DNA from: Bilabrum cf. latius | Lineage: Eukaryota | Assembly (NCBI GenBank): GCA_965178125.1 | Contig: OZ237749.1 | Coordinates: 248,001-312,000, forward strand | Reading direction: 5' to 3' | Length of the DNA: 64,000 nt | In this document: positions 1 through 64,000 of the stretch, piece after piece | Layout of the letters: every line of letters begins with the position of its first letter | Numbering within the stretch: the first letter of the stretch is position 1 | The notes under the pieces: model-generated | Seen by the model: only the letters and a program-made list of their open reading frames with translations | The model's database searches: none | Told to the model about the DNA's origin: nothing | Made by a program: the position numbers and the translations under genes

Positions 1-1
1 A

Positions 2-946
2 GCGAATGGGGGTGCTGGCCCGGGATACTGGTGGTCCCAAACGATGGAAGACGTTACTTTGAACGTGCCAGTTCCCGAAGGAACGCGAAAAAAGGATGTT
101 TCTGTACAGCTTACATCAAATCGAGTTCTTGTCGCTCTAGAGCATGACAGTGGCAGCCTGAGTGCCAGTGGCGGGGCAGGCGGTAGCGAGGTTGCGCAAG
201 AGCCGCTCATCTTGCTGGAGGGCGACCTCGGGGGGAACGCTGCCGGCGAGGACGGTGATGAAATGCTTTGGGTCCTGGATACCAAAGCTGAAAGCGTGTC
301 TACCGTTGAGATTGGCGGAAGCCAGGTTGCTTTCGAGGCGCTGGCCAAGGAGGCACTGCTGAGAGCGTAGGCTGCGTCTGGTGCTGGCGTCGAAGGGGGC
401 AGCGGAAATGCAAACACCGCTCAGTCGGCAAAGGAAGCTTCAGCAGACGCCCCAATGTAGCTGGCGTCCAGCACATCCATGAGCAAGGTGCTGCAAGTGA
501 CCATCAGCAAGTCAGAGGAGACATGGTGGAATTCCGCCGTTCGGGGTCACCCCGAAATCGATGCGACGCGCGTAGACTCCAGCAAGCACGTATCTGAGTA
601 CGACATTGGGACATAGAGCACCATACGCAGGCTAATGGAGGACTAGGCGCGGAAAGCGAAGGGGCTGCCATCGGTGGAAGAGGAGCAGGCACAACGCGCG
701 CTTCAGAGGGCCATGGAGCTGCCCGGCGGCTCTCCATTCGCTGGCACTGCAAGCAACGCGGCTCGGGAATAGGGTGGAAGTGACAGTGCAGCAGAGCAAG
801 ATGATGAATCTGCGCCGGTACCCTGCTATGGGACTGGGGGCACCGTGTCTGACCCTTTGCCTGCAGGGGATGGGGGCTCCAGATCGGGTGGTGGCCGTGA
901 TGGTGGAGCAGAGGGTGGCGATGCATTGCAAGGGGGTTCATTGTGA
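2..946 (+). CDS. NudC-family (CS/p23 domain + NudC C-terminal) co-chaperone, 5'-truncated by window edge
   Basis: One frame open from 2 to TGA 944-946 if TAGs at 368, 458, 614, 644 and 770 are sense. NGGAGPGYWWSQTMEDV matches the NudC CS-domain start; WWNSAVRGHPEID...YDIGT*STIRRLMED*ARKAKGLPS...GSPF matches the NudC/NudCD3 C-terminus with *=Q (cf. MMYDQRQK). Confidence 0.88.
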
Positions 947-1444
947 GCAAGTTCTTGGGATTGCCGATGATTGGTGCTACTAGAATCCGATATGATTGGG
1001 TCAGTTCGTGTACGTGGGTCCGCCTATTCAAGCCAAGCTGCTTGGTGGCACCCAGGCACATGACAAGGGGCATGCAGATGGCTGTAATGGCACCTGGGCG
1101 TACCCATGGCTCGCACGAGCAGATAAGGATGTGTCTCGGGCGGTCCGATGGCGATGACGTGCAGGTCTGAACCACCTCGATCACCCTTCACACCGCATGT
1201 CGCCCGCGCGTGCGTGGTGGAAACGCAGTGCAGTCTGTGCATGCGGTCTGAGGTCTGGTTGGTCTGCTAGGGATGTGGGTCCCACTCGTGGGTGTGCACC
1301 ATACGTATCCCGTGTGCACCATACGTATCCCGTGTGCACCATACGGCGATTTTATCTGATTTGTTAAAGTTCCGTGCAATTTGGACACTGCGGAACTTCC
1401 AGTTCAGCCCGAAGTCGGCTGTGCATCAAATCCACTAGCTGCGA

Positions 1445-4400
1445 ATGAAAGGCGAATTTGCGCTTCATGCGGCTCTTATTGCTTCATTTGCAATTTTGAT
1501 TGTTGATGGTAGCTTGGTATTTCGTACCTCTCTACGGATCGGGCCTGGGCTTATCTATAGCGACATGAACAGTCGCAGGCCCGGAATCCTCTCTGTAGCA
1601 ATAAGAAACGGCACCTGGGGCCCAAACCTGCCGATATGTGGCGACGGATTTACAGAAGCTGATGCTCGGGAGTACTGCGTCGGAGAAGATAACGCCGGCC
1701 TTGCGAGGTTCAAGCTGGTTCCCTCGGTTAATGCTTCACTCAGCCAGACGACCATGTCCTGCGAATCAGGATCCTGCACGAATACCCTGCTGACACAGGG
1801 CTGTACATCTGGTACGATAATTGGGCTGGAATGCACCTAGGTGGATCTCGGAATTCTGAAAGAATCAAACTCGAGCGTGCCACCCCTTGATCGCGCCACG
1901 CCAGCGCGGGAGCAGCCAGCGCGAGCTCGAGGGGTCGCAGCCGTGTACTCTCTCAACAGAAACTCTTGGCGATACCTTTCAGAAGGCACATTACCGAGCG
2001 AAGGCGGCAACCGGACGGCAGACAACATCTGCAGGCTTTTGGGATTTCCAGCTGGCGCCGCGACACACGGCGAGGCGACCGCGACCACGAGCGCCATCGC
2101 GCACAAGGACTACCGGCCATCTGGGTCTGTGACGATCACTGTGACGGAGTACGGCTCCCTTCTAGACTGTGATGACGAATTAAACAGCCTGAACGGGTGC
2201 AAGACCATCCGGGACACCTACATCGCGGACGTCGACCAGGGCGTGAGGATCGAGTGCTCCAGGGTTCGGTTCCGCTTGCTCGGTCCAGAGGGCACGGCGG
2301 CTGAAGGCAGTGCCCTGTCCCACCCGCTAGCCGCGGTAGCGACAGGAGCGTTGCACGCTGATCGGTTCTTGGAGCCGCTGCCGGAGGGCTGCGCAGACGT
2401 CAGCGGTGAGTCTGCTGGCTGGGGCGGCACGAGCGCCACGTCTGGTCCAGTGTGCGACCAGCGCATGGACTAGGTCACGGCTGACCGGATCTGCCGGTGG
2501 ATGAACTTTGACGGAGCTTCTAGCGTAACCACTGGCGTTGATGTGAGTCAGCATGGTGGGGGATCAAGTTTTCCGGTGGGCGCTCCAGCGTGTCCAGCAT
2601 CAGCTGACACCCCAGAAGACTGCGGCATTCAGACGATGAGTGGCACTACAGGAGCAAGCAGGTCTAGCAACTCCACTGGGGCATGCAGCCTGCCTGACGA
2701 TGCAATGGAGGGCGCAGATCTCCCTTCGGGATGCGACAGCACGAGCGGCGTGAACCTGACATGCACGAGGTCGCTTGAAGTCAGGCTGATGCCAGAGGAG
2801 AGCGGCGGGTAGCCGCAGGAGCAGTACTCCAGCTACTATCGCCGGGCGCATTTCGACGGGGTTGCGATGGTTCGCGTCCGCGGTTAGATGCAACACAGGG
2901 TGTGTGCCGCAGCAGTGGATTTGAACGGAGATGACGGCCAGTTGATCGGTGACGCAATCTGTAGGTCCGCCGGATTCTCGCACGGTGCTTGGGCGGGCTC
3001 TGTGCGAGTCAGCCACGGGCCTGCCGTTTACTCTAACGCGGTCCCCTCTGGCATCCGGGTGCGATCATGCGCCAAGAATGCTTCAAGTATGGAGGAGTGC
3101 GACTACAGCCTGCTGCAGCCGTCGACGTCCTGGTGGGAAACGGACGACTCGTGCAGCCGCCGGGGCCTCGTCGCAGTCAGGGTGAGCTGCCAGGATAGGA
3201 GCTTTGCTTTGATGCGGTATCACAAGCAAGCAGCTGGAGAGAGTAAGGTGCTATCACCGCAGGCTGCCAGCAACGGGACTGGCATGGTACTTCCTTACTA
3301 GGGTCTGCTTGCCTGGTCCACCGGCATGGATGATGGGGAAGACAACCCGCTGGTGTGCGAGTCGTACCTTCCCAATGACGACGAGATACGCCTTGCTTGC
3401 CAAGAGCTCGGGTTCTCGGGTGCTCAAGGTACCTTTCAGGTTCGAGACGTGGCAGATTTCAGCTACTAGTATTCCTGGCGAGATTCCGCGGGGATGGGCC
3501 GCCCAGAGAAGCCTCTGTCTTGCCCCACCGACTCCAATGTCAGCAGTCTTGGGGACTGCCTTGATTCTGAGAGCTGTTCCACTGGTGACGCTGTTGCATT
3601 GCAGTGCGCAACTCCTGCGGTAGAGCTGATGGTTGGAAACGAAAGTGTGCTGCAGGCAAGACTGGCAATTGCAGCGGGAGATGCCGGTGGTGGTCACACA
3701 ATCCGTGGGGCCTGGGGTCCAGTCTGCTTTGCCCTTGGATCTGCGCTGGATCAATCGTAGGCAGATGGAATATGCGAAGCGATGGGGCTTTCGAGTCCCG
3801 CTGTGGCTTTTGACAACCCGCAGCAGCTGGATATGGTCCCAACGACGGTGCGCAACTTCACTGCAAAGGCACTGCGCTGCTCGAATGGCACCTGCAGCGC
3901 AGATGGGTACTTCGAGAGTGGGTGGGAGCGAGATCCTGTTGTGGGCTGCTCAGTCGTGCAGATTCAGTGCCAGGAGGGACTCGGAGCGTTCGTGCCCTTT
4001 TCTGGTCCTCCAATAGACGATGATGACGATGATGGGAGCAGCTCTGGCGGTGGCAGCTCTGGCGGTGGCAGCTCTGGCGGTGGCAGCTCTGGCGGTGGCA
4101 GCTCTGGCGGTGGCAGCTCTGGCGGTGGCAGCTCTGGCGGTGGCAGCTCTGGCGGTGGCAGCTCTGGCGGTGGCAGCTCTGGCGGTGGCACTGGCGACGA
4201 TGATGATGGTGGGAGCAGCTCTGGCGGTGGCAGCACTGGCGGTGGCAGCTCTGGCGGTAGCAGCTCTGGCGGTAGCACTGGCGACGATGATGATGGGAGC
4301 AGCTCTGGCGGTGGCAGCTCTGGCGGTAGCAGCTCTGGCGGTAGCACTGGCGACGATGATGATGGGAGCAGCTCTGGCGGTGGCAGCTCTGGCGGTGGCA

Positions 4401-4948
4401 GCTCTGGCGGTAGCAGCTCTGGCGGTAGCACTGGCGACGATGATGATGGGAGCAGCTCTGGCGGTGGCAGTGGTGACGTCAACGACCGTAACACAGCTGA
4501 CGACAACGACAATCCGCAGGATTCAATCGGAGATGATGATCAGGGTGACGATAGTGGTGTTAGTCATGACGACAAGACACCTGGCACTGGAGATGGGAGC
4601 GGCGATGGAATTCAGCCACCAGGGCAGGTCCCAGGGTCTGGTGAGGACGGCGACGATGGTCTCAGTGCAGGTGCTATCGCTGGCATCGCAGTTGGTGCCA
4701 TTGCTGTGGTGGCAATTGTTGGCGGGGCCACTGTGTTCTTCTTGGCAGGCGGTTCGCTTATGCTCTCCGGTGCAGCACCGGCTACAAGCATGGCTCCTAT
4801 GGTTGCGAGCCAAGGCGCTGCGTCGACCTCCAAGCCGACTCTGCTCAATGCGTAGTCAGCTGACGGACAGTTCAAGAGCATCAATCCATTGAAGAGCGCT
4901 GCGCCAGATGCCTCCAGTGCGGAGCACGGAGCTGCCGGGTTCGTGTGA
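1445..4948 (+). CDS. Type I membrane protein with several SRCR-like cysteine-rich domains and a Gly/Ser/Asp-rich stalk (~1167 aa)
   Basis: Six track ORFs (1445, 1841, 2501, 2888, 3494, 3782) share one frame joined by 8 TAGs and end at TGA 4946-4948. Hydrophobic N-terminus; repeated SRCR-like motifs (WGPVC, ADNICRLLGF, ADRICRWMNF, GDAICRSAGF, ACQELGF); TM helix LSAGAIAGIAVGAIAVVAIVGGATVFFL. Confidence 0.82.
4036..4470 (+). repeat. Coding 15-bp tandem repeat (GGCAGCTCTGGCGGT, GSSGG) interspersed with TGDDDDG units
   Basis: Directly visible; encodes the stalk of the SRCR-like protein. Confidence 0.95.
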
Positions 4949-5414
4949 GAAACTCTTCGCGTCTTGGAGCGGCAGGCTTCCCAGCGGTGCTGTTGTGCCG
5001 GACGCGCCGTTCTTTAGCGAGTGGGAACCATCCGAATGTGAACAACTGATTTAGCACCAAGTTCTTCGTGTTCTGACTGATCGAGTGCTACAAAACGGAA
5101 GTTGATGTGTCTTCTACGAAACTGGTACCCGGTACTCTGGCATGGATACCATCAATCACTTCGATCTGGCTGCCGCATCAGCGTCATTGCCAAAGTATAG
5201 AATAATTCATTGATGTGGGGAACATCGTGAAGACATGGTGGGACGCAAGGCCCGATAAAATTTGCCGAAACATACAGTGCTAGCTTGGCCTACGCCAGCT
5301 CTAGCCATGTCGCCGGCTCAATTGCCCTCCGTTGCATGTCCAGCGCTCGCTCGTGCATTGCTCATGTCACGCGAGTTCCACTAGCGAGCCAAATTTATCG
5401 GACGGAATAAGGGC

Positions 5415-6542
5415 TTAAAAGCCAAAACCGTCCTCGTCTGAATCATCATCTTCTTCTGATCCTGTGCGTTGCTTTGACCGGCAATCTTGCTTCCAGTCCT
5501 GCTCGGCTTGCACGAGCAGTTTCTCACACTCATCGTGCTTCCCTCTCTGAGCCGCATCTAGAGGTAGCAACAAAGCTCCCTGCATACATCCTTTGATGTT
5601 CAAGCCTCCTGCCAGTACACCGAGACGCAACCGCTTGGCCAGCTCCAGAGGCCTGCCCTCGCTCGCTGCTTGAAACACGAGCTCCGCATCCTTTCGTGCC
5701 TCAGATGCTCGCCTGAATCGAAGTAACTATATGGAGCGAGCAAGCGGGTGCAGGTGTCGTATGGCAGCCAACTCCATTTCATGGGCACACTCGTCGAACA
5801 GAAGCATCACGAACTGCCTAGCAGTCATTGGCTGCGGTTCACAACCCCATGCAATCCGGTTCAAAAGCTCTTGCACCGCATTTTGGAAGCCCGATGGCCT
5901 GTCATCACTTGAACCCATCGCAATGCACTCATCATTCCCATCATCATCTGATGTACCGCCCTGGGATCTTGGGATTCGGCCTGGCTCCAGCTCGAACGCA
6001 GCCAACAAGTCGCTAGCTGCTCTGCCGTCCTCGCTGGGGTAACGTGCTGACTTCTCGTACAAATCAGCCTAGCTGTCAACTAACAGTGCAATTGTTGCCT
6101 CTGGGCTGCCATGCAGCATTGCATGATGCAGCAGGGACCACCCATTCTGCGGGAGAGGCGCAAAGAAAAACGCAATTCTCATGTCATGCGTTCCCATGCG
6201 TGTAGAAGCACCTCAAACGGGTAAAGCTACTTTGAATATGCTTATTGTATTGCTATCGTGGGCTGCTAAATAAAGAGTCGAGGGCAATCGCTCACATTGT
6301 CTCGAAATCTAGGATCTATGCCATGCCGGAGTTTGTCCAAGAACGGGCGTATATTGTTGGCTCTCACGCAATGCGCCAGAGACTCTATCAGTCTATTCTC
6401 CTATGGACAAATAAAGTATGCAACAACACTGAGAACGATTCATGTTGACCAAGCGTACAAGTTTTCTCCGAAAATCTAGCGAAATCAAAAAGTTGGCTGT
6501 GGTATAGCTCACCTTTCGTTCGCACTCGCTATTACTCTACAT
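5415..6542 (-). CDS. Ankyrin-repeat protein, 3 exons (6542-6513, 6400-6296, 6146-5415)
   Basis: GTGAGC donors at 6512 and 6295; acceptors TAG at 6401 and CAG at 6147. The spliced product reads GIDPRFRDN|NGWSLLHHAMLHGSPEATIALLVDSQAD (ankyrin consensus) and ends at TAA 5415; in-frame TAGs read as Gln. Confidence 0.72.
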
Positions 6543-6806
6543 ACCCTCTATCTATGATATATGCCTGCAGTTAATACCTTCTTAGTACTATTACAGGCAA
6601 CAGTACAAGCTATCTGTTGCAGTTGACGCAGTTGCAGTTCGTACGGCGCCGCGGATTTCCCCGTCGTTGGTTCCGCACGTGTGCGCCCAAAGAGTACTCC
6701 CATTGTTTTGCCGAACGGAAGGTCTGGAAACAATAATTAAAGCTGGTCGATGTTGCGAAACTTTGCTTAACTCTCGGATTATTCTACCAAGAGGTCTTGG
6801 CATTCC

Positions 6807-9800
6807 ATGCTAGCTTTTTACATGCTGCTTTCAGGGCTTGGGCTTGCCGCGAGTAGCACAGGACAACACCCTCGGACTCAAATATTTTCAAACCCTGAAG
6901 AATCTGAGTTCTTTTAGAATTCAATTCGACTCGAGACGAGGCAGCGGGCGCTGAAATGGGCTGGGAGGCAGACGCCACAAGCAAGAGCCAGCTAGGACGA
7001 ACCGCAAGTCGAAGATAGTAGCAATATTATCCTCAATTCGAGGTCTTAGCTTCTTCAAATAATGTCAAATCGTCATCACGCAACTGTAGCTGCAGCTGCA
7101 GAGACGGGCGAATCAGCAGCTGAGCTATAGACTTCCCACCACTTGCATTCGTTCATGCACGATCACGACCACGCCTTGGTTTCGATGCTGCAAGTATCAT
7201 CCGGGATCCAAGATATGGGCAAAGCAAGCGAAGCTGCTGGGGGCACGTCTGAGTTGCGTGCAAGCCAGTATTTCGAGCTTATCGAGGATCCTCTGTTGAA
7301 CCTGCTTGTCCCGATCATTATCAAGATCATCATCTCGCTAGCTAAGCAGCCGATCATGCTGGTCCTATGCCAGCTGCTCAGTATTTTGCTCGCAAACTTG
7401 CTGGCAACGCCCATGGCCGAGGCTATTTTCCCGGGACTGGGCCTGCAGATGCCTGGTGCGGGTGCATCAGCAGAGCTGCAGTCTTCGTTGTCCCCATTAG
7501 CGCGCAACGCCATGGCGGCATTCAGTGCTATGATGACAACGACCACCACCACAACCACCTCGTCTACCACGAAGTCTGTGCCTGCGATGTTGCTTCAGGA
7601 AGACGTGGAAGAGGCTGACAGCAGTGCATGGAACAGGACGGCGTGGAGCTTGTCCGATCACGCCGGCGGTCAACAAGACGAGTACCTGAATGGGCTACAG
7701 TTGGATGCTGCCAGGGTGTGGCAGATGAACCCTGACAAAGGCATCCGTTCCAGCTCGGACTCAGTCGACGTAGAGAAGCAGGGCTCCAAGCCGTTGGATC
7801 GCGTGTCGATCAGGGCGGCCTTCATCCAGGAGGCCGCCGACGTGGTGCGGAAGCAGCGCGACAACCTCAGCGCCAAGCGTGACGCAGCTCGGCAAGCCCG
7901 TCGCTGGACCAACAAGCCTCCGCATCACCGCCGTGTGAGCACCTAGTCGGCACTGCAGGCAGAGGTACAAGCTAGCGGCTCTGTATCAATGGTGGACTCA
8001 CCCGACGGTGCTAGCTCAAGTCGTCTGGCTGGAACTAGCGCAGCCAAGCCGAGCATGGCGCCATCGCTGATGCAGACAGGCAGCCGCGCTAAGCTTGGAG
8101 CTGCTACTGCGATGGAAAGCGCTTATGGCGCGTGTGGGGCGAGGAAGAGTCGGTCTGCTTGCGTGGAGCAGCCCCTGCCCGACGGCTCCATCTGTTCGTG
8201 GTGCGAGGCCGATGTGATCGTCGAGGCCGGGGGCGGCGAAGCTGAGGGCAGCAAAGACCAAGGCAGCAAGGACAAAAATGGGCCGAATCCTGCCGGCAGG
8301 CGTTCGCGTGTGGGACGGTGCGTCATGTGCAGAGGTGCCTGGGGCTCGACGGACTACGATCCCGGGTGGCGACACGCCAAGTGGGCCGGAGCAGTGGCCA
8401 ACAATGAGGCAGTGCCTGCACCTGCACCGTCCCTATTGGAGGTAGGTGCAGATGCGGCTGGTGGGCAGGGGTACTTGAATGAGCAACGGCTTGAAGACTC
8501 GCACGCTGAGCGCGTGTGGCTGCAGGAGCTTCGGCAGTGGGGAGGAGCCAGCACGCAAGCTATGAGCAATGGAAGCGAGACTGATGCAGGCTCTCTGATG
8601 CATGTCACGGCCTACACGCAGATGTCTTCATCAGGGCAAGGGCCCGCAATCCCCGCCGAGCATGCAGCGCTCGCAACCGCCAAGGGTCTCGAGGCTCTGA
8701 AGGCCCCGGACGGCTCAGACAGGCAGCTGTGGCACTGCAGTCCCAGGCCAGTCGGCGATGACGCCTGCATAGTCGGACAGAGGCCACCCCCGCCAGATCC
8801 TCGCCCGGCCCTGGATAAAGCGGCCACGGAGGCTTCGAAAGAATTGGGCAGCACGGACGATCCGGGCCAGAAGGTGCCCCCAGGCTTCATCAGGTCTAAC
8901 GAGTGGGGGCCCATCGACCCCGACCCGCCCTCGGAGCCGTTCATGGCTGAGCCCATCGTGGCGACAAACAGCATATCGCAGCGGGTCTCTGCTGCTGCGA
9001 TCGAGGCAGGTGGGGATCAGATCGTGGGGGCCGTGCTGCAGGCGTCCGCGGCTCGATTTGGGAGGGCACTACGCTCGAGGCTGTCGCGCCGCCTGCTCGA
9101 GTCGGTCACCCCTACGCTGGTGAGCAGCGTGCTGCAGCGAGCCATGCCCTCAATCACGAAGGACGTGCGCGCGCTGTACGCCAAGCAGGCGGCAGCTCGA
9201 CTCACGCGCACCGCCATGGTGGCTGCATCGCCAGCCATTGCTGCAGCGCTCACGAGCTCCCTGGGTCGCTCCCCCGCCCAGGACTACTTTTGTGCGCTGT
9301 GCCAGGAGCATGGGGTGAGGGTGGCAGAGTTTGCAACTGGGTCCCATGGGCACGACAGTGCAACTGGGTCAAAGGACGCAAATGGTGGCGAGAAAGGAGC
9401 AAACAAAGGCGACGAGAAGGGCGACAAACCCTCGAACCAGTTGGGCGCCAGCTTGCCGGGCGTGTTCGTGGATCCAGGCGAGCTGGAAGGCCCTTACTGT
9501 GAAATGTGCTAGCACGCACAGCGGGTGTCTGCCAAGGCAGCCAGGAGGGCCTGGGATGTGGCCTATTCATCTGCAACTGAGCTAGCGAGACAAGCCACCT
9601 ATGGCGGGTCTGGTGGGCAAGGAACTGCGCGCGGTGCTTCGATGGCTGCGGCCTCGAGCAGCTTTGGAGGCCCTTCGGGTCCTTTGAGGCACCCCGATAG
9701 GGCAGGCAGCGATTCGCTAGACGACCTAGAAGGCTCTGCTGCGCAAAGCACGCCTGAAAGTGACGCGCTGTCGTCCTCGTTGGGCGCCTTCATGCACGAG

Positions 9801-10064
9801 CCGCGCGCCACTGGACTCAGCCCCGCTGCTGCCGCGCGCGATGCAGCCAGGGCGGCCGTGCTGTCGATGGCACGGGATCGCGGTGTTGCTGCCCTGGCCA
9901 AAGCTGGCGTAGGTGACGGCAAGTCACCTTCGGTGCAGGGGGCGGCTGATGGCGGTGTGTCTACACAGGCAGCACGCGAGGAGCAGCTGGGGTCTCTGGT
10001 GGATAGCGCGGCCGCTGCCAGCCAAGAAGCTTCGGCTGCCCGGCTCAAATCTAAGGACTAGTGA
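6807..10064 (+). CDS. Large secreted/membrane hypothetical protein (~1085 aa) with Cys motifs
   Basis: ATG 6807 starts a signal-peptide-like MLAFYMLLSGLGLAASS. Track ORFs 7143, 7989 and 9525 are in frame via TAGs; ends TAG-TGA at 10059-10064. Motifs CSWC, DYFCALC, PYCEMC. Confidence 0.7.
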
Positions 10065-11234
10065 TGATTCCATGGTTGCGGGATATGTGCACTTGCTCGC
10101 ATCGGATTGTCTACGAGCCGAGAGATAGGCAAGGGAGGGAAGGCTGAGCGGCATTGTGATCTCAGGAAGGCTGACACGAACGCACTCCTATAGGGAATAG
10201 TCGATGGTTCAATATCTTGGAAGACGAGGTCGCAAAGGGGGAGACACTGCCGTACTTGCTCGAAGGATCGCAGTAGGCTCGCAGCATAGGAAGTGAGGCT
10301 GCCGAGAGAACGCCGTCAAAGCCATTATAGGCAGGTGTATAAGGCGGAGAATGATGTTGACATGGAATACGGGCGGACCCACTTGGCTTCACCCCGAACG
10401 ACTGGTCCTTCACCAGCCCACCTGAAGGCGAAGGTACACACCACTTTCCCAATGCAAGTCGACTGTGCTCGTCGCTGCATGGCTTCCCGTCCCTGTTTCC
10501 CGCCCTCTGCTCTGTGCGCCCCCTGCATCGCCACCTTGGCCCTATTCTTTCAGCTTGCACGTACAGGTCCTACCGACCTGCCGTGTGTCCCGTCTGTCCG
10601 CCTGCCTGTTGGCCTTCTGCGCGCTGCTGGCTATGCAGCCCGCTGCCACTCGCATCTCCCTTGTGGCCGGCACCTGGAGCCCCCTTCCTCCCGTTGTGTT
10701 CTCCCTAATGACACCGCACTATCAACTGTGCCGGTGTCTCCCTCTTGTTCCTCGCCACCTCCTGTCCGTTTGCGCCCGCCTCGTCTTCCGGCTCATCTCT
10801 GCTCCCCGTCGCTTCAATCCTGATGTCCGAGTAAATATACCAGTGCGCAACCCCCTGCGCCGCCAAAGCCGGCAGGCGCCGCGCCAGGGGGCGCAGCTCT
10901 TGCTGGGCCCGCTTCCTGCACCTTTTTCGCTTCCCGTAGCCCTGATAAGTTCCGCATCTTCAGGTTGAATTAAATCGTGCGGCATGCGCTCAGCTTGGAA
11001 ACTCCTTTGGCGATCGCTCGCGCCCAGATCCTAACCGGGGGTCCACCGACCTGCTGCGGGCCACCCCCGGCCTCTTGCGTCGGATTCGGGCCGACAAGCG
11101 CTGCATTCCGCGTGCCCCGTTGCCCAAGCGTCCTGACGGCATAAGAGAGAATATATAAATGTTTGAGTCAAAGCACACACTAGCCGATTACAATGACCAC
11201 CCCGAGGGGATCTCAAGTGAGCTACATCTGCCGG

Positions 11235-14200
11235 TCAATCTCCTCCCGATGCCGCTGCATCCTCCAAAATCGACACGCACACTTCATGCCCACCGGCCCT
11301 CGCCGCCTCGATAGGGGACAACCGCCTGCCATTTGCCACAGCAACACGCTGAGACATGGCCCCAGCCAGCTTGCCCAGCCGCAGTCTCCTGGCCAACTCC
11401 ATGGGCCTGCCCTCGCTCGCTGCCTGGAACACCAGCGGCACGTCATGATGTGCTCGAACCGCTCTGCGGTAACCCAACAGTACGCCGATCCTTCGCTGTC
11501 CACGCACCAGCTCGCGCACAGCTGGCGCCTTGCAGGTTCTCACGACAGCATCCGGAACGAGCCTAAGCATTGCTCTCGACGGCTCCCTCTCCATGGCCTC
11601 GTGCACCGGCTTTGCCCAGTATATATCGGGGACCATTCGCTGGTTCAGCCCTCCAGTGACGGACAAGTATCCACCCGGCAATCGTGAAAGTGCTGCCAGA
11701 GCATTGGGAAGACCTTTCAGGTACTCCCATCCGGGGTACCCCACTTCGATACGAATAGGTAGCCGCCTCCCTCGCCCCCTCTGCAGCCAGTGAGCCACAG
11801 ACTCTTCGTCGTCGGGTACTGCATCCTCTGCTGTGGGTCGTTCATACGGCGCTAGCACGCCAGGAGCCTTGCGAACCTTCGGCCCGTCTTGGATACCGAA
11901 CCAGTCCAAGAACGTCTTTGGCCTGCCAGGATCATCAGCCGGCGCTGGTTTCCTGTCGGATGAGCCCATCGCGATGTACGCAGAGAACCAGTCTTTATAG
12001 GCCCCCGGCCCGTCAGGTTCAGACGCCAAGTGCTCGACCGGCATTCCAAGCGCACCTGCTACGATTTCACACGACTGGGCACCCCCCACACCACCAGACG
12101 CCAGGTGAACTCTCTCCAATACAGGCGCGACTCGCAATAGACGCGCGAGTCCCCTGTGCATCTCAAGCTGGACGGATGGACGCAGCTTGGGTGCATCCCT
12201 CGTGCTCACGTGGATTCCTTGCGAGCCCCCCAGCACCAGCTTGAAGGACCGAAGCTGCGGCCACTCTCTCTCGCAGATGCACTCGAACAGCGCCTTGGCG
12301 TTTGTGTTGCTCCAGTCACCCCAGTTGCCTGCGTACGTGAACAGCGTCAGTTCCTTGACTTTTGACGCGTCCAGGGCAGCGATCGTCGCACAGTGCGAGA
12401 TGCATGGAAGATCCCTCGGCATCTGCCTGAGATGCAGCAGGACTTTCTCGCACTGGAGGGGCCTGATGCCCGCGCCGTCGACTGCCTCAGCGTGTTCATC
12501 CAAGCCACCCTTGATCGTTCCACTCGCCAGTGCAGCATTGATGGCCAGTGCGGCATTCAGCGCGTCTCCGATCGCGCGAAGGCTTCTTTCATCCGGAACG
12601 TCACCGCGCATGTGCACGAAGCACGAGTGCTGCCGGATCAGCCATTCGGCCACCTGTTCTCTCGAATACCCCGCGATCCCCCGAAGCAATGCGATCGGCA
12701 GCTGCGGTATGCTGTGCCCAATGGTCAGCTCCAGATCGTTCAGGTTGCGGTTGCTGAGGAACCGCAGAGCACGGACCATCGAAAGGGAAGCAGCTGCCTT
12801 CTGCTCGGGCGTATCGTCGCTGTGCCGAATCATTGGCTGGAAAGCCAGTCTCCTAAGATTCGGGTGGTGCTTGCGGATGTCGTCCATGGTCTTCTGCAAA
12901 TCAGTGGCGCTGAATGAAGAAAGTCCGGTGTCGCAGGGGATTTCAAGGCATCTGAGCTTCGATACGGCTGCGCCGTCTCCGCCTCCACTGCCAGCCGCAT
13001 GAGCTGGAGCTGGCTGTCCGTGGACCGAGTGACCGGCAGCATTACCCTTGCTGCTTCCTTTGGTAGCGTGGCGAGGTGGCGCTGGGTGCAGACACGGCAG
13101 CCCAGAGTAGCCTGCGTACTTGTTCGGAACCACCTGCAGCCATACCAGCGTGTCCTGTCTCGGCAACAAGTCCGCCTTCGGCCCCTTGGACCCTGTCAGA
13201 CGCGACTTAAAGGAAGCCGGCGCTGGCAGGGACCCAATCTTGCCGAATAGGGCTTTCCTGATGCCGGTTATGATGTTTCGCTGGTGCTCCTTGGTCTCCG
13301 CGGATGCATTGCACTGCATTGCGACCAGCCGCGGGAATAGCTCGACGGACGAGACGAGCACCTCCGTTCCACCATGGGAGCCAGGCACGTCTAGCCTCCT
13401 CACCGAGCTGAAGAGGGGTTGCACTGCCGACTGCTTGGACTTAGGTGAAGACTAGCCAGAATGTGTAGTACCCTTGGGTGGCTTGTGGGATCGAGCACGA
13501 GCACCGTGTGGCTTGCTTGGTGCTGCTCGGCCTACAGCGTCCTGGTGACGGCCGTGGGCAGTAGAGGCACCGTGAAGGTGCGGATCGGCCGCCGCTCCTT
13601 TCGCGGGCTTCTTCTTATTGGTCTCTGCAGCCACGTGGATGGCAGCCTTCATCCACTGCTCGAAATGCGTGCTGGTGATGCTCATCCTGTACTGGCAGGG
13701 GAATGATAGCCTCTCCAGACTGCCAGACCTTGCCATCGCTCCAAGAGCTGCAGCGGGCAAGGACACTGAGCCTGGCCCCAGTTTTGCGGATATTTTTTCA
13801 GAGGAGAGCAGGTGCGGATCGATGCTCAAGTGCTGAATCCTTGACGAGACTCTGGGTCCAATGGATTCGAGAACGCGACCAAAGACAGAGAAGCCCGACA
13901 CAGACAGGCGCTTCAAGTGCCGCAAATGACCAGCATGGGCCGCCCATTGCAACGATGCAATGATGCCATCCAGCTCTTGGGAGATGCTGTGTGCCTCCGG
14001 GGTGTTGGATCTCGAGTAATAGAGTCTGCTCGACTGTATGTCAATGCCGTGCGGTTGATGGCTGAGTGCCTCATGGAGCTTGCTCTTGTGTCCTTTCTTA
14101 GTTTTCAAAGCAGCCGGGAGCGGCAACTCTAGCACCAAGTTGTCCATATCAGCTGCGATGCCATAAATGAGACCAACTTGAACAAATGATAGATCGACTG

Positions 14201-14249
14201 TCGCAGGCGAACGCGTTTGGAGCATGCCACCCAGAGTGCACAAGCTCAA
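11235..14249 (-). CDS. Hypothetical ~1000-aa protein, LRR/RNI-like central region, ankyrin-like C-terminus; start uncertain
   Basis: ORFs 13452-14249 and 11235-13424 are in frame through TAG 13452; ends TGA. LxxLxL patterns (HLKRLSVSG, SLERLSFP, NLRRLAFQ, QLRSFKLV, VLERVHLA). Confidence 0.68.
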
Positions 14250-14557
14250 ACACTAAATACTATATTGCAAGATCGCATCAATTCTAACCTGCAAGTTTCT
14301 TTGCGCAGACGGAAGATCGCGCGGCATCGATACCGGAACCATCTTGAAGCAAGGCCGGCGGGTACAGTTGCCAGTGGTGAGGCCAGCAAGGTCTCTGCAA
14401 TTGAGGTCGCGCGGTCACGGTGGACGCAGGACCCGCTCTAGGCGCAGGCTCAGATACGACGTAGCGACGCGGAGCAGAGAGAGAGCGCGGTAAATGAAGC
14501 CAGGTTAGTCGGAGCCACTATAAACACAATACACAGCAACACGGTGGCAACGCAAGC

Positions 14558-17512
14558 TCAAAATAATCCCATTCTCTCTGCTGCTCGCACTCCAGACATC
14601 ATGGCTCCATGTACGGATCCCATCATCTCGGGGTCGCAGGCCTCCCCCGCGAACAGCAGCTGGGGCGGTATTGCTTGCGATGAATCAGCTGGCCCAACCT
14701 CCGGCACACGATCATGACTCGGCGCAACGCATATCCCCAGAGGTGCTGCCAGCATTTCGTTGTCAGACCACTCGCAACCTCTTGGAAGGTACGAATACGC
14801 CCCTCTCGTCCTCTCGTTGCTTGACCACGTGGTCGCAACGACCTTGGCCGGTAGCGGCACCTCCTCGAGCCCGCCCTGAAGGTAACCGGTCGCAACTGCA
14901 ATGCGCTGCAGCGAGTGCAGCGCGCGTCTGACGATTGGAGCATCTGGAGGCAGGCACACGCAGGCATCGCAGGCTTCATACTTTCCAGACCCACTATTTC
15001 CATCACCCGCCCCTGTTGCTCCCGCGCCACCAAAAGCCTTGCTGGATAGCACGGGAATCGACTGCGAGATAGCCTCCTCCTCCGCATCCACCGCATCTGC
15101 GGACACGAGCACGGCAGCGATGGTTCCATCGCTGCCCGCGCCCTTGATCCGCGCGTGGTTCTCGAAGTAGTAGAATGGAGGAGAGTGAGCGACAGAAGCT
15201 GGCTCGCCTATCAACGGCAGGGGGGCATGCTCGCCAGATGAGTCGCGGTGATGCAGCCCCTCCGGTACGACACCGGCGGAAAGGGCTGCGTCAGCGCTAG
15301 CTGCGCTATCCAATACACCAAGCAATGGTCGCTTGGCATGTGTTGCTCCCGTCCACCCTCCAACCCTGTCCATCTTGTCGAAGAGGCCTTCCGCCGCGGC
15401 GAGAAGGCCGTCCAACGCAGTGCTGTCTGCATCACCGAGACGGGAAGACTGGTCTTTGGTAGTGTCCTCTTCCTTCCCCTCATCCTTCCCTTCTTCCTTG
15501 GACTCGTCAGTGGTCCCTGCCGCTTCACTGCCTTTATCTGCATGGGAAAAAGGTGCCTTGTAATGATGCGCTGACGCGTCGAGGTCGCCCCAGAACGGGG
15601 GCGCATCGCCAGGCCACCACTGCTCCTTGAACTTTAAGACAAGCTTGAAGTACTGCCCCATCGCCAGGCGGTCGATCGCAGACGTCTTTTCCTTCGGCAA
15701 CGGCGGGTCAAAACGAATGCTTCCTGCTTGTAGCACGCCCAGAGACACAGACAAAACGCACCGCGTGCAAGTCAGTGATCCTGAACCAGAGGACACAATC
15801 ACGTGCGGCAAAGCAGCATGCACCGGCACGACAAGATCAGAAGCAGCCCCCTCTTTGTGGTCCACACCTGTTTGTATGCTATGCATCTCGTCTGACGCAA
15901 GCTCAAGCATTTTCCAAGCCTGTGTTGCCTCCTGTGCACCGCTGCTTGCTTCTTCAGGAGCTGTGCTTGGGCTGGTGACCGGAGCACCATGGTGCCGTGC
16001 ATCACCAGGGCCGGCAGTCGCCACCCTGTCAGCGTGTATTTCATGCAAAACGTTCTACACCGCTGCAATTGAGGTCACAGGCACGTTGAACACGAAGTGC
16101 ACGCAACCAACGGAACCCTCGGGGCGGGCCTAGTCCGCAGCATCAATGGTCTCGAGCAACCGCTGCACGTAGTAGGACATGCCGGCGCTTGGGACCCTGG
16201 GAAGAATATCTTTGGCACAAACGACAGGCTGTCCCATGATAGTTGTGGATTCAGGCACATCAGGCCCCAGGAGTGCTGCCTTGCTGGCACGGGGTTTGCC
16301 GGTGCCAGCTGAGGCAGCAGCTACGTGCTGACCAGCGACCGAGCCTGGGATACTGGTGTGCCCTGCCCCTGCCCCTGCCCCTGCCCCTAGGCCGCCATCG
16401 TCCTCTTCACCTCCCTTCGTCTTACCATCACCAGACATGCTTTTCAATGGAGCAGCATCGCCGATACACACGCAGTGCGATCCGCCGAAGTCGCCCCAAA
16501 ACCCATCCGTATTGGCGAACTCAGCGGCGGCGAGCTGCCCAAGCCCCGCGCCCATCCACGCCTCCGCTTGCCTAAGCATCCACAAGGCAGCCCACATGGA
16601 TTGCACGCGGTACGCAAGGGGCTCCACCCGAGCAAACTCATCGATGGTATGCTGCCAGTCAGGTGGGGGCAGACCGAGCGCAGTAGATCTGTGCAACGGT
16701 GGCAGCTCATCTGGCGACTTCCTCCCCGATGCAGATGCAGCCTCTGGCAAGCAGTGGCTAGAACCAGCCCCTGTTGCTCTGCTCGCTCTGCCTTTCCCAT
16801 CGACTGCAGCTGCAAACTCGGAGACGCTGCGATGCTCCGGAAAGATTCGCGTGAGCAGCCGACGGAACGCCAGGCGGAACACGACAGAGGCAGGCAGCGA
16901 CGTATTGCGGGGCTCCAATGTGGCCTCGTCAAAATCTACGCGGATTTCTACTTCCTATCGAGTCGCTGCATACAACGCGTGTACGGTTTGCTCGGCCATT
17001 TGGAGCACACGAGCGGGCAACCGGGCCGGGGTGATAGTTACTCCGTGGACGGCTTGCATGGATGCCGGACGGAACTGCATCCATGGATTGACGGATGTTA
17101 CGGCTCGCAGAGGGACAGGCCGTATGCCCAATAGCATTCGAATGGTACTGACTAGCCTCGATTCCTCTTCCGAAGCGTATCGCTCCGCCTGAGCGGCCGT
17201 AGCCTCTTCAGCTGCCCTCGCATCTTCAGTGAATCCAACTATATCTTGCCCACCACAGTTTGTCACAAGCGGGCTTCCTTGCGTGCCATGAACCCATGCA
17301 GCCCCGATATCAAATGGCTTCGATTTGGAAGATGCAGCGTCGAATCGATTCAGGGATACTGCGTTTTGGACGCCGGCCACACGTCCGCCCGGTCTCCCAC
17401 TGGCTTCCAGAATACATATACGGAGGGAGCTTTTAGCAGAAATCAACCTTGCTACGCAAGCAAGTGATGATATCCCACATCCTACTACGGCCACATCGTA
17501 CATTGATTGCAT
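14558..17512 (-). CDS. Flavin-containing amine oxidase (polyamine oxidase/MAO family)
   Basis: Three in-frame ORFs joined by TAG. N-terminal FAD motif YDVAVVGCGISSL...ILEASGRPGGRV and DIGAAWVHG; C-terminal WSSNERTRGAYSY and LLFAGEA...GSVHGAMMSGVRAA. Confidence 0.9.
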
Positions 17513-17798
17513 AGCAGGGAAAAACAATGGCTCAATCTCGCAGTTTCACTTGAGCAATCATCACAGCTTGTTGCTCGCTGCAAAGATGCCGTCATAGTGC
17601 ACATATGAACACATCAGCGGCTTTGGCTTCGCTAAGGCTATTCATTTCTAAAGGAATTGACCCAAGAGGCGTAAGAGCACTGGAAATTCGTGCCAGGCTT
17701 ATTTATATTTCGAACCAGTAGATTGCCGCTGTGAAAAATGATGCATGCACCACGTACCGCAGACGGAAATCTGGAAAACTCTTGACTCTAAGTAGAAG

Positions 17799-19076
17799 AT
17801 GGATGTATTGAAGAGGTTGCAAAATGAGACCGCTGGATCAGACCAGCAGGCGTCCGAGCACGACGCAGTGGAGTTCATGCGTCGCAGTCGTGCAAGACTG
17901 GAGGCTGCAAGAAAGCTGCTTCAAGGTTTTAAGGCTGGTAATGACCTTATCACTGACACGCAATCTCGCAAGTAGGATGTGATGGTTGCGTTACTGAAGC
18001 GGGCAGGGCAGACCAGCCGACTAGGAGGCAAGCGCAGCAGGTCGCATGCTGAGCTTGATACCCCGTTCGAGCAGTCAACAATCGAACCCGTTCTGCCTGC
18101 AAAGTATCCAATAGACCTGGAATTTCTCCAATGTACCTATGCATCGTGCGGACACGAAACTGGGAGACGTCTCCGTTCGCAAGCACTGGGATGGCTGGAG
18201 CTCGCCCCTCTGCTGCCCGAGCGCCTCGTGCTCGGCTTGAGCAGGCTGGTGGCAGCGATGATGTACGCATTCGGAGACAGCGCTAGACCAAATGACCAGG
18301 TAGTGTGCGCGCTGGTGATCGATTCGGTGCGCTGGGTGCGCGTGATTCTGGCTGGACTATCGGCCGTCATGAGAGAGTAGGCGAGCACGCGAGCACTTGC
18401 TCGAGGCAGCAAGGCAGCAGGCCACGCCGCATCGAACCGCATGATCCAGTGCTACCACCACTTGCGATTGCATGGAAAGCAGTCAGCTGCACCCTTAACC
18501 GCAGGCGCCAAAAAGCCCCGCACGTAGTGTCTCAGTCGAGGGTCCGCGGGGCTGCAGCCGATGCAGCGTGGCCCTGAGCAAGCAACTGAAGCCAGGGAAT
18601 CGGGAACGTCAAGCGAACCGAACGTTGAAGGTGCACATAGCGGTACTAACTCCTTGAAAGCGTTTGAAACCGTCCCGGTGTGGACCGGACTAACGCTGGA
18701 AGACGTCAAGCAGCTGCTGCCTAGGCATGCACACTATTACGCAAGGTGGCAGCGCATGTCGAAGAAGGCCGGGGCGGGTAGGGCGTACGAAGGCGTTGTA
18801 AAGTCGCCGGGGGATAGTGGTAGCGATAATGACGGAGATGGCAGATATAGTGAATCCGACCTGGACGAAGAGGGTGACGAAGTTGACGACGGGGATGCAT
18901 CCAAGGACGATGACGAGGAAGAGGACGAGGAAGAGGACGAGGACGAGGACGAGGATCTCGAGTACTGGACCTCGGGTGGTCGCACGAGCTCTGGTCGGAC
19001 TATACCCCTATCGTCCCTTCTCCCAGCCACAGCTGCGTCCACGGCTGGATCCAGGACAGCAGCGGCCACGAGCGGT

Positions 19077-19138
<62 letters not shown>

Positions 19139-20303
19139 CGCTTCCGACGCCGATATCACCGCCAGTTCCGGGGCAGGTATGGGCGGATTCCTAGCTGGAG
19201 AAACCGCAGGGGGCGCAGAACCTGGCACGCATAGGGCTGTTCGTGGTGCGGGTGAGGGTGCAAGGAACATAGGAAACTCCAAAGAGATAGAGTAGCCGCT
19301 GCTGAGCGCCTGCGAGGCCGCGTCGCTGCGAATCGCCGACAGCTAGCGGCTCTCGTTCGAGAAGCGGATCCGATTCGCCAGCGAACGTTCGCTTCGATTC
19401 ACCACGATGCAGTACGCTCGGTACCTCGCCTGCAGGGAAGTCTCCTTTACTCGGCTCAAGCTAGTCCGGGACGCCTTTTTCGAGGCGGTGCTTGGATCCA
19501 TGCAAGCCCCAGTGCCGTTGCCAGCGCATGATCGAGGCACCAACAGCGCTCTAGCAGCTGTAAGCGGCGGGGTTAAGGGATCTTCAGTGGCTGCTACCAC
19601 TTCCGGTGACAAACGAGTCAGTCTGGAGGAGCCGTCGGATAGCACCCCGAGGTCTTGGCAACCCACCGGTGGATTGGCCAGGATCCTGGGGTACTTTGCA
19701 TTCGATCGGATCGGGGTGGTCGTCGAGACTGCGATAAGGGTTGCAGGGGGTAGCGATTCTCCCATGCTGGTGGAAAGACCGGCTGCGGATGGCTCTTGTC
19801 GTGACGGAGCAGCAGCAGCTGCGTCGAGCGGTATTGGCACAGCTGCGGCCGCGAGCGGACCGGGCCTCGTGGCACCGGAGCAGACCAAATTGGTTCCGCT
19901 GGGCGCCGCGCACTACGCTCGCGCCCTCGCGATTCTGCCGGGTGTTCCGACGGAGCTGATCATCGCACTGCAGCGCGAGCGCTCGCAGGCCGAGCGAGCT
20001 AGGCAGGACCAGCGGGCGCAAGACGCTGCCAGGTCCAGAAGGGATCGAGCGAGGGCGGCCGTGGATCTTGCCATGGCCAAGCAGCAGGGAAAGAGAGGTC
20101 TTAAGGCTCCAGCTGCAGCTAAGCAAGCACCAGTGCAGGGCAGCTCCTCTGCCTCCAGGCAGCGGCAGGTGCCACAGGTGCCGGCGCGCAGTGCGGCTCG
20201 TGGGCGAGCAAGGGGCAGCGGTAGGGGCGGTGGACGGGCCAGGGGTGGTGGACGAGGCGCATCAAGGTCAAGGCGCCGCGCGACTGACAAGAGACGAAGG
20301 TGA
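17799..20303 (+). CDS. SPT3: Spt3/SUPT3H-like SAGA histone-fold subunit with long low-complexity insertions
   Basis: One frame from ATG 17799 to TGA 20301-20303 via TAGs. Motifs AMMYAFGD, LTLEDVKQLL, RIRFASERSLRFTTMQYARYLACREVSFT and ILGYFAFDRIGVVVETAIRV correspond to the Spt3 conserved blocks. Confidence 0.8.
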
Positions 20304-20456
20304 AGCGCTTGCAACTCGCGACCTGCCTGAAATCTGAAATCTGAAATCTGATTTAGGGTCAAGCATAACCGAACAATGGGTGCTGCACCACTCATCCGTG
20401 GAGGTGTGATCAGTGCTCTCTCGCAGCCTCAACGATTTGGTCAATCCAGGAGAACC

Positions 20457-22285
20457 ATGCAGGCAACCAGAGCTTTTTCGCGACAATTATGTCGAACGAT
20501 CGCACGTCCATGGCTTGGGCCCCGAAGAGCCTGCCTGGCGGGACAAGAGGTGCAGCTGCACTGGTGTCCCAATCGACTGTCATCGTCGCGCAGCCAGCCG
20601 AAGCACACCAAAGTAAGACATGGTTATTGTTACACCGGAAGTTGAATATCGGACTACAAATTATCGTACTCTATGGTTTCTGGGCCTGTGCAGGGAATGA
20701 GGTACAGACTAAGTAGTGCTCAAGCATACTCGGCGTTTGAGACATGGTGCGCTGAGAATACTCCCTTCTTTTCACTACCAGACAATATGTGAGATTTGTC
20801 TCGAAACATACGTGGTATTTCTGGCTTTTTGAGCCCCATTGTCACTCTCGAAGCTGATTCAGCTGGCTCCCTCACCGTAGTCGGGTTCGGTCTGCGCTGC
20901 TGCCGTTTTGGTGCTTTGAGGCTGACATAACGACAACCATAGGCAGTAACACCTGGATGTAGTATCTTAATGGGCCAATGATGATGGTAAGCACGGGGCA
21001 GTGGTTACCGAATGCGCTTGCTTCTTGGAGTCCGCATTCGCTGCCTTTCTCATGCGCACTTGCTCGCTCACTCTCGAACTACTCCCCCCAGGTATACGCC
21101 GGCCACACGTATCGCCGTGCGTACGCTGGAGTCTGCAAGAATCCGCTGGACAGCGCAGTGCCTTTCAACCCGTCCCACCACCTGTAGCTTCCGCCGTCCG
21201 AGGGGCAGCCCCACAGGGCACCCCAAGAGGTCGATTTCGTGGACCCTTTTGAGGTGTTCGAAACCACGGCATTGTAGCTGGTCCAGCACCAGGTGCTGCA
21301 GCACGAGATAGATCTGAGAAAAGAGGAGTTTCCCAACAGTCAAATCCACGTGTCGCTGAGTAACGTCAGCTCGCATCGAGTACTAATGCCGGCATACGTA
21401 TTCTCGTACACGTTCGCCGGGCAGGACTTCCGCGTGTTTATTAACGGCCGCACGGGAGAGGGCTTCGGGGCACAGCAGGCCTCTATGGCAAGCATGGCAT
21501 TTCGCAGCGTGCGGGGATTCTTTGGCGACCCGGAGTCGTCGGGGCTTGCCTCGTTGTTGCAGACCCTCAGCAACCCGATGCGATCGCCTTGGCTGGTCAC
21601 GACTGCTCTCGGCATGGTTAGGCCGCTCGTGGAACTGGGCCTCAGGCTGGTGATGAATATTCCCTTTGTTTTGCTCGTCAGTCTGGGCGGGGTCGCCGGC
21701 GAGTTGTTCCTCAGGTTCTCGTTCAGGAGGCAAGAGGCGAGGTCGAGGGCCGAGTGGCAGGAGATCTTGAGGGAGGAGCGAGCCGCGCAGGCGGTGATGA
21801 ATGACGAGTGGAGGTTCAGGCCCATGGGGACGAGCGAGCGCGACAGGGAACACGCGAGGAGGGGTGAGCGGCGCAGGGGACCCGGAGCTGGAAACGACGC
21901 TGGCTCGTCGTCTTCGTAGTCGTCGTCATCCTCCTCGAACCGATACGCGTCGTACGAGAGGCGCGACGAGAGCGCATATAGGGAGCAAGCATCTGGGGGC
22001 TACGGTGGTGCAGAAGGCGCCAGCAAGCAGCTGAAGCGGCCGAGCCCCGTCGACGCGAGAAATCCATACGACGTGCTAGGTATCGGGCAACTTGGCAGGC
22101 GGGCCGACAAAGCGAAGATATCGGAGGCGTTCAGACTGCAGCTGATGAAGCACCACCCGGATCACAATAGGGGCAAGGACGTGGATCATGACGCGTACAC
22201 AGAGAGGACCAGGCTTATCATCGAGGCGTACAAGCGGCTGAGAGACCCGAGCAAAAGGCGCGACGTGGATGCAATGTACGGGTGA
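20457..22285 (+). CDS. DnaJ (J-domain at C-terminus) membrane protein, intron-containing; 5' exon structure approximate
   Basis: PYDVLG...KHHPDHN...IIEAYKRLRDPSKRR is a J-domain with HPD, in frame via TAGs with ORFs 21293 and 20978. Candidate introns GTAAGA 20612-CAG 20693 and GTAAGC 20987-CAG 21091. Confidence 0.75.
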
Positions 22286-22467
22286 GGAGTGGGAAAGAAG
22301 CCTCAGCAATGAGTCCGAATGAAGCCGCTTCACGAGTAGGCTGGTGGATAAGCTCAAGTGCTGCTGTCCAGGGCGAGGCTTTGCCACGGGCAGCGAGACG
22401 GAGGGCAGGCTGCCGGTTGCAACTGCTCGAGAACGCCAGAGCGGCAACACACGATAATTTTGGGATA

Positions 22468-23007
22468 ATGGGGCAGCTTCTCGGTATGGCGCAGGCCGAA
22501 GATGCTGACAGCTAGCATCGGCCATACATTTTGATTATTGGCCTCGATGGAGCCGGCAAAACAACGATTCTGTACAGATGGAAATTGCAATCATTTATCA
22601 AGACAGTCCCAACGCTCGAATTCAACATGGAAGATTTAGAGCACAAAGGCTCTCGCTTCATTGGGATGGACTTGGGTGGTGGAGAGGATTACCGCGGAAG
22701 AGCGTGGCGGTAGCACTACAAACGAGCCGATGCCTTGGTTTTCGTCGTTGACAGCACGGATGTCGCTAGACTTGATTTAGCTTCCACAGAATTACAAAAG
22801 TACATGGAAGCAACAACAGGCGTTGCAGCGCCGTGTCTGGTGCTTGCAAACAAGCAGGATGACCCCAAAGCTAGCAGCGCAGAAGATGTCTCGAAAGCGC
22901 TTCGCATCGACGATTACGCGGATCGCAAACTCCTTGTGTAGGGATGCTGCGGCACATCGGGCGACGGAGCCAGCGATGGATTAGACTGGCTGGTAAGCCA
23001 GTTGTAA
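22468..23007 (+). CDS. Arf/Arl-family small GTPase (179 aa), divergent
   Basis: MG start, GLDGAGKTT (G1), DLGG (G3), LANKQD (G4), V*GCCGTSGDG..DGLDWL (G5, cf. Arf IQATCATSGDGLYEGLDWL). TAGs at 22513, 22711 and 22939; ends TAA. Confidence 0.92.
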
Positions 23008-23441
23008 AAGACCATGGTCCGACGGCCTGGGGACCGTTCAGGCCGGTGCAGATCAACGAGAGAGACCGTGCAGTGGACGGCGGCCTAGCCAGAGCAGACG
23101 ATGGTCCCCAGACAGCTGAGAATCTGCTGCACAGCAAGCAAGCCCGAGGTCCGGTAGTGGGTGCCCAGGTGCTAGATGCTATTCCTATGTGGTTCCTGCC
23201 ATGTGGCCGTGCGCCATGGTTTCCCTCACTCCCAAACGACTCGATTCGATGGACGAAATCTGTTTCCTTCGCTATTGGTGCAAACATGCGGTTGACGTGG
23301 CTGGGTTTCGTCGAGGTGCGGAAACATTGTGGCGTGCTAGGCACCAGACAGCTAGTCGCCTTCGAGACTTCCGGGCCAAGTGCAGGCTGACCTGACCAAA
23401 TAGCAAGTAGAATAATAGCACGCAATTCACATAGTGACAAT

Positions 23442-24160
23442 CAGACAACCGGATCGGAGGAGAAGACAAGTGGTGTCCAGGGACCGTGAGGACGCAGAAA
23501 GGGGCGGTGCGCAGGGGCGTGCGGGTCGTACCCTTTGTGGTGGACGTGTTGGGGGGGATCGGGGAGAAGTCGGTCGAGTTCCTGCAGGTGCTCGACAAGT
23601 TGCCGAAGAAGAGGTAGGAGGACAAAGGGTGGCGGGTTTCGACTCGTCCGGCCAACGCGCGTCTCCCGTGGTCTTCTGTGGCAAAGGCTCGCCTCTCCGT
23701 CGCCGCCTAGCACCAGCACATGCGTGGGGAACAGCGTGTGTACCACACTATGTACTCACGGGTCATGCAGGACCACTCAAGGATCCTCGATTTTGTCTCG
23801 AAGGGATCGAGGAGGGCTGCAGCGAAGGCCAAACGGGCGCTCGAACGGGCGGTCCGGGAGGACTGTGCCAGCCTGGCTGTAGGGGCAGCCGAAAACAACA
23901 ACCTCGCCGTGGCGATCGCCAACGTCAAGGCAGGGTTGGCTCAGAACGGGCAGCAGGACGGGGTGCCGGCAACGGGCGCCGGAGGGAACGTGAATGCTCA
24001 CGCTCCCCAGGGGGAAATGGATCCTCAGGGTGGAGCTTAGGTGGTTTAGGCCATTGCAGCTGAAGCGTGAAGTCTGGTAGGTCCCGCGCCCTCGTTCCAG
24101 ATGTTTCTTCGTGATAGCGTGCGCTTTTGAGTTGAGTCCACAAAATATCAGACCCCCCCC
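23442..24160 (+). mobile_element. 5'-truncated RLE-type (CRE-like) non-LTR retrotransposon copy with oligo(C) tail
   Basis: Absent from the paralogous empty site (GTGACAATACGGAG at ~43090); short CAAT duplication. Encodes VVPFVVDVLGGIGEKSVEFL...RLSVAA*H (RLE C-terminal motif) ending TGA 24068-24070, followed by a 3' UTR and C8. Confidence 0.8.
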
Positions 24161-24350
24161 AATACGGAGCATGTAGCAGAAATAACTTGAAGCCCATTAA
24201 CAGGAATCCCACCAGTGGAGTCTGATGGACTGTATGCACCATGACCTGAAGAGGCTCCGCCGCAGCAGCACCGTATTGTGTGCAAGTGTGGTGCCGCACC
24301 ACCTAGTGCCACGCAGTGTTTGAAGTGCGACCATCTCAACAGGACTGAAG

Positions 24351-25637
24351 ATGAAGATACACCGACTCGGAAGCTCGCCGGCGATGAACCGAGCAACACG
24401 CATTCACAAAGGAGAGCTTCGACTGAAAATGTGCTGCTTTCGCCTCCAGGAGTTAAGAAAAGGTTTGATTTGGTTCTGGGGCATTGCCTGTCTGGCCTTC
24501 ACGCTGTTTACGCTGCACAGACTGGTCTACTTGGGGTATTTCGACGACGCTCCTTTACCAGCCGGTGTCGAGGCCCAGCTCGGCATACAGATCAAGACAA
24601 TCCTGTACATTCACATGTGCGCAATTGAATGTATAGCAGTGTGTGAATGTTTGGCTTGTATCGATGCAACGGCGGAAAAGCGCTAGAACGCTGATGTCTC
24701 AAGCACTCCATGCGACGCTTTGTATCTGATTGCAGCAGTCCTTACGGTTGGCATTCTCATTGCTACTTGGTTTGTCATTGGTGAATGGCTCTACTGTTTG
24801 TCTACAGGCTGCTCTGAGAGGACAGGCCCGCTGCTCAGTCTACTCGCGGAAATTGTAGGCTACGTCTCATTTGGAGCTGAATGCTTTTGGATTCTCATCA
24901 AGCTGTACTTGAGGTGCCAGAAGCAGTGCCAATCGAATCAGGCAGCCAATAAAGATGATTAGCTTATCGTGCGGCAGGCGGGCCTCGCAAACCAGGCAAC
25001 AAGAGCAGCTGCTCGAGTTGGCGGCTAGGCTGGCTAGGTCGATCTCCGGCGTGCTCCAGCTGCAAGCAACGAGGATATTACTGAACACAAGCTAGAGGAC
25101 GGAGATTTTGCAGTGGACGGCGGCCTAGCCAGAGCAGACGATGGTCCCCAGACAGCTGAGAATCCGCTGAATGGCCAGCAAGCCCGAAGTGGAGCAGCGG
25201 CTGCAGCGACTGCTGAGGAGGACGCACGCATCATGGCTTCCCAGGCAGGTGCAGCGTTGGATGGATACAAAACTGTGCGCAACCCCATGCACCGCCAAGC
25301 CGGCAGGCAAGCGCGTGGAGCTGCGGGCTCTGCAGCATCCGCAGTTCGCCGAGCGATACATGGTATGCTCTTCGACCTTCAGTACAAGCATGAGACTACT
25401 TCCAGAGGCATCATAATGCACATGCGGGCCATCCAGGATCTAGCAGATCAGGCGCGCGATGCCGGTGCGAATGATGGCAGCGTTAACGAGGCGTTGGAGG
25501 GGGTACTGCTTGGTACGCAGCGGGTCTTGCACAGCTTCCGCAATGCGCGTGACGACGATGTAGCAGGGCTATCGGCCGTGCAGCAACACGAGATTTGTTC
25601 TCTCGAAGATTTCGCTGATTTGCTACCGAAGGAGTGA
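24351..25637 (+). CDS. Hypothetical multi-pass (about 4 TM) membrane protein, paralog of 43277-44560
   Basis: ORFs 24351, 24720 and 25113 in frame via TAGs; ends TGA; frame conserved with the second copy. True start may be the MCCFRL ATG (~24429). Confidence 0.65.
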
Positions 25638-25881
25638 TGCATCGCTTGATGAGCGAATGCATACCGTGGTATGCCGCCAGACGAACTGCAGCTGCCCAGC
25701 AGCCAAACTTGTGTTTTTGAACACAGAAACAGCGATTGAAAACTTCAAACGGTTCTAAGCTATCAAAATCATTTCATTGCAACACAAATAGCCCTAGCAA
25801 TGCGAGAATTTGACACAGTGAATGCGCCCTTTCTCTATCGCATGAACCGAACAACACTTCGCGCAGTACTCACTAGCCTGA

Positions 25882-26502
25882 TCAGACGTCTTTCTTCTCT
25901 TTCATACTCATGTCCTTGGATACAAGCTGCGGCGATCCCACCTCGAACTCCGGTTCGGGTACAGGTTCGTACGTTCCAAATCCACAGTGTGATACCTGCA
26001 CCTCCGGCGGGATGTGTATGCTACCTGGGAGTCGGCAGCTCACGTAGTTAGCGTACCAATACTTGGCAAAATCCAAGTCGCGCCAATCTGGATTTTTGTG
26101 TTGCCTGAGCGTACGGGTAAACCGTGCTCGTGTAATGGGGTGGAGGACCTGCGAGAACCTGGCTCTCCTACGAGCCTCATGCTCATCCAGCCACTCCAGT
26201 CGCATGTACACAATATCCTTGTGTAATTTACAGCCCTTGTATACTAATCGCGAGTGCGTGGTCACCAATGCAACGTGGCTAGTCCAATACTTTACTAGGG
26301 CTTTCTCGCAACGAATCGACACTGTCATACCCTCCAGGAGTTCAATAGAGCGATATCCCACGGGATCTGGCGGAATGTATACAACTGATTTGTCCTGTGG
26401 TGTCGTGGCTGGTTGCGCATGATCATTTGGCCTTCTCTCGATCAGCTGCAGCTTGCGGCGCTTTACTTTCTGTTCGCAGAGCTCGCTTGGAACCAACGCC
26501 AT
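25882..26502 (-). CDS. Hypothetical protein (206 aa), paralog of 44806-45426
   Basis: ATG-to-TGA ORF with identical length and frame in both duplicated copies. Confidence 0.55.
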   Translation of the reverse strand: MALVPSELCEQKVKRRKLQLIERRPNDHAQPATTPQDKSVVYIPPDPVGYRSIELLEGMTVSIRCEKALVKYWTSHVALVTTHSRLVYKGCKLHKDIVYMRLEWLDEHEARRRARFSQVLHPITRARFTRTLRQHKNPDWRDLDFAKYWYANYVSCRLPGSIHIPPEVQVSHCGFGTYEPVPEPEFEVGSPQLVSKDMSMKEKKDV

Positions 26503-26665
26503 CCTGTTCGATTCAGGCTAGTCTGAAAGGAGGCATGGCTGTAGTAATTTCACTGGCACCTACAAGTCTAGGCCAGACCTAACCACCTGAATATAGGTCC
26601 TACACGCGGCGGCGCGCGCGCGACCTGTAGTAAGTTTACCCTACAAATTATTCTGGTATTTGTGG

Positions 26666-27344
26666 GACCGTGAGGACGCAGAAAGGGGCGGTACGCAGTG
26701 GCGTGCGGGTCGTACCCTTTGTGGTGGACGTGTTGGGGGGGATCGGGGAGAAGTCGGTCGAGTTCCTGCAGGTGCTCGACAAGTTGCCGAAGAAGAGGTA
26801 GGAGGACAAAGGGCGGCTGGTTTCGACTCGTCCGGCCAACGCACGCCTCTCGTGGTCTTCTGTGGCAAAGGCTCGCCTCTCCGTTGCCGCCTAGCACCAG
26901 CACGTGCGTGGGGAACAGCGTGTGTACCACACTATGTACTCACGGGTCATGCAGGACCACTCAAGGATCCTCGATTTTGTCTCGAAGGGATCGAGGAGGG
27001 CTGCAGCGAAGGCCAAACGGGCGCTCGAACGGGCGGTCCGGGAGGACTTCGCCAGCCTGGCTGTAGGGGCAGCCGAAAACAACAACCTCGCCGTGGCGAT
27101 CGCCAACGTCAAGGCAGGGTTGGCTCAGAACGGGCAGCAGGACGGGGTGCCGGCAGCGGGCGCCGGAGGGAACGTGAACGCTGACGCTCCCCAGGGGGAA
27201 ATGGGTCCCCAGGGTGGAGCTTAGGTGGTTTAGGCCATTGCAGCTGAAGCGTGAAGTCTGGTAGGTCCCGGGCCCTCGTTCCAGATGTTTCTTCGTGATA
27301 GCGTGCGCTTTTGAGTTGAGTCCACAAAATATCAGATCCCCCCC
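26666..27344 (+). mobile_element. 5'-truncated RLE-type non-LTR retrotransposon copy with C7 tail and 10-bp TSD
   Basis: Near-identical to 23482-24160; flanked by GTATTTGTGG at 26656-26665 and 27345-27354. Confidence 0.88.
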
Positions 27345-27400
27345 GTATTTGTGGTAGGCCGAGGCCTATTCGAAGCCTTGTGGGGGGGGCTTTATGGAGT

Positions 27401-28190
27401 GCCCAGCACCAGCACGTTCGCGAGAATTAGCGTGTATACCACACTATGTACTCACGGGTCATGCAGGACCACTCAAGGATCCTCGACTTTGCATCGAAGA
27501 GTTCGAGGAGGGCTCTAGCGAAGGCCAAACAGGCGCTCGTCAGAGCGGTCCGGGAGGACATCGCCAGCCTGGCCGTAGGGGCAGGCGAAAATATCAATCT
27601 CGCCGCGGCGGTCGCCAACGTCAGGGCAGGGTTGCGCAAGAACGGATAGGCAGGACAGGCGGGGTACCGGCAGCGGGCGCTGAGGGGGGATGTGAATGCT
27701 GACTGACGCCCACTGGTGGCACCACTGGCAGCGGGCGCTGAGGGGGGACGTGAATGCTGACTGACGCCCACTGGTGGCACCACTGGCAGCGGGCGCTGAG
27801 GGGGGACGTGAATGCTGGCTGACGCCCACTGGTGGCACCACTGGCAGCGGGCGCTGAGGGGGGACGTGAATGCTGACTGACGCCCACTGGTGGCACCACT
27901 GGCAGCGGGCGCTGAGGGGGGACGTGAATGCTGACTGACGCCCACTGGTGGCACCACTGGCAGCGGGCGCTGAGGGGGGATGTGAATGCTGACTGACGCC
28001 TACTGGTGGCACCACTGGCAGCGGGCGCTGAGGGGGGATGTGAATGCTGACTGACGCCTACTGGTGGCACCACTGGCAGCGGGCGCTGAGGGGGGACGTG
28101 AATGCTGACTGACGCCCACTGGTGGCACCACTGGCAGCGGGGAAATGGGCCCTCAGGGCGGTGTTCAGGCGTGGCTTAGGATTGCTGCCA
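27401..28190 (+). mobile_element. Diverged fragment of the same retrotransposon family containing a minisatellite expansion
   Basis: 27401-27668 aligns to 26889-27150; similarity resumes after the array at GGGGAAATGGGCCCTCAGGG (~28139). Confidence 0.75.
27669..28140. repeat. 58-bp minisatellite, 8 full copies plus partial
   Basis: Unit GGCAGCGGGCGCTGAGGGGGGA(T/C)GTGAATGCTGACTGACGCCCACTGGTGGCACCACT at 27669 + n*58. Confidence 0.95.
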
Positions 28191-28820
28191 ATATCAAAAT
28201 ATGAGATATTTTCATGCTCTTTACCCATATCAACCATGTTTGCCCGAGGAGAGCTTGCGTTGGATAGTCCCAACGAATCAGCAGGATCGTGCCATGCGCT
28301 CCACACGCTGGGCTCCGTTTCCGTGGGGTCGCCGTGCTGCATGTTTCTCAGCATCAGGCGTGCTGGGCTCTTCTCTACGTACTACACGAGCAGCACCCGC
28401 TGGGCTGCCTTGAGTATTGCGAGAGTAGCTGTCGCTTCGTGTGCATCCTGCTTTTACTCAACACCAACTCCGCCAGCCCACTGCCGTGCTGTCATTGGCT
28501 CCACTGCTCCGCTGACCAGCGGCTTCGTGTGCGCTGCTGTTCACGCGCTAGCTACTCCTCGCGGTTGAAATTGTGCAGGACAGCTGCATTCCGCATGGTG
28601 ACCGTTCTGGCACCAGCACACCGCGCTCGGCTGTGTAAAAATCACTGGCAATTGATCTGGCTGCCCTCGTGCCACGCTGGCAAATGCGTAACCCACTGCA
28701 GTTGGTTCTCAAACCAGCAGCGCCCAGGATTTACGTCCCATCCGCGGAAACTAGGCATGAGCGTACAAATGTGCTCTGCCGCACAGTCCAAGAGGTTGAA
28801 ACGAACCATGGAACCATTCA

Positions 28821-29216
28821 TCAGCACATGTACTCGGCAAGCATTTGCCCCATTGCAGACTCCAGGTCCTCGTCCTCGATGATCACTCCTTGCAGGCTAG
28901 ACCCAGCACTTCCAGGCGTGCGGGCACCTACTGCTCCAAGCTCCGCCTCCCTGCACAGCTGTTTCCCGAGATCCTCCGCAAAGCATTCAACAAGTTTTGC
29001 TAGCGCAGCCAGATTTGATTTCGAAATCCGAGGCACCACGTCTTTCTCCTCTGCGACAGCACGAGTGCGCAGCCTATGCTACACGAGAGCGCCAACTGCC
29101 TTCTGATCGAATACTAGTCTACCATCCTGTCGCATTTTCTCAAGCCCCGACGACTTTCGTGCACCAGCAGCAGGCTTGGCGACATTCGAATTTGCACTGA
29201 CTCCGTTTGCTTCCAT
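28821..29216 (-). CDS. CENP-X/MHF2-like histone-fold protein (131 aa)
   Basis: ATG 29216, one TAG, TGA at 28821. FDQKAVGALV*HRL...RISKSNLAALAKLVECFAED...REAE...IEDEDLESAMGQMLAEY parallels the CENP-X pattern. The ATG is preceded by a polypyrimidine-TAG, a possible intron acceptor. Confidence 0.62.
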
Positions 29217-29355
29217 CTAGCAAAACAAAGGGGAGAATGAGCAATTGTCCTATACTACGTCCTGCTTTGTACAAAACCCGCACTGATCACTAAATGCCGG
29301 AATAATCTGGCTTTGAAGGAGCGCTTGCGCTTCAATCTCGATTGGTGGGAACGTT

Positions 29356-32259
29356 CCGTCAGGTGCCTCATGGCCGGACTCGACCGGAGGCACCATGGCC
29401 GGACTTCGGATTGCACACCAATTATATCCACTATGAATGAACCAATCGACGCAACATGCCGCGTACTGTTTCAAACGTTATATTAAATTCAACATCTCTG
29501 CCCAGTGCGAGGAAGAGCGCTGTAAAAAGAGTCGTTCAAGCAGCTGAAGCACAGCTGTTTGGCATCAAGTGGTTTGACATGGGCTCTTGAATGCATGAGG
29601 ACCTGATTTTGACTCACCAGAGGGAACCACAGTGTAGATGTACTCGTGAACAAACAATTGGGTCCAAAGCGCTAACCATTGAGACGGCAAGTAAGTCGAT
29701 TTCGTTCACCGTCAGCGCAACGGACGGGTGCGACGAGACAAAGGCAGTGCCGAAAGCCGCTTGTCACAGGTGGCAAGAAGCTCTGTAGCAAGTCAAACCA
29801 ATGCAGTACAACGGAAAATAGGCATAATTTCTACCTTAGTGGGTTCAGAAGGTGCGAGCATGTGGATTCGAGTAGCTAGCAAAGTTCTGAGCTAGGGAGA
29901 CAGGTGCGAAAGGAGGAGCCATGCTGGCTGCGATGGCCATCCGCGCCCACCTGGGATCCCGTGAGTGGATGCCGAGCTACAAGTCTTATAGAAACTTTCT
30001 GACTACATTTGGTCTTGCTGTCAAGAAGGACGAGGACAAAGAATCAAGCCGAAAGCAAGCCGAGGCAGTGCAGTTGCAGTGGGAGCTCATGATCAAGCTG
30101 TGTGACCTTTTCGGGTACTCAATCGACAAAAAGACTGGTAAAGTCAAATTTGGTCGAAGAAAAGTGGATCATAGATGTATATTTAATGCTGACGAGACCA
30201 TGCTGCAGCTGTACCGCGCTGCGGCAGGAGTAATCTCCAGCAAGGAGCTTGGACGCGTGAACGAGAATAGACCTGAGTGGAACAAGAAGACCGCAACGTT
30301 GTTGCCAATAGTTACTGCTGCTGGAACGCTTGCTGTTTGCATGTTGATATTCTAGGCCGGAGTAGAAGTCATCAAAAAAGAGCGTGAGGCGTCCGCTGCA
30401 GCAGCATAGCGCGCTGACGAGGCGTCTGCCAAGGCTGAGGAGCATTTGCATGCGGCTGCTAAGCAGCTCCGCCAAGCGCAGCAAAAGTCCACCAGAAAGC
30501 GACGGACTACCAGGGAGCCATCCTCCGGGGCTGGGGCCGGCTAGTCTCCCATGGACGAGGACTGCAGCGGGACGGCAGCGAGCTCCTCCAGCTCAGCTGC
30601 CGCGGCAGCAGCGCTCACCCCGGTGCAACAGCTGGTGCGTGATTTCGAAAGCGTACAGGAGAGGGTCGCTGCATACGGTGGTGTTCCTAGTCTCGATACA
30701 CAGGCTGATCTCCTTTCACTCCAGAGAGCCTTGCGGGCCAGGCAAGAAGGTGAAGCCTACGCACGCAAGGCGGATCGTGCCATCAGTGACGAGTAGATCT
30801 CCCTGATCGTCAAGATCGCCCAAGACCGTTAAATGACCAAGTGCAACATCAAGGCAGGCTTTCGAAAGGCATGACCATGGCCAGTTCGCCCTGCAGCAGC
30901 GTTCGAGTAGGTCCAAATCACTGAAGCTGAGGATGAGGCCGCTGGTGGCCGGGATGCTGAGAATGCCACCGGGGGCGCCAACCTCGACGACGCCGACCAG
31001 TACCTGATGCCGCTGCATCACATGGCGGAGATTATCAAGTCGGGTTCAAGTGCAGGACTAACTATTGGGGCAACGTGCTCACCCACACTACAGCTGGGCG
31101 AGAGCGCACCCGGGAGCAGATCAGCAAGCAGCTCGTCATCCGCGGCAACCCCTCGGGAGCAGCGGGCGAGCAAGCGAAGGGCGACCACTGCCAGTGCCGT
31201 CAAATTGAGCGATGTCGGCCTCAGTTCGCCCGGAAGCAGTGTTCTGGAGGAAGTCATTGCAATCGAGAAGGAATTTCGGGAGAATACGAACTTGGACCTG
31301 CAGCGACGGCAGCTCAGGCTTGGAGGGGGGATGCAGTGCATGAGGCAGGCTTTCGCTGTCGTCGCCGCCGAGGGCGCTCGTCAGTACCCGAACCGGAGCA
31401 GCGCCCGCGAGGAATTCAAAGATGGCAGCAAGTATAGCCTAGTTGTTGCCGAGGATGCAGCGGATGGCCAAGCTAAAGCAGTCATAGCCAGGGCAGGAAA
31501 GAAGCAAGCCAACGCCTTGGCTGAATCGGAGAAAAGCGCAGCGCAAGTGGCTGTTAACAAGGAGATACGGGTCAAAATAGATGCTTAAGGGAAGAATATT
31601 GCCAATTCAAAGAGGAGGACGGAAGGTGCTGAGAAAAAGCTCGCTAAAATGAAGAGGGAAGCTCGACAACTACAGCAGCAGAACCGAGCCCTGCCGGAAC
31701 AGCTGCGTGCAACGCGACTTCTTATCATCGGAGACAAGCGTCTCCGCCCTGAATTCGACAAAGGTTACCATGAGGAAGATGTAGACGGTAATTGCGGGCA
31801 AAAAAGCAACGATACAAGCGAAGAACGGCCTGGCAAACGCCGTCGCAAGTATTCTGAGCACGCTCGAGCAGCAGCTTTCGCTGAAATCGACGCAAACTCG
31901 AAACGTACTCCGCCAAAACAATGATTATATGATTAAAATTTATACTGGCGTTCTCAAACGTGGATTTTATCCACTCAGTGTGACACAATCCGGTCCAGAA
32001 GTGGAGTCCGGCCATGCGACCTGCCAGCTCTAGAATGTGACGATTTCGGCCGGGGAGCGGGAAGCAGCTGTCTTTAACCCCCTGTATCTCTGGCTACGTA
32101 TGACTTTTAGCAGTTGTGATTCACAACATGCATAAAAACTGTATAATGTATCCATTTGTGTGGTTAATATTACAATTACATGGAATTTTTACGCCAAACG
32201 AGCCACCGTCTCAGGCGGCGATTTGCTCCGGTCGAGTCCGGCCATGAGGCACCTGACGG
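29356..32259 (+). mobile_element. pogo/Tc2-like (Tc1-mariner superfamily) DNA transposon, 2.9 kb, 34-bp TIRs
   Basis: CCGTCAGGTGCCTCATGGCCGGACTCGACCGGAG at 29356-29389 is the exact reverse complement of 32226-32259. TT on both flanks; internal repeats of CATGGCCGGACT. Confidence 0.87.
29591..31924 (+). pseudogene. Decayed pogo-like (DDE_1) transposase
   Basis: One frame with IFNADET, ATLLPIVTAAG...MLIF and MTKCNIKAGFRKA(stop)PWP motifs, but several in-frame TAA/TGA and no recognisable second/third catalytic Asp region. Confidence 0.75.
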
Positions 32260-32317
32260 TTCGCCGAGTTTTGCCGAACCAGGGAAGTTCGACAACTGCA
32301 ACAACTTTGATTTTGTG

Positions 32318-34396
32318 ATGCCAAAGAGATCTCGTTCGCTGCCTGCAGACAAAACGAAAGGCAAATCTAGTAAATCAGCGAATGGTGGTGTTCAATTGCC
32401 CAAACAAAAGAAAGCCAGGATTTAGGGCTCCACTGAGCCTCCTGCACAGCCTGGAGTTGACCTTGCAGTCTTCCTTGAGGAAAATGGGCAGTTGGCTGAC
32501 GGCGGCTAGTTTAAAGTTGACAAGTTATCCACTAGCATGCACTGGTGGGATTCGCTTGGCGTTGCGTCCAAAGTGATTGCGCCTGCCGGCGACGTGAGCG
32601 ATGACAACGAATCGACAAACTCTGGCGACAGTGAATCAGAGGGGGAAGATGAAGATGACGGCGATGAGATCATGGGCTTCAGTGTCAAAGACATGATCTC
32701 GATGCGTCGAGCAATGGAGCAAGAAGAAGAGGAAATCAGCGAAGATGAGACGGACACCGCTGGGGAGACCCAGGGCGAGGACCGCGCAGCCACACTCCGC
32801 GACGACCCTGACGGTGCCATGTTCGTGCGCCCGGGACAAAAGCCTCCAATGGGTGGTGTTGACTGGATGAGCGGCCTGGACAGCGATTCTGATGGCGACG
32901 ACGGCGATTAGCAGGGCACTGACAAGAAGAAAGCAAAAGGGAAGGCTGCCGACAAGCAGGTGGATTCAGGCGCATCCAGGAGTGCGACATCGGCAACGAA
33001 GGCGACAGCTAATTCAACCTCTCGGAGCGCGCTGGTCGCATCTTCCATCCCAGCAACAAGCACGACCTCGGCGTCATCGCCATCGCTCGACCAATCCGGC
33101 TCTGCTAGTGCTGGTGCCGGTGCTGGTGCTGGTGCAGCAGCAGTCGTTGTGCTTGAGGACGAGGAAGGCGAGATGGACCAGATCAGAGAGGCGCAGAAAA
33201 ACAAGAGGGCAGCCAGGGCGAGTGCGGCCAGCAGCATGGCGCAGGGCGATGCAGGTGGCCAAGAGAACAGCGAGAGTGGCACTGCAGGGGCAAGCCACAG
33301 CGATGAGGCAAGTGGTAAGGCTAAGATCATGCCCGAAGAGGACCAAGGCCAAGACCAAGACCAGGACGAGGACGAGGACGGTGATGATGACGAGGACGGT
33401 GATGATGACGAGGACGAGGAGTCGCCGGAGCCCAAGCCACGTACCAGCGAATCGCTCCCTGCCCCCGTCCAGCTCCCGCCCGCCCTCCGTCTTGTCAGAG
33501 CTGCCGCTGCCAGCGATCCCGCCCGCTGCCTGTTTGTGCGGGGCGTAGATAAAGGGTCAGCCGACGAATCAGTGGCTGGCAAGATTGCCCTCCTGGCCGG
33601 GATCCGAAAGTCAAAAGGATCCAAGCAAGAGTCAGACTCGACCGGGGCAGGAAGCGGCAGCAGCGATTTGGTTATGTTCGCACAGGAGCGCTAGGGCCGC
33701 CAGCTGCAGCGCATGGCTGGTTATGGTCTGGCGGTGCTGCCCTCCGCTGCGGCTGCGCGTCGCTGCCTTGGGCGTGCGACCGATCTGTCCGTGGCCGCGG
33801 CTAGAGCTGGCCCGGGCGCCCTCGCGCAAGAGGCTATTTCGGGACCGAGCAGTGGCTCTTCTGCGTCAGCAGATGCGGTGGAAGCTCCAGCAGCTGACTC
33901 GGCAGACGTCATGCGAAGAGCAGCAGAGGCCCGTCGCTTGCTAGTGCTTGACGGCAGGGTGCTTCGGGTGGAGTCATGCAATGAGGGCACGGTGCAGAGG
34001 CTGACGAGCAGCCAGACCGGGGTGCGGAGCGGTAGGATGGGCAAGAAGAAGAGACGCACGGAGGAGCTCGCGGCTAGGCCTCCGAGGAGAGGCGGTCGTG
34101 GACGTGGGCGTGGACGTGGACGTGGGCGGGGTGGCGGTCGTGGTCGTGGCACAGGTCCCGGGGCCGGTGGTAGGGGTCGCGGAGGAAGCCGTGGGCGAGG
34201 AAGCTCCCGTGGACGGGGCTCCTTTCGCGGAAGCGGGGGAGGAGGAAATCCCAGTCGCGGCTTTGAGGGTCGTGGGGAAAGCCGTGGGAGAGGAGGACGA
34301 GGAGGAAGAGGGGGAGGATCTTCTCGGGGGAGTGGTCGAGGTAGGGGTAGCGCTGGTCCGAGGGGGCGCGGTAGGGGTGGTGGGGCTGGATAGTAA
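32318..34396 (+). CDS. Nucleolin/Gar2-like RNA-binding protein: acidic tracts, degenerate RRM, C-terminal RGG box (~692 aa)
   Basis: Four track ORFs in one frame via TAG; ends TAG-TAA at 34391-34396. RNP2-like CLFVRGV, RNP1-like GYGLAVL, LDGRVLRVE and a long RG/RGG tail. Confidence 0.75.
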
Positions 34397-34501
34397 GGAT
34401 ATGATGATTCAATCCTGTCCGATGACCGTCGGGTAACACGCTCTTTGACATCAAAATTTCGAAACTAGGCAAGTCACATTCGAAATCCCATTCTGATTGA
34501 G

Positions 34502-37500
34502 TCAATCACCGGATCCGGATGTCTAAAGAAGAAGCAGCTCCATGGCCGCCTCCAAATCAGCACCGGTCTGCTCTAAAGCGACACGAGCCGGCTCAGCCTC
34601 GAACCCCATCTCGACAAGCTCTTGTAACTGAGACTCGGCAAACTATGACAACGAACCTTCTACACTAGGCGGGTTTGCTACACTGCCTAGATCCTACCCT
34701 GTCACGCCCTCCGCTGCATCTGGTAGCGACAGTGGCACTGTTGGCGCGCAATCTCCACAACCAGCATTCGACCCTGTCTGCGGTTCTGCGGGATCTGTTT
34801 GCCCGCGCGAAGATGCAGCACTGCCACTAGCTGGTTGTACCGACGGAGCGTCCTGCAAGATGCCACCAAGTGCAGCTGCAAGCTCTGCTTCGTCATCGCT
34901 CTCCTGAATCTCGGCTGACAGCTGCTTGTCGTACGTTGAAGACAGCCTGCTTCTCAGAGCAAGCTGGAGCGGCTCCGTTTGCTGCAAGCAGGCTAGTGCG
35001 GAGGCGCGATGGACGCCTGCGTCCACGCAGCACCTTAGACGGTTCACCAGCCGAATATAGGTCCCGATGGCTTCGTCGGGGGCCCGCTGGGATCTCTCGG
35101 ACGCAAACACGGGGAAAATATCACCCAAGTACCCTGTAAGAAAGCCAGCCTCGCCCTCAAGGTCACCTGCTAGGCGACACAAGTGAGCGAAGTTCACGGC
35201 GTGCTTCATGCTTCCCGGGTGCAAGGGGCCCTCCGCGCGCATCCCCAGTTCAAACAAGCGGGCAAGCCGCTGCCGTGCTTCGTCGTATTGGCCTGCCATC
35301 TTAAAAATCTGCCATCCCTCGTTAAGCAGCCCCACTGAGGTAGGGTGTCCCGGCGGCAGGCGCGATAGGATGGGCTGCTCAGCCTCAACAATGTAAGGCA
35401 CCGCCTCGGTGCCCCGCTTCAGCATCCTAAGGATCGTGGCAACGTTTAGAGCCGTCTCAGCAATGTGAAGATGGCCAGGCTCGAGAATGGCCTTGCGCCG
35501 CTGCAGGCACTCAAGCAAGACGGGTAGTCCCTCCGCCGGTTTGCCCAGCATCGCGAGGATACCCCCGAAGTTGTTGGCAGCAGTCAGCGCCATAATGCTC
35601 CAGCTGCTCTGCATCCCGCAGAGTTTCTCGAAAGCCTCCTTCCCAACCGCGACAGCCTCCTCGTTCTGCTTCACGTGCGCCAGAGCGACAGCCAGATTCA
35701 TCTTGGTCACAGCCAGGTCGCCTTCACGCTCGGTCTGCTGCCCGTGTGAAACAGATGGATAGGCGGGCTGCACGGTAGGATCCATGCCCACCCCCGACAC
35801 TTCGCCAAAATCGAAGTCAGGTTGCGTCTCCATGATCCGGATTACCTTCCTGTAGGATTTGATGCCCTCGTCGTGCCGACCGAGAGCAATCAGGCACTGG
35901 CCCCGAAGATTCTCGGCTCCAGTCTCCTGCAGGGGTACCACTGTAAACACGTCAAAGTCGAGGATCTTTAGCGCCTCCTACGGCCTTCCGGCGGCAAAGT
36001 GAAGCTCAGCCAGCTCCATCTGGGCCTTTTGGAGAGGCTTCGATGGATCAACATGCGATCTGCGCTCACTCTCGCTCGCGAGCATGTCACTACTCTCCAT
36101 GCTCCTCATCGCCTCAATCACCAACTCACAGTGTTCCTGGCACTTCTTCAGGCTTCCTCTAGTCCGGTAGATGGGTGCAAATTCAACCAGAATCACGGCA
36201 GCCTGAAGGCTACCGATTGCCGTACGCACCTTTGCAGGAAACCGCAGGTATTTGTAGCTCTCCTACACCATCGGTTCAATCACGGGTCCGAATTGATCAG
36301 GCGCGAGCGTAAACCAGTGCCCTGCGAGCTCCGGCCCCAGCTCTGTGATTCGTGCATCCAGCTACTGCATGTTCGCGATTGCACTGTGGTACAACTCCAC
36401 TGCCACCCCGCCATCGCTTGAGCTCTACGTGATCAATTCCTCCACAAGTCTCCCTCGCTTCTCAAGGCAGGCGGCCATGCTTCGCATTGATTGTAGGACG
36501 CGAGTCGGCACCTGTGTCAGAGTTCCAATGTGTGACGAGCTTGAGGTCATCACCATGTCCAGCTGCACGAGGGCGTGGTGTCTGATGTCGCTGGGGTACA
36601 GGTACCTGGTGAGTGGAATTGCCTTCTCGCACATAGACGACACAGCGCGATACTGCTGTAGCTTTGCCAGAAATTGCACGTAGTTCTGCTGCACGACAAA
36701 GAACTACCTCGTGGGGAACGCGCGGAATCTTGCATGCAACTCCAGAGAAGCAGTGAGGGCGCGCCCGACCGGAGCGCCGTCCTTCCGCAGCAAGCTAGCT
36801 GCTTGGTCGACGGTCAAAATGCCATCCACTGCGTCCTGCCACTCCCAAACGGCTTGAATCGCTCGCTACCACGCTGATCCATTAGACTCCACCAGCGATG
36901 CAAGCATCCGTTTTCGGCGTCTTGCCATGCACACAAACCCTGAGATGAGCACAAGGCCGAGATTGAAGTCCTCGTCGAGCAGCTCCTCAATGCACGCGGT
37001 AGCCACTTCAGACGGAGAGCGCAAGTGCTTGTCACACGCAGGTGGCTGCAGGTCAGAGCCCGAGCCGGGCTTGCTCGTGGGCACGAGATGGTCTGCTGCA
37101 TCATCTGAAGCCAGCCAATGAGACGGCAACAGCTTAACGTACTCACTATGAAGATTTACCGCTGCGTCTGATGTGCCACCACCTGGTATTTTAAGCGTGT
37201 CCAGAAAGTTCCGCAGCCTTGCGAATGAGACTAAGTTGCGTAACTCTAGCATGGTAGCGGGCTAGTATTGCCCAAAGATGCATGACTTCGACTCTGTGGC
37301 ATGTGCGGCCGACCGAGTCCGAGAGCGCGACTGCAGCACCATGGCGACGAGTGCAAATGGCCCCTTCACGATTGAATACGCCAAGTCGCGCGATAGCATT
37401 GCCCTGCCCTGGGTCAGTACCTCGAGTCGCAGCCTCTACAGTACGGAACTAGTACTGCTATCTGCCACTAGACTCGCTGAGTACGCTAGAGCAGTCTGCG

Positions 37501-40500
37501 CCGACCCGAGCTCATTAAGCAGAACGGAATCAGAACAGGACGCGCGAGAGATTTCGCGACTGATTCTCTGCAGATTGGCAGCAGTTGAAGCCAGCACAAA
37601 GTCATCTATATGCCTGCCAGCACGGCCACCTGACAGGAGTGCTATACCATCCTCCCTCTCTACCTCGCTCGCAACACCGCCAAGCCCGCCTGACACGGCG
37701 AAATGCTTCAGCCTCGAATGGACAGCTCCACCCAAAATTGCAGCAGTATCGGCATCGATAATCTTCAAGTCCTCATCCTAGGTAATTTCCGAGTACAGCA
37801 CGTGCTCGATGGCACTGGTCTGCCGAGAAGCTTTTGAGCTGCTAGCAGCGGCGTTGCTAGCCTTGGCGTCGGTGCTACAGGGCCCCGCCACCTGCGCCAC
37901 TGGTGGTATTTGTTCATCAGTAGTGTGGCTTTCTTGTTGCTTTGGTGCAGGTTCATGGCAATCATCCTCACCAGTCGTGGCAATTTCTACCGACAGCTGA
38001 GGCTTGGCTGTCAGACTACGCGCCATACATCCACTGTGACACCGTGCCCACACGTGCAAGACTGCGTCCAAAGACGCTGCCGGAAGCCCTGGACCAAAAT
38101 GGAGCTAACTTGGTTCCCAAAATTCGATGCCTGTGCGCGAATCGGAGTCGCATTTCCTAAATCCTAGCATTGACGGGTTGACTGCCGAGATCTTTGCGCT
38201 GGAGGCTCGCAGGGTCAGCACGGCCTGAAGCACTGCTGGACATGCTGCGTGAGACGATGACGAGGATTTGCATGTGGCACACACAGCGCTCACAGCGGCA
38301 TTGAGTTCTTCTGCGGCGATCGATCCGGGACTGGGGAGGCATGACACAGCGTACACGAAGCCGTGGTGCGCTGGCAATTCGGTACCACTCGCTGCACTCG
38401 CAGCAGCGTACAGCTTCGCGGCAATGGTCGCATGCCTTAAGCCGAGCCCGTGCCTATGCAGCACTTCCTTGGTCGATCTCCTGATCTCGGCAATCGATGA
38501 CCAGCTAGTCTGCATTTCTGGGCTCCCAGAGTCTTCCTTATGGAGCACGTACGCGATGCCGGCCCTGTCAAAGGGGCTGCTTATCAGCGATGACGGGAGG
38601 AACTGCTTAGAGCTTTGCACACCAGCCACACGAGCGCCATCAGCTCTGCCAGACAGTGTAAAGCGCTCTCTGTCCTCAGCAAGCATGTCCGTCAAGACCT
38701 CCTTTAGGGTGCCACCTGCCGATGCACGTCCCGTACGACGTGCGCGGGAAGAACTACTTGCAGGATCAGTGGCTTGCATGACATCGTGCCACGCTTTGAC
38801 AAGTGCCTTCTTGCCTGTGATCCCTTTCACTGTCTTGAGTAGGATATCGCGGTGCGCAATGCGGGTCTCTTTGGCTCTCTGGTTGCCCTTTTCCGATCCC
38901 ATCATGCAGTCTGGAGACACTGCCGGCAACCCTTTCTCCTTTGCCACTGTAGCGGCTGCTGGAGGAAGCATGCAGGACAAAGGCACCACTTTTCCGTGGT
39001 ACAGCTTTGCAGAGCTTACCACGGCGCACACGAGCTCGCGTTCCACGCCGCCTAGGTGCACAAGCGCGTGCGCGGTCGGCTTCATGATGACAACGCCTGC
39101 TCCGGGCACAACCTGCGATACGCTCAGCTGAGGCTGTGGCGTGGCGCACCCCGCAGGACACATGTGGGCGACTACCTGCTAGGTACGCTCCAGTAGCGGG
39201 CGAACGATTGCATCCATCCACCGCAAAGCCGATCGTATCCTGGGATTGTATGCGTCAACACTAGCTGCTATGCCAGGTGGTAAGGGCTGTGAGAAGCATG
39301 CAGGAAGGCTCGTAGTGGCGTCTTCGAATGGCACCTCAATTATTGAGGCCGTCAATGCCGTGCGATCTGATGCACTGTCCTCGCAACTTGCTTGATCAGA
39401 GCCAGATTCTTCTCTCCTACAATCACCTCGGTGAAACAGGGCCATCTAGATTGATTTAAGAGGCTTTGTGAGGTGCTGCGCTGCGACCGCATCTGGCATG
39501 AGCAACCTGTGCGAGTCCAGCAGGAAGGCCTCACCATGCTAGGACACGTGCAGCTCTACGTCGAACGGCAAGCGAAACGAATGCTTTAGCATCTCACAGC
39601 CGTCCACGGCCTGCACAGTCTGTGCATGCGCCCGCAGCGCGCGATCGATTGAGATCGCTTGAAAGAGTTTTCCAGTACATTCGATCACTTTTCTCTGCAT
39701 TGGGTCATCACTGGTCTCCAGACCCTCAAGCACGTCATCTACAGATCTACTGAAGGGGGCTGGATCACGGCTGTCGCTTGCTGTGCCGCTACCACTTTCA
39801 ATGAAAGGCATGTCTGATGTGATGGGTTCGTTTCCACCCTTGGCAGCAGTCGCTGCTCGTGGCCTGGTTGCCATGTCAACCACAATGTCGTCATACGCGC
39901 TCGCTGGAGCCAGCGCAGTTGAAACTTGCACTGGTCCACAGCGTCCATCCGAAGTGCTCTACTGTTGAGCAAGCGGGTCCGATGGTACCGCCTACGTCAC
40001 TGAGCTGCTTGCCAGGTTCGTCCAATCTTCAATCGCTTCGTCGTAGCCGGTTGCTGCCGCCGTTGCAGGACCGCTACCAGCACCAGCACCAGCACCAGGA
40101 CCAGCACCAGGACCAGGACCAGCACCAGCACCAGCACCAGCACCAGCACCAGCACCAGCACCAGCACCAGCACCGGATCCGGAAGAATCTCCCAAGGCGA
40201 GTGCTGATTGCAAAGTTGGCTCCGCACCCTAGTATTGATCGATGCCTGAGACTGACGCTAGCCTACTAGGTGCCAGTGTATCAAATACAGGAGCAGTCCC
40301 AGTGCCCATGGCACCCGATTTGGGCCCTGCGGTATCAGTGCTACTGCCTTGCGATGAGCCTGAAGACCTTGGCGCGGGGTGGTGCACGTCACCGCCGTCA
40401 CGTTCCACCGTTCTCCCTTCGGGCGCTGAAGGCCACAAATTCCGGATCATCTCAGCATCCACGGGGAGCTCTCGAATCGGCTTGAAACCATGGGCCACGA

Positions 40501-41560
40501 TTCTGCACGGCTTTGTGGGAGGAAAGGGAGCCAAGTGAAACCTATCGGCAAGGGCAGCTTCAGCAGCTTCCAACGTTGGGTCAACATTTCGAGTGATGCC
40601 ACCGTCTGACGACCCGGACCTGAGCGTGCCTCCACCAACAGGAACTGCAGTTGTGGCCGACATTCGCACCACCCTTGCCACCCGTTGAGCTTTGCATCCT
40701 CCTGACTCTATTCTTTCGGCTCCGTCAACAATGCTTACCCCTTCAAGAAGCTCACTTGCCACTGCCAGTGGGCCCGCACCAGCGAGCGGCCTCGTCCACG
40801 CCAGCGGCGGCCCAACCGCGCCAGAGGAGGTCTTTGCGGCCTCGTCGGCATGAAAGTACCCACCCATTATGCAAAGAACTGCAGCGTTGCTCGCAATATG
40901 CTGCGCGTTCGCACGAATGGGGTAGCCAGCGGGCGAAAACACGCACATGTCAGACCAAGAAGAAGCTGACAGGGTGCTCGAACTCCGCCGCCCGATTTCT
41001 GGAGAGGCGTGCTCTGACCCACTCCGAACCCAATACGCACAGTCGACAGTTGTACCTAAGGGGGCATTCAACACATCGAGCAGTTTCTGGCCAGGATGCG
41101 AATTTGAAGCCTGTCCCGCCTGCCCAGCCTGGTGGACGAATCGAATGGCGTTCGCTTCGTGCTTAGCTACCTTCCCTGCCATAACATCGTTGCCGTACAA
41201 GTGCTTGTCGTCAAAGGCAACTTTGAAAAATACTCCGAACTTTGTGTCGATCGCCTTCGCTCCTCCAGCAAAACCACCATGGACTCTCTATAGCCGACAG
41301 CGCAAGCTTTCATGCAACAATGTCGGCAAGGGTGGTTCCAGGAACCTAGGTACGGGTAATTGTGACCCCAGACTATCGTCAATTATCACTTTCGATAGCC
41401 TTGCGCTGCGTCCAGCAAAATGAGCTTCGAATCCAGCGCCTCTGAGCAATGCTGACTTGTCCGCCTTCTACCCTAGTCTGGCTGCCAGATATTTCTTGGA
41501 AGCAGTGAATCCATCATGCAAATACGGGTCAATATCATGAATACGAAATCCAGAAAACAT
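34502..41560 (-). CDS. Giant Clu-domain + TPR-repeat + C-terminal UBA protein (~2350 aa); start approximate
   Basis: Twelve track ORFs (34694 to 41468) lie in one frame; the junctions checked are TAG and the gene ends at TGA 34502. GGFAGGAK...[24 protein letters not shown] and [11 protein letters not shown] are Clu-like; kinesin-light-chain-type TPRs ([16 protein letters not shown]); [36 protein letters not shown]. Confidence 0.8.
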
Positions 41561-41666
41561 GCAAGCAAGTGAATAATACCACGGATGGACTTGGTACCGT
41601 GCGGTTTGCATATATATCGGATACAGTAGACTAGCACAGAAACAGCATCTAGTAAGACAAGTAAGC

Positions 41667-42795
41667 ATGATTCGGGAACTTGTTGCAGTCAGCATCGGTT
41701 ATGCTACATTGGGAGCAGCGACAATGGGTGTAGACGTATCACAAGCGACTTTGGTCGATGCATGGAAGTGTTTGAACGGGCAAGGTTATACTTTTGGCAT
41801 CATCCGCTGCTTTGAATCGACTGGGCGCCCTGATAACAATTGCGTGAGTACAAGTTGCTGTGGTTCATTCATGAAATGCTGCGGCGATTCATGCGACCGT
41901 GCCCGGATCCTTCTGTTGCCTTTGCACCGCAGCCTCATACGATCTATAACGCGCACGACGGCGGGCTGCAACATGTCGATGTGTACTTTTTCCCGTGCCC
42001 AAAGTGTTCTGAAAGTGCGACCGACCAGGTCAGTGCCATGCTCTCCAATTTGGCTTCGTTCAACATCCACCATTCGGATGCGGGCGGCCAGGGCACGTTC
42101 GGCACGGTGTGGCTCGACATTGAGGGTGAGAGGTTCGTCTGACACGCCGGCATACTATGATGATTTCGGTTATTGCATTAGAAGTGCCTATGACATGTCA
42201 ACACGACGCCCGGACCTTTCTCTGTGATGACCGCTGACCGGCCCGAACCCTAGATCGATCTCATTTCATTCCGCAGGACCCCAGTACTGGCACTCGTCCC
42301 AGAGCGAGAACTCCGCATACATCCAGGAGGCCATCCAGGCGCTCAAGGCCAAGGGTGTGCCCGTGGCCATCTACACCTCCGAGTCCCAGTGGAGCCCCAT
42401 TACCGGCGGGGCGACGTTTGCAAGCGACCTGCCTCTATGGGTGAGAGGGGGGCGCGGCTTGCCGTTATATTAAGCCTCAATTTGTGCTAGATCTAGTCTC
42501 GACTTTCGAATTGAATCCAAGTCTGGGCTCATAGAGTCCAGCGCACTAGCTGAAACGCCTGGCTCCCCTCTGGACGTATTGGCAGCTGCAGCGCGCAGAT
42601 CCGATCCTCTCAGCTCTTGTCTCCTCCATCTTTTCTGTTTCTCCCCTGTGACGCGCGCAGTACGCTCACTACGACGAGTCGCGTTCTTTCAGCGATTTCC
42701 GCCCCTTCGGCGGGTGGTCGAGCCCTGCCATGAAGCAGTACGGAGGGGACGCGACCGTCTGCGGTGCTGGCGTGGACCTGAACTGGTACCCCTGA
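41667..42795 (+). CDS. Secreted GH25-like (protist-type) lysozyme, 4 exons
   Basis: Introns 41844-41932, 42126-42276 and 42441-42660 (GTGAG...CAG). Spliced motifs [59 protein letters not shown]. Confidence 0.92.
42474..42596. repeat. ~125-bp dispersed repeat in lysozyme intron 3; second copy at 52767-52890
   Basis: GCCTCAATTTGTGCTAGATCTAGTCTCGAC...GGCAGCTG(C/T)AGCGCGC present at both loci with few mismatches. Confidence 0.9.
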
Positions 42796-43276
42796 GCAGC
42801 AGGGGATACCAAAGAGAACGGATCGGACGGTGGTGATGGTCAAATCGGTCGGTCCTTCTTGTGTGGTTAGGCTTCACCAGGTGATGCCAGTAGGTCGGTT
42901 GGGCTGCGGTGGCCTGCTACTCGTTGGGTGGCATGCCGTCCTATTCATCGACTTCGTCCACTTCGCTTCGCATTTTGAAAAGCTGTGGCGTGCTAGGCAC
43001 CAGACAGCTAGTCGCCGTCGAGACTTCCGGGCCAAGTGCAGGCTGACCTGACCAAATAGCAAGTAGAATAATAGCACGCAATTCACACAGTGACAATACG
43101 GAGCATGTAGCAGAAATAAGCCCATTAACAGGAATCCCACCAGTGGAGTCTGATGGACTGTATGCACCATGACCTGAAGAGGCTCCGCCGCAGCAGCACC
43201 GTGTTGTGTGCAAGTGTGGTGCCGCACCACTTGAACATCTAGTGCCAATGGTGCGACCATCTCGACAGGACTGAAG

Positions 43277-44560
43277 ATGAAGATACACCGACTCCGAAGC
43301 TCGCCGGCGATGAAGCGAGCAACACGCATTCACAAAGAAGAGCTTCGACTGAAAATGTGCTGCTTTCGCCTCCAGCAGTTAAGAAAAGGTTTGATTTGGT
43401 TCTGGGGCATTGCCTGTCTGGCCTTCACGCTGTTTGCGCTGCACCGACTGGTCTACTTCGGGTATTTCGACGACGCTCCTTTACCAGCCGGTGTCGAGGC
43501 CCAGCTCGGCATACAGATCAAGACAATCCTTTACATTCACATGTGCGCAATTCAATGTATAGCAGTTTGTGAATGTTTGGCTTGTATCGATGCAACGGCG
43601 GAAAAGCCCGAGAACGCTGATGTCTCAAGCACTCCATGCGACGCTTTGTATCTGATTGCAGCAGTCCTTACGGTTGGCATTCTCATTGCTACTTGGTTTA
43701 TCATTGGCGAATGGCTCTACTGTTTGTCTACAGGCTGCTCTGAGAGGACAGGCACGCTGCTCAGTCTACTCGCGGAAATTGTAGGCTACGTCTCATTTGG
43801 AGCTGAATGCTTTTGGATTCTCATCATGCTGTACTGGAGGTGCCAGAAGCAGTGCCAATCGAATCAAGCAGCCAATCAAGATGATAAGCTGATCGTGCGG
43901 CAGGCGGGCCTCGCGAACCAGTCAACAAGAGCAGCTGCTCGAGTTGGCGACTGGGCTGGCTAGGTCGATCTCCGGCGTGCTCCAGCTGCAAGCAACGATG
44001 ATAATACTGAACACAAGCTAGAGGACGGAGATTTTGCAGTGGACAGCGGCCTAGCCAGAGCAGACGATGGTCCCCAGACAGCTGAGCATCCGCTCAACGG
44101 CCAGCAAGCCCGAAGTGGAGCAGCGGCTGCAGCGACTGCTGAGGAGGACGCACGCATCATGGCTTCCCAGGCAGGTGCAGCATTGGACGGATACAAGACT
44201 GTGCGCAACCCCATGCGCCGCCAAGCCGGCAGGCAAGCGCGTGGAGCTGCGGGCTCTGCAGCATCCGCAGTTCGCCGAGCGATACATGGTATGCTCTTCG
44301 ACCTTCAGTACAAGCATGAGACTACTGCCAGAGGCATCATAATGCACATGCGGGCCATCCAGGATCTAGCAGATCAGGCGCGCGATGCCAGTGCGAATGA
44401 TGGCAGCGTGAACTAGGCGTTGGAGGGGGTCCTGCAAAAAACGCAGCGGGTCTTGGACAGCTTCCGCAATGCGCGTGACGATGCAGCAGGGCTGTTGGCT
44501 GCCCAGCAACATGAGATGAGTTCTCTCGAAGATCTCGCTGATTTGCTACCGAAGGAGTGA
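43277..44560 (+). CDS. Hypothetical multi-pass membrane protein (~427 aa), paralog of 24351-25637
   Basis: ORFs 43277 and 44039 in frame via TAG; continues past TAG 44414 to TGA 44558-44560. Confidence 0.65.
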
Positions 44561-44805
44561 TGCATCGCTTGATGAGCGAATGCATACCGTGGTATGCCGC
44601 CAGACGTACTGCAGCTGCCCAGCAGCCAAACTTGTGTTTTTGAACACAGAAACAGAGAACGAAAACTTCAAGCGGTTCTTAGCTATCAACATCTATTTCA
44701 TTGCAACACAAATAGCCCTAGCAATGCGAGAATTTGACACAGTGAATGCGCCCTTTCTCTATCGCATGAACCGAACAACACTTCGCGCACTACTCACTAG
44801 CCTGA

Positions 44806-45426
44806 TCAGAGGTCTTTCTTCTCTTTTATACTCATGTGCTTGGATACAAGCTGCGGCGATCCCACCTCGAACTCCGGTTCGGGTACAGGTTCGTACGTTC
44901 CAAATCCACAGTGTGATACCTGCACCTCCGGCGGGATGTATATGCTACCTGGGAGTCGGCAGCCCACATGGTCAGCGTACCAATACTTGGCAAAATCCAA
45001 GTCGCGCCAATCTGGATTTTTGTGTTGCCTGAGCGTACGGGCAAACCGTGCTCGTATAGTAGCGTGGAGGACCTGCGAGAATCTGGCTCTCCTACGAGCC
45101 TCATGCTCATCCAGCCACTCCAGTCGCATGTACACAATATCCTTGTGTAATTTACAGCCCTTGTATACTAATCGCGAGTGCGTGGTCACCAATGCAACGT
45201 GGCTTGTCCAATACTTTACTAGTGCTTTCTCGCAGCGAATTGACACTGTCATACCCTCCAGGAGTTCAATAGAGCGATATCCCACGGGATCTGGCGGAAT
45301 GTATACAACTGGTTTTTCCTGTGGTGTCGTGGCTGGTTGCGCATGATCATTTGGCCTTCTCTCGATCAGCTGCAGCTTGCGGCGCTAAACTTTCTGTTCG
45401 CAGAGCTCGCTTGGAACCAACGCCAT
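44806..45426 (-). CDS. Hypothetical protein (206 aa), paralog of 25882-26502
   Basis: ATG at 45426; a TAG sits where the paralog has AAG; same length and TGA stop. Confidence 0.55.
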
Positions 45427-46080
45427 CCTGTTTGATTCAGGCTAGTCTGAAAGGGGGCATGGCTGTAGTACTTTCACTGGCACCAAGAAGTCTAGGCCAG
45501 ACCTGAACACCTGAATATACACGCATCGTTATCCTTTGGCAAAGCACACGCAACAAGGAGTAGTGGCCCAGCCCCAGGCCTATGCAATTTGGGGACACAA
45601 TTGGTGTCCCCAAATCCCCAAACAAGTCTTTTCGAAAACACTTATTTGGGGTTTATTTGGGGACGGCCTGATTTGGCAGGAAACACTTATTTGGGGATTA
45701 TTTGGGGACAACCCAGGGATGCCTCACTCGCCGATCCGATCGGCGATCGACAGCGGAGGGGGCAGCGGTTAGGGTGGAGCTTCTTGCTGTGAGTAACTCA
45801 GTGCGCGACGTCCGTGCGTGTGTCGAAGCAGCCAAGTATGGGCTACCCAGGCGCGACCGCTGACCTGCCAACCAGCAGGGTACAAAAAAAGAAAAACCTC
45901 GGGTGGGGTCTCTACCCTAGGGCTGCCGATCTAGAATCGCTGGCGCTGTCAGCTACGCAAATCACATTTGGATGTTTAGTGGACAAATTATTGTTTAATT
46001 ACACAAACAATTTCGCAGGAGAAGGCAACCAGAACCAGGGCCAGGCCATGCCACCAGGAGGGCCGACACTATCCCATACA

Positions 46081-47922
46081 ACACACATGAGGATGCAACC
46101 AATATTTCGATCCCATCATCACCATGCATACGTCCAGTGCACACACTGAGCGCCCTCCTGTCTCTTGTCTGCAAGCAAGGGTCGTGCACGGCCGGTGCTT
46201 GGCCTGTCGATCAGCTCACCTGCATCTCGACCTGCAGCGGCCCACCCAACACACATGAGGACGCAACCAATATTTCGATCCCATCATCACCATGCATACG
46301 TCCAGTGCACACACTGAGCGCCCTCCTGTCTCTTGTCTGCAAGCAGGGGTCGTGCACGGCCGGTGCTTGGCCTGTCGATCAGCTCACCTGCATCTCGACC
46401 TGCAGCGGCCCATACAACACACATGAGGATGCAACCAATATTTCGATCCCATCATCACCATGCATACGTCCAGTGCACACACTGAGCACCCTCCTGTCTC
46501 TTGTCTGCAAGCAAGGGTCGTGCACGGCCGGTGCTTGGCCTGTCGATCAGCTCACCTGCATCTCGACCTGCAGCGGCCCACCCAACACACATGAGGATGC
46601 AACCAATATTTCGATCCCATCATCACCATGCATACGTCCAGTGCACACACTGAGCGCCCTCCTGTCTCTTGTCTGCAAGCAAGGGTCGTGCACGGCCGGT
46701 GCTTGGCCTGTCGATCAGCTCACCTGCATCTCGACCTGCAGCGGCCCACCCAACACACATGAGGATGCAACCAATATTTCGATCCCATCATCACCATGCA
46801 TACGTCCAGTGCACACACTGAGCGCCCTCCTGTCTCTTGTCTGCAAGCAGGGGTCGTGCACGGCCGGTGCTTGGCCTGTCGATCAGCTCACCTGCATCTC
46901 GACCTGCAGCGGCCCACCCAACACACATGAGGACGCAACCAATATTTCGATCCCATCATCACCATGCATACGTCCAGTGCACACACTGAGCGCCCTCCTG
47001 TCTCTTGTCTGCAAGCAAGGGTCGTGCACGGCCGGTGCTTGGCCTGTCGATCAGCTCACCTGCATCTCGACCTGCAGCGGCCCACCCAACACACATGAGG
47101 ATGCAACCAATATTTCGATCCCATCATCACCATGCATACGTCCAGTTCACACACTGAGCGCCCTCCTGTCTCTTGTCTGCAAGCAGGGGTCGTGCACGGC
47201 CGGTGCTTGGCCTGTCGATCAGCTCACCTGCATCTCGACCTGCAGCGGCCCACCCAACACACATGAGGACGCAACCAATATTTCGATCCCATCATCACCA
47301 TGCATACGTCCAGTGCACACACTGAGCGCCCTCCTGTCTCTTGTCTGCAAGCAGGGGTCGTGCACGGCCGGTGCTTGGCCTGTCGATCAGCTCACCTGCA
47401 TCTCGACCTGCAGCGGCCCACCCAACACACATGAGGACGCAACCAATATTTCGATCCCATCATCACCATGCATACGTCCAGTGCACACACTGAGCGCCCC
47501 CCTGTCTCTTGTCTGCAAGCAGGGGTCGTGCACGGCCGGTGCTTGGCCTGTCGATCAGCTCACCTGCTGACACCTGCATCTCGACCTGCAGCGGCCCACC
47601 CAACACACATGAGGACGCAACCAATATTTCGATCCCATCATCACCATGCATACGTCCAGTGCACACACTGAGCACCCTCCTGTCTCTTGTCTGCAAGCAA
47701 GGGTCGTGCACGGCCGGTGCTTGGCCTGTCGATCAGCTCACCTGCTGACACCTGCATCTCGACCTGCAGCGGCCCACCCAACACACATGAGGATGCAACC
47801 AATATTTCGATCCCATCATCACCATGCATACGTCCAGTGCACACACTGAGCGCCCTCCTGTCTCTTGTCTGCAAGCAGGGGTCGTGCACGGCCGGTGCTT
47901 GGCATGTCGATCAGCTCACCTG
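46081..47922. repeat. 168-bp tandem satellite (~11 copies; copies 9 and 10 are 178 bp) inside the hAT element
   Basis: Unit starts ACACACATGAGGA at 46081 + n*168 up to 47425, then 47603 and 47781 (10-bp CTGCTGACAC insertion). Confidence 0.95.
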
Positions 47923-48169
47923 TATATTGATGTGGAACCTTGTGTTTCAATTTTACTTCATTTGTACGTGATTTTTACGGAAGCCGCCTTTTCATCGTTT
48001 GTACACTTTCGCATGTTTAATCAACTTACATAAAGCACGTGCTAACCATGTACTAAATCTCATTCTGTGCAACGGTCAAAGAAAAATATATCGCCACCGC
48101 GGCGTGGTTGCATGCCCAGGCACGTACGTCGACTGCCTCCGGCTTTCACCCTCGATCTCACCGCATACA

Positions 48170-51106
48170 TTAGCGGCCAGCCCCACTACTTGCTGCAGCA
48201 GGCATCTATCCTTTTTCTGCCATGCCATCTTCTTTCTCTCCCTCAATCGATGGATCTTCGCCGCGTGAAGACTGGGGTCCAGGCAATGCATCACCCATGG
48301 CGATCCTTGCGCGAACCTCCTCCAGATTGCGCACAGCCTGGAAAGTTGCCTTCTCAACGTACCGGCCCATGAACTGACAGACTGCACTGTGGACGAAAGT
48401 GTGAGCACACGACGCCCAGCGTTCTTTCTGCCTGGCGCGCTTGCTGCAGTAGGAGAAGAATCGTTCAGTCGAAGCCTGAGACATCGCCATGGCCTTCAGG
48501 TAAGAAGCCAACTTTGACAGTAATGGGCAATGCCGGATCACAGATGCATCTGATGTCCAAAACTTCATGGAGCTCCAGTTCTTCTTCATGGTGGCGGTCT
48601 CCAACTGAACAAGTTGCGAGTCCGTCTACCTGCAGAATGCTGCCCACTCATTGTCCAAATCCCCACGCTAGAAGAGGTCACTCAAGTCTCGCCCAACTGC
48701 TTCTTTTGCAGCATTAAAGATGCTACTCGTATCACGCAGCTTTTGCAGCCTTAGCTCTTTGCTCGCATTGATGTCAAGCAGCAGGATGACCTTGGCAACG
48801 CGCAGCATACCTTCGAGATGCTCGTCCATCTTCTTCCCTGCAGCCTTCGCTGGCCCCACATAAGACTTGATGAGAAGCTACTCTAGCTCATCCTCCGTGT
48901 AGTTGCACCTGAACCACCAATGATCAGGATCGTGGCATGCCTTAATGGCCCTGACAGCGGCCTTGGCATCGTCCACGAGGCGTGGCGGAGCAGATGCTTC
49001 AGCACCTCCAGCGGCAGCGCCAGCAGCGGCCTACTGCGCACCCACCCCTTCAGCAGCTGCGCGTGCAGCAGCTGCAGCCAGGCGTTGTTGGTGTGAAGGT
49101 CCCGGCCCCGTTGCCTGAACTGCAGCGGCACCCACACCTGCACCAGCAGCTTTTGCATCACCATCACCTGGACCCTCTGGGTACCTGAACCGAGCAGTCT
49201 CAACCAACTAAACAAAGTCGCGAAGCGTGTCCATGCTCTGAACGCCATCCTTCTACATCTTTACGATCATGTCCGAGAGCTTGCTCAGCACGTCCGAGAC
49301 TAGCGCTGTTCGGGCAGCAACCTAGACGACATCCAATACGTCCCCCACCGTGTACTCAGTAAGAGTCGTCCCACGGATAACTCTTCCCTTTCGGCGAGGG
49401 ACACAAGATATGACTTTCTTGGCACAATTGATGAATGTACACTTCTTGTTTTTGCTGAAAGCCTCGAATTGCGTCAGGAGCGATCCCGTGAATCCCAAGC
49501 TAGCGAGTGGTTTCGCTGCATCCGCTTTGCTGCACCACCTCGTCTCAACCGCTTTCGTAACCGCCATACCATCCTTTTTAGGCATGCCTGCTAGTTCAGC
49601 AGCTCTGGACACTGCAGTCTCGATAATCGCACGACTGCCAAAGGCTCGCGACCATGCAGTGCTGAAAGCGCTGACCAGGCCGGCCAACGATGACTTGGGG
49701 CCCGTCCGAGTGGAAGTGAATTCCACGTCCAGGTACACACCTTCAACCAAATTCAAACTATGGGGTATACAGTGCCCAACAAAAGGTGCAGGAAGGCTTT
49801 TGCCGGCTGCCTTCTGTTCGATAAGGAGGTTGCTGCAGAAGGTCCGGTTCGCCAGCTGAGCATACGCTGCGTTGTCAGACGTGACGCAAGCAACATACTT
49901 CTTATCAATACCGGTCACCTTGCAAAAGTGGTCCAAGACTTGCCCAAGTTGCTCGGCAAGAGACTCTCCAGAGTGTGAATCGCTGCTGCAATCGACACCA
50001 ATCACTAGTACCCCTTTCGGCGACAGGCGAAGATCGGCGAACTTGGCCACAAACACCGTGATCTTGCCCACATAATACTGGGACTCATCATGCATGATGG
50101 AGACAAATGGATGCAGGGTGACGTCATGACCCTTCAGCTCGATGCATGTCTGCTTGACACCGCGAAGCACTTCGTCGATCAGGTCGTTGGTACTTTGCTT
50201 GGACCTGCTCACCTGGCTTTGGGCAATCGGATTCGGGGCCAAGACCTACAATGCGTCACGGTGCACATGCGAAGTTACAAAGCTTATCTAACTCTACGAG
50301 AAACCTTGAGACATCATCAACGAAATGTAGTGGGCGCGACCCTGCACGCTCAGCTGCCGCGCTCTCTCTTCGACGGGAATGGCGTCTGGGCTAAGACCAC
50401 CCTCCAGCATCTGTCGCGTGCGCATGGCTGCTTTCTACTCTACATGATGGGATGACAATTGTCTCGCGAAGGCATGCCTGGATGCTTCTTTTGCAATAGC
50501 ATCACTTTTGCGACGAGTCAGGGTGCGCGGGATGTTGTCGGCAAAGTGCTTGCCAGCAGCGTCGTCGTCCCGTTGACCTTGTGCCTCGTCAACTTCGAGC
50601 TTCGGGTTCTTCTTCTTGAGTTTAGCCCATTTCCGCCTTCTTTTCATGGCATTTAGTCGAGCACCGTATGCGTGCCGTAGTGAAAACAAGCGTGCCTCAT
50701 ACGTTGATCCACTTGCAGCAATCCCTGAGTAGGGGTGGAGCTTCATGTGAGAGCGCACCGCGGCTGCATCGCGGACTGAGACGTCTTTCGCGCAGATCTA
50801 GCACGTCATTTCGCCGGTGGCCTTGAAACTATCCAGTGTAGTCTTGCCGAACGCCATCTCGATGACTGGATTCTCTTTCATCAGCTTTTGAAAGGCACCA
50901 CCGAAAAAAGATTCTCGCTAGGTAAGAGGGTTACGTTGGCGTGCAGGCTTCTTCGGTTTTTGTACTTTGGCAGCCTTGAAGGGACGAGGTGGTGAAGATG
51001 CACCGCCTTTCTGTACCACTGCTTGCTGTTCTCCCTCTCTCGGCCGCTTATCGCCCAACTGCTTAACGAAAGTGCATACAATCGATGGCTCTTTCATCTT
51101 GGACAT
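48170..51106 (-). CDS. hAT transposase (~978 aa), apparently intact
   Basis: Five track ORFs in one frame with only TAG interruptions; ends TAA 48170. Zn finger C*IC...H...H, SIMHDES, VTSDNAAY, CIPHSLNL, ETRWCS, and dimerisation domain PLLSKLASYL...SQASTERFFS. Confidence 0.9.
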
Positions 51107-51649
51107 ACGCTTTTTCTAGTAGGGCTATACTTTGGGCATTTGATACAGTTATGTGGCACCTCGAGGATCAAGTTTTAAAGTACACATTATGTATAAATAA
51201 CCCATATTTAATACAGATGTATTTGTAACGTACAGATATCCAGCTGTCCCCAAAAGCTTATTTGGGGATTATTTGGGGACGGTCCCCAAATTGCATAGGC
51301 CTGCCCAGCCCATTTGCCTGGAGCTTCAGGTGCTAGAACGCATCTGGGCGAAGGGAACGGCAAGGCTAGCACGCTCCCGGATCTGGAGCAGGCAACAAGT
51401 CCTAGAGGCGGACTATGTGGCGGTCTGGTGGCGAGAGGCTGAACGCCTCACGCCTCGCCAGGCCTTCCTTGCGCATGCTCCCTCACTGCGGACGTTCGAC
51501 TGGGTCTGACTCCCAGGAGATCTCAACGCGATGCGCTTAGGACACGGGTCCTAGGCATGTATCGGTCTTAACCAGACCAACTATTTCTTTAGAGGCCTTT
51601 TCAGGTCCTGACTGGCTCCGCCAACGCGGGTACAGCTGGGTCCCTTGTA

Positions 51650-52760
51650 TAGGTGCGCGTTACTTTGGTGGCAGTCCTCGGATTGTCTCTGGTATTGAAT
51701 TGCGTGCGAAAACTCTATTTCCTCTCTCTCTCTCGATCCTTTTTTTTGCGGAGCCCATGGCGTGAGCTTGCTGATCCGTTCGACCTGCCCAGTGCGATTG
51801 CCTCTTGGGGTGGTCGTTGTAGTTGGGTAGTGTGTGCTTTGACTCAGACATATTATATTCTCTCTCGATCCCGGCAGGAGCACAACCAGGTGGTGGATCT
51901 GGGAGTGCTTGGGAAGAGGCAGGCGGCCTTGACCCTGACCATGCTGGTCTCTTACATCCCCTAGCACTCGCAGTGGGAGCTCCAGATGTGCAGAACCTCC
52001 AAGGAGGAGCGGCACAGCTGACAGCTGCTGCAGCTTGAGCTGGTCAGTGAGATGTTTCCTCCCGGTCGAAGTAGCCTTCGGGTGACTTCTTAGCCTGGGT
52101 AGCGTGTAGTTTGAATCACATAAATTTATTCTCTCTCTCTCTTGCGATTATATTCTCTCTTGCGATTGCCTCTTGGGGTGGTCGTTGTAGTTGGGTAGTG
52201 TGTGCTTTGACTCAGACATATTATATTCTCTTGCCTCAGACATATTATATTCTCTCTTGCCTGCCCTAGATCTATGGGTAGATGGGGTGCTGAACGTGTC
52301 AGCGAGGCTGGTAAGTGCCAAGACGTGGGGGACCACTGGGAGTGTACCGCATGAGGCAGATACCGAAAAGGGTCTGGAAGCTCGGAGGCCGTCGGGACGA
52401 CACAGGCAGGCAGGGCCAGCCAAGTGTCGAGTGGCAGCAATGCGTGTTGCCCCCGCCATAGTCCGAGTGGAAGGGCGCCTGTAAGGTCTGTCCTTTCAAC
52501 ATGCATAATCGTGATAGCGTGCGCCTTTGAGTTCAAGTTGAATCACAAACTATTAGACCCCCCCCCCCCTCCCCCCCCCCCCCGCCTAGCCTAGATTACT
52601 ATGAGGGCTGGAGGGCTGCAGCGAAGACCAAACGGGCGCTCGTCAGCGCGGTCAGGGAGGGTTTTGCCAGCCTGGCTGTGGGGGCAGCCGAAAACAACAA
52701 CCTCGCCATGGCGGTCGCCATCGCCAAGGCAGGGTTGGACCAGAACGGGGCTTGTCGTTG
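51650..52760 (+). mobile_element. Cluster of head-to-tail retroelement 3'-end fragments
   Basis: A ~70-bp block is duplicated at 51793 and 52161. A 3' UTR homologous to the poly(C) element lies at 52511-52557, followed by a long C-run (52558-52583). An ORF-end fragment of the same family lies at ~52603-52750. Confidence 0.6.
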
Positions 52761-53596
52761 TACAAGGCCTCAATTTGTGCTAGATCTAGTCTCGACTTTC
52801 GAATTGAATCCAAGTCTTGCGCACATAGAGTCCAGCGCACTAGCTGGAGCGCCTGGCTCCCCTCTGGACGTATTGGCAGCTGTAGCGCGCCCCCCCCGCT
52901 ACGGTAATAAATAAATTTATTCCCTTCGGTTAAGGATGATTAACATCATCAATAGTTCCAGTCCATCAGAGCTAAAGCTCTTCAGTCCGTTCCACTCCTT
53001 TTGGAGCTAGTCGCTCCAAAAGTCAAGGTGAGCCTCTTCATACTGCTACTTCATATAACTGCTTTATCCTTCTAATTATATAAAATCAATTATATATAAA
53101 ACTCTATACGATGACCATATCCATAAATTGCGTATTAGTATATGTAAGTTCTAATCAAAACGTGGATGTAGCCCTCTTGTGAAGGTGTTATGGGACTCTA
53201 GCCATTTTCTAGCCAAAAGTTCCATCACTTTATGGGACTCCATTATTCAACCTTCTAAACTACCTTCATTATACCCCCTTATCCTCGCTTATACCTTCAC
53301 AAATGGAACAAACGCGCTACAGCAACTCGCTACACTCGTCATCGTCAAAATGAACCTGAACCTGAATATTGGAGTTCAGCATTTCTTAGGAAATATGAGG
53401 GTCTAACCAACAGGATTTAATATTAAATTGTAAGCCTTTATAAAGGGTGTATATGTTTTTAAGTATTAATCTATGCCTATACATCACATAACCCCCTTCA
53501 TAACCCTAGCCTATAGGCTAGGGATAACCCCCACATAACCCCCCCACCTCTAAGCGTTTTTTTAAAACTCAAAAATTATAACCTAGTATTATAGAT

Positions 53597-54367
53597 ATGA
53601 ACTTTAATAATTATGTCATTGAAAATCCCGTCCTTATGAAGCAGATTTATAAGGCTACAGACCATATTACGGATAATACACAGAAAATTTTAGAGACCAT
53701 TACTACGTATGTAGATTTAGGTGGTAAGTTTTCAAAACCTAAATTAATTAATAAAAATATAGTTAGTGATATTAAAGAGAAAAAAGCCGTGATAAAACCC
53801 AAGAAAGAAGAGAAACAGAAGATACAACACGATAATAACGACCAGCTTGAAATTAACCAAACATACATTCTAGATAAATTTAATGACTATAAACCACAGA
53901 ATAATAAAATTTATAATGATGTAGATGATTTACAACCGCCAGAATTAATTAGATAGACCGCAATAGATGAAAAATTAACCGGTATGGAGCCTGACAGTGA
54001 AAGTGAAATAAACAGCGTTAGTACCGAACAAGACTAGATAGAAGCAGAAACTGATGATGAAATGATACCTGAGGAAGAGAAAAAAATAATTGGAGACCTA
54101 GAAAGGCTAGAAGACGGAGACTATAGGTATAAAGTGTCCGTAAATGGAAATGATGTATTTTTTGGTGAAATTAATTTACCCGATGTAGAGGCTCTTAAGA
54201 AATAGTTTAGCCCTCGTAAATTACAAATTATGATTTGTAAAATTAAAAGAAATTTTAATATTAATAATAGCGATGATATAAACAGCCCTGAGTTTTGGAA
54301 TAGCCGTGTATATTTGACCCTTGATGTGAAGGCCGAACATCAGAAACTACAAGATATCTATAATTAA
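53597..54367 (+). CDS. Viral hypothetical protein (256 aa), acidic middle, C-terminal SPEFWNSRV motif
   Basis: Open ATG to TAA with three TAGs read as Gln. Confidence 0.72.
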
Positions 54368-54730
54368 AAGCCCCTACAACTTAATAAACGGGCTAGAATT
54401 TAATAAAATATTTTAATATAACCGCTATATTAAAATCTATACGATGGCTATATCCACAAATTGCGTATAATTATATAGTATTTCTAGCAAAATGTGGATG
54501 TAGGGCCTCTTGTGAAGGTGGTATGGGACCTTAAGATAATTTTAAAAAATAGTTCCATCACTTTAGAAGGTGTTAAAATACACCATTCATATCACAATCT
54601 ATTTTTTAGGGCTAAATGGCAAAAATCACCTTTTACCTTCATTAATTATTATAGCCCCTTTAAGCCCTCTATAATTAAATATGGCGTTTAAAATAGTTTA
54701 AAAATATATTTCTAATAATATATATAGAAA

Positions 54731-57508
54731 ATGAATAATAAAAACCTTGTTAGTTTCCCCATCAAGCACAATCAAAAAATACCCGATGTTAAAAGCTGGC
54801 GTTATCTCACCAAACCCGAGCCTAAACGATTTAATAATCAGAATATGGCTATTATCACCGGAGAAATTAATAATATAACCGTGTTTGATATTGATTCATA
54901 TAAATGGAGCGATAAGAAGGAGCATTTATTCATCAAGAAATTTTCAGATGACTTTGTGAAGCGGTTCAACACATTCACGGTTAAAACAGCGGGTGGAGGG
55001 TATCATTTATATTTTAAATATGATTAGAATATATTAACTACCACCAATAGAGATATTGACGTTGATATTCGTAATGATGGGGCTTATGTAGTGGCACCAC
55101 CAAGTGGCATAAATGGGTCAAAATACGAAGTTATTAATAATGTAGAAATAAAAAAATGTCCTAAGGAGCTTTATAAATTTTATGAAAAGTATATTATTAA
55201 ATCCTCTAAGAAATCCAACGTGAAAGGGGCGAGTAAAAGGATATCAAAAATTGATAATCAAGATGTGAATAACTGTATGATGAAATTCATTCTAAATGGT
55301 AAAGACTGGTCAATTATATTAAATAGATTAGATAAGAAATATTTAAATAATTATAGTGATTGGTATAAAGCAACCCTAGCGAGTAAATATTTAGGATTTA
55401 AGAAGGAGTGGTAGGAGTGGAGCAAGAAGGGCAATAAATACGACTACCACAAAAATAACAAGGTGTGGAACTCTATCCATTATTTTGATAAGTTAAAAAC
55501 CTTTAATTTAGTTAATTCAATAATTTAGAATGATAAAAGTTTAAAGGCATTTGTGAAGGATAAGTATATTTCAAAGTGTTATTATCGTCCTTATGACGAG
55601 AATATTAACGGGTATACAGAAATTAATAAACCTAAGTTAGATGATATAGAGAAGCCCGAACGCTTTTTTAAATATGAATATAATTATGTGGTAAAAAGTG
55701 ATACAGGAACAGGTAAAACAACAGCATTTAAGAAATACATTAAACAGGTTCAAACGCCGTTCTTATCCATTGTATCCCGTGTATGTTTAGGCACAGAGCA
55801 ATACGAGAGCTTTTTAAATGAAGATATTAAATGTGAGTTCTACCAGAATAAAGATTTTGATTTTGGATAGTCTCTTATTATTACGCCGGAAAGTATCCCC
55901 CAAATTGTGAATTATGATTTTTCTAAATACATCGTATTCTTGGATGAATTCAATAGCATTATAGAGCATATATTAAGTTCTACCACGATGAATAATAATA
56001 GGGTTCTTGTATTATTTATTATTTTAAAAATGATAAGGACGTGTAAATAGTTTATTGCTGTAGATGCTGACATATCCCAGATAGCGATGAAATTTTTAAA
56101 ATGTGCTGGAGTAGAATTTAGCTTTATTAAAAATAGTTATAAACATTTTAAGGATGTGAAAGTATATTTTGAAAAAGACCAATAGAAATTTTACGATAAA
56201 TTAAAAAGTGAAGATAAATTTATACTGGCGTGTGATAGCAAGAAGAACGCAGATACATTTTATAAAATGTTATGTAAAGATGGTATAGAGGACGTTAAAT
56301 TAATTACTAGTGATTTATTACCTGATGAGGATGTGAGCTTAGATAAATATGATAAAATTATATTTAGTCCTAAAGTCATTTACGGATTAGATAGTGTAAT
56401 GGAGCGCCCAGTGTATGGATTATATAAAGGAAAAACGATTCTACCGCCGTAGATGATGTAGCAACTGGCAAGATGTAGAAATCCCGAATATATGAATATA
56501 TATTTTGAAGATGTAAAATCCATTTATCCAAGATATGAGAATTTAAAGGAGGTATAGACGACCTTAAATATGGAAATTAACGCATAGACAGATTTATATA
56601 CTAAATTAGAAAAATACGAAAAAAGGATAATGTAGGAGAATGATATTGACATTGATATTTTTGAGGGAGAAGATGATGAAGAGATAGCCCATAAAGCAAT
56701 GATAGAGGCATCATATAAGGTTTATTTACCACTCAAGAAATTATATAATTTCAAATGTGATACATACGAAACAAATAAATATATTCATTTATAGCTTATT
56801 CTTAAAAACAGGGGCGCCGATGTATAGGTGGATAAAGAATTACCACAACGAATGAATAAATAGCAGATGAAAGAGGCGACAATGGAGATACTACAAGAAA
56901 AGATTGATTCATTTGATGTAGAGAACGACCATATAAAAAGAAGAATTGAAATTTTAGGGCTACCAGAGACAGCCATAACGGAGGATATTAAAATGTTATT
57001 AATTGATAATTACAAATTAATGAATTATTTTAATTATGCTAATTTCAAGAGAAAAGATAAATATAAACTAATGACAGAATTAAAGGATAGAAAGGATTTT
57101 AAGGATGAGAAAGCAAAAAGTACAAAGAATAAAATAATCATATTGTAGGAGATGTTATAGACGCTTAAATTGAATAAATTTGATTTAAGTTATACACGTA
57201 AAAATGAGAAATCCATTAAATATATAGAAATGGGTAAAAGATATGTAGAAGTAAGCGGGGCGAGATTATAGAAGCCAATAGAAACCGATAGTGAATTACA
57301 CGGGGCAATAGTAAAATTATATAAGTAGTTATTTGGAAATATTAAAACCTCTTGGAGTATGGGAAATAAAAAGGATAAAAAGGATAGAGAATTAAGAATT
57401 AAATTCACCAAGGAGAAAGAATTATTTGATGAAGTTTATAAATATTAGTATCCCGAAATGAAGGACGTATACAAGGAATCCAACGAACGATTAGATTAGA
57501 ATATTTAA
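54731..57508 (+). CDS. Viral Prim-Pol (AEP) + PriCT-2 + SF2 helicase (origin-binding-protein-like) fusion, 925 aa
   Basis: AIITGEINNITVFDID, TAGGGYHLYF, DIRNDGAYVVAPPS (Prim-Pol); YSDW...EW*EWSKKGNKYD (PriCT-2); KSDTGTGKTT, FLDEFNS, AVDAD, *MM*QLARCR (SF2 motifs). About 20 in-frame TAGs and no TAA/TGA until 57506. Confidence 0.9.
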
Positions 57509-57566
57509 TACCTTTTTTATGTGTTTAAAATAACTTAAACATTATATATTTATATAATATATAGTG

Positions 57567-57869
57567 ATGAGCGATATTTAGAGTTCAAGCAATACATAGG
57601 AACAACCAAAAATTAATTATATGTAGGAATATTACAAAACAAACAAAGACAAATGGAATAAAAAATATTTAGCTAGAGGAAATGAAAAAGTTAAATGCGA
57701 TGTGTGTGATTGTTATTATAGAAGGAAGGACAGAACGAGACACGAACGAACGAAGAAACACCAAAAAAATCTCAAAGAACCAAAAAAGGATATACTAGAG
57801 GAATATATCAAGAAACTTAATCAAACCCTGCTTAATAGCGGGATTAAACCACCGGAGATATCAATTTAA
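57567..57869 (+). CDS. Viral C2H2-type zinc-finger protein (100 aa), missing from the ORF track
   Basis: ATG 57567, three TAGs, CDVCDCYYRRKDRTRHERTKKH, TAA 57867. Confidence 0.78.
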
Positions 57870-57911
57870 ATTTATCTATTTATTTATTTTTTTTATAAAT
57901 AAAAAGATTTT

Positions 57912-58433
57912 TCAACCTTTAATAACCATCCAATTAGCCGACCAATCATTAGAGGAATTACCACCCGTTAAATGAATCGTAAATCCATCGGTTCCTGCTA
58001 CTACGTGGGAAAATTCAACCGGCTCACTGGCGGGGGTGATTGTAGTAATAAAAACCAAATCACTAGAAGTCATACCCGGAACACTAGCAAATTCAGTAGC
58101 ACCTCCACCACTCCAATTTACCCTTCCTTTATGCGCTACGGTGTTATTTGCTACTACTTCACCTTTTACGGTTAAATCACATTCGTGACCGTCTTCATCA
58201 AAACTCATAACTAAACCAGCAGATGCGGTATTGGCACCGAATCGTAAAGCTTGACCCGAAGTGATGTAAGAAATACCCTTACTGTCAAGATGTAATCCTG
58301 CGTTGCTAACAACTACATCACTACTATTCACAACAGCATTTACATATAGACCACTACTATCTAATCTACCAGTTGCGACATTCTTACATTGAATAGATAT
58401 ATCATTAGGTTGCGATAATCTTGCTAAGCTCAT
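57912..58433 (-). CDS. Viral hypothetical protein (173 aa), beta-rich, possible fibre/virion protein
   Basis: Clean ATG-TGA ORF; Gly/Ser/Val-rich composition unlike its Lys-rich neighbours. The function is a guess. Confidence 0.65.
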   Translation of the reverse strand: MSLARLSQPNDISIQCKNVATGRLDSSGLYVNAVVNSSDVVVSNAGLHLDSKGISYITSGQALRFGANTASAGLVMSFDEDGHECDLTVKGEVVANNTVAHKGRVNWSGGGATEFASVPGMTSSDLVFITTITPASEPVEFSHVVAGTDGFTIHLTGGNSSNDWSANWMVIKG

Positions 58434-58486
58434 TTTTTGTATATATAAATAAGAGAAAAACTAAAACTTATATCAAACCTATAATA

Positions 58487-59194
58487 TTAAACTTTCATTA
58501 ATTTTTTAGCTCTATCTACGGCGTCCATAAAGCTATCTTTTAATGTTGGTTCATTCCATAATACAAACCTAGACCAAAAAGCGGGGGATTTATAGTCTTT
58601 AAAGTCTTCATTTATTGAATGTCTTTTAATATAATTTTTCTTTTTACGGTTTGCTTCCTTCTCTCCATCTTTATTATAATATTGTATAAAGTCCATATAA
58701 GGGGTACCATCATTCTTAATTCCACCAAAATGAACAGTAAACAGAATATTATTACCTTGAACTACTTTAATCATATATTTTTTAATTGATTTAGTTGATT
58801 TATATAAATTAAAAACTGGTTTAGGTCTAAATGATTTCACGTGTCCGTTATTAAATTTTTCCTTCATTGCTTCCTCTATTTCTTCCGTGTCTAATTCTCC
58901 AAAGGTTAAAGGGGTCTCTTTATTTATTCTTTTAGTGGGTCTATATATATCTCCTTTTTCCTAATATCCCTTTTCTCCCTTCTAATTCTTCCAATCCTCT
59001 AATTTCCACCTTCTTAAATTTTTCTATGCTTCATTTAATTTAATTTTATCATATGTCCCCCCTAGTTGTTTATATTTTTTTAGATAGGCTAATGAACGAT
59101 AAGCTGATGGTTTTTTATACGTTCTATTTACTTCTTGGATTGCTTTTTTGTAAATTTTAGGATTATTAATATAATTAGGTATATTATCATTCAT
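58487..59194 (-). CDS. Viral two-domain protein (235 aa) resembling conserved giant-virus/phage hypothetical families (C-terminal domain DUF5754-like)
   Basis: ATG 59194 in frame with the track ORF via three TAGs. YKKPSAYRS...YKQLGGTY...LRRWKLEDWKN*KG...IYRPTKRINKETPLT, then KKY...VHFG...YMDF...YIKRH...SPAFWSRFVLW. Confidence 0.75.
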
Positions 59195-59202
59195 TTGTAT
59201 AA

Positions 59203-59361
59203 TTAATAAAATGATAATTTTTTAATAGCGTGAGCCGTTTTTTTTCTATATTCTTCATAGAGTCTTTTATTATTTGGATTCTTCATTAATTTATTTTTTA
59301 CCTTCTTTAATGCCTTCTTAATAGCATACTAAACAAAGATATTACTAATAATATTAATCAT
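59203..59361 (-). CDS. Small basic viral ORF (52 aa)
   Basis: ATG-TAA with one TAG; fills the gap between the polymerase and the next gene. Confidence 0.4.
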
Positions 59362-59388
59362 ATATTATATAATTAATAAATATTTAAT

Positions 59389-60888
59389 TCAAAGCATTAA
59401 ACCGCCTTTTTTTCCTTTCCTTGATATAATTTCTTCTTTTTCATTTACGACCATTAAATCATTCTATCCGTGGATAATTAATTTCTATCCTTTTTCATTT
59501 ATCTATTCTTTTTTATATTCACCTAATTCTTTACCTACTTTAAAATTTAATCTTTTGTTAAATGTGATACTGTCGGTGTGAATTCGTATAATATGTTTAG
59601 CGTTGTTCTTATTCACTTTCTTCATCAATCGTTGTCTTCCATATGCCAGAATAAAAGGTTTCAATTTTCCCCAGCTATATTTAAAGGGTACTTTATGTTT
59701 TAAATGATAAATAAATTCTCCGTCATTATCCATTTCTACACGGTCAATATCAAATTTATCTATATTTATTTTTTTATCATCTTTTGATGTAATTGTCTTT
59801 TTAGAGGAACTACATAATTTACCCCATAATGAATTTAATATTTCTTTTGCTAGATATGATTTGCTTTTTAATTTGTAGAACATTGAGACATAGGATTTAA
59901 AAAGTGTTTCACCTTTGATATATTTATCATAGGTCATAAAATTAAATTCGTCGCTTGACATCTCTATCTCACACCCATATTTAACAAACATATTCATATC
60001 AGTAAAGACATAATAAGTAAATTCATTTTCAAATACCTTCATCATTTGAAAGATATTCGGGTCGCATTTTCCACGGCTTACCTTACATTTATAAATCCCT
60101 ATTTCGTTTTTATTATTTATCTATTTATTATCAATTGTTTTATAAATAGGATTTCCATATGGTAGTAGTGAATTAGATGACATAATGGCGGGGTAATGAC
60201 TATTTATATCGTAGGTGATAAACTCCTCATATTGTCCCTTCTTGTGATATTGAATCCCGCCACGCGTTGAACCTTCAATAAATACCGCTTCCTCTGGGGT
60301 TATATCTGGTGGGCTATCTATCATCATATTAAACATTGTAAAGAAATGAAGGGCTGTTTGTCTGATTCCATATTTCATTACATCTAATGATGGGTTCTCG
60401 TCGTGTAATTCATCACTTGCTATACTCAGCCTTAAGCTCCATTCTTTGATATCTTCATCCTCTGGGCATTCGTGAATGGTGTAATGAAGATAATATTTCT
60501 TTGAATGATAATCGGTTAGGCTCTCAACTCTATATTTATCTTTTTCAATTATTTCGGCTTTATCGGTTAATTTAACAACCATAGATTTATGGCACCGCAC
60601 AAATAAAGGTTTCATCCTCTAGACGGCTTTAAATGAACCATCTTTATATTCTAAACAAACCCTTTTAAAACTCTTTTTTTTCCTACTTAGATAATAGACC
60701 TTTATATCGTCTTTCTCTCTAATCTCTATATCCATTTTTAAACCTGAAACAAGTTTATAAAGGTTCTTTGTAGTTATGGGCTTACCGTTAAATACCTTTT
60801 CTAGATACTTCACGGATTGAATGGGGTTATCATACTTTTTACCAAAGCATATATTTAATTGATTTAACACATTTTCGTAATTTATCAT
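59389..60888 (-). CDS. Family B DNA polymerase, protein-primed type, unusually short (499 aa)
   Basis: Three track ORFs in one frame via TAG; ends TGA 59389. STRGG, YDINSHYPAIM, KEILNSLWGK, KPFILAYGR, RIHTDS, ELGEYK. Confidence 0.88.
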
Positions 60889-60966
60889 TTCCTATAGTAT
60901 ATTATATTTAATATATTTTTAAGCCATTTTAAACACATATTATAAAGTTTAAATTATAAAATGTAA

Positions 60967-61311
60967 TTATTGTTTCGGAGCAGTGAGGATTAATATAAAT
61001 CTCTTCACTTGCTCATCACTTAAGAAGGTATAGCGAGAAGAAGGACTGAATAACATTACATCATCCTTTAATTTAAATGGTGAACCAGTTCGCCAGCCTA
61101 TGGGGTAGAGAGAACTAACATACGCATCATAATTTTTTAAATGGGGCTTTTGTTTTAATAACCTCTAGATATATTTTTTTAATAAAGTCTTCATTTCTAA
61201 ATCATTATATCCATCATCATTTCCACGAAGAGGAAACACAAAATTATATACGGGCTTATTGTTTTTAATAAGTTGAGTTCTAACAATTTGAATATCACTT
61301 AATTTAACCAT
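60967..61311 (-). CDS. Viral hypothetical protein (114 aa), missing from the ORF track
   Basis: ATG 61311 to TAA 60967 with one TAG; preceded by the element's CTTAAA...TATA upstream motif. Confidence 0.68.
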
Positions 61312-61403
61312 TTTTATATATATACTATAGATATTTTATTTTTAAGCCAAATACACGCGTTTAAAATGACTTAAAGATTTTATTTTATTATAATATATAT
61401 AGA

Positions 61404-61949
61404 ATGTCAAAATTTGAGAGTTATGAACCAAGCGAATTAATGGAACTTTTAGAAGAGGGAGCCGTAAAGAAAGCCAAGAAATATATTAATCAATTCTTCT
61501 TTAAAACTTTTAAAGGGATATTTTTTAATAATACCGTAGAAGATAAATTTGAACTAGTGGATGAAGACGAATTAAATGGTTTGTATCTAACCCCTGATAT
61601 GAAAACCGACAGTGCCAAAAATCCATTTGTTCCATACATTTATATGTTTTCTAGTGAGCCCCCGATTTATTATACAGGAAATTTTGAGAGTAAAGACCCC
61701 ATAATGACAATTAAAAAGAAGGACAAACCCATCAAATATATTAATTTGTCATACGGTCAATTTATACCCGAGGAAGTAGAGGAACCAGAAGAAGAAGAAG
61801 AACCAATAAGACCCAAGAAAAAGACTAAGAAGAGGAATAAGAAGAAACAAAAACGTGATAATAATAGAAATGTTGATAAACCAGATGATGAAGATGATGA
61901 TGAAGAAACCTTTAGAGACCAACTAAACGAGGCATTAAAAGATTTCTAA
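61404..61949 (+). CDS. Viral hypothetical protein (181 aa) with charged C-terminus
   Basis: Clean ATG-TAA ORF with the shared upstream motif and a downstream hairpin. Confidence 0.75.
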   Translation: MSKFESYEPSELMELLEEGAVKKAKKYINQFFFKTFKGIFFNNTVEDKFELVDEDELNGLYLTPDMKTDSAKNPFVPYIYMFSSEPPIYYTGNFESKDPIMTIKKKDKPIKYINLSYGQFIPEEVEEPEEEEEPIRPKKKTKKRNKKKQKRDNNRNVDKPDDEDDDEETFRDQLNEALKDF

Positions 61950-62271
61950 ATAATTTAATATTTATACTAATATTAAATATGATATCTTTATTAATAGTTG
62001 AACACCTTGACCATCTAATAAAAGGGCTAGAATATTAAAATATATATGGTTATCTCTATAATAAAATCCATACGATGGCTATATCCACAAATTGCGTATT
62101 AGTATATGTATTATTTAGCAAAACGTGGATGGATTAGTTTTATGAAGATGATTTGATTGATAACGTATTTCTAGCCCAAAAGTTCCTTCACTTTAGAAGG
62201 TTGTAATATAGCCCCTTCTGACTCCCATCATCAATATGTTAAATATTAATTTTATCATTAATATCTAATTA

Positions 62272-62823
62272 TTATTTACCAATATGACATTTATAACAAA
62301 TTGAATATTTCATATCTTTAATTCTAGACACTCCGCATTTTTTACACGCCTTTTTTCCATATTTTGTAATCGTATAACAAGACTTACAGGTTGTCCTCCA
62401 ATCACCTCTAGCCATTTTACAAAGACACACATCACATCTTTTTTCATTCCTCTTTTTTTCCTCTAACTTTTTCTATTTCTTTTCTAACTCAATATGTCTT
62501 ATTCCTTCACAGTGCTTATTATATCGGTCTCTTGCGACATCCTTTTTACATATTCCACACCACTAATATAAACATTTTTTACGAATTTGATTTTCTTTAT
62601 CCTTTATCATCTACTTTATACAACTAGAACCCACTTTAAAAACATATCCACTAGGGGTATGCTCTATTTCGTGCTCGGTTCGTATCTCGTGCCCACAAAT
62701 ACAATTACCCAATTTATCACCTTGAATAACGGTTGAGCCAATATGAATTAATTTCTTCTAAATGTCCACCCATTTTATATTACCGGTATGTTCCTATATT
62801 TGTTCAATACACTTTTTACACAT
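62272..62823 (-). CDS. Viral multi-zinc-finger protein (183 aa), missing from the ORF track
   Basis: ATG 62823 to TAA 62272 with five TAGs; CICGHEI...VGSSCIK, CGIC...H...H, CDVC, CKSC, CKKC, CYKC. Confidence 0.8.
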
Positions 62824-62835
62824 TCTCTATATAAT

Positions 62836-62900
62836 ATCTATATAATATAATCTTTAAGTCATTTTAAACGCGTTATATTATAAAAAAGGGGCTTAAAAAT
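62836..62900 (-). promoter_or_regulatory. Conserved viral upstream element, near-identical at 63580-63644, with variants before most viral ATGs
   Basis: Sense-strand pattern GCGTTTAAAATGACTTAAAGATT...TATATAG..ATG; related copies at ~54684, ~57522, ~60935 (minus) and ~61356. Confidence 0.7.
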
Positions 62901-62980
62901 AGACACTATAGAAATAGATGATTATATTAATTAATATTATTAAAATATTAATTAATTAGACCGGTTAAATAGTTCTTTGG

Positions 62981-63088
62981 AAAGTATGAACCTACTTTGA
63001 AAAGTATGAACCAACTTCGGAAAGTATGAACCTACTTTGAAAAGTGTGAACCAACTTCGGAAAGTATGAACCTACTTTGGAAAGTATC
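62981..63088. repeat. 20-bp tandem repeat (alternating A/B units, 5 copies plus partial) in viral intergenic DNA
   Basis: AAAGTATGAACCTACTTTGA / AAAGTATGAACCAACTTCGG at 62981 + n*20. Confidence 0.93.
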
Positions 63089-63138
63089 ATTCACAGGTCA
63101 TATATTTATTTAATATGTATAAATAAATAATAAAATGA

Positions 63139-63567
63139 TTATCTAGAGACATCTATTAAATATTTGTTGAAATACGTGCCCACTATTTTATTATACTACT
63201 TCAAATGATACAGATACAGCGTCTTAAATTTATTATTTGTTTGTTTTAGACTGTCAAAACAACCATTTATATAACTTAGATATCTACTGTTTTCATCTGT
63301 GTCTTTATCCAAAACACAATCAAGTAATCCCATAGTTGTTTTCACATTTTTATAAGCGTTTAGATAATTATCATAAAAGTCTAATAGGTCTTCTAGTTCA
63401 GTTATATGATAATCTTTAGATTCTTTCTTAGTGGAGAAAATAGTGCTTTCCGTTTTCTCACGCTTTATAAAAGCCTCAGTCATTTTTTCTTCTTTTTTAA
63501 AGGCAATTTTGATTTCTTTTGATACGAGTCTATAAAAATTGTTCATTGTATCATAATAATTATCCAT
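63139..63567 (-). CDS. Viral hypothetical protein (142 aa)
   Basis: Track ORF extended through TAG 63196 to TAA 63139. Confidence 0.7.
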
Positions 63568-63671
63568 TGTGTGTATAATATCTATATAATATAATCTTTA
63601 AGTCATTTTAAACGCGTTATATTATAAAAAAGGGGCTTAAAAATTAATTACTATACATATTATATATAAAT

Positions 63672-64000
63672 ATGGACAAATAGAGATTTTCATTGACCTT
63701 TGGCGATGCTGGAGAGAATCATATAGGTATGGAAATGTTAGGTGAAAGGCTCAAGGAGGGAGAAGGATTTAAAAATGAAGATTTGAAGGGGGTGATGGAG
63801 GTATGCGAGGAGAAAGGGTTTAAATGTGAAATGATAAATTTAGATGAAGATGTAGATGAAGATTTAGGGGCTAGGGTATTAATAGTAAGGGAATTTTATA
63901 AAAAGAAGAAAATTAAAAAAGTCTTTGACGAGTTGAAGGGGTTAGAGTGGGACAAAAAGTATTTTGATAGAAGGCGGGGGAGGGTGTTAAATAAAAATGC
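63672..64000 (+). CDS. N-terminal part of a giant-virus-type putative 2OG-Fe(II) oxygenase (AlkB-like), truncated by window edge
   Basis: MDK*RFSLTFGDAGENHIGMEMLG...LEWDKKYFDRRRGRVLNKNA resembles, from recall, the N-terminus of NCLDV proteins of this family; the catalytic motifs would lie beyond the window. Confidence 0.6.

Follow-up and report, generated by a model that had tools for sequence, protein, structure and literature searches.

Probable reading of UAG as glutamine in a GC-rich eukaryotic genome segment and in the virus-like element joined to it

Reassignment of UAG alone, with UAA kept as a stop, was long thought to be blocked. To our knowledge only a few lineages are documented to have undergone it, and almost all of these are AT-leaning and UAA-terminating. 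In Iotanema spirale (Fornicata) UAG encodes glutamine while UAA and UGA are stops; glutamine dominates its UAG columns at about the rate of the canonical Gln codons, and no gene was seen to end evidently at UAG (PMC5304391). The mechanism proposed for it combines a tRNA-Gln with anticodon CUA and a change in eRF1; its stops are mostly UAA (104 of 119 genes, against 15 with UGA), and it is known from a transcriptome only (PMC5304391). Among ciliates, Hartmannula sinica, Trochilia petrani and Protocruzia tuzeti have likewise reassigned UAG alone to glutamine and use it widely inside genes; the stop codon in the same data is UAA for 86.9-98.3% of genes and UGA for 1.7-13.1% (PMC11687900). P. adherens prefers CAA over CAG (PMC10942620).

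Mobile genomes offer further parallels. Phages with TAG=Gln ('code 15') give the same codon the same new meaning, and differ in this from their standard-code hosts, with recoding acting as a switch (PMC9523058). Giant-virus MAGs are known in which genes of a eukaryotic virus are open only under stop reassignment, a clue to variant-code hosts; these MAGs are free-standing with no host attached, and according to the same work the isolates all come from standard-code hosts (PMC13524828). Polinton-like viruses and virophage-type elements, given as 14-40 kb in size, occur in protist genomes as small AT-rich elements that carry a primase-helicase beside host genes (PMC12220804, PMC10120064).

Here we describe a stretch of 64,000 nt ("the window"), in which a GC-rich part with host genes (1-52890, ~57% GC) is followed by an AT-rich virus-like element. 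Its code is that of Iotanema and of the three ciliates, and as in the latter UAG is widely used within genes. Unlike the Iotanema data it is genomic DNA, of 57% GC and with a recoded virus-like element alongside, and its stops differ from those of both systems: TGA ends eight of the 11 host ORFs and TAA three, albeit in a small sample. On the same small sample, the profile of a phyllopharyngean UAG=Gln ciliate, in which UAA is the overwhelmingly preferred stop, was considered and set aside. The window also differs from those ciliates (Protocruzia tuzeti being compared via PMC11687900 only) in that its 64 kb contain many genes together with transposon-like repeats and GT..AG introns, 89-220 nt long and GC-rich, and from P. 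adherens in using 247 CAG against 130 CAA codons for glutamine in the host ORFs. The GC content, the TGA-dominant stops and the introns are indirect signs of a lineage other than those described with UAG=Gln. In contrast to the giant-virus MAGs, the recoded element shares its contig with host genes of the same code, and in contrast to the code-15 phages, element and host agree. The locus looks like a further, TGA-terminating lineage with an already known code, linked to a recoded virus-like element. Among the papers searched, we found neither a GC-rich non-ciliate with UAG=Gln nor a report of a recoded polinton-like virus.

Open frames and stop codons in the GC-rich part

We compared the longest stop-to-stop frames of the GC-rich part across code variants. 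The standard code gives 738, 523 and 521 aa, whereas TAG as sense gives 2398, 1273, 1097, 1059, 995 and 992 codons; TAA as sense brings no gain on the longest frame (738, 549 and 521), and TGA as sense yields 847, 845 and 806. The 11 host ORFs (10,377 codons; Table 1) hold 82 in-frame TAGs. Their lack of in-frame TAA and TGA is by construction, as the ORFs were bounded by these triplets, and the evidence therefore lies in their length, which averages 943 codons. In the two off-frames of these ORFs TAG occurs 80 and 100 times, TAA 39 and 55 times, and TGA 168 and 293 times, so that random decay would be expected to give TAG a share of ~0.245 of the breaks (180 of 735); by arithmetic from these counts, the chance that all 82 breaks are TAG is ~1e-50. 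The UAR=Gln code (NCBI table 6) was rejected: TAA as sense lengthens no host frame, TAA ends three host and seven element ORFs, and in the AT-rich part this code produces a 1428-codon frame that crosses intergenic sequence between separate genes.

Practically every long gene contains UAG; reading frames run on through it without a break and remain conserved, with conserved sequence on either side in the Arf-like, NudC-like and TPR/UBA genes, and it aligns with glutamine. The proposal of the sequence-only reading, that UAG encodes glutamine while UAA and UGA remain stops, is upheld by the ORF statistics, by the glutamine at TAG columns in host and element alike, by the positions in the Arf-like and NudC-like genes, and by the retention of TAG in assembled contigs. 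All nine coordinates that it cited carry the codons it named (9/9, including TAG at 644, 22939, 23708 and 26892). It had confined the recoding to 1-52890; the recoding is present there, and runs on past that end into the AT-rich 52891-64000. We consider it very probable that the source of the DNA is a eukaryote of high GC content with few introns, in which cytoplasmic translation decodes UAG as glutamine and terminates at UGA, the commoner stop, and at UAA.

It is conceivable that UAG still terminates in some contexts, near gene ends, as in context-dependent codes of the Condylostoma type, where position decides between sense and stop, though we regard this as unlikely. In its favor, TAG is the final sense codon in two of the 11 host ORFs, directly before TGA in one (10059-10061) and before TAA in the other (34391-34393), with a permutation P of ~0.004 that is post hoc, the sample being small and the test chosen after the data were viewed. 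In a third ORF (34502..41698) a TAG (34523-34525) stands 7 codons ahead of the stop, right after the C-terminal UBA domain. However, were TAG the true stop, the next TAA or TGA would be expected at a random distance of tens of codons and not adjacent twice, and the adjacency fits former UAG stops that gained a neighbouring stop after reassignment. The NudC-like protein is, moreover, conserved downstream of its last TAG. The comparison here is with L081, a metagenome contig from a relative at ~50% protein identity, which is partly syntenic with the window and also has in-frame TAG: conservation persists past TAG 257 (YGTGGTVSDPLP here against YGTGGTISDPIP in L081), and the homologous C-terminal end is marked by TGA in the window and by TAA in L081. 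In the Arf-like gene a TAA stop falls at the usual C-terminus of the family.

Table 1. Features of the window (numbers after Pfam and PDB names are those of the matches)
Feature	Coordinates	Strand	Observations
NudC-like gene, 5' end cut by window	2..946	+	5 in-frame TAG; ends TGA; Pfam CS domain 8.5e-8
SRCR-domain protein ORF	1127..4948	+	1273 codons; 10 TAG; ends TGA; Pfam SRCR 2.7e-11
Conserved protein, function not assigned	6771..10064	+	1097 codons; 7 TAG; orthologue L081 2764-5529, 51% identity over 774 columns
ORF	11235..14414	-	1059 codons; 2 TAG; ends TGA; no Pfam family
Flavin amine oxidase-like gene	14558..17545	-	995 codons; 3 TAG; ends TGA; Pfam Amino_oxidase 1.2e-25
ORF	17742..20303	+	853 codons; 6 TAG; ends TGA
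DnaJ-domain protein ORF	20858..22285	+	4 TAG; TGA just past J domain; Pfam DnaJ 1.4e-10, aa 402-471 of 475
Arf-like small GTPase	22468..23007	+	179 codons; 3 TAG; PDB Arf1 match 1.1e-36
Repeat family	23328..27706	+	copies 23480-24160, 26664-27344, 27401-27700; TAG/CAG exchanged between copies
ORF	32168..34396	+	742 codons; 5 TAG; final sense codon TAG, TAA directly after
TPR/UBA protein ORF	34502..41698	-	2398 codons; 21 TAG; ends TGA; Pfam TPR_12 3.9e-19, UBA 4.7e-8
Spliced gene	41655..42792	+	no TAG; ends TGA; GT..AG introns 41844-41932, 42125-42275, 42440-42659
hAT-like transposase ORF	48170..51148	-	992 codons; 16 TAG; ends TAA; Pfam Dimer_Tnp_hAT 8.2e-4, below cut-off
145-bp host-type repeat	52746..52890	.	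abuts GC-to-AT switch; 92% identical to 42453-42596 in intron 3 of spliced gene
Virus-like element, cut by window end	52891..64000	.	~29% GC; 10 ORFs; 44 in-frame TAG; ends TAA 7, TGA 3
Primase-helicase	54719..57508	+	929 codons; 21 TAG; ends TAA; Pfam Prim-Pol 6.4e-16, PriCT_2 3.3e-6
DUF5872-family protein	58487..59221	-	3 TAG; ends TAA; Pfam DUF5872 7.3e-23
ORF	59389..60918	-	509 codons; 6 TAG; ends TGA; no Pfam or PDB match

The AT-rich element and its junction with the host DNA

Under the standard code the longest frame of the AT-rich part is 205 codons. Its primase-helicase has relatives among viral contigs of IMG/VR: a scan with a single protein gave no match, but an alignment-based scan gave 108 matches, of which 80 were kept. 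Of the 80 fetched, 32 loci were sampled, and in 30 of these the standard code leaves the primase gene uninterrupted over 867 codons or more. The element uses UAG as its host does, although its relatives elsewhere do not, and the direction of the change is shown by these relatives, since they use the standard code.

The relatives lie mostly on contigs of 17-28 kb, which sets the group of the element apart from giant viruses (PMC13524828) and falls inside the range given for polinton-like and virophage-type viruses (PMC12220804, PMC10120064). Membership of the element in the latter group is a candidate assignment: the primase-helicase is present, and scans of the 10 ORFs, which represent the left 11.1 kb of the element only, revealed no gene for a capsid protein, a packaging ATPase or an integrase. 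The ORF at 59389-60918 had been considered as a family-B polymerase ('PolB-like'); this label was dropped, as neither Pfam nor PDB gave a match.

A different view of the window would be that the GC-rich DNA is that of a large virus, itself GC-rich and using an altered code, or that the assembly wrongly joined two unrelated organisms into a chimera. Many ORFs of the GC-rich part have no homologue (a word-based search with the 2398-aa TPR/UBA protein, for instance, found none), alternative codes have been predicted for giant-virus MAGs (PMC13524828), and the switch from GC to AT, known from the assembly alone, lies at the edge of a repeat, a typical place for a misjoin. Against this, no virus hallmark gene was found among ~30 GC-rich ORFs scanned, and that part has long genes (~1 per 3.8 kb), transposon-like repeats, a 168-bp satellite and spliceosomal introns. 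The rare UAG-only reading is common to both halves, which a chance chimera would not give, and the repeat at the junction is host-specific. We rate a viral or chimeric origin as unlikely, and prefer a eukaryotic host joined to an element of the same code.

The residue read at UAG and the integrity of the frames

Host codons can be compared directly in two orthologue pairs shared by the window and L081, one of 294 columns at 49% identity and the other of 774 columns at 51%. Of 11 TAG columns in good context, six pair with CAG or CAA, and the others face S, A, E, R and K; their BLOSUM62 sums are 33 for Q, 17 for E and 13 for K, and over all 24 aligned TAG columns 29 for Q and 11 for E. As a control, every sense codon represented by eight or more columns was decoded correctly (44/44), and the share of glutamine partners is 45% for CAG and 55% for TAG. 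Since the organism of L081 shares this use of UAG, the change is older than the split between the two lineages.

Individual host positions agree, as the sequence-only reading had claimed for TAGs at conserved glutamines of the NudC-like (644) and Arf-like (22939) genes. The NudC-like ORF gave a single weak match, P0121, in a word-based search, and this was then used as the seed for a metagenome scan; at residues 205 and 215 of the window protein, both TAG, glutamine is found in all six metagenome loci that cover them (five distinct sequences). In L081 itself a TAG of NudC sits on the invariant glutamine of W-x-Q-T. Distant NudC structures have Arg (mouse, E. cuniculi) and Thr (E. cuniculi) at the two positions. 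A comparison of P0121 with a protein atlas returned only generic NudC clusters (plants, arthropods, diatoms), with no clue to lineage. TAG 158 of the Arf-like protein (22939) corresponds to a glutamine of Arf1 in the three PDB alignments shown (3/3), and TAG 82 aligns to His.

In the element, 293 homologues of the primase-helicase were found, and a profile scored on 120 of them with 16 usable TAG columns gives +8.8 for Q, -4.5 for K and -7.0 for E; Q ranks first in each of the 16 leave-one-out runs, with all 32 control codons decoded correctly. Nevertheless, UAG might be a sense codon for another residue, with Glu or Lys as the next best: in the pairwise comparison with the closest homologue, P0001, Gln (33) and Glu (32) are indistinguishable, and in several primase TAG columns the prevailing residue is Asp, Glu or Lys. 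Both the profile and the host orthologues speak for glutamine over Glu, and TAG stands on columns of invariant glutamine, as at primase column 577 (Gln in 120 of 120 homologues), Arf 158 and W-x-Q-T of the L081 NudC. A residue other than glutamine is therefore very improbable, and the outcome that might have overturned the glutamine reading, TAG columns aligning mostly to another residue, did not occur in either host or element.

Repeated sequences of the GC-rich part were also cited in the sequence-only reading, as three aligned codons exchanging TAG and CAG between copies. Two exchanges are clean (26892 TAG with 27404 CAG, and 26916 CAG with 27428 TAG); the third (27135 CAG with 27647 TAG) lies beside a 5-base indel and is less certainly aligned. 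The labels 'retroelement' and 'RLE motif' attached to these copies found no backing, as no Pfam family was detected in 23438-24070 or the adjoining ORFs. A paralogue pair (24324-25637 and 43235-44560) with 55 codon differences is uninformative for the identity of TAG, which stands opposite GAG, AAG, TGG and GAG and no Gln codon; the pair has evolved nearly neutrally, with 21, 13 and 24 substitutions by codon position. For the hAT-like protein an exhaustive search gave P0122 as the sole homologue, in which Gln aligns with TAG812 and Asn with another TAG.

Contigs of runs X5 and X7 join all three introns of the spliced gene, which may encode a GH25-type lysozyme (single-exon Pfam scans were without match), at 41843/41933, 42124/42276 and 42439/42660. 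Contigs of X5, a run flagged 'probably DNA', cover 6.7 kb of the 2398-codon gene (34480-38452, 38467-39861 and 40187-41538) with 0 differences and 0 gaps relative to the window. TAGs are retained, with no joints at them, in contigs of runs that also contain spliced transcripts, contrary to the editing or splicing at TAG by which the recoding could have been explained away; the four runs compared are near-identical and may not be independent, and show no between-strain substitutions at TAG, and partial editing might escape notice in contigs. The idea that the TAGs are defects (pseudogenes or sequencing errors) or are removed by editing or splicing, for which we found no supporting point, is effectively refuted by frames broken by TAG only over such lengths, by contigs identical in four runs, and by protein conservation that continues across the TAGs.

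Origin of the code and its consequences

The reading of UAG as glutamine could be achieved by a tRNA-Gln whose anticodon, CUA, differs by one base from that of the CUG isoacceptor and which would decode UAG but not UAA, together with an eRF1 that may no longer have affinity for UAG; this is the model put forward for Iotanema spirale (PMC5304391). In Iotanema the eRF1 carries T32G, at the position that faces the third base of the stop codon. No tRNA was found in the window (ARAGORN 0, Rfam 0), and RNA-family scans of the window and L081 gave no matches; eRF1 is likewise not among the genes of the window. The element would necessarily be translated by the host apparatus, and may have drifted to UAG for ~40% of its own Gln codons.

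This raises the possibility, slightly on the doubtful side of an even call, that an undescribed, non-ciliate GC-rich clade with at least two members, those of the window and of L081, reassigned UAG to glutamine independently, with UGA as its main stop, and carries a small DNA-virus-type element recoded to match; the TAG-TGA and TAG-TAA gene ends would then be fossils of former UAG stops. A GC-rich, TGA-terminating lineage of this kind would show that the change is independent of low GC or UAA dominance, and it would offer a genome, and not a transcriptome alone, to search for the suppressor tRNA and eRF1. If true, this would be the first case of a variant nuclear code in which host and virus-like element are found physically joined, and the joined element would provide the direct host link for a recoded genome of eukaryotic virus type that is missing from current surveys. 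It would thereby become testable whether a variant code keeps viruses out or whether viruses simply follow it. In practical terms, gene callers that use the standard table will shatter every gene of such an organism and of its mobile elements.

Open reading frames and gene content of the GC-rich host DNA

Bases 1-52890 of the window have a GC content of 54-62% and carry eukaryote-type genes (NudC-like, SRCR, amine oxidase, DnaJ, Arf-like GTPase, TPR/UBA and hAT-like transposase), together with a weak ankyrin match, repeat families and two tandem arrays; bases 52891-64000 have a GC content of about 29%. With standard decoding, no frame in the GC-rich part exceeds 738 codons, and the next longest have 523 and 521. 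Treating TAG as sense yields frames of 2398, 1273, 1097, 1059, 995 and 992 codons, while the same treatment of TAA brings no gain (738, 549 and 521) and that of TGA merges many short frames up to a maximum of 847. Eleven host ORFs of mean length 943 codons (10,377 in all) contain 82 in-frame TAGs; because these ORFs were delimited as free of TAA and TGA, the evidential weight lies in their length. Their two off-frames hold 80 and 100 TAGs, 39 and 55 TAAs, and 168 and 293 TGAs. Under a model of gene decay only about a quarter of the interruptions should be TAG, and by arithmetic from the counts the chance of 82 out of 82 is ~1e-50. The in-frame TAGs noticed in the sequence-only reading, which had the codons right at every coordinate, are thus confirmed by the ORF statistics.

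The stop is TGA in eight of the eleven ORFs and TAA in the other three. In two of them TAG is the sense codon immediately ahead of the stop (10059-10064 and 34391-34396; permutation P ~0.004, the test being post hoc), and in a third it lies seven codons before the stop (34523-34525), just past the C-terminal UBA domain. We read these positions as probable fossils of former UAG stops that later acquired a neighbouring stop; the alternative is that UAG has a dual meaning and may still terminate translation in the host.

One GC-rich gene has three introns, and contigs of two public sequencing runs from two studies (X5 and X7) join 41843/41933, 42124/42276 and 42439/42660, all GT..AG; given these three joints, the contigs contain spliced message of the host organism. 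X5 contigs of 3973, 1395 and 1352 bases correspond to 34480-38452, 38467-39861 and 40187-41538 of the 2398-codon gene without a difference or gap, and no joint in the run contigs coincides with a TAG, which together argue against editing or splicing at TAG, this transcript evidence consisting of contigs from runs none of which is recorded as RNA (X5 being flagged "probably DNA") and all four of which are near-identical, possibly with a common source.

Among the repeats, the 168-bp tandem array is spanned by a 523-codon open frame without TAG. One copy of the composite repeat is missing a 720-bp segment, and its ~440-codon ORF is open in both copies despite nearly neutral change. The Arf-like GTPase (22468-23007) has DLGGGE in place of the DVGGQD of Arf1, and by the alignment shown is devoid of the switch-II glutamine, which Arf proteins use for GTP hydrolysis.

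Repeats and a compositionally distinct ORF in the window
Feature	Position	Properties
Tandem array of 168-bp unit	46079-47922	~11 copies, 97% alike; last three copies 178 bp
Composite repeat family	23328-27706 and 42984-45519	copies 95-97% identical, 19 kb apart
Tandem array, 58-bp x 8	27669-28141	
~140-bp intergenic repeat of element	53091-53232, 54426-54565, 62057-62195	77-83% alike
80-bp repeat of element	62821-62900, 63565-63644	96% alike; just upstream of two leftward ORFs
Element ORF	57912-58472	GC 0.46, 0.45 at codon positions 1, 2; neighbours ~0.3

The amino acid at TAG in host genes

Database searches recovered no homologue of the 2398-residue protein and one each for the hAT-like protein and the NudC-like ORF. 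Metagenome contigs were scanned with the alignment of the latter and its single homologue, yielding L081 (5.5 kb of a 10.9-kb contig, 56% GC), which comes from a related organism. It encodes (1111-5529) a complete NudC-like gene with nine in-frame TAGs, in which Pfam detects Nudc_N and CS domains, followed by an orthologue of the window ORF 6771-10064 with 14. The two genes are side by side in L081; in the window they lie 5.8 kb apart, with SRCR and ankyrin-like ORFs between them. The orthologue pairs align over 294 columns at 49% identity and 774 columns at 51%, and in each of the 24 aligned TAG columns only one of the two organisms has TAG. Eleven columns count as well aligned, with 7 or more identities among the 12 flanking positions; TAG there faces CAG or CAA six times and otherwise S, A, E, R or K. 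Summed BLOSUM62 scores put Gln (33) ahead of Glu (17) and Lys (13) in these columns, and over all 24 Gln again leads Glu (29 against 11). An identical procedure decoded 44 of 44 ordinary codons correctly, and Gln is the partner in 45% of CAG columns versus 55% of TAG columns.

Two TAGs that had been proposed to occupy conserved glutamine positions hold up on alignment: that of Arf at 22939 falls on the Arf1 glutamine in each of the three PDB alignments shown (a second Arf TAG aligns with His), and NudC TAG 644 (residue 215), like that at residue 205, is Gln in all six loci covering both positions. Distant NudC structures have Arg and Thr at 205/215, and the invariant Gln of the NudC W-x-Q-T motif is itself TAG in L081. 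The two hAT TAGs alignable to the single homologue fall on Gln and Asn. Three TAG/CAG exchanges had been claimed between repeat copies at 23-28 kb; two are clean, and the third, adjoining an indel, is less certain. A second paralogue pair sets TAG opposite GAG, AAG, TGG and GAG and says little on its meaning, as substitutions in this ORF are spread almost equally over the codon positions. The ORF statistics and the glutamines at TAG columns support the code originally proposed, and we regard it as very likely that UAG specifies Gln while UAA and UGA terminate.

Comparison with known codes

The code itself is already known, and the lineage appears to be new. In the parts of the literature drawn on here, UAG=Gln with UAA and UGA stops is described from Iotanema spirale (PMC5304391) and the ciliates Hartmannula sinica, Trochilia petrani and Protocruzia tuzeti (PMC11687900), the latter source also giving UAG=Leu for a rhizarian and some TARA ciliates and UAG=Ser for Scotinosphaera. 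UAA ends 104 of 119 Iotanema genes (PMC5304391) and 86.9-98.3% of phyllopharyngean genes (PMC11687900). Hence the UAG=Gln lineages with stop figures cited here use mainly UAA, whereas the window, at 57% GC, uses mainly TGA; our literature search found no GC-rich, TGA-terminating UAG=Gln organism. As neither a tRNA nor an eRF1 gene was found in the 64-kb window, we infer by analogy with the portion of the Iotanema study used here (PMC5304391) that tRNA-Gln(CUA) and eRF1 would underlie the reassignment.

The AT-rich virus-like element and its probable junction with host DNA

In the AT-rich tail, the longest frame of 205 codons under the standard code gives way to frames of 929 and 509 codons with TAG as sense. 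Reading TAA as sense too was rejected, the frames then merely running through intergenic sequence. The element encodes a primase-helicase (Prim-Pol and PriCT_2) with 21 in-frame TAGs and a DUF5872 protein. Eight further ORFs belong to no recognised family, among them the Ser/Gly/Ala/Val-rich product of 57912-58472, and no capsid gene was recognised in the left 11.1 kb of the element, the part inside the window. The ten ORFs use TAG 44, CAA 52 and CAG 11 times, and end in TAA (seven) or TGA (three). The ~140-bp and 80-bp repeats of the element may serve as promoters or have another regulatory role.

Of 293 homologues of the primase in the database, 120 were aligned. Profile scores over 16 usable TAG columns are Gln +8.8, Lys -4.5, Asn -6.2 and Glu -7.0; Gln ranks first in 16/16 leave-one-out runs, one column is Gln in 120/120 homologues, and 32 of 32 control codons were decoded correctly. 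Pairwise comparison with the nearest homologue alone is a tie (Gln 33, Glu 32). An alignment-based scan of IMG/VR recovered 108 relatives; 80 were retained, most of which lie on contigs 17-28 kb long. The standard-code primase frame is at least 867 codons in 30 of 32 sampled relatives (the remaining two having 643, at a truncated locus, and 661), and therefore the standard code is the norm in this element lineage and the window copy is recoded.

The GC-rich side ends in a 145-bp repeat (52746-52890) that is 92% identical to a copy in intron 3 of the spliced gene (42453-42596), the two copies parting exactly at the start of the AT-rich sequence. From sequence, this junction looks like an insertion beside a host repeat, but also like a spot where assemblers misjoin. 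The rare code common to both parts argues for a true association, and we think it probable that the element belongs with the host DNA as joined in the assembly. The 145-bp repeat possibly marks a site favoured for insertion, or is itself a small mobile element. As far as the consulted part of a 2026 catalogue (PMC13524828) goes, giant-virus isolates all come from standard-code hosts, alternative codes being only predicted, for some MAGs; our literature search found no recoded polinton-like virus. The recoded virus-like element, probably joined to its host, is the most original part of these findings.

What the first reader, a model, noticed from the sequence alone, without database searches (positions are those of the whole stretch)
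52891..64000. Endogenous Polinton-like/virophage-like virus that has adopted the host's UAG=Gln code
Seen: an AT-rich intronless element sharply distinct from the host, in which ten of twelve ORFs need TAG read-through. The primase-helicase has ~20 in-frame TAGs, by my count more than its CAA+CAG, and TAG falls at motif positions (EW*EWS, *MM*QLARCR, WKN*KG). Inference: this is long-term adaptation to a recoded host rather than decay, since only TAG (never TAA/TGA) interrupts frames despite AT-richness. The virus would be genetically confined to UAG=Gln hosts and is largely invisible to standard gene calling; any helper giant virus would face the same code.
Basis: partly seen in the sequence, partly recalled or inferred. 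Interest (0 to 1): 0.95.

Follow-up and report, generated by a model that had tools for sequence, protein, structure and literature searches.

The report
Virophage-like insert using TAG=Gln code
An AT-rich, virus-derived insert related to virophages lies in a GC-rich protist genome and, like that genome, reads the stop codon TAG as an amino acid (glutamine), whereas its nearest known relatives still use TAG as a stop.

Summary
At about 52,890 the GC fraction falls from 0.54 to about 0.30. Reading TAG as sense opens 12 ORFs, 10 of them with in-frame TAG. The 11 non-overlapping frames hold 42 TAG and no TAA or TGA. TAG means Gln: one TAG aligns to a Gln kept in 120 of 120 homologues, and Gln is enriched 5.1-fold at TAG columns. 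All ten long host ORFs checked also carry in-frame TAG.

The insert encodes an intact PrimPol-helicase and a protein-primed DNA polymerase. The polymerase's best viral fold match is mavirus (E 3e-31). On a tree the helicase sits in a clade (support 100) whose three long contigs all carry Sputnik-type capsid genes and use the standard code. Differences between copies are 21 synonymous to 3 non-synonymous, and contig depth is about 15 times that of the host flank.

Not shown: capsid, ATPase, protease or integrase genes (the window ends inside the element), the junction itself, and Gln as the host's own meaning of TAG. Integrated viruses that follow a recoded host are already in print (Streblomastix, PMC10120064), so this is a new variant of a known kind.

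The parts
52891..53596 (.). Left terminal non-coding region of the element. The boundary is good to about +/-20 nt. It holds copy 1 of a ~165-nt intergenic unit (53092-53255).
   Evidence: GC step and sequence. No ORF of 80 aa or more. A contig at host-level depth (27.6) ends at 52796, and summed depth rises from the 52507-53007 bin onward. Repeat families D2/D3/D6.
53597..54367 (+). ORF1, 256 aa, 3 TAG, no known family.
   Evidence: Of 9 codon differences from the majority copy, 7 are synonymous.
54425..54588 (.). Copy 2 of the ~165-nt intergenic unit.
54684..54730 (+). Upstream motif (GCGTTTAAAAT..TTAAA, then TATAG just before the ATG) of the primase-helicase gene. The same motif lies in the same position, about 30-45 nt before the ATG, of ORF3, ORF6, ORF8, ORF9 and ORF10.
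   Evidence: All 6 occurrences of GTTTAAAAT in the 64-kb window (both strands) lie there, each oriented toward its gene.
54731..57508 (+). PrimPol-helicase, 925 aa, 20 TAG. N-terminal Prim-Pol and PriCT_2 domains, then a helicase with a P-loop (GTGKT, aa 326-330), DE (405-406) and QQxxRxR (577-583).
   Evidence: Pfam PF09250 E 7e-16 and PF08707 E 3e-6. 293 homologues, best at 49% identity. All 42 invariant columns kept. Some homologues carry ResIII/DEAD Pfam hits. The motif names are recalled.
57567..57869 (+). ORF3, 100 aa, 3 TAG, with C-x2-C-x12-H-x5-H spacing (zinc-finger-like, read from the sequence).
   Evidence: tblastn matches next to the polymerase gene in L042 and L025.
57912..58433 (-). 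ORF4, 173 aa, GC 0.40, no TAG, rich in Gly/Ser/Thr/Asn/Val. Function open.
   Evidence: Structure model poor, pLDDT 38.6. Atlas gives only weak leads to lectin or fibre-like viral proteins (0.90, recognition below threshold).
58487..59194 (-). ORF5, 235 aa, DUF5872 family, 3 TAG.
   Evidence: PF19197 E 7e-23. Relatives in 14 of 160 related loci. TAG sites align to Gln.
59389..60888 (-). ORF6, 499 aa, 5 TAG. [quoted passage not shown]
   Evidence: Profile hit to phi29 polymerase, E 4.8e-8. 4 of 36 family members hit PF03175. Model pLDDT 85.8. Foldseek: phi29 polymerase E 7.7e-14; mavirus polymerase E 3.1e-31, TM 0.72.
60967..61311 (-). ORF7, 114 aa, 1 TAG. Matches the N-terminal part of the ~600-aa polymerase family and lies in the same frame as ORF6.
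   Evidence: Weak blastp matches to the N-termini of 2 of the 13 homologues tried, P0133 and P0135 (E 3e-4, 4e-4). The family consensus YxxGWxxG is present.
61404..61949 (+). ORF8, 181 aa, no TAG, acidic/basic tail, no known family.
62056..62218 (.). Copy 3 of the ~165-nt intergenic unit.
62272..62823 (-). ORF9, 183 aa, 5 TAG, Cys-rich, no known family.
62975..63087 (.). Tandem array, 5.7 copies of a 20-nt unit, between ORF9 and ORF10.
63139..63567 (-). ORF10, 142 aa, 1 TAG, no known family. Its 85-nt upstream region is 94% identical to that of ORF9.
63672..64000 (+). ORF11, at least 109 aa, 1 TAG, runs off the window. The element continues beyond 64000.

Best explanation
From about 52,891 to beyond 64,000 lies the replication half of a mavirus-like virophage (or closely allied polinton-like virus) genome. 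It sits next to repeated DNA of a GC-rich eukaryote that reads TAG as a sense codon.

Shown:
- Its genes are written in a code where TAG = Gln and TAA/TGA are stops.
- TAG supplies 42 of its 98 Gln codons.
- The proteins keep all invariant catalytic residues.
- Copies differ mostly at synonymous sites.
- The nearest relatives are standard-code virophages that use TAG as a stop.

Inferred:
- An ancestor with the standard code became resident in a UAG-recoded host lineage. It lost TAG as a terminator, and under AT pressure it converted many CAA/CAG to TAG.
- The 20 TAGs in its helicase gene alone would now truncate the protein in any standard-code cell.
- Translation relies on the cell's UAG-reading tRNA. 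No tRNA gene is in the 11 kb seen.
- The shared upstream motif in front of 6 of 11 genes marks transcription by one dedicated machinery. By analogy with mavirus and EMALEs, this would be a helper giant virus, which would have to work in the same code.
- Replication uses the PrimPol-helicase and the protein-primed polymerase.
- Capsid, packaging, protease and integrase genes are expected beyond the window end.
For: Code:
- 42 of 42 in-frame interruptions are TAG, P about 1e-27.
- TAG 577 aligns to Gln in 120/120 homologues and TAG 440 in 68/120.
- Gln is enriched 5.1x at TAG columns.
- Gln at TAG sites in relatives of two further genes.

Host: searches show 10 of 10 long ORFs with in-frame TAG. 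One is a hAT-like transposase with 16.

Identity:
- the best of the BFVD matches is the mavirus polymerase (E 3.1e-31, TM 0.72). The next match is at E 1e-19.
- window + L081 (protein identical to L082) + L083 form a clade with SH-aLRT 100, inside a 9-row clade with support 100.
- L082, L001 and L002, the three members of that clade with 12 kb or more held, carry Sputnik-type MCP and penton genes. L082 also has a P-loop ATPase and an rve+chromodomain integrase.
- L001's record is 20.4 kb with inverted terminal repeats and is rated 100% complete.

Relatives' code. All 8 other clade members (9 loci) have the helicase ORF open (904-972 aa) under the standard code, and TAG ends ORFs in L082 (2 of 9), L001 (1 of 7) and L087 (2 of 6).

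Selection: one search gives 21 synonymous to 3 non-synonymous codon differences. Searches show the invariant columns kept.

Copy number: the contig over the helicase has depth 564 against 37 for the host-flank contig in X1, and 381-436 against 29 in X2. Two studies hold the element.

Regulation.

Architecture: it matches the low-GC EMALEs of Cafeteria, with primase/helicase near one end plus pPolB, low GC in a high-GC host, and type-specific promoter motifs (PMC8547959, passages read).
Against: - None of the 11 ORFs in the window matches a capsid, penton, packaging ATPase, protease or integrase family. The virophage assignment rests on replication genes, which are known to be exchanged among virophages, polintons and PLVs (PMC8547959, passage).
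- Only 11 of 160 loci with this helicase family have a Sputnik-type MCP.
- L042 and L025, the only loci that share the polymerase and the zinc-finger ORF with the window, show no such MCP.
- No listed contig bridges 52,890, and a 15-fold depth could equally be free viral DNA.
- The polymerase is split into two ORFs.
- Gln as the host's meaning of TAG is not shown. Two host paralogues pair TAG with GAG, AAG, TGG and GAG, never CAG. In PDB alignments of a NudC-like host protein, TAG 205 aligns to Arg in two chains and TAG 215 to Thr in one.
Confidence: 0.75

Rival explanations
1. A polinton-like virus or Maverick-type self-synthesising element that is not a virophage. It would have a PLV-type or no capsid and no helper dependence, and it would have adopted TAG=Gln in the same way.
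For: - 149 of 160 loci with this helicase family show no Sputnik-type MCP, though many are short.
- L042 and L025 share helicase, polymerase and zinc-finger ORF with the window. They have an rve+chromo integrase and an A32-like ATPase, but no detectable Sputnik-type MCP.
- The window holds both a pPolB and a primase-helicase, as polintons and PLVs can.
Against: - The tree places the window in the clade whose three long members (L082, L001, L002) all have Sputnik-type MCP.
- The polymerase's best viral fold match is a virophage, mavirus.
- A shared upstream motif on most genes is the virophage/EMALE pattern.
Confidence: 0.15
2. The virus is real and recoded but not integrated here. Free or episomal viral DNA from the same culture was joined to host DNA by the assembler at a poly-C tract.
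For: - The element contigs are about 15x deeper than the host flank.
- No listed contig bridges 52,890.
- The junction lies at a C8 run, next to high-copy host repeats (depth 603-3379 at 51,004-52,005).
Against: - The window's copy differs from the majority contig at 21 of 2973 bases. It is therefore a distinct, lower-copy variant, as expected of one integrated copy.
- Host-level-depth contigs run to within 95 nt of the junction.
- Relatives carry rve integrases, and integration is the norm for mavirus-like elements.
Confidence: 0.12
3. A fragment of an integrated giant virus (GEVE) rather than a small virus.
For: - DUF5872 is a viral family.
- One of the 80 IMG/VR loci with the helicase lies in a giant-virus bin (L069, 26% identity).
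- The element runs off the window, so its length is unknown.
Against: - There are no giant-virus hallmark genes among the 11 ORFs.
- Nearly all longer contigs with this helicase family are 15-28 kb, and the closest complete one is 20.4 kb with terminal repeats.
- The best polymerase match is mavirus.
Confidence: 0.03
4. A decaying pseudogenised insert whose in-frame TAGs are nonsense mutations.
For: The polymerase gene is in two pieces, with 4 stops between them.
Against: - 42 of 42 interruptions are TAG (P about 1e-27).
- TAG sits at an invariant Gln.
- All invariant catalytic columns are intact.
- Codon differences are 21 synonymous to 3 non-synonymous.
- The spacer in the polymerase gene carries a copy of the upstream motif.
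Confidence: 0.01

Closest known systems
Mavirus and the endogenous mavirus-like elements (EMALEs) of Cafeteria burkhardae (PMC8547959, abstract and passages read)
   Same: - A low-GC viral element in a high-GC protist genome.
- Primase/helicase near one end, plus a mavirus-type protein-primed polymerase (fold match E 3.1e-31).
- Many copies.
- A type-specific motif in front of the genes.
   Different: - Written in TAG=Gln.
- The polymerase is split into 114-aa and 499-aa ORFs.
- The upstream motif is GTTTAAAAT..TTAAA, not TCTA.
- Capsid, protease, ATPase, integrase, terminal repeats and target-site duplication were not seen here, because the window ends.
- The host reads TAG as sense.
Uncultured virophages L082/L081, L001 and L002 (metagenome and IMG/VR contigs)
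   Same: - The helicase is 45%, 37% and 36% identical and sits in the same clade with support 100.
- AT-rich (GC 0.30-0.32 for L081 and L082).
- L082 has a similar GTGTTTAAAAT motif about 45 nt before one gene.
   Different: - They use the standard code, with TAG as a terminator.
- They carry Sputnik-type MCP and penton genes; L082 also carries an ATPase and an rve+chromo integrase.
- No match to the window's polymerase: only 2 of 160 loci match it, L042 and L025.
Integrated polinton-like viruses of Streblomastix strix that use the host's TAA/TAG=Gln table (PMC10120064, passage read)
   Same: An integrated small DNA virus of the polinton/virophage realm follows its host's reassigned stop codons. 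The authors read this as a long association.
   Different: - There both TAA and TAG are Gln. Here only TAG is, and TAA is the main terminator (8 of 10 ends).
- Those elements were found by a Metamonada-type MCP. Here the kinship is to virophages with Sputnik-type MCP.
Tlr/Maverick elements of Tetrahymena, written in the ciliate code (recalled; no call)
   Same: Polinton-type integrated elements whose ORFs need the host's TAA/TAG=Gln table.
   Different: The host group, code (both TAR) and gene set differ. Not examined here.
Code-15 (TAG=Gln) bacteriophages such as crAss-like phages (PMC9523058, abstract in the listing)
   Same: The same codon is reassigned to the same amino acid in a virus.
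   Different: The phages' code differs from that of their bacterial hosts. Here virus and host agree, and no suppressor tRNA is seen in the 11 kb.

Membership tests
Virophages (mavirus/Sputnik kind) | Double jelly-roll major capsid protein of the Sputnik V20 / mavirus type | tested here: inconclusive
   None of the 11 ORFs hits PF21915, PF22031 or any capsid family. The element runs off the window at 64,000. In relatives L082 and L001 the MCP lies 5-8 kb from the helicase gene.
Virophages (mavirus/Sputnik kind) | Penton (minor capsid) protein, FtsK/A32-type packaging ATPase, Ulp1-like cysteine protease | tested here: inconclusive
   No hit among the 11 ORFs. The rest of the element is unavailable: no whole genome is held.
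Virophages (mavirus/Sputnik kind) | Replication depends on a co-infecting giant virus | not testable with these tools
   The only hint is a shared upstream motif on 6 of 11 genes, the pattern described for mavirus and EMALEs.
Virophages (mavirus/Sputnik kind) | Replication genes nested among those of virophages (supporting, not defining) | tested here: met
   The helicase clade has SH-aLRT 100 with MCP-bearing L082, L001 and L002. The best viral fold match of the polymerase is mavirus.
Polinton/Maverick elements | [quoted passage not shown] | tested here: met
   The invariant columns that hold the polymerase's conserved acidic and lysine residues are kept (D227, K348, D439). The gene is split in two ORFs.
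Polinton/Maverick elements | Retroviral-type (rve) integrase, terminal inverted repeats, 5-6 bp target-site duplication | tested here: inconclusive
   No rve hit in the window part. Only one end is in the window, so repeats and duplication cannot be read.
Nuclear code with TAG=Gln only (NCBI table 15 pattern) | In-frame TAG at positions where homologues have Gln | tested here: met
   For the element.
Nuclear code with TAG=Gln only (NCBI table 15 pattern) | TAA and TGA remain terminators | tested here: met
   Element: 0 in-frame TAA or TGA in 11 ORFs, with ends TAA x8 and TGA x2. Host: ends TGA x8 and TAA x2 in ten ORFs.
Nuclear code with TAG=Gln only (NCBI table 15 pattern) | The host's own genes read TAG as Gln (not just as some sense codon) | tested here: inconclusive
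   Sense use is clear: 10 of 10 ORFs. Its meaning is not. The paralogue comparison was uninformative. The TAGs lie outside the aligned parts of the amine oxidase. The homologue search returned nothing. PDB alignments give Arg and Thr at two sites.
Nuclear code with TAG=Gln only (NCBI table 15 pattern) | tRNA-Gln with anticodon CUA; altered eRF1 | not testable with these tools
   No tRNA gene is in the 64-kb window, and no whole genome is held.
   At least 11.1 kb is present with two replication enzymes of virophage kinship. The absence of capsid genes cannot be judged before the right end is read.

The most novel reading that the evidence does not exclude
This is one member of an active, multi-copy virophage lineage that has co-evolved with a UAG=Gln protist. 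It is reactivated by a giant virus that must itself be written in, or tolerate, the same code. That would be the first host / giant virus / virophage system running on a non-standard genetic code, with the code acting as a barrier that confines both viruses to this host lineage.
Probability: 0.3. Interest if true: 0.85.

Novelty: new variant of a known kind. Interest (0 to 1): 0.62.

Why it matters
Endogenous virophages and polinton-like viruses are known, and one paper already notes such elements using a recoded host's table (TAA/TAG=Gln in Streblomastix; PMC10120064). Three things are new here.

First, the element has virophage kinship and uses a TAG-only reassignment.

Second, its closest relatives are standard-code virophages that still terminate on TAG. 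The recoding can therefore be polarised: a standard-code ancestor gave rise to a resident of a recoded host. It can also be measured: TAG now supplies 43% of Gln codons, against about 18% in the neighbouring host genes if the host's TAG is also Gln.

Third, if the element needs a helper, it predicts a giant virus adapted to UAG=Gln. A 2026 catalogue states that all confirmed giant-virus isolates come from standard-code hosts and offers only metagenomic candidates for alternative codes (PMC13524828, passages read). This locus names a host lineage in which to look.

It also gives a clean natural test of whether a changed code isolates mobile elements. My searches for a virophage with reassigned stops found only an ochre-suppressor tRNA in one virophage clade (PMC6905037) and the Streblomastix case. 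Supplements of these papers were not seen and could hold more.

Tried and rejected
- No whole genome is held, so the element beyond 64,000 could not be read.
- Single-protein scans of IMG/VR for the helicase and the polymerase found no relative. Alignment queries were needed.
- PF04451 (NCLDV capsid) rang in 0 of 4 related records and in 0 of 14 controls, so it was uninformative.
- tRNA scan: 0 genes. Rfam: 0 at gathering threshold, and one chance-level match at E 0.8.
- The exact upstream-motif pattern has no match in IMG/VR.
- No RNA holder is listed among the sequencing runs.
- In runs X1 and X2 no contig covers about 58,018-59,020, and no listed contig bridges 52,890. The tool warns that holes prove nothing.
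- A joint 53357/63033 on opposite strands (depth 77 and 57) and several short-sided joints were not interpretable.
- Host meaning of TAG was not resolved:
  - The paralogue pair 24324-25637 / 43235-44560 gives TAG paired with GAG, AAG, TGG, TAG and GAG.
  - The amine-oxidase TAGs fall outside the PDB-aligned segments.
  - The NudC-like fragment found no homologue at E 1e-5.
  - PDB alignments put Arg (two chains) and Thr (one chain) opposite two TAGs.
- ORF4: the single-sequence model is unusable (pLDDT 38.6), and the atlas leads are weak.
- L042's large ORFs show no similarity to L082's MCP or penton.
- ORFs in the host flank 51,229-52,804 have no family.
- The ~165-nt intergenic unit shows no convincing RNA structure. 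Only 2 of 49 predicted pairs have compensatory changes, with just three sequences.
- Earlier findings of this scan: nothing by place, sequence or words.

Full report
**What is there**

The window is GC 0.48-0.65 per kb up to 53,000 and 0.245-0.338 from 53,001 to the end. The change happens within a few tens of bases around 52,890-52,905, just after a C8 run.

Under the standard code the AT-rich part has only short frames: ten frames of 100 codons or more, the longest 205. With TAG read as sense the same DNA gives frames of 929 and 509 codons. Reading TAA or TGA as sense does not, and 200 shuffles never exceed 206 codons.

Eleven are non-overlapping and cover 84% of the DNA after the first ATG. 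Inside these 11 frames there are 42 TAG, 0 TAA and 0 TGA. Ends are TAA x8 and TGA x2. TAG is 205 of the 901 stop trinucleotides on the + strand of the element, so 42 of 42 by chance is about 1e-27.

**What TAG means**

I aligned the 925-aa primase-helicase with 120 homologues (best 49% identity).
- TAG 577 falls on a Gln present in 120 of 120 homologues.
- The next codon, a CAR Gln, falls on another invariant Gln.
- TAG 440 is Gln in 68 of 120.
- Over all 20 TAG columns, Gln is the most enriched residue (5.1x background; Arg 2.6x, from one column).
- In the three closest homologues, Gln stands at 5/19, 4/17 and 3/18 TAG sites. At CAR sites the figures are 4/13, 4/13 and 5/13.

In the DUF5872 ORF the three TAG sites align to Gln in 2/3, 3/3 and 2/3 sites of three relatives. 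In the polymerase, 2 of 5 align to Gln in a 63%-identical relative. TAG is therefore a Gln codon in this element, and it supplies 42 of its 98 Gln codons.

**The host**

The GC-rich part has long uninterrupted ORFs with eukaryotic domains: SRCR, flavin amine oxidase, TPR+UBA, DnaJ, CS/NudC-like and hAT dimerisation. All ten long ORFs examined carry in-frame TAG (2-21 each, 79 in all). They end in TGA (8) or TAA (2). A hAT-like transposase ORF has 16. The host therefore reads TAG as sense.

I could not show from host genes that it reads TAG as Gln. This step is inferred from the element, which has no tRNA gene in the part seen.

**What the element is**

- ORF2 has Prim-Pol and PriCT_2 domains, followed by a helicase whose 42 invariant alignment columns are all kept.
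- ORF6 belongs to a family of ~600-aa proteins (897 hits). The family profile hits the phi29 polymerase (E 4.8e-8), and 4 of its 36 aligned members hit PF03175.
- The ORF6 model (pLDDT 85.8) matches phi29 polymerase in the PDB (E 7.7e-14). Among viral models it matches the mavirus polymerase far ahead of all others (E 3.1e-31, TM 0.72; next E 1e-19).
- ORF7, just upstream and in the same frame, corresponds to the N-terminus of that family. The two are separated by 27 codons with four stops, and this spacer carries a copy of the upstream motif. I read it as a split gene.
- ORF5 is DUF5872, with relatives in 14 of 160 related loci.
- The other ORFs have no family.

**Relatives and their code**

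Alignment-based scans found the helicase family on 80 IMG/VR and 80 metagenome loci; among the longer contigs most are 15-28 kb.

An iterated local profile finds a Sputnik-type MCP in 11 of the 160 loci, and these are concentrated among the closest relatives. Pfam confirms MCP (PF21915, PF22031) and penton (PF21507) in L001 and L082. L082 also has a P-loop ATPase, an rve+chromodomain integrase and a GIY-YIG gene. L001's record is 20.4 kb with inverted terminal repeats and is rated complete.

I built a quick maximum-likelihood tree of 71 rows (the 70 best-scoring distinct helicases plus the window, out of 137 distinct rows).
- It puts the window with L081 (protein identical to L082) and L083 at SH-aLRT 100.
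- That group sits inside a 9-row clade at 100.
- The only members of that clade with 12 kb or more held (L082, L001, L002) all have the MCP.

All eight other clade members (nine loci, counting L082) have the helicase ORF open under the standard code. TAG ends ORFs in L082, L001 and L087. Over all 160 loci, TAG ends 134 of 1101 ORFs. The window's element is thus a TAG-recoded offshoot of a standard-code virophage clade.

**Alive or decaying**

Contigs of public runs from two studies hold the element.
- In run X1 a 2976-nt contig over the helicase gene has depth 564, against 37 for a 3400-nt contig of the host flank.
- In X2 the figures are 381-436 against 29.
- This is about 15-fold, which means either about 15 genomic copies or free viral DNA.

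The majority contig differs from the window at 21 of 2973 bases. One search showed 40 of its 189 difference rows. The 27 that fall in ORF1 and ORF2 make 24 codon differences, 21 synonymous and 3 not. Together with the intact catalytic columns, this indicates purifying selection between copies.

**Regulation**

The word GTTTAAAAT occurs six times in the 64-kb window on both strands. All six lie in the same position, about 30-45 nt before the ATG, of ORF2, 3, 6, 8, 9 and 10, oriented toward the gene. Each is followed by TTAAA and, just before the ATG, by TATAG. ORF7 and ORF11 have a related GGCTTAAAAAT box.

L082 has a similar motif before its GIY-YIG gene, whereas its capsid genes are preceded by TCTAGG. 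In mavirus and EMALEs such shared motifs match the promoters of the helper giant virus (PMC8547959). Transferring that reading here is inference.

**What is not shown**

- No capsid, packaging, protease or integrase gene lies in the 11.1 kb available.
- The right end, terminal repeats and target-site duplication are outside the window.
- No listed contig bridges the junction.
- No RNA run is listed.
- Replication genes move between virophages, polintons and PLVs, so the capsid type remains a prediction (about 0.6-0.7).

**Comparison and novelty**

The nearest described system is the low-GC EMALE/mavirus kind. Integrated polinton-like viruses that use a host's TAA/TAG=Gln table are already reported for Streblomastix strix (PMC10120064). 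An ochre-suppressor tRNA in one virophage clade was read as a hint of recoded hosts (PMC6905037). A 2026 catalogue reports metagenomic giant viruses that annotate better under alternative codes, and says all isolates so far come from standard-code hosts (PMC13524828).

My literature searches found no virophage-type element with a TAG-only reassignment. Supplements were not available. I therefore rate this a new variant of a known kind. It is interesting mainly because the standard-code sister lineage polarises the change, and because it predicts a recoded helper giant virus.

Noticed in passing
window 48170-51148 (-): A 992-aa ORF with a weak hAT dimerisation-domain hit carries 16 in-frame TAG and ends in TAA. 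A host transposon is thus written in the same code.
   Followed up: partly
window 24324-25637 and 43235-44560 (+): Two host ORFs of about 440 aa are 94% identical at the DNA level over 1329 columns, a dispersed duplication 19 kb apart. They have no known family. Where one copy has TAG, the other has GAG, AAG, TGG, TAG or GAG.
   Followed up: partly
window 45999-47570 (+): A 523-aa open frame made of about nine near-identical ~56-aa repeats, without any TAG. This is probably a tandem DNA repeat rather than a gene.
   Followed up: no
window 53092-53255, 54425-54588, 62056-62218: Three copies of a ~165-nt non-coding unit with strongly conserved blocks lie in intergenic DNA of the element. One copy is in the terminal region. 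They could be replication or binding sites, or a small RNA. No Rfam match and no covariation support.
   Followed up: partly
window 62975-63087: 5.7 tandem copies of a 20-nt unit lie between two divergent genes of the element.
   Followed up: no
window 51004-52005: The host flank next to the insert has summed contig depth 604-3379 in run X1, against 37 for the unique flank. The element therefore sits beside high-copy host repeats. Relatives carry chromodomain integrases, which in retroelements target heterochromatin (that link is recalled).
   Followed up: no
window 53357 / 63033: Contigs of runs X1 and X2 (depth 77 and 57) join these two places on opposite strands. This suggests an inverted or rearranged variant among the copies.
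   Followed up: no
window 63115-64000: The right-hand part of the window's copy is matched by a contig with 0 differences at depth 92 in X1, against about 450-680 for the core. Copies seem to share a core and differ in their outer modules.
   Followed up: no
window 57912-58433 (-): ORF4 stands out in the element: GC 0.40 against about 0.30, no TAG, and a Gly/Ser/Thr/Asn-rich all-beta prediction. It is possibly a recently acquired fibre or lectin-like gene.
   Followed up: partly
proteins P0272, P0122 (public collection): P0272 is a 140-aa public translation 99% identical to ORF5, and it shows Gln at all three TAG sites. Either that copy has CAR there or it was called with a TAG=Gln table. P0122 is a 124-aa fragment 80% identical to ORF6 that begins at the first Met after a TAG site, as a standard-code call would. 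Recoded relatives are therefore already in public data, partly truncated.
   Followed up: partly
alignment A1 (polymerase family): The ~600-aa mavirus-type polymerase family has a nearly invariant N-x-C and a His in its N-terminal third (N12, C14 and H85 in ORF6 numbering). Its role was not examined.
   Followed up: no
L082 1-14918: In this standard-code virophage the capsid genes are preceded by TCTAGG, and two other genes by motifs like the window's (GTGTTTAAAAT, GGGCTTAAAG). This hints at two promoter classes.
   Followed up: no
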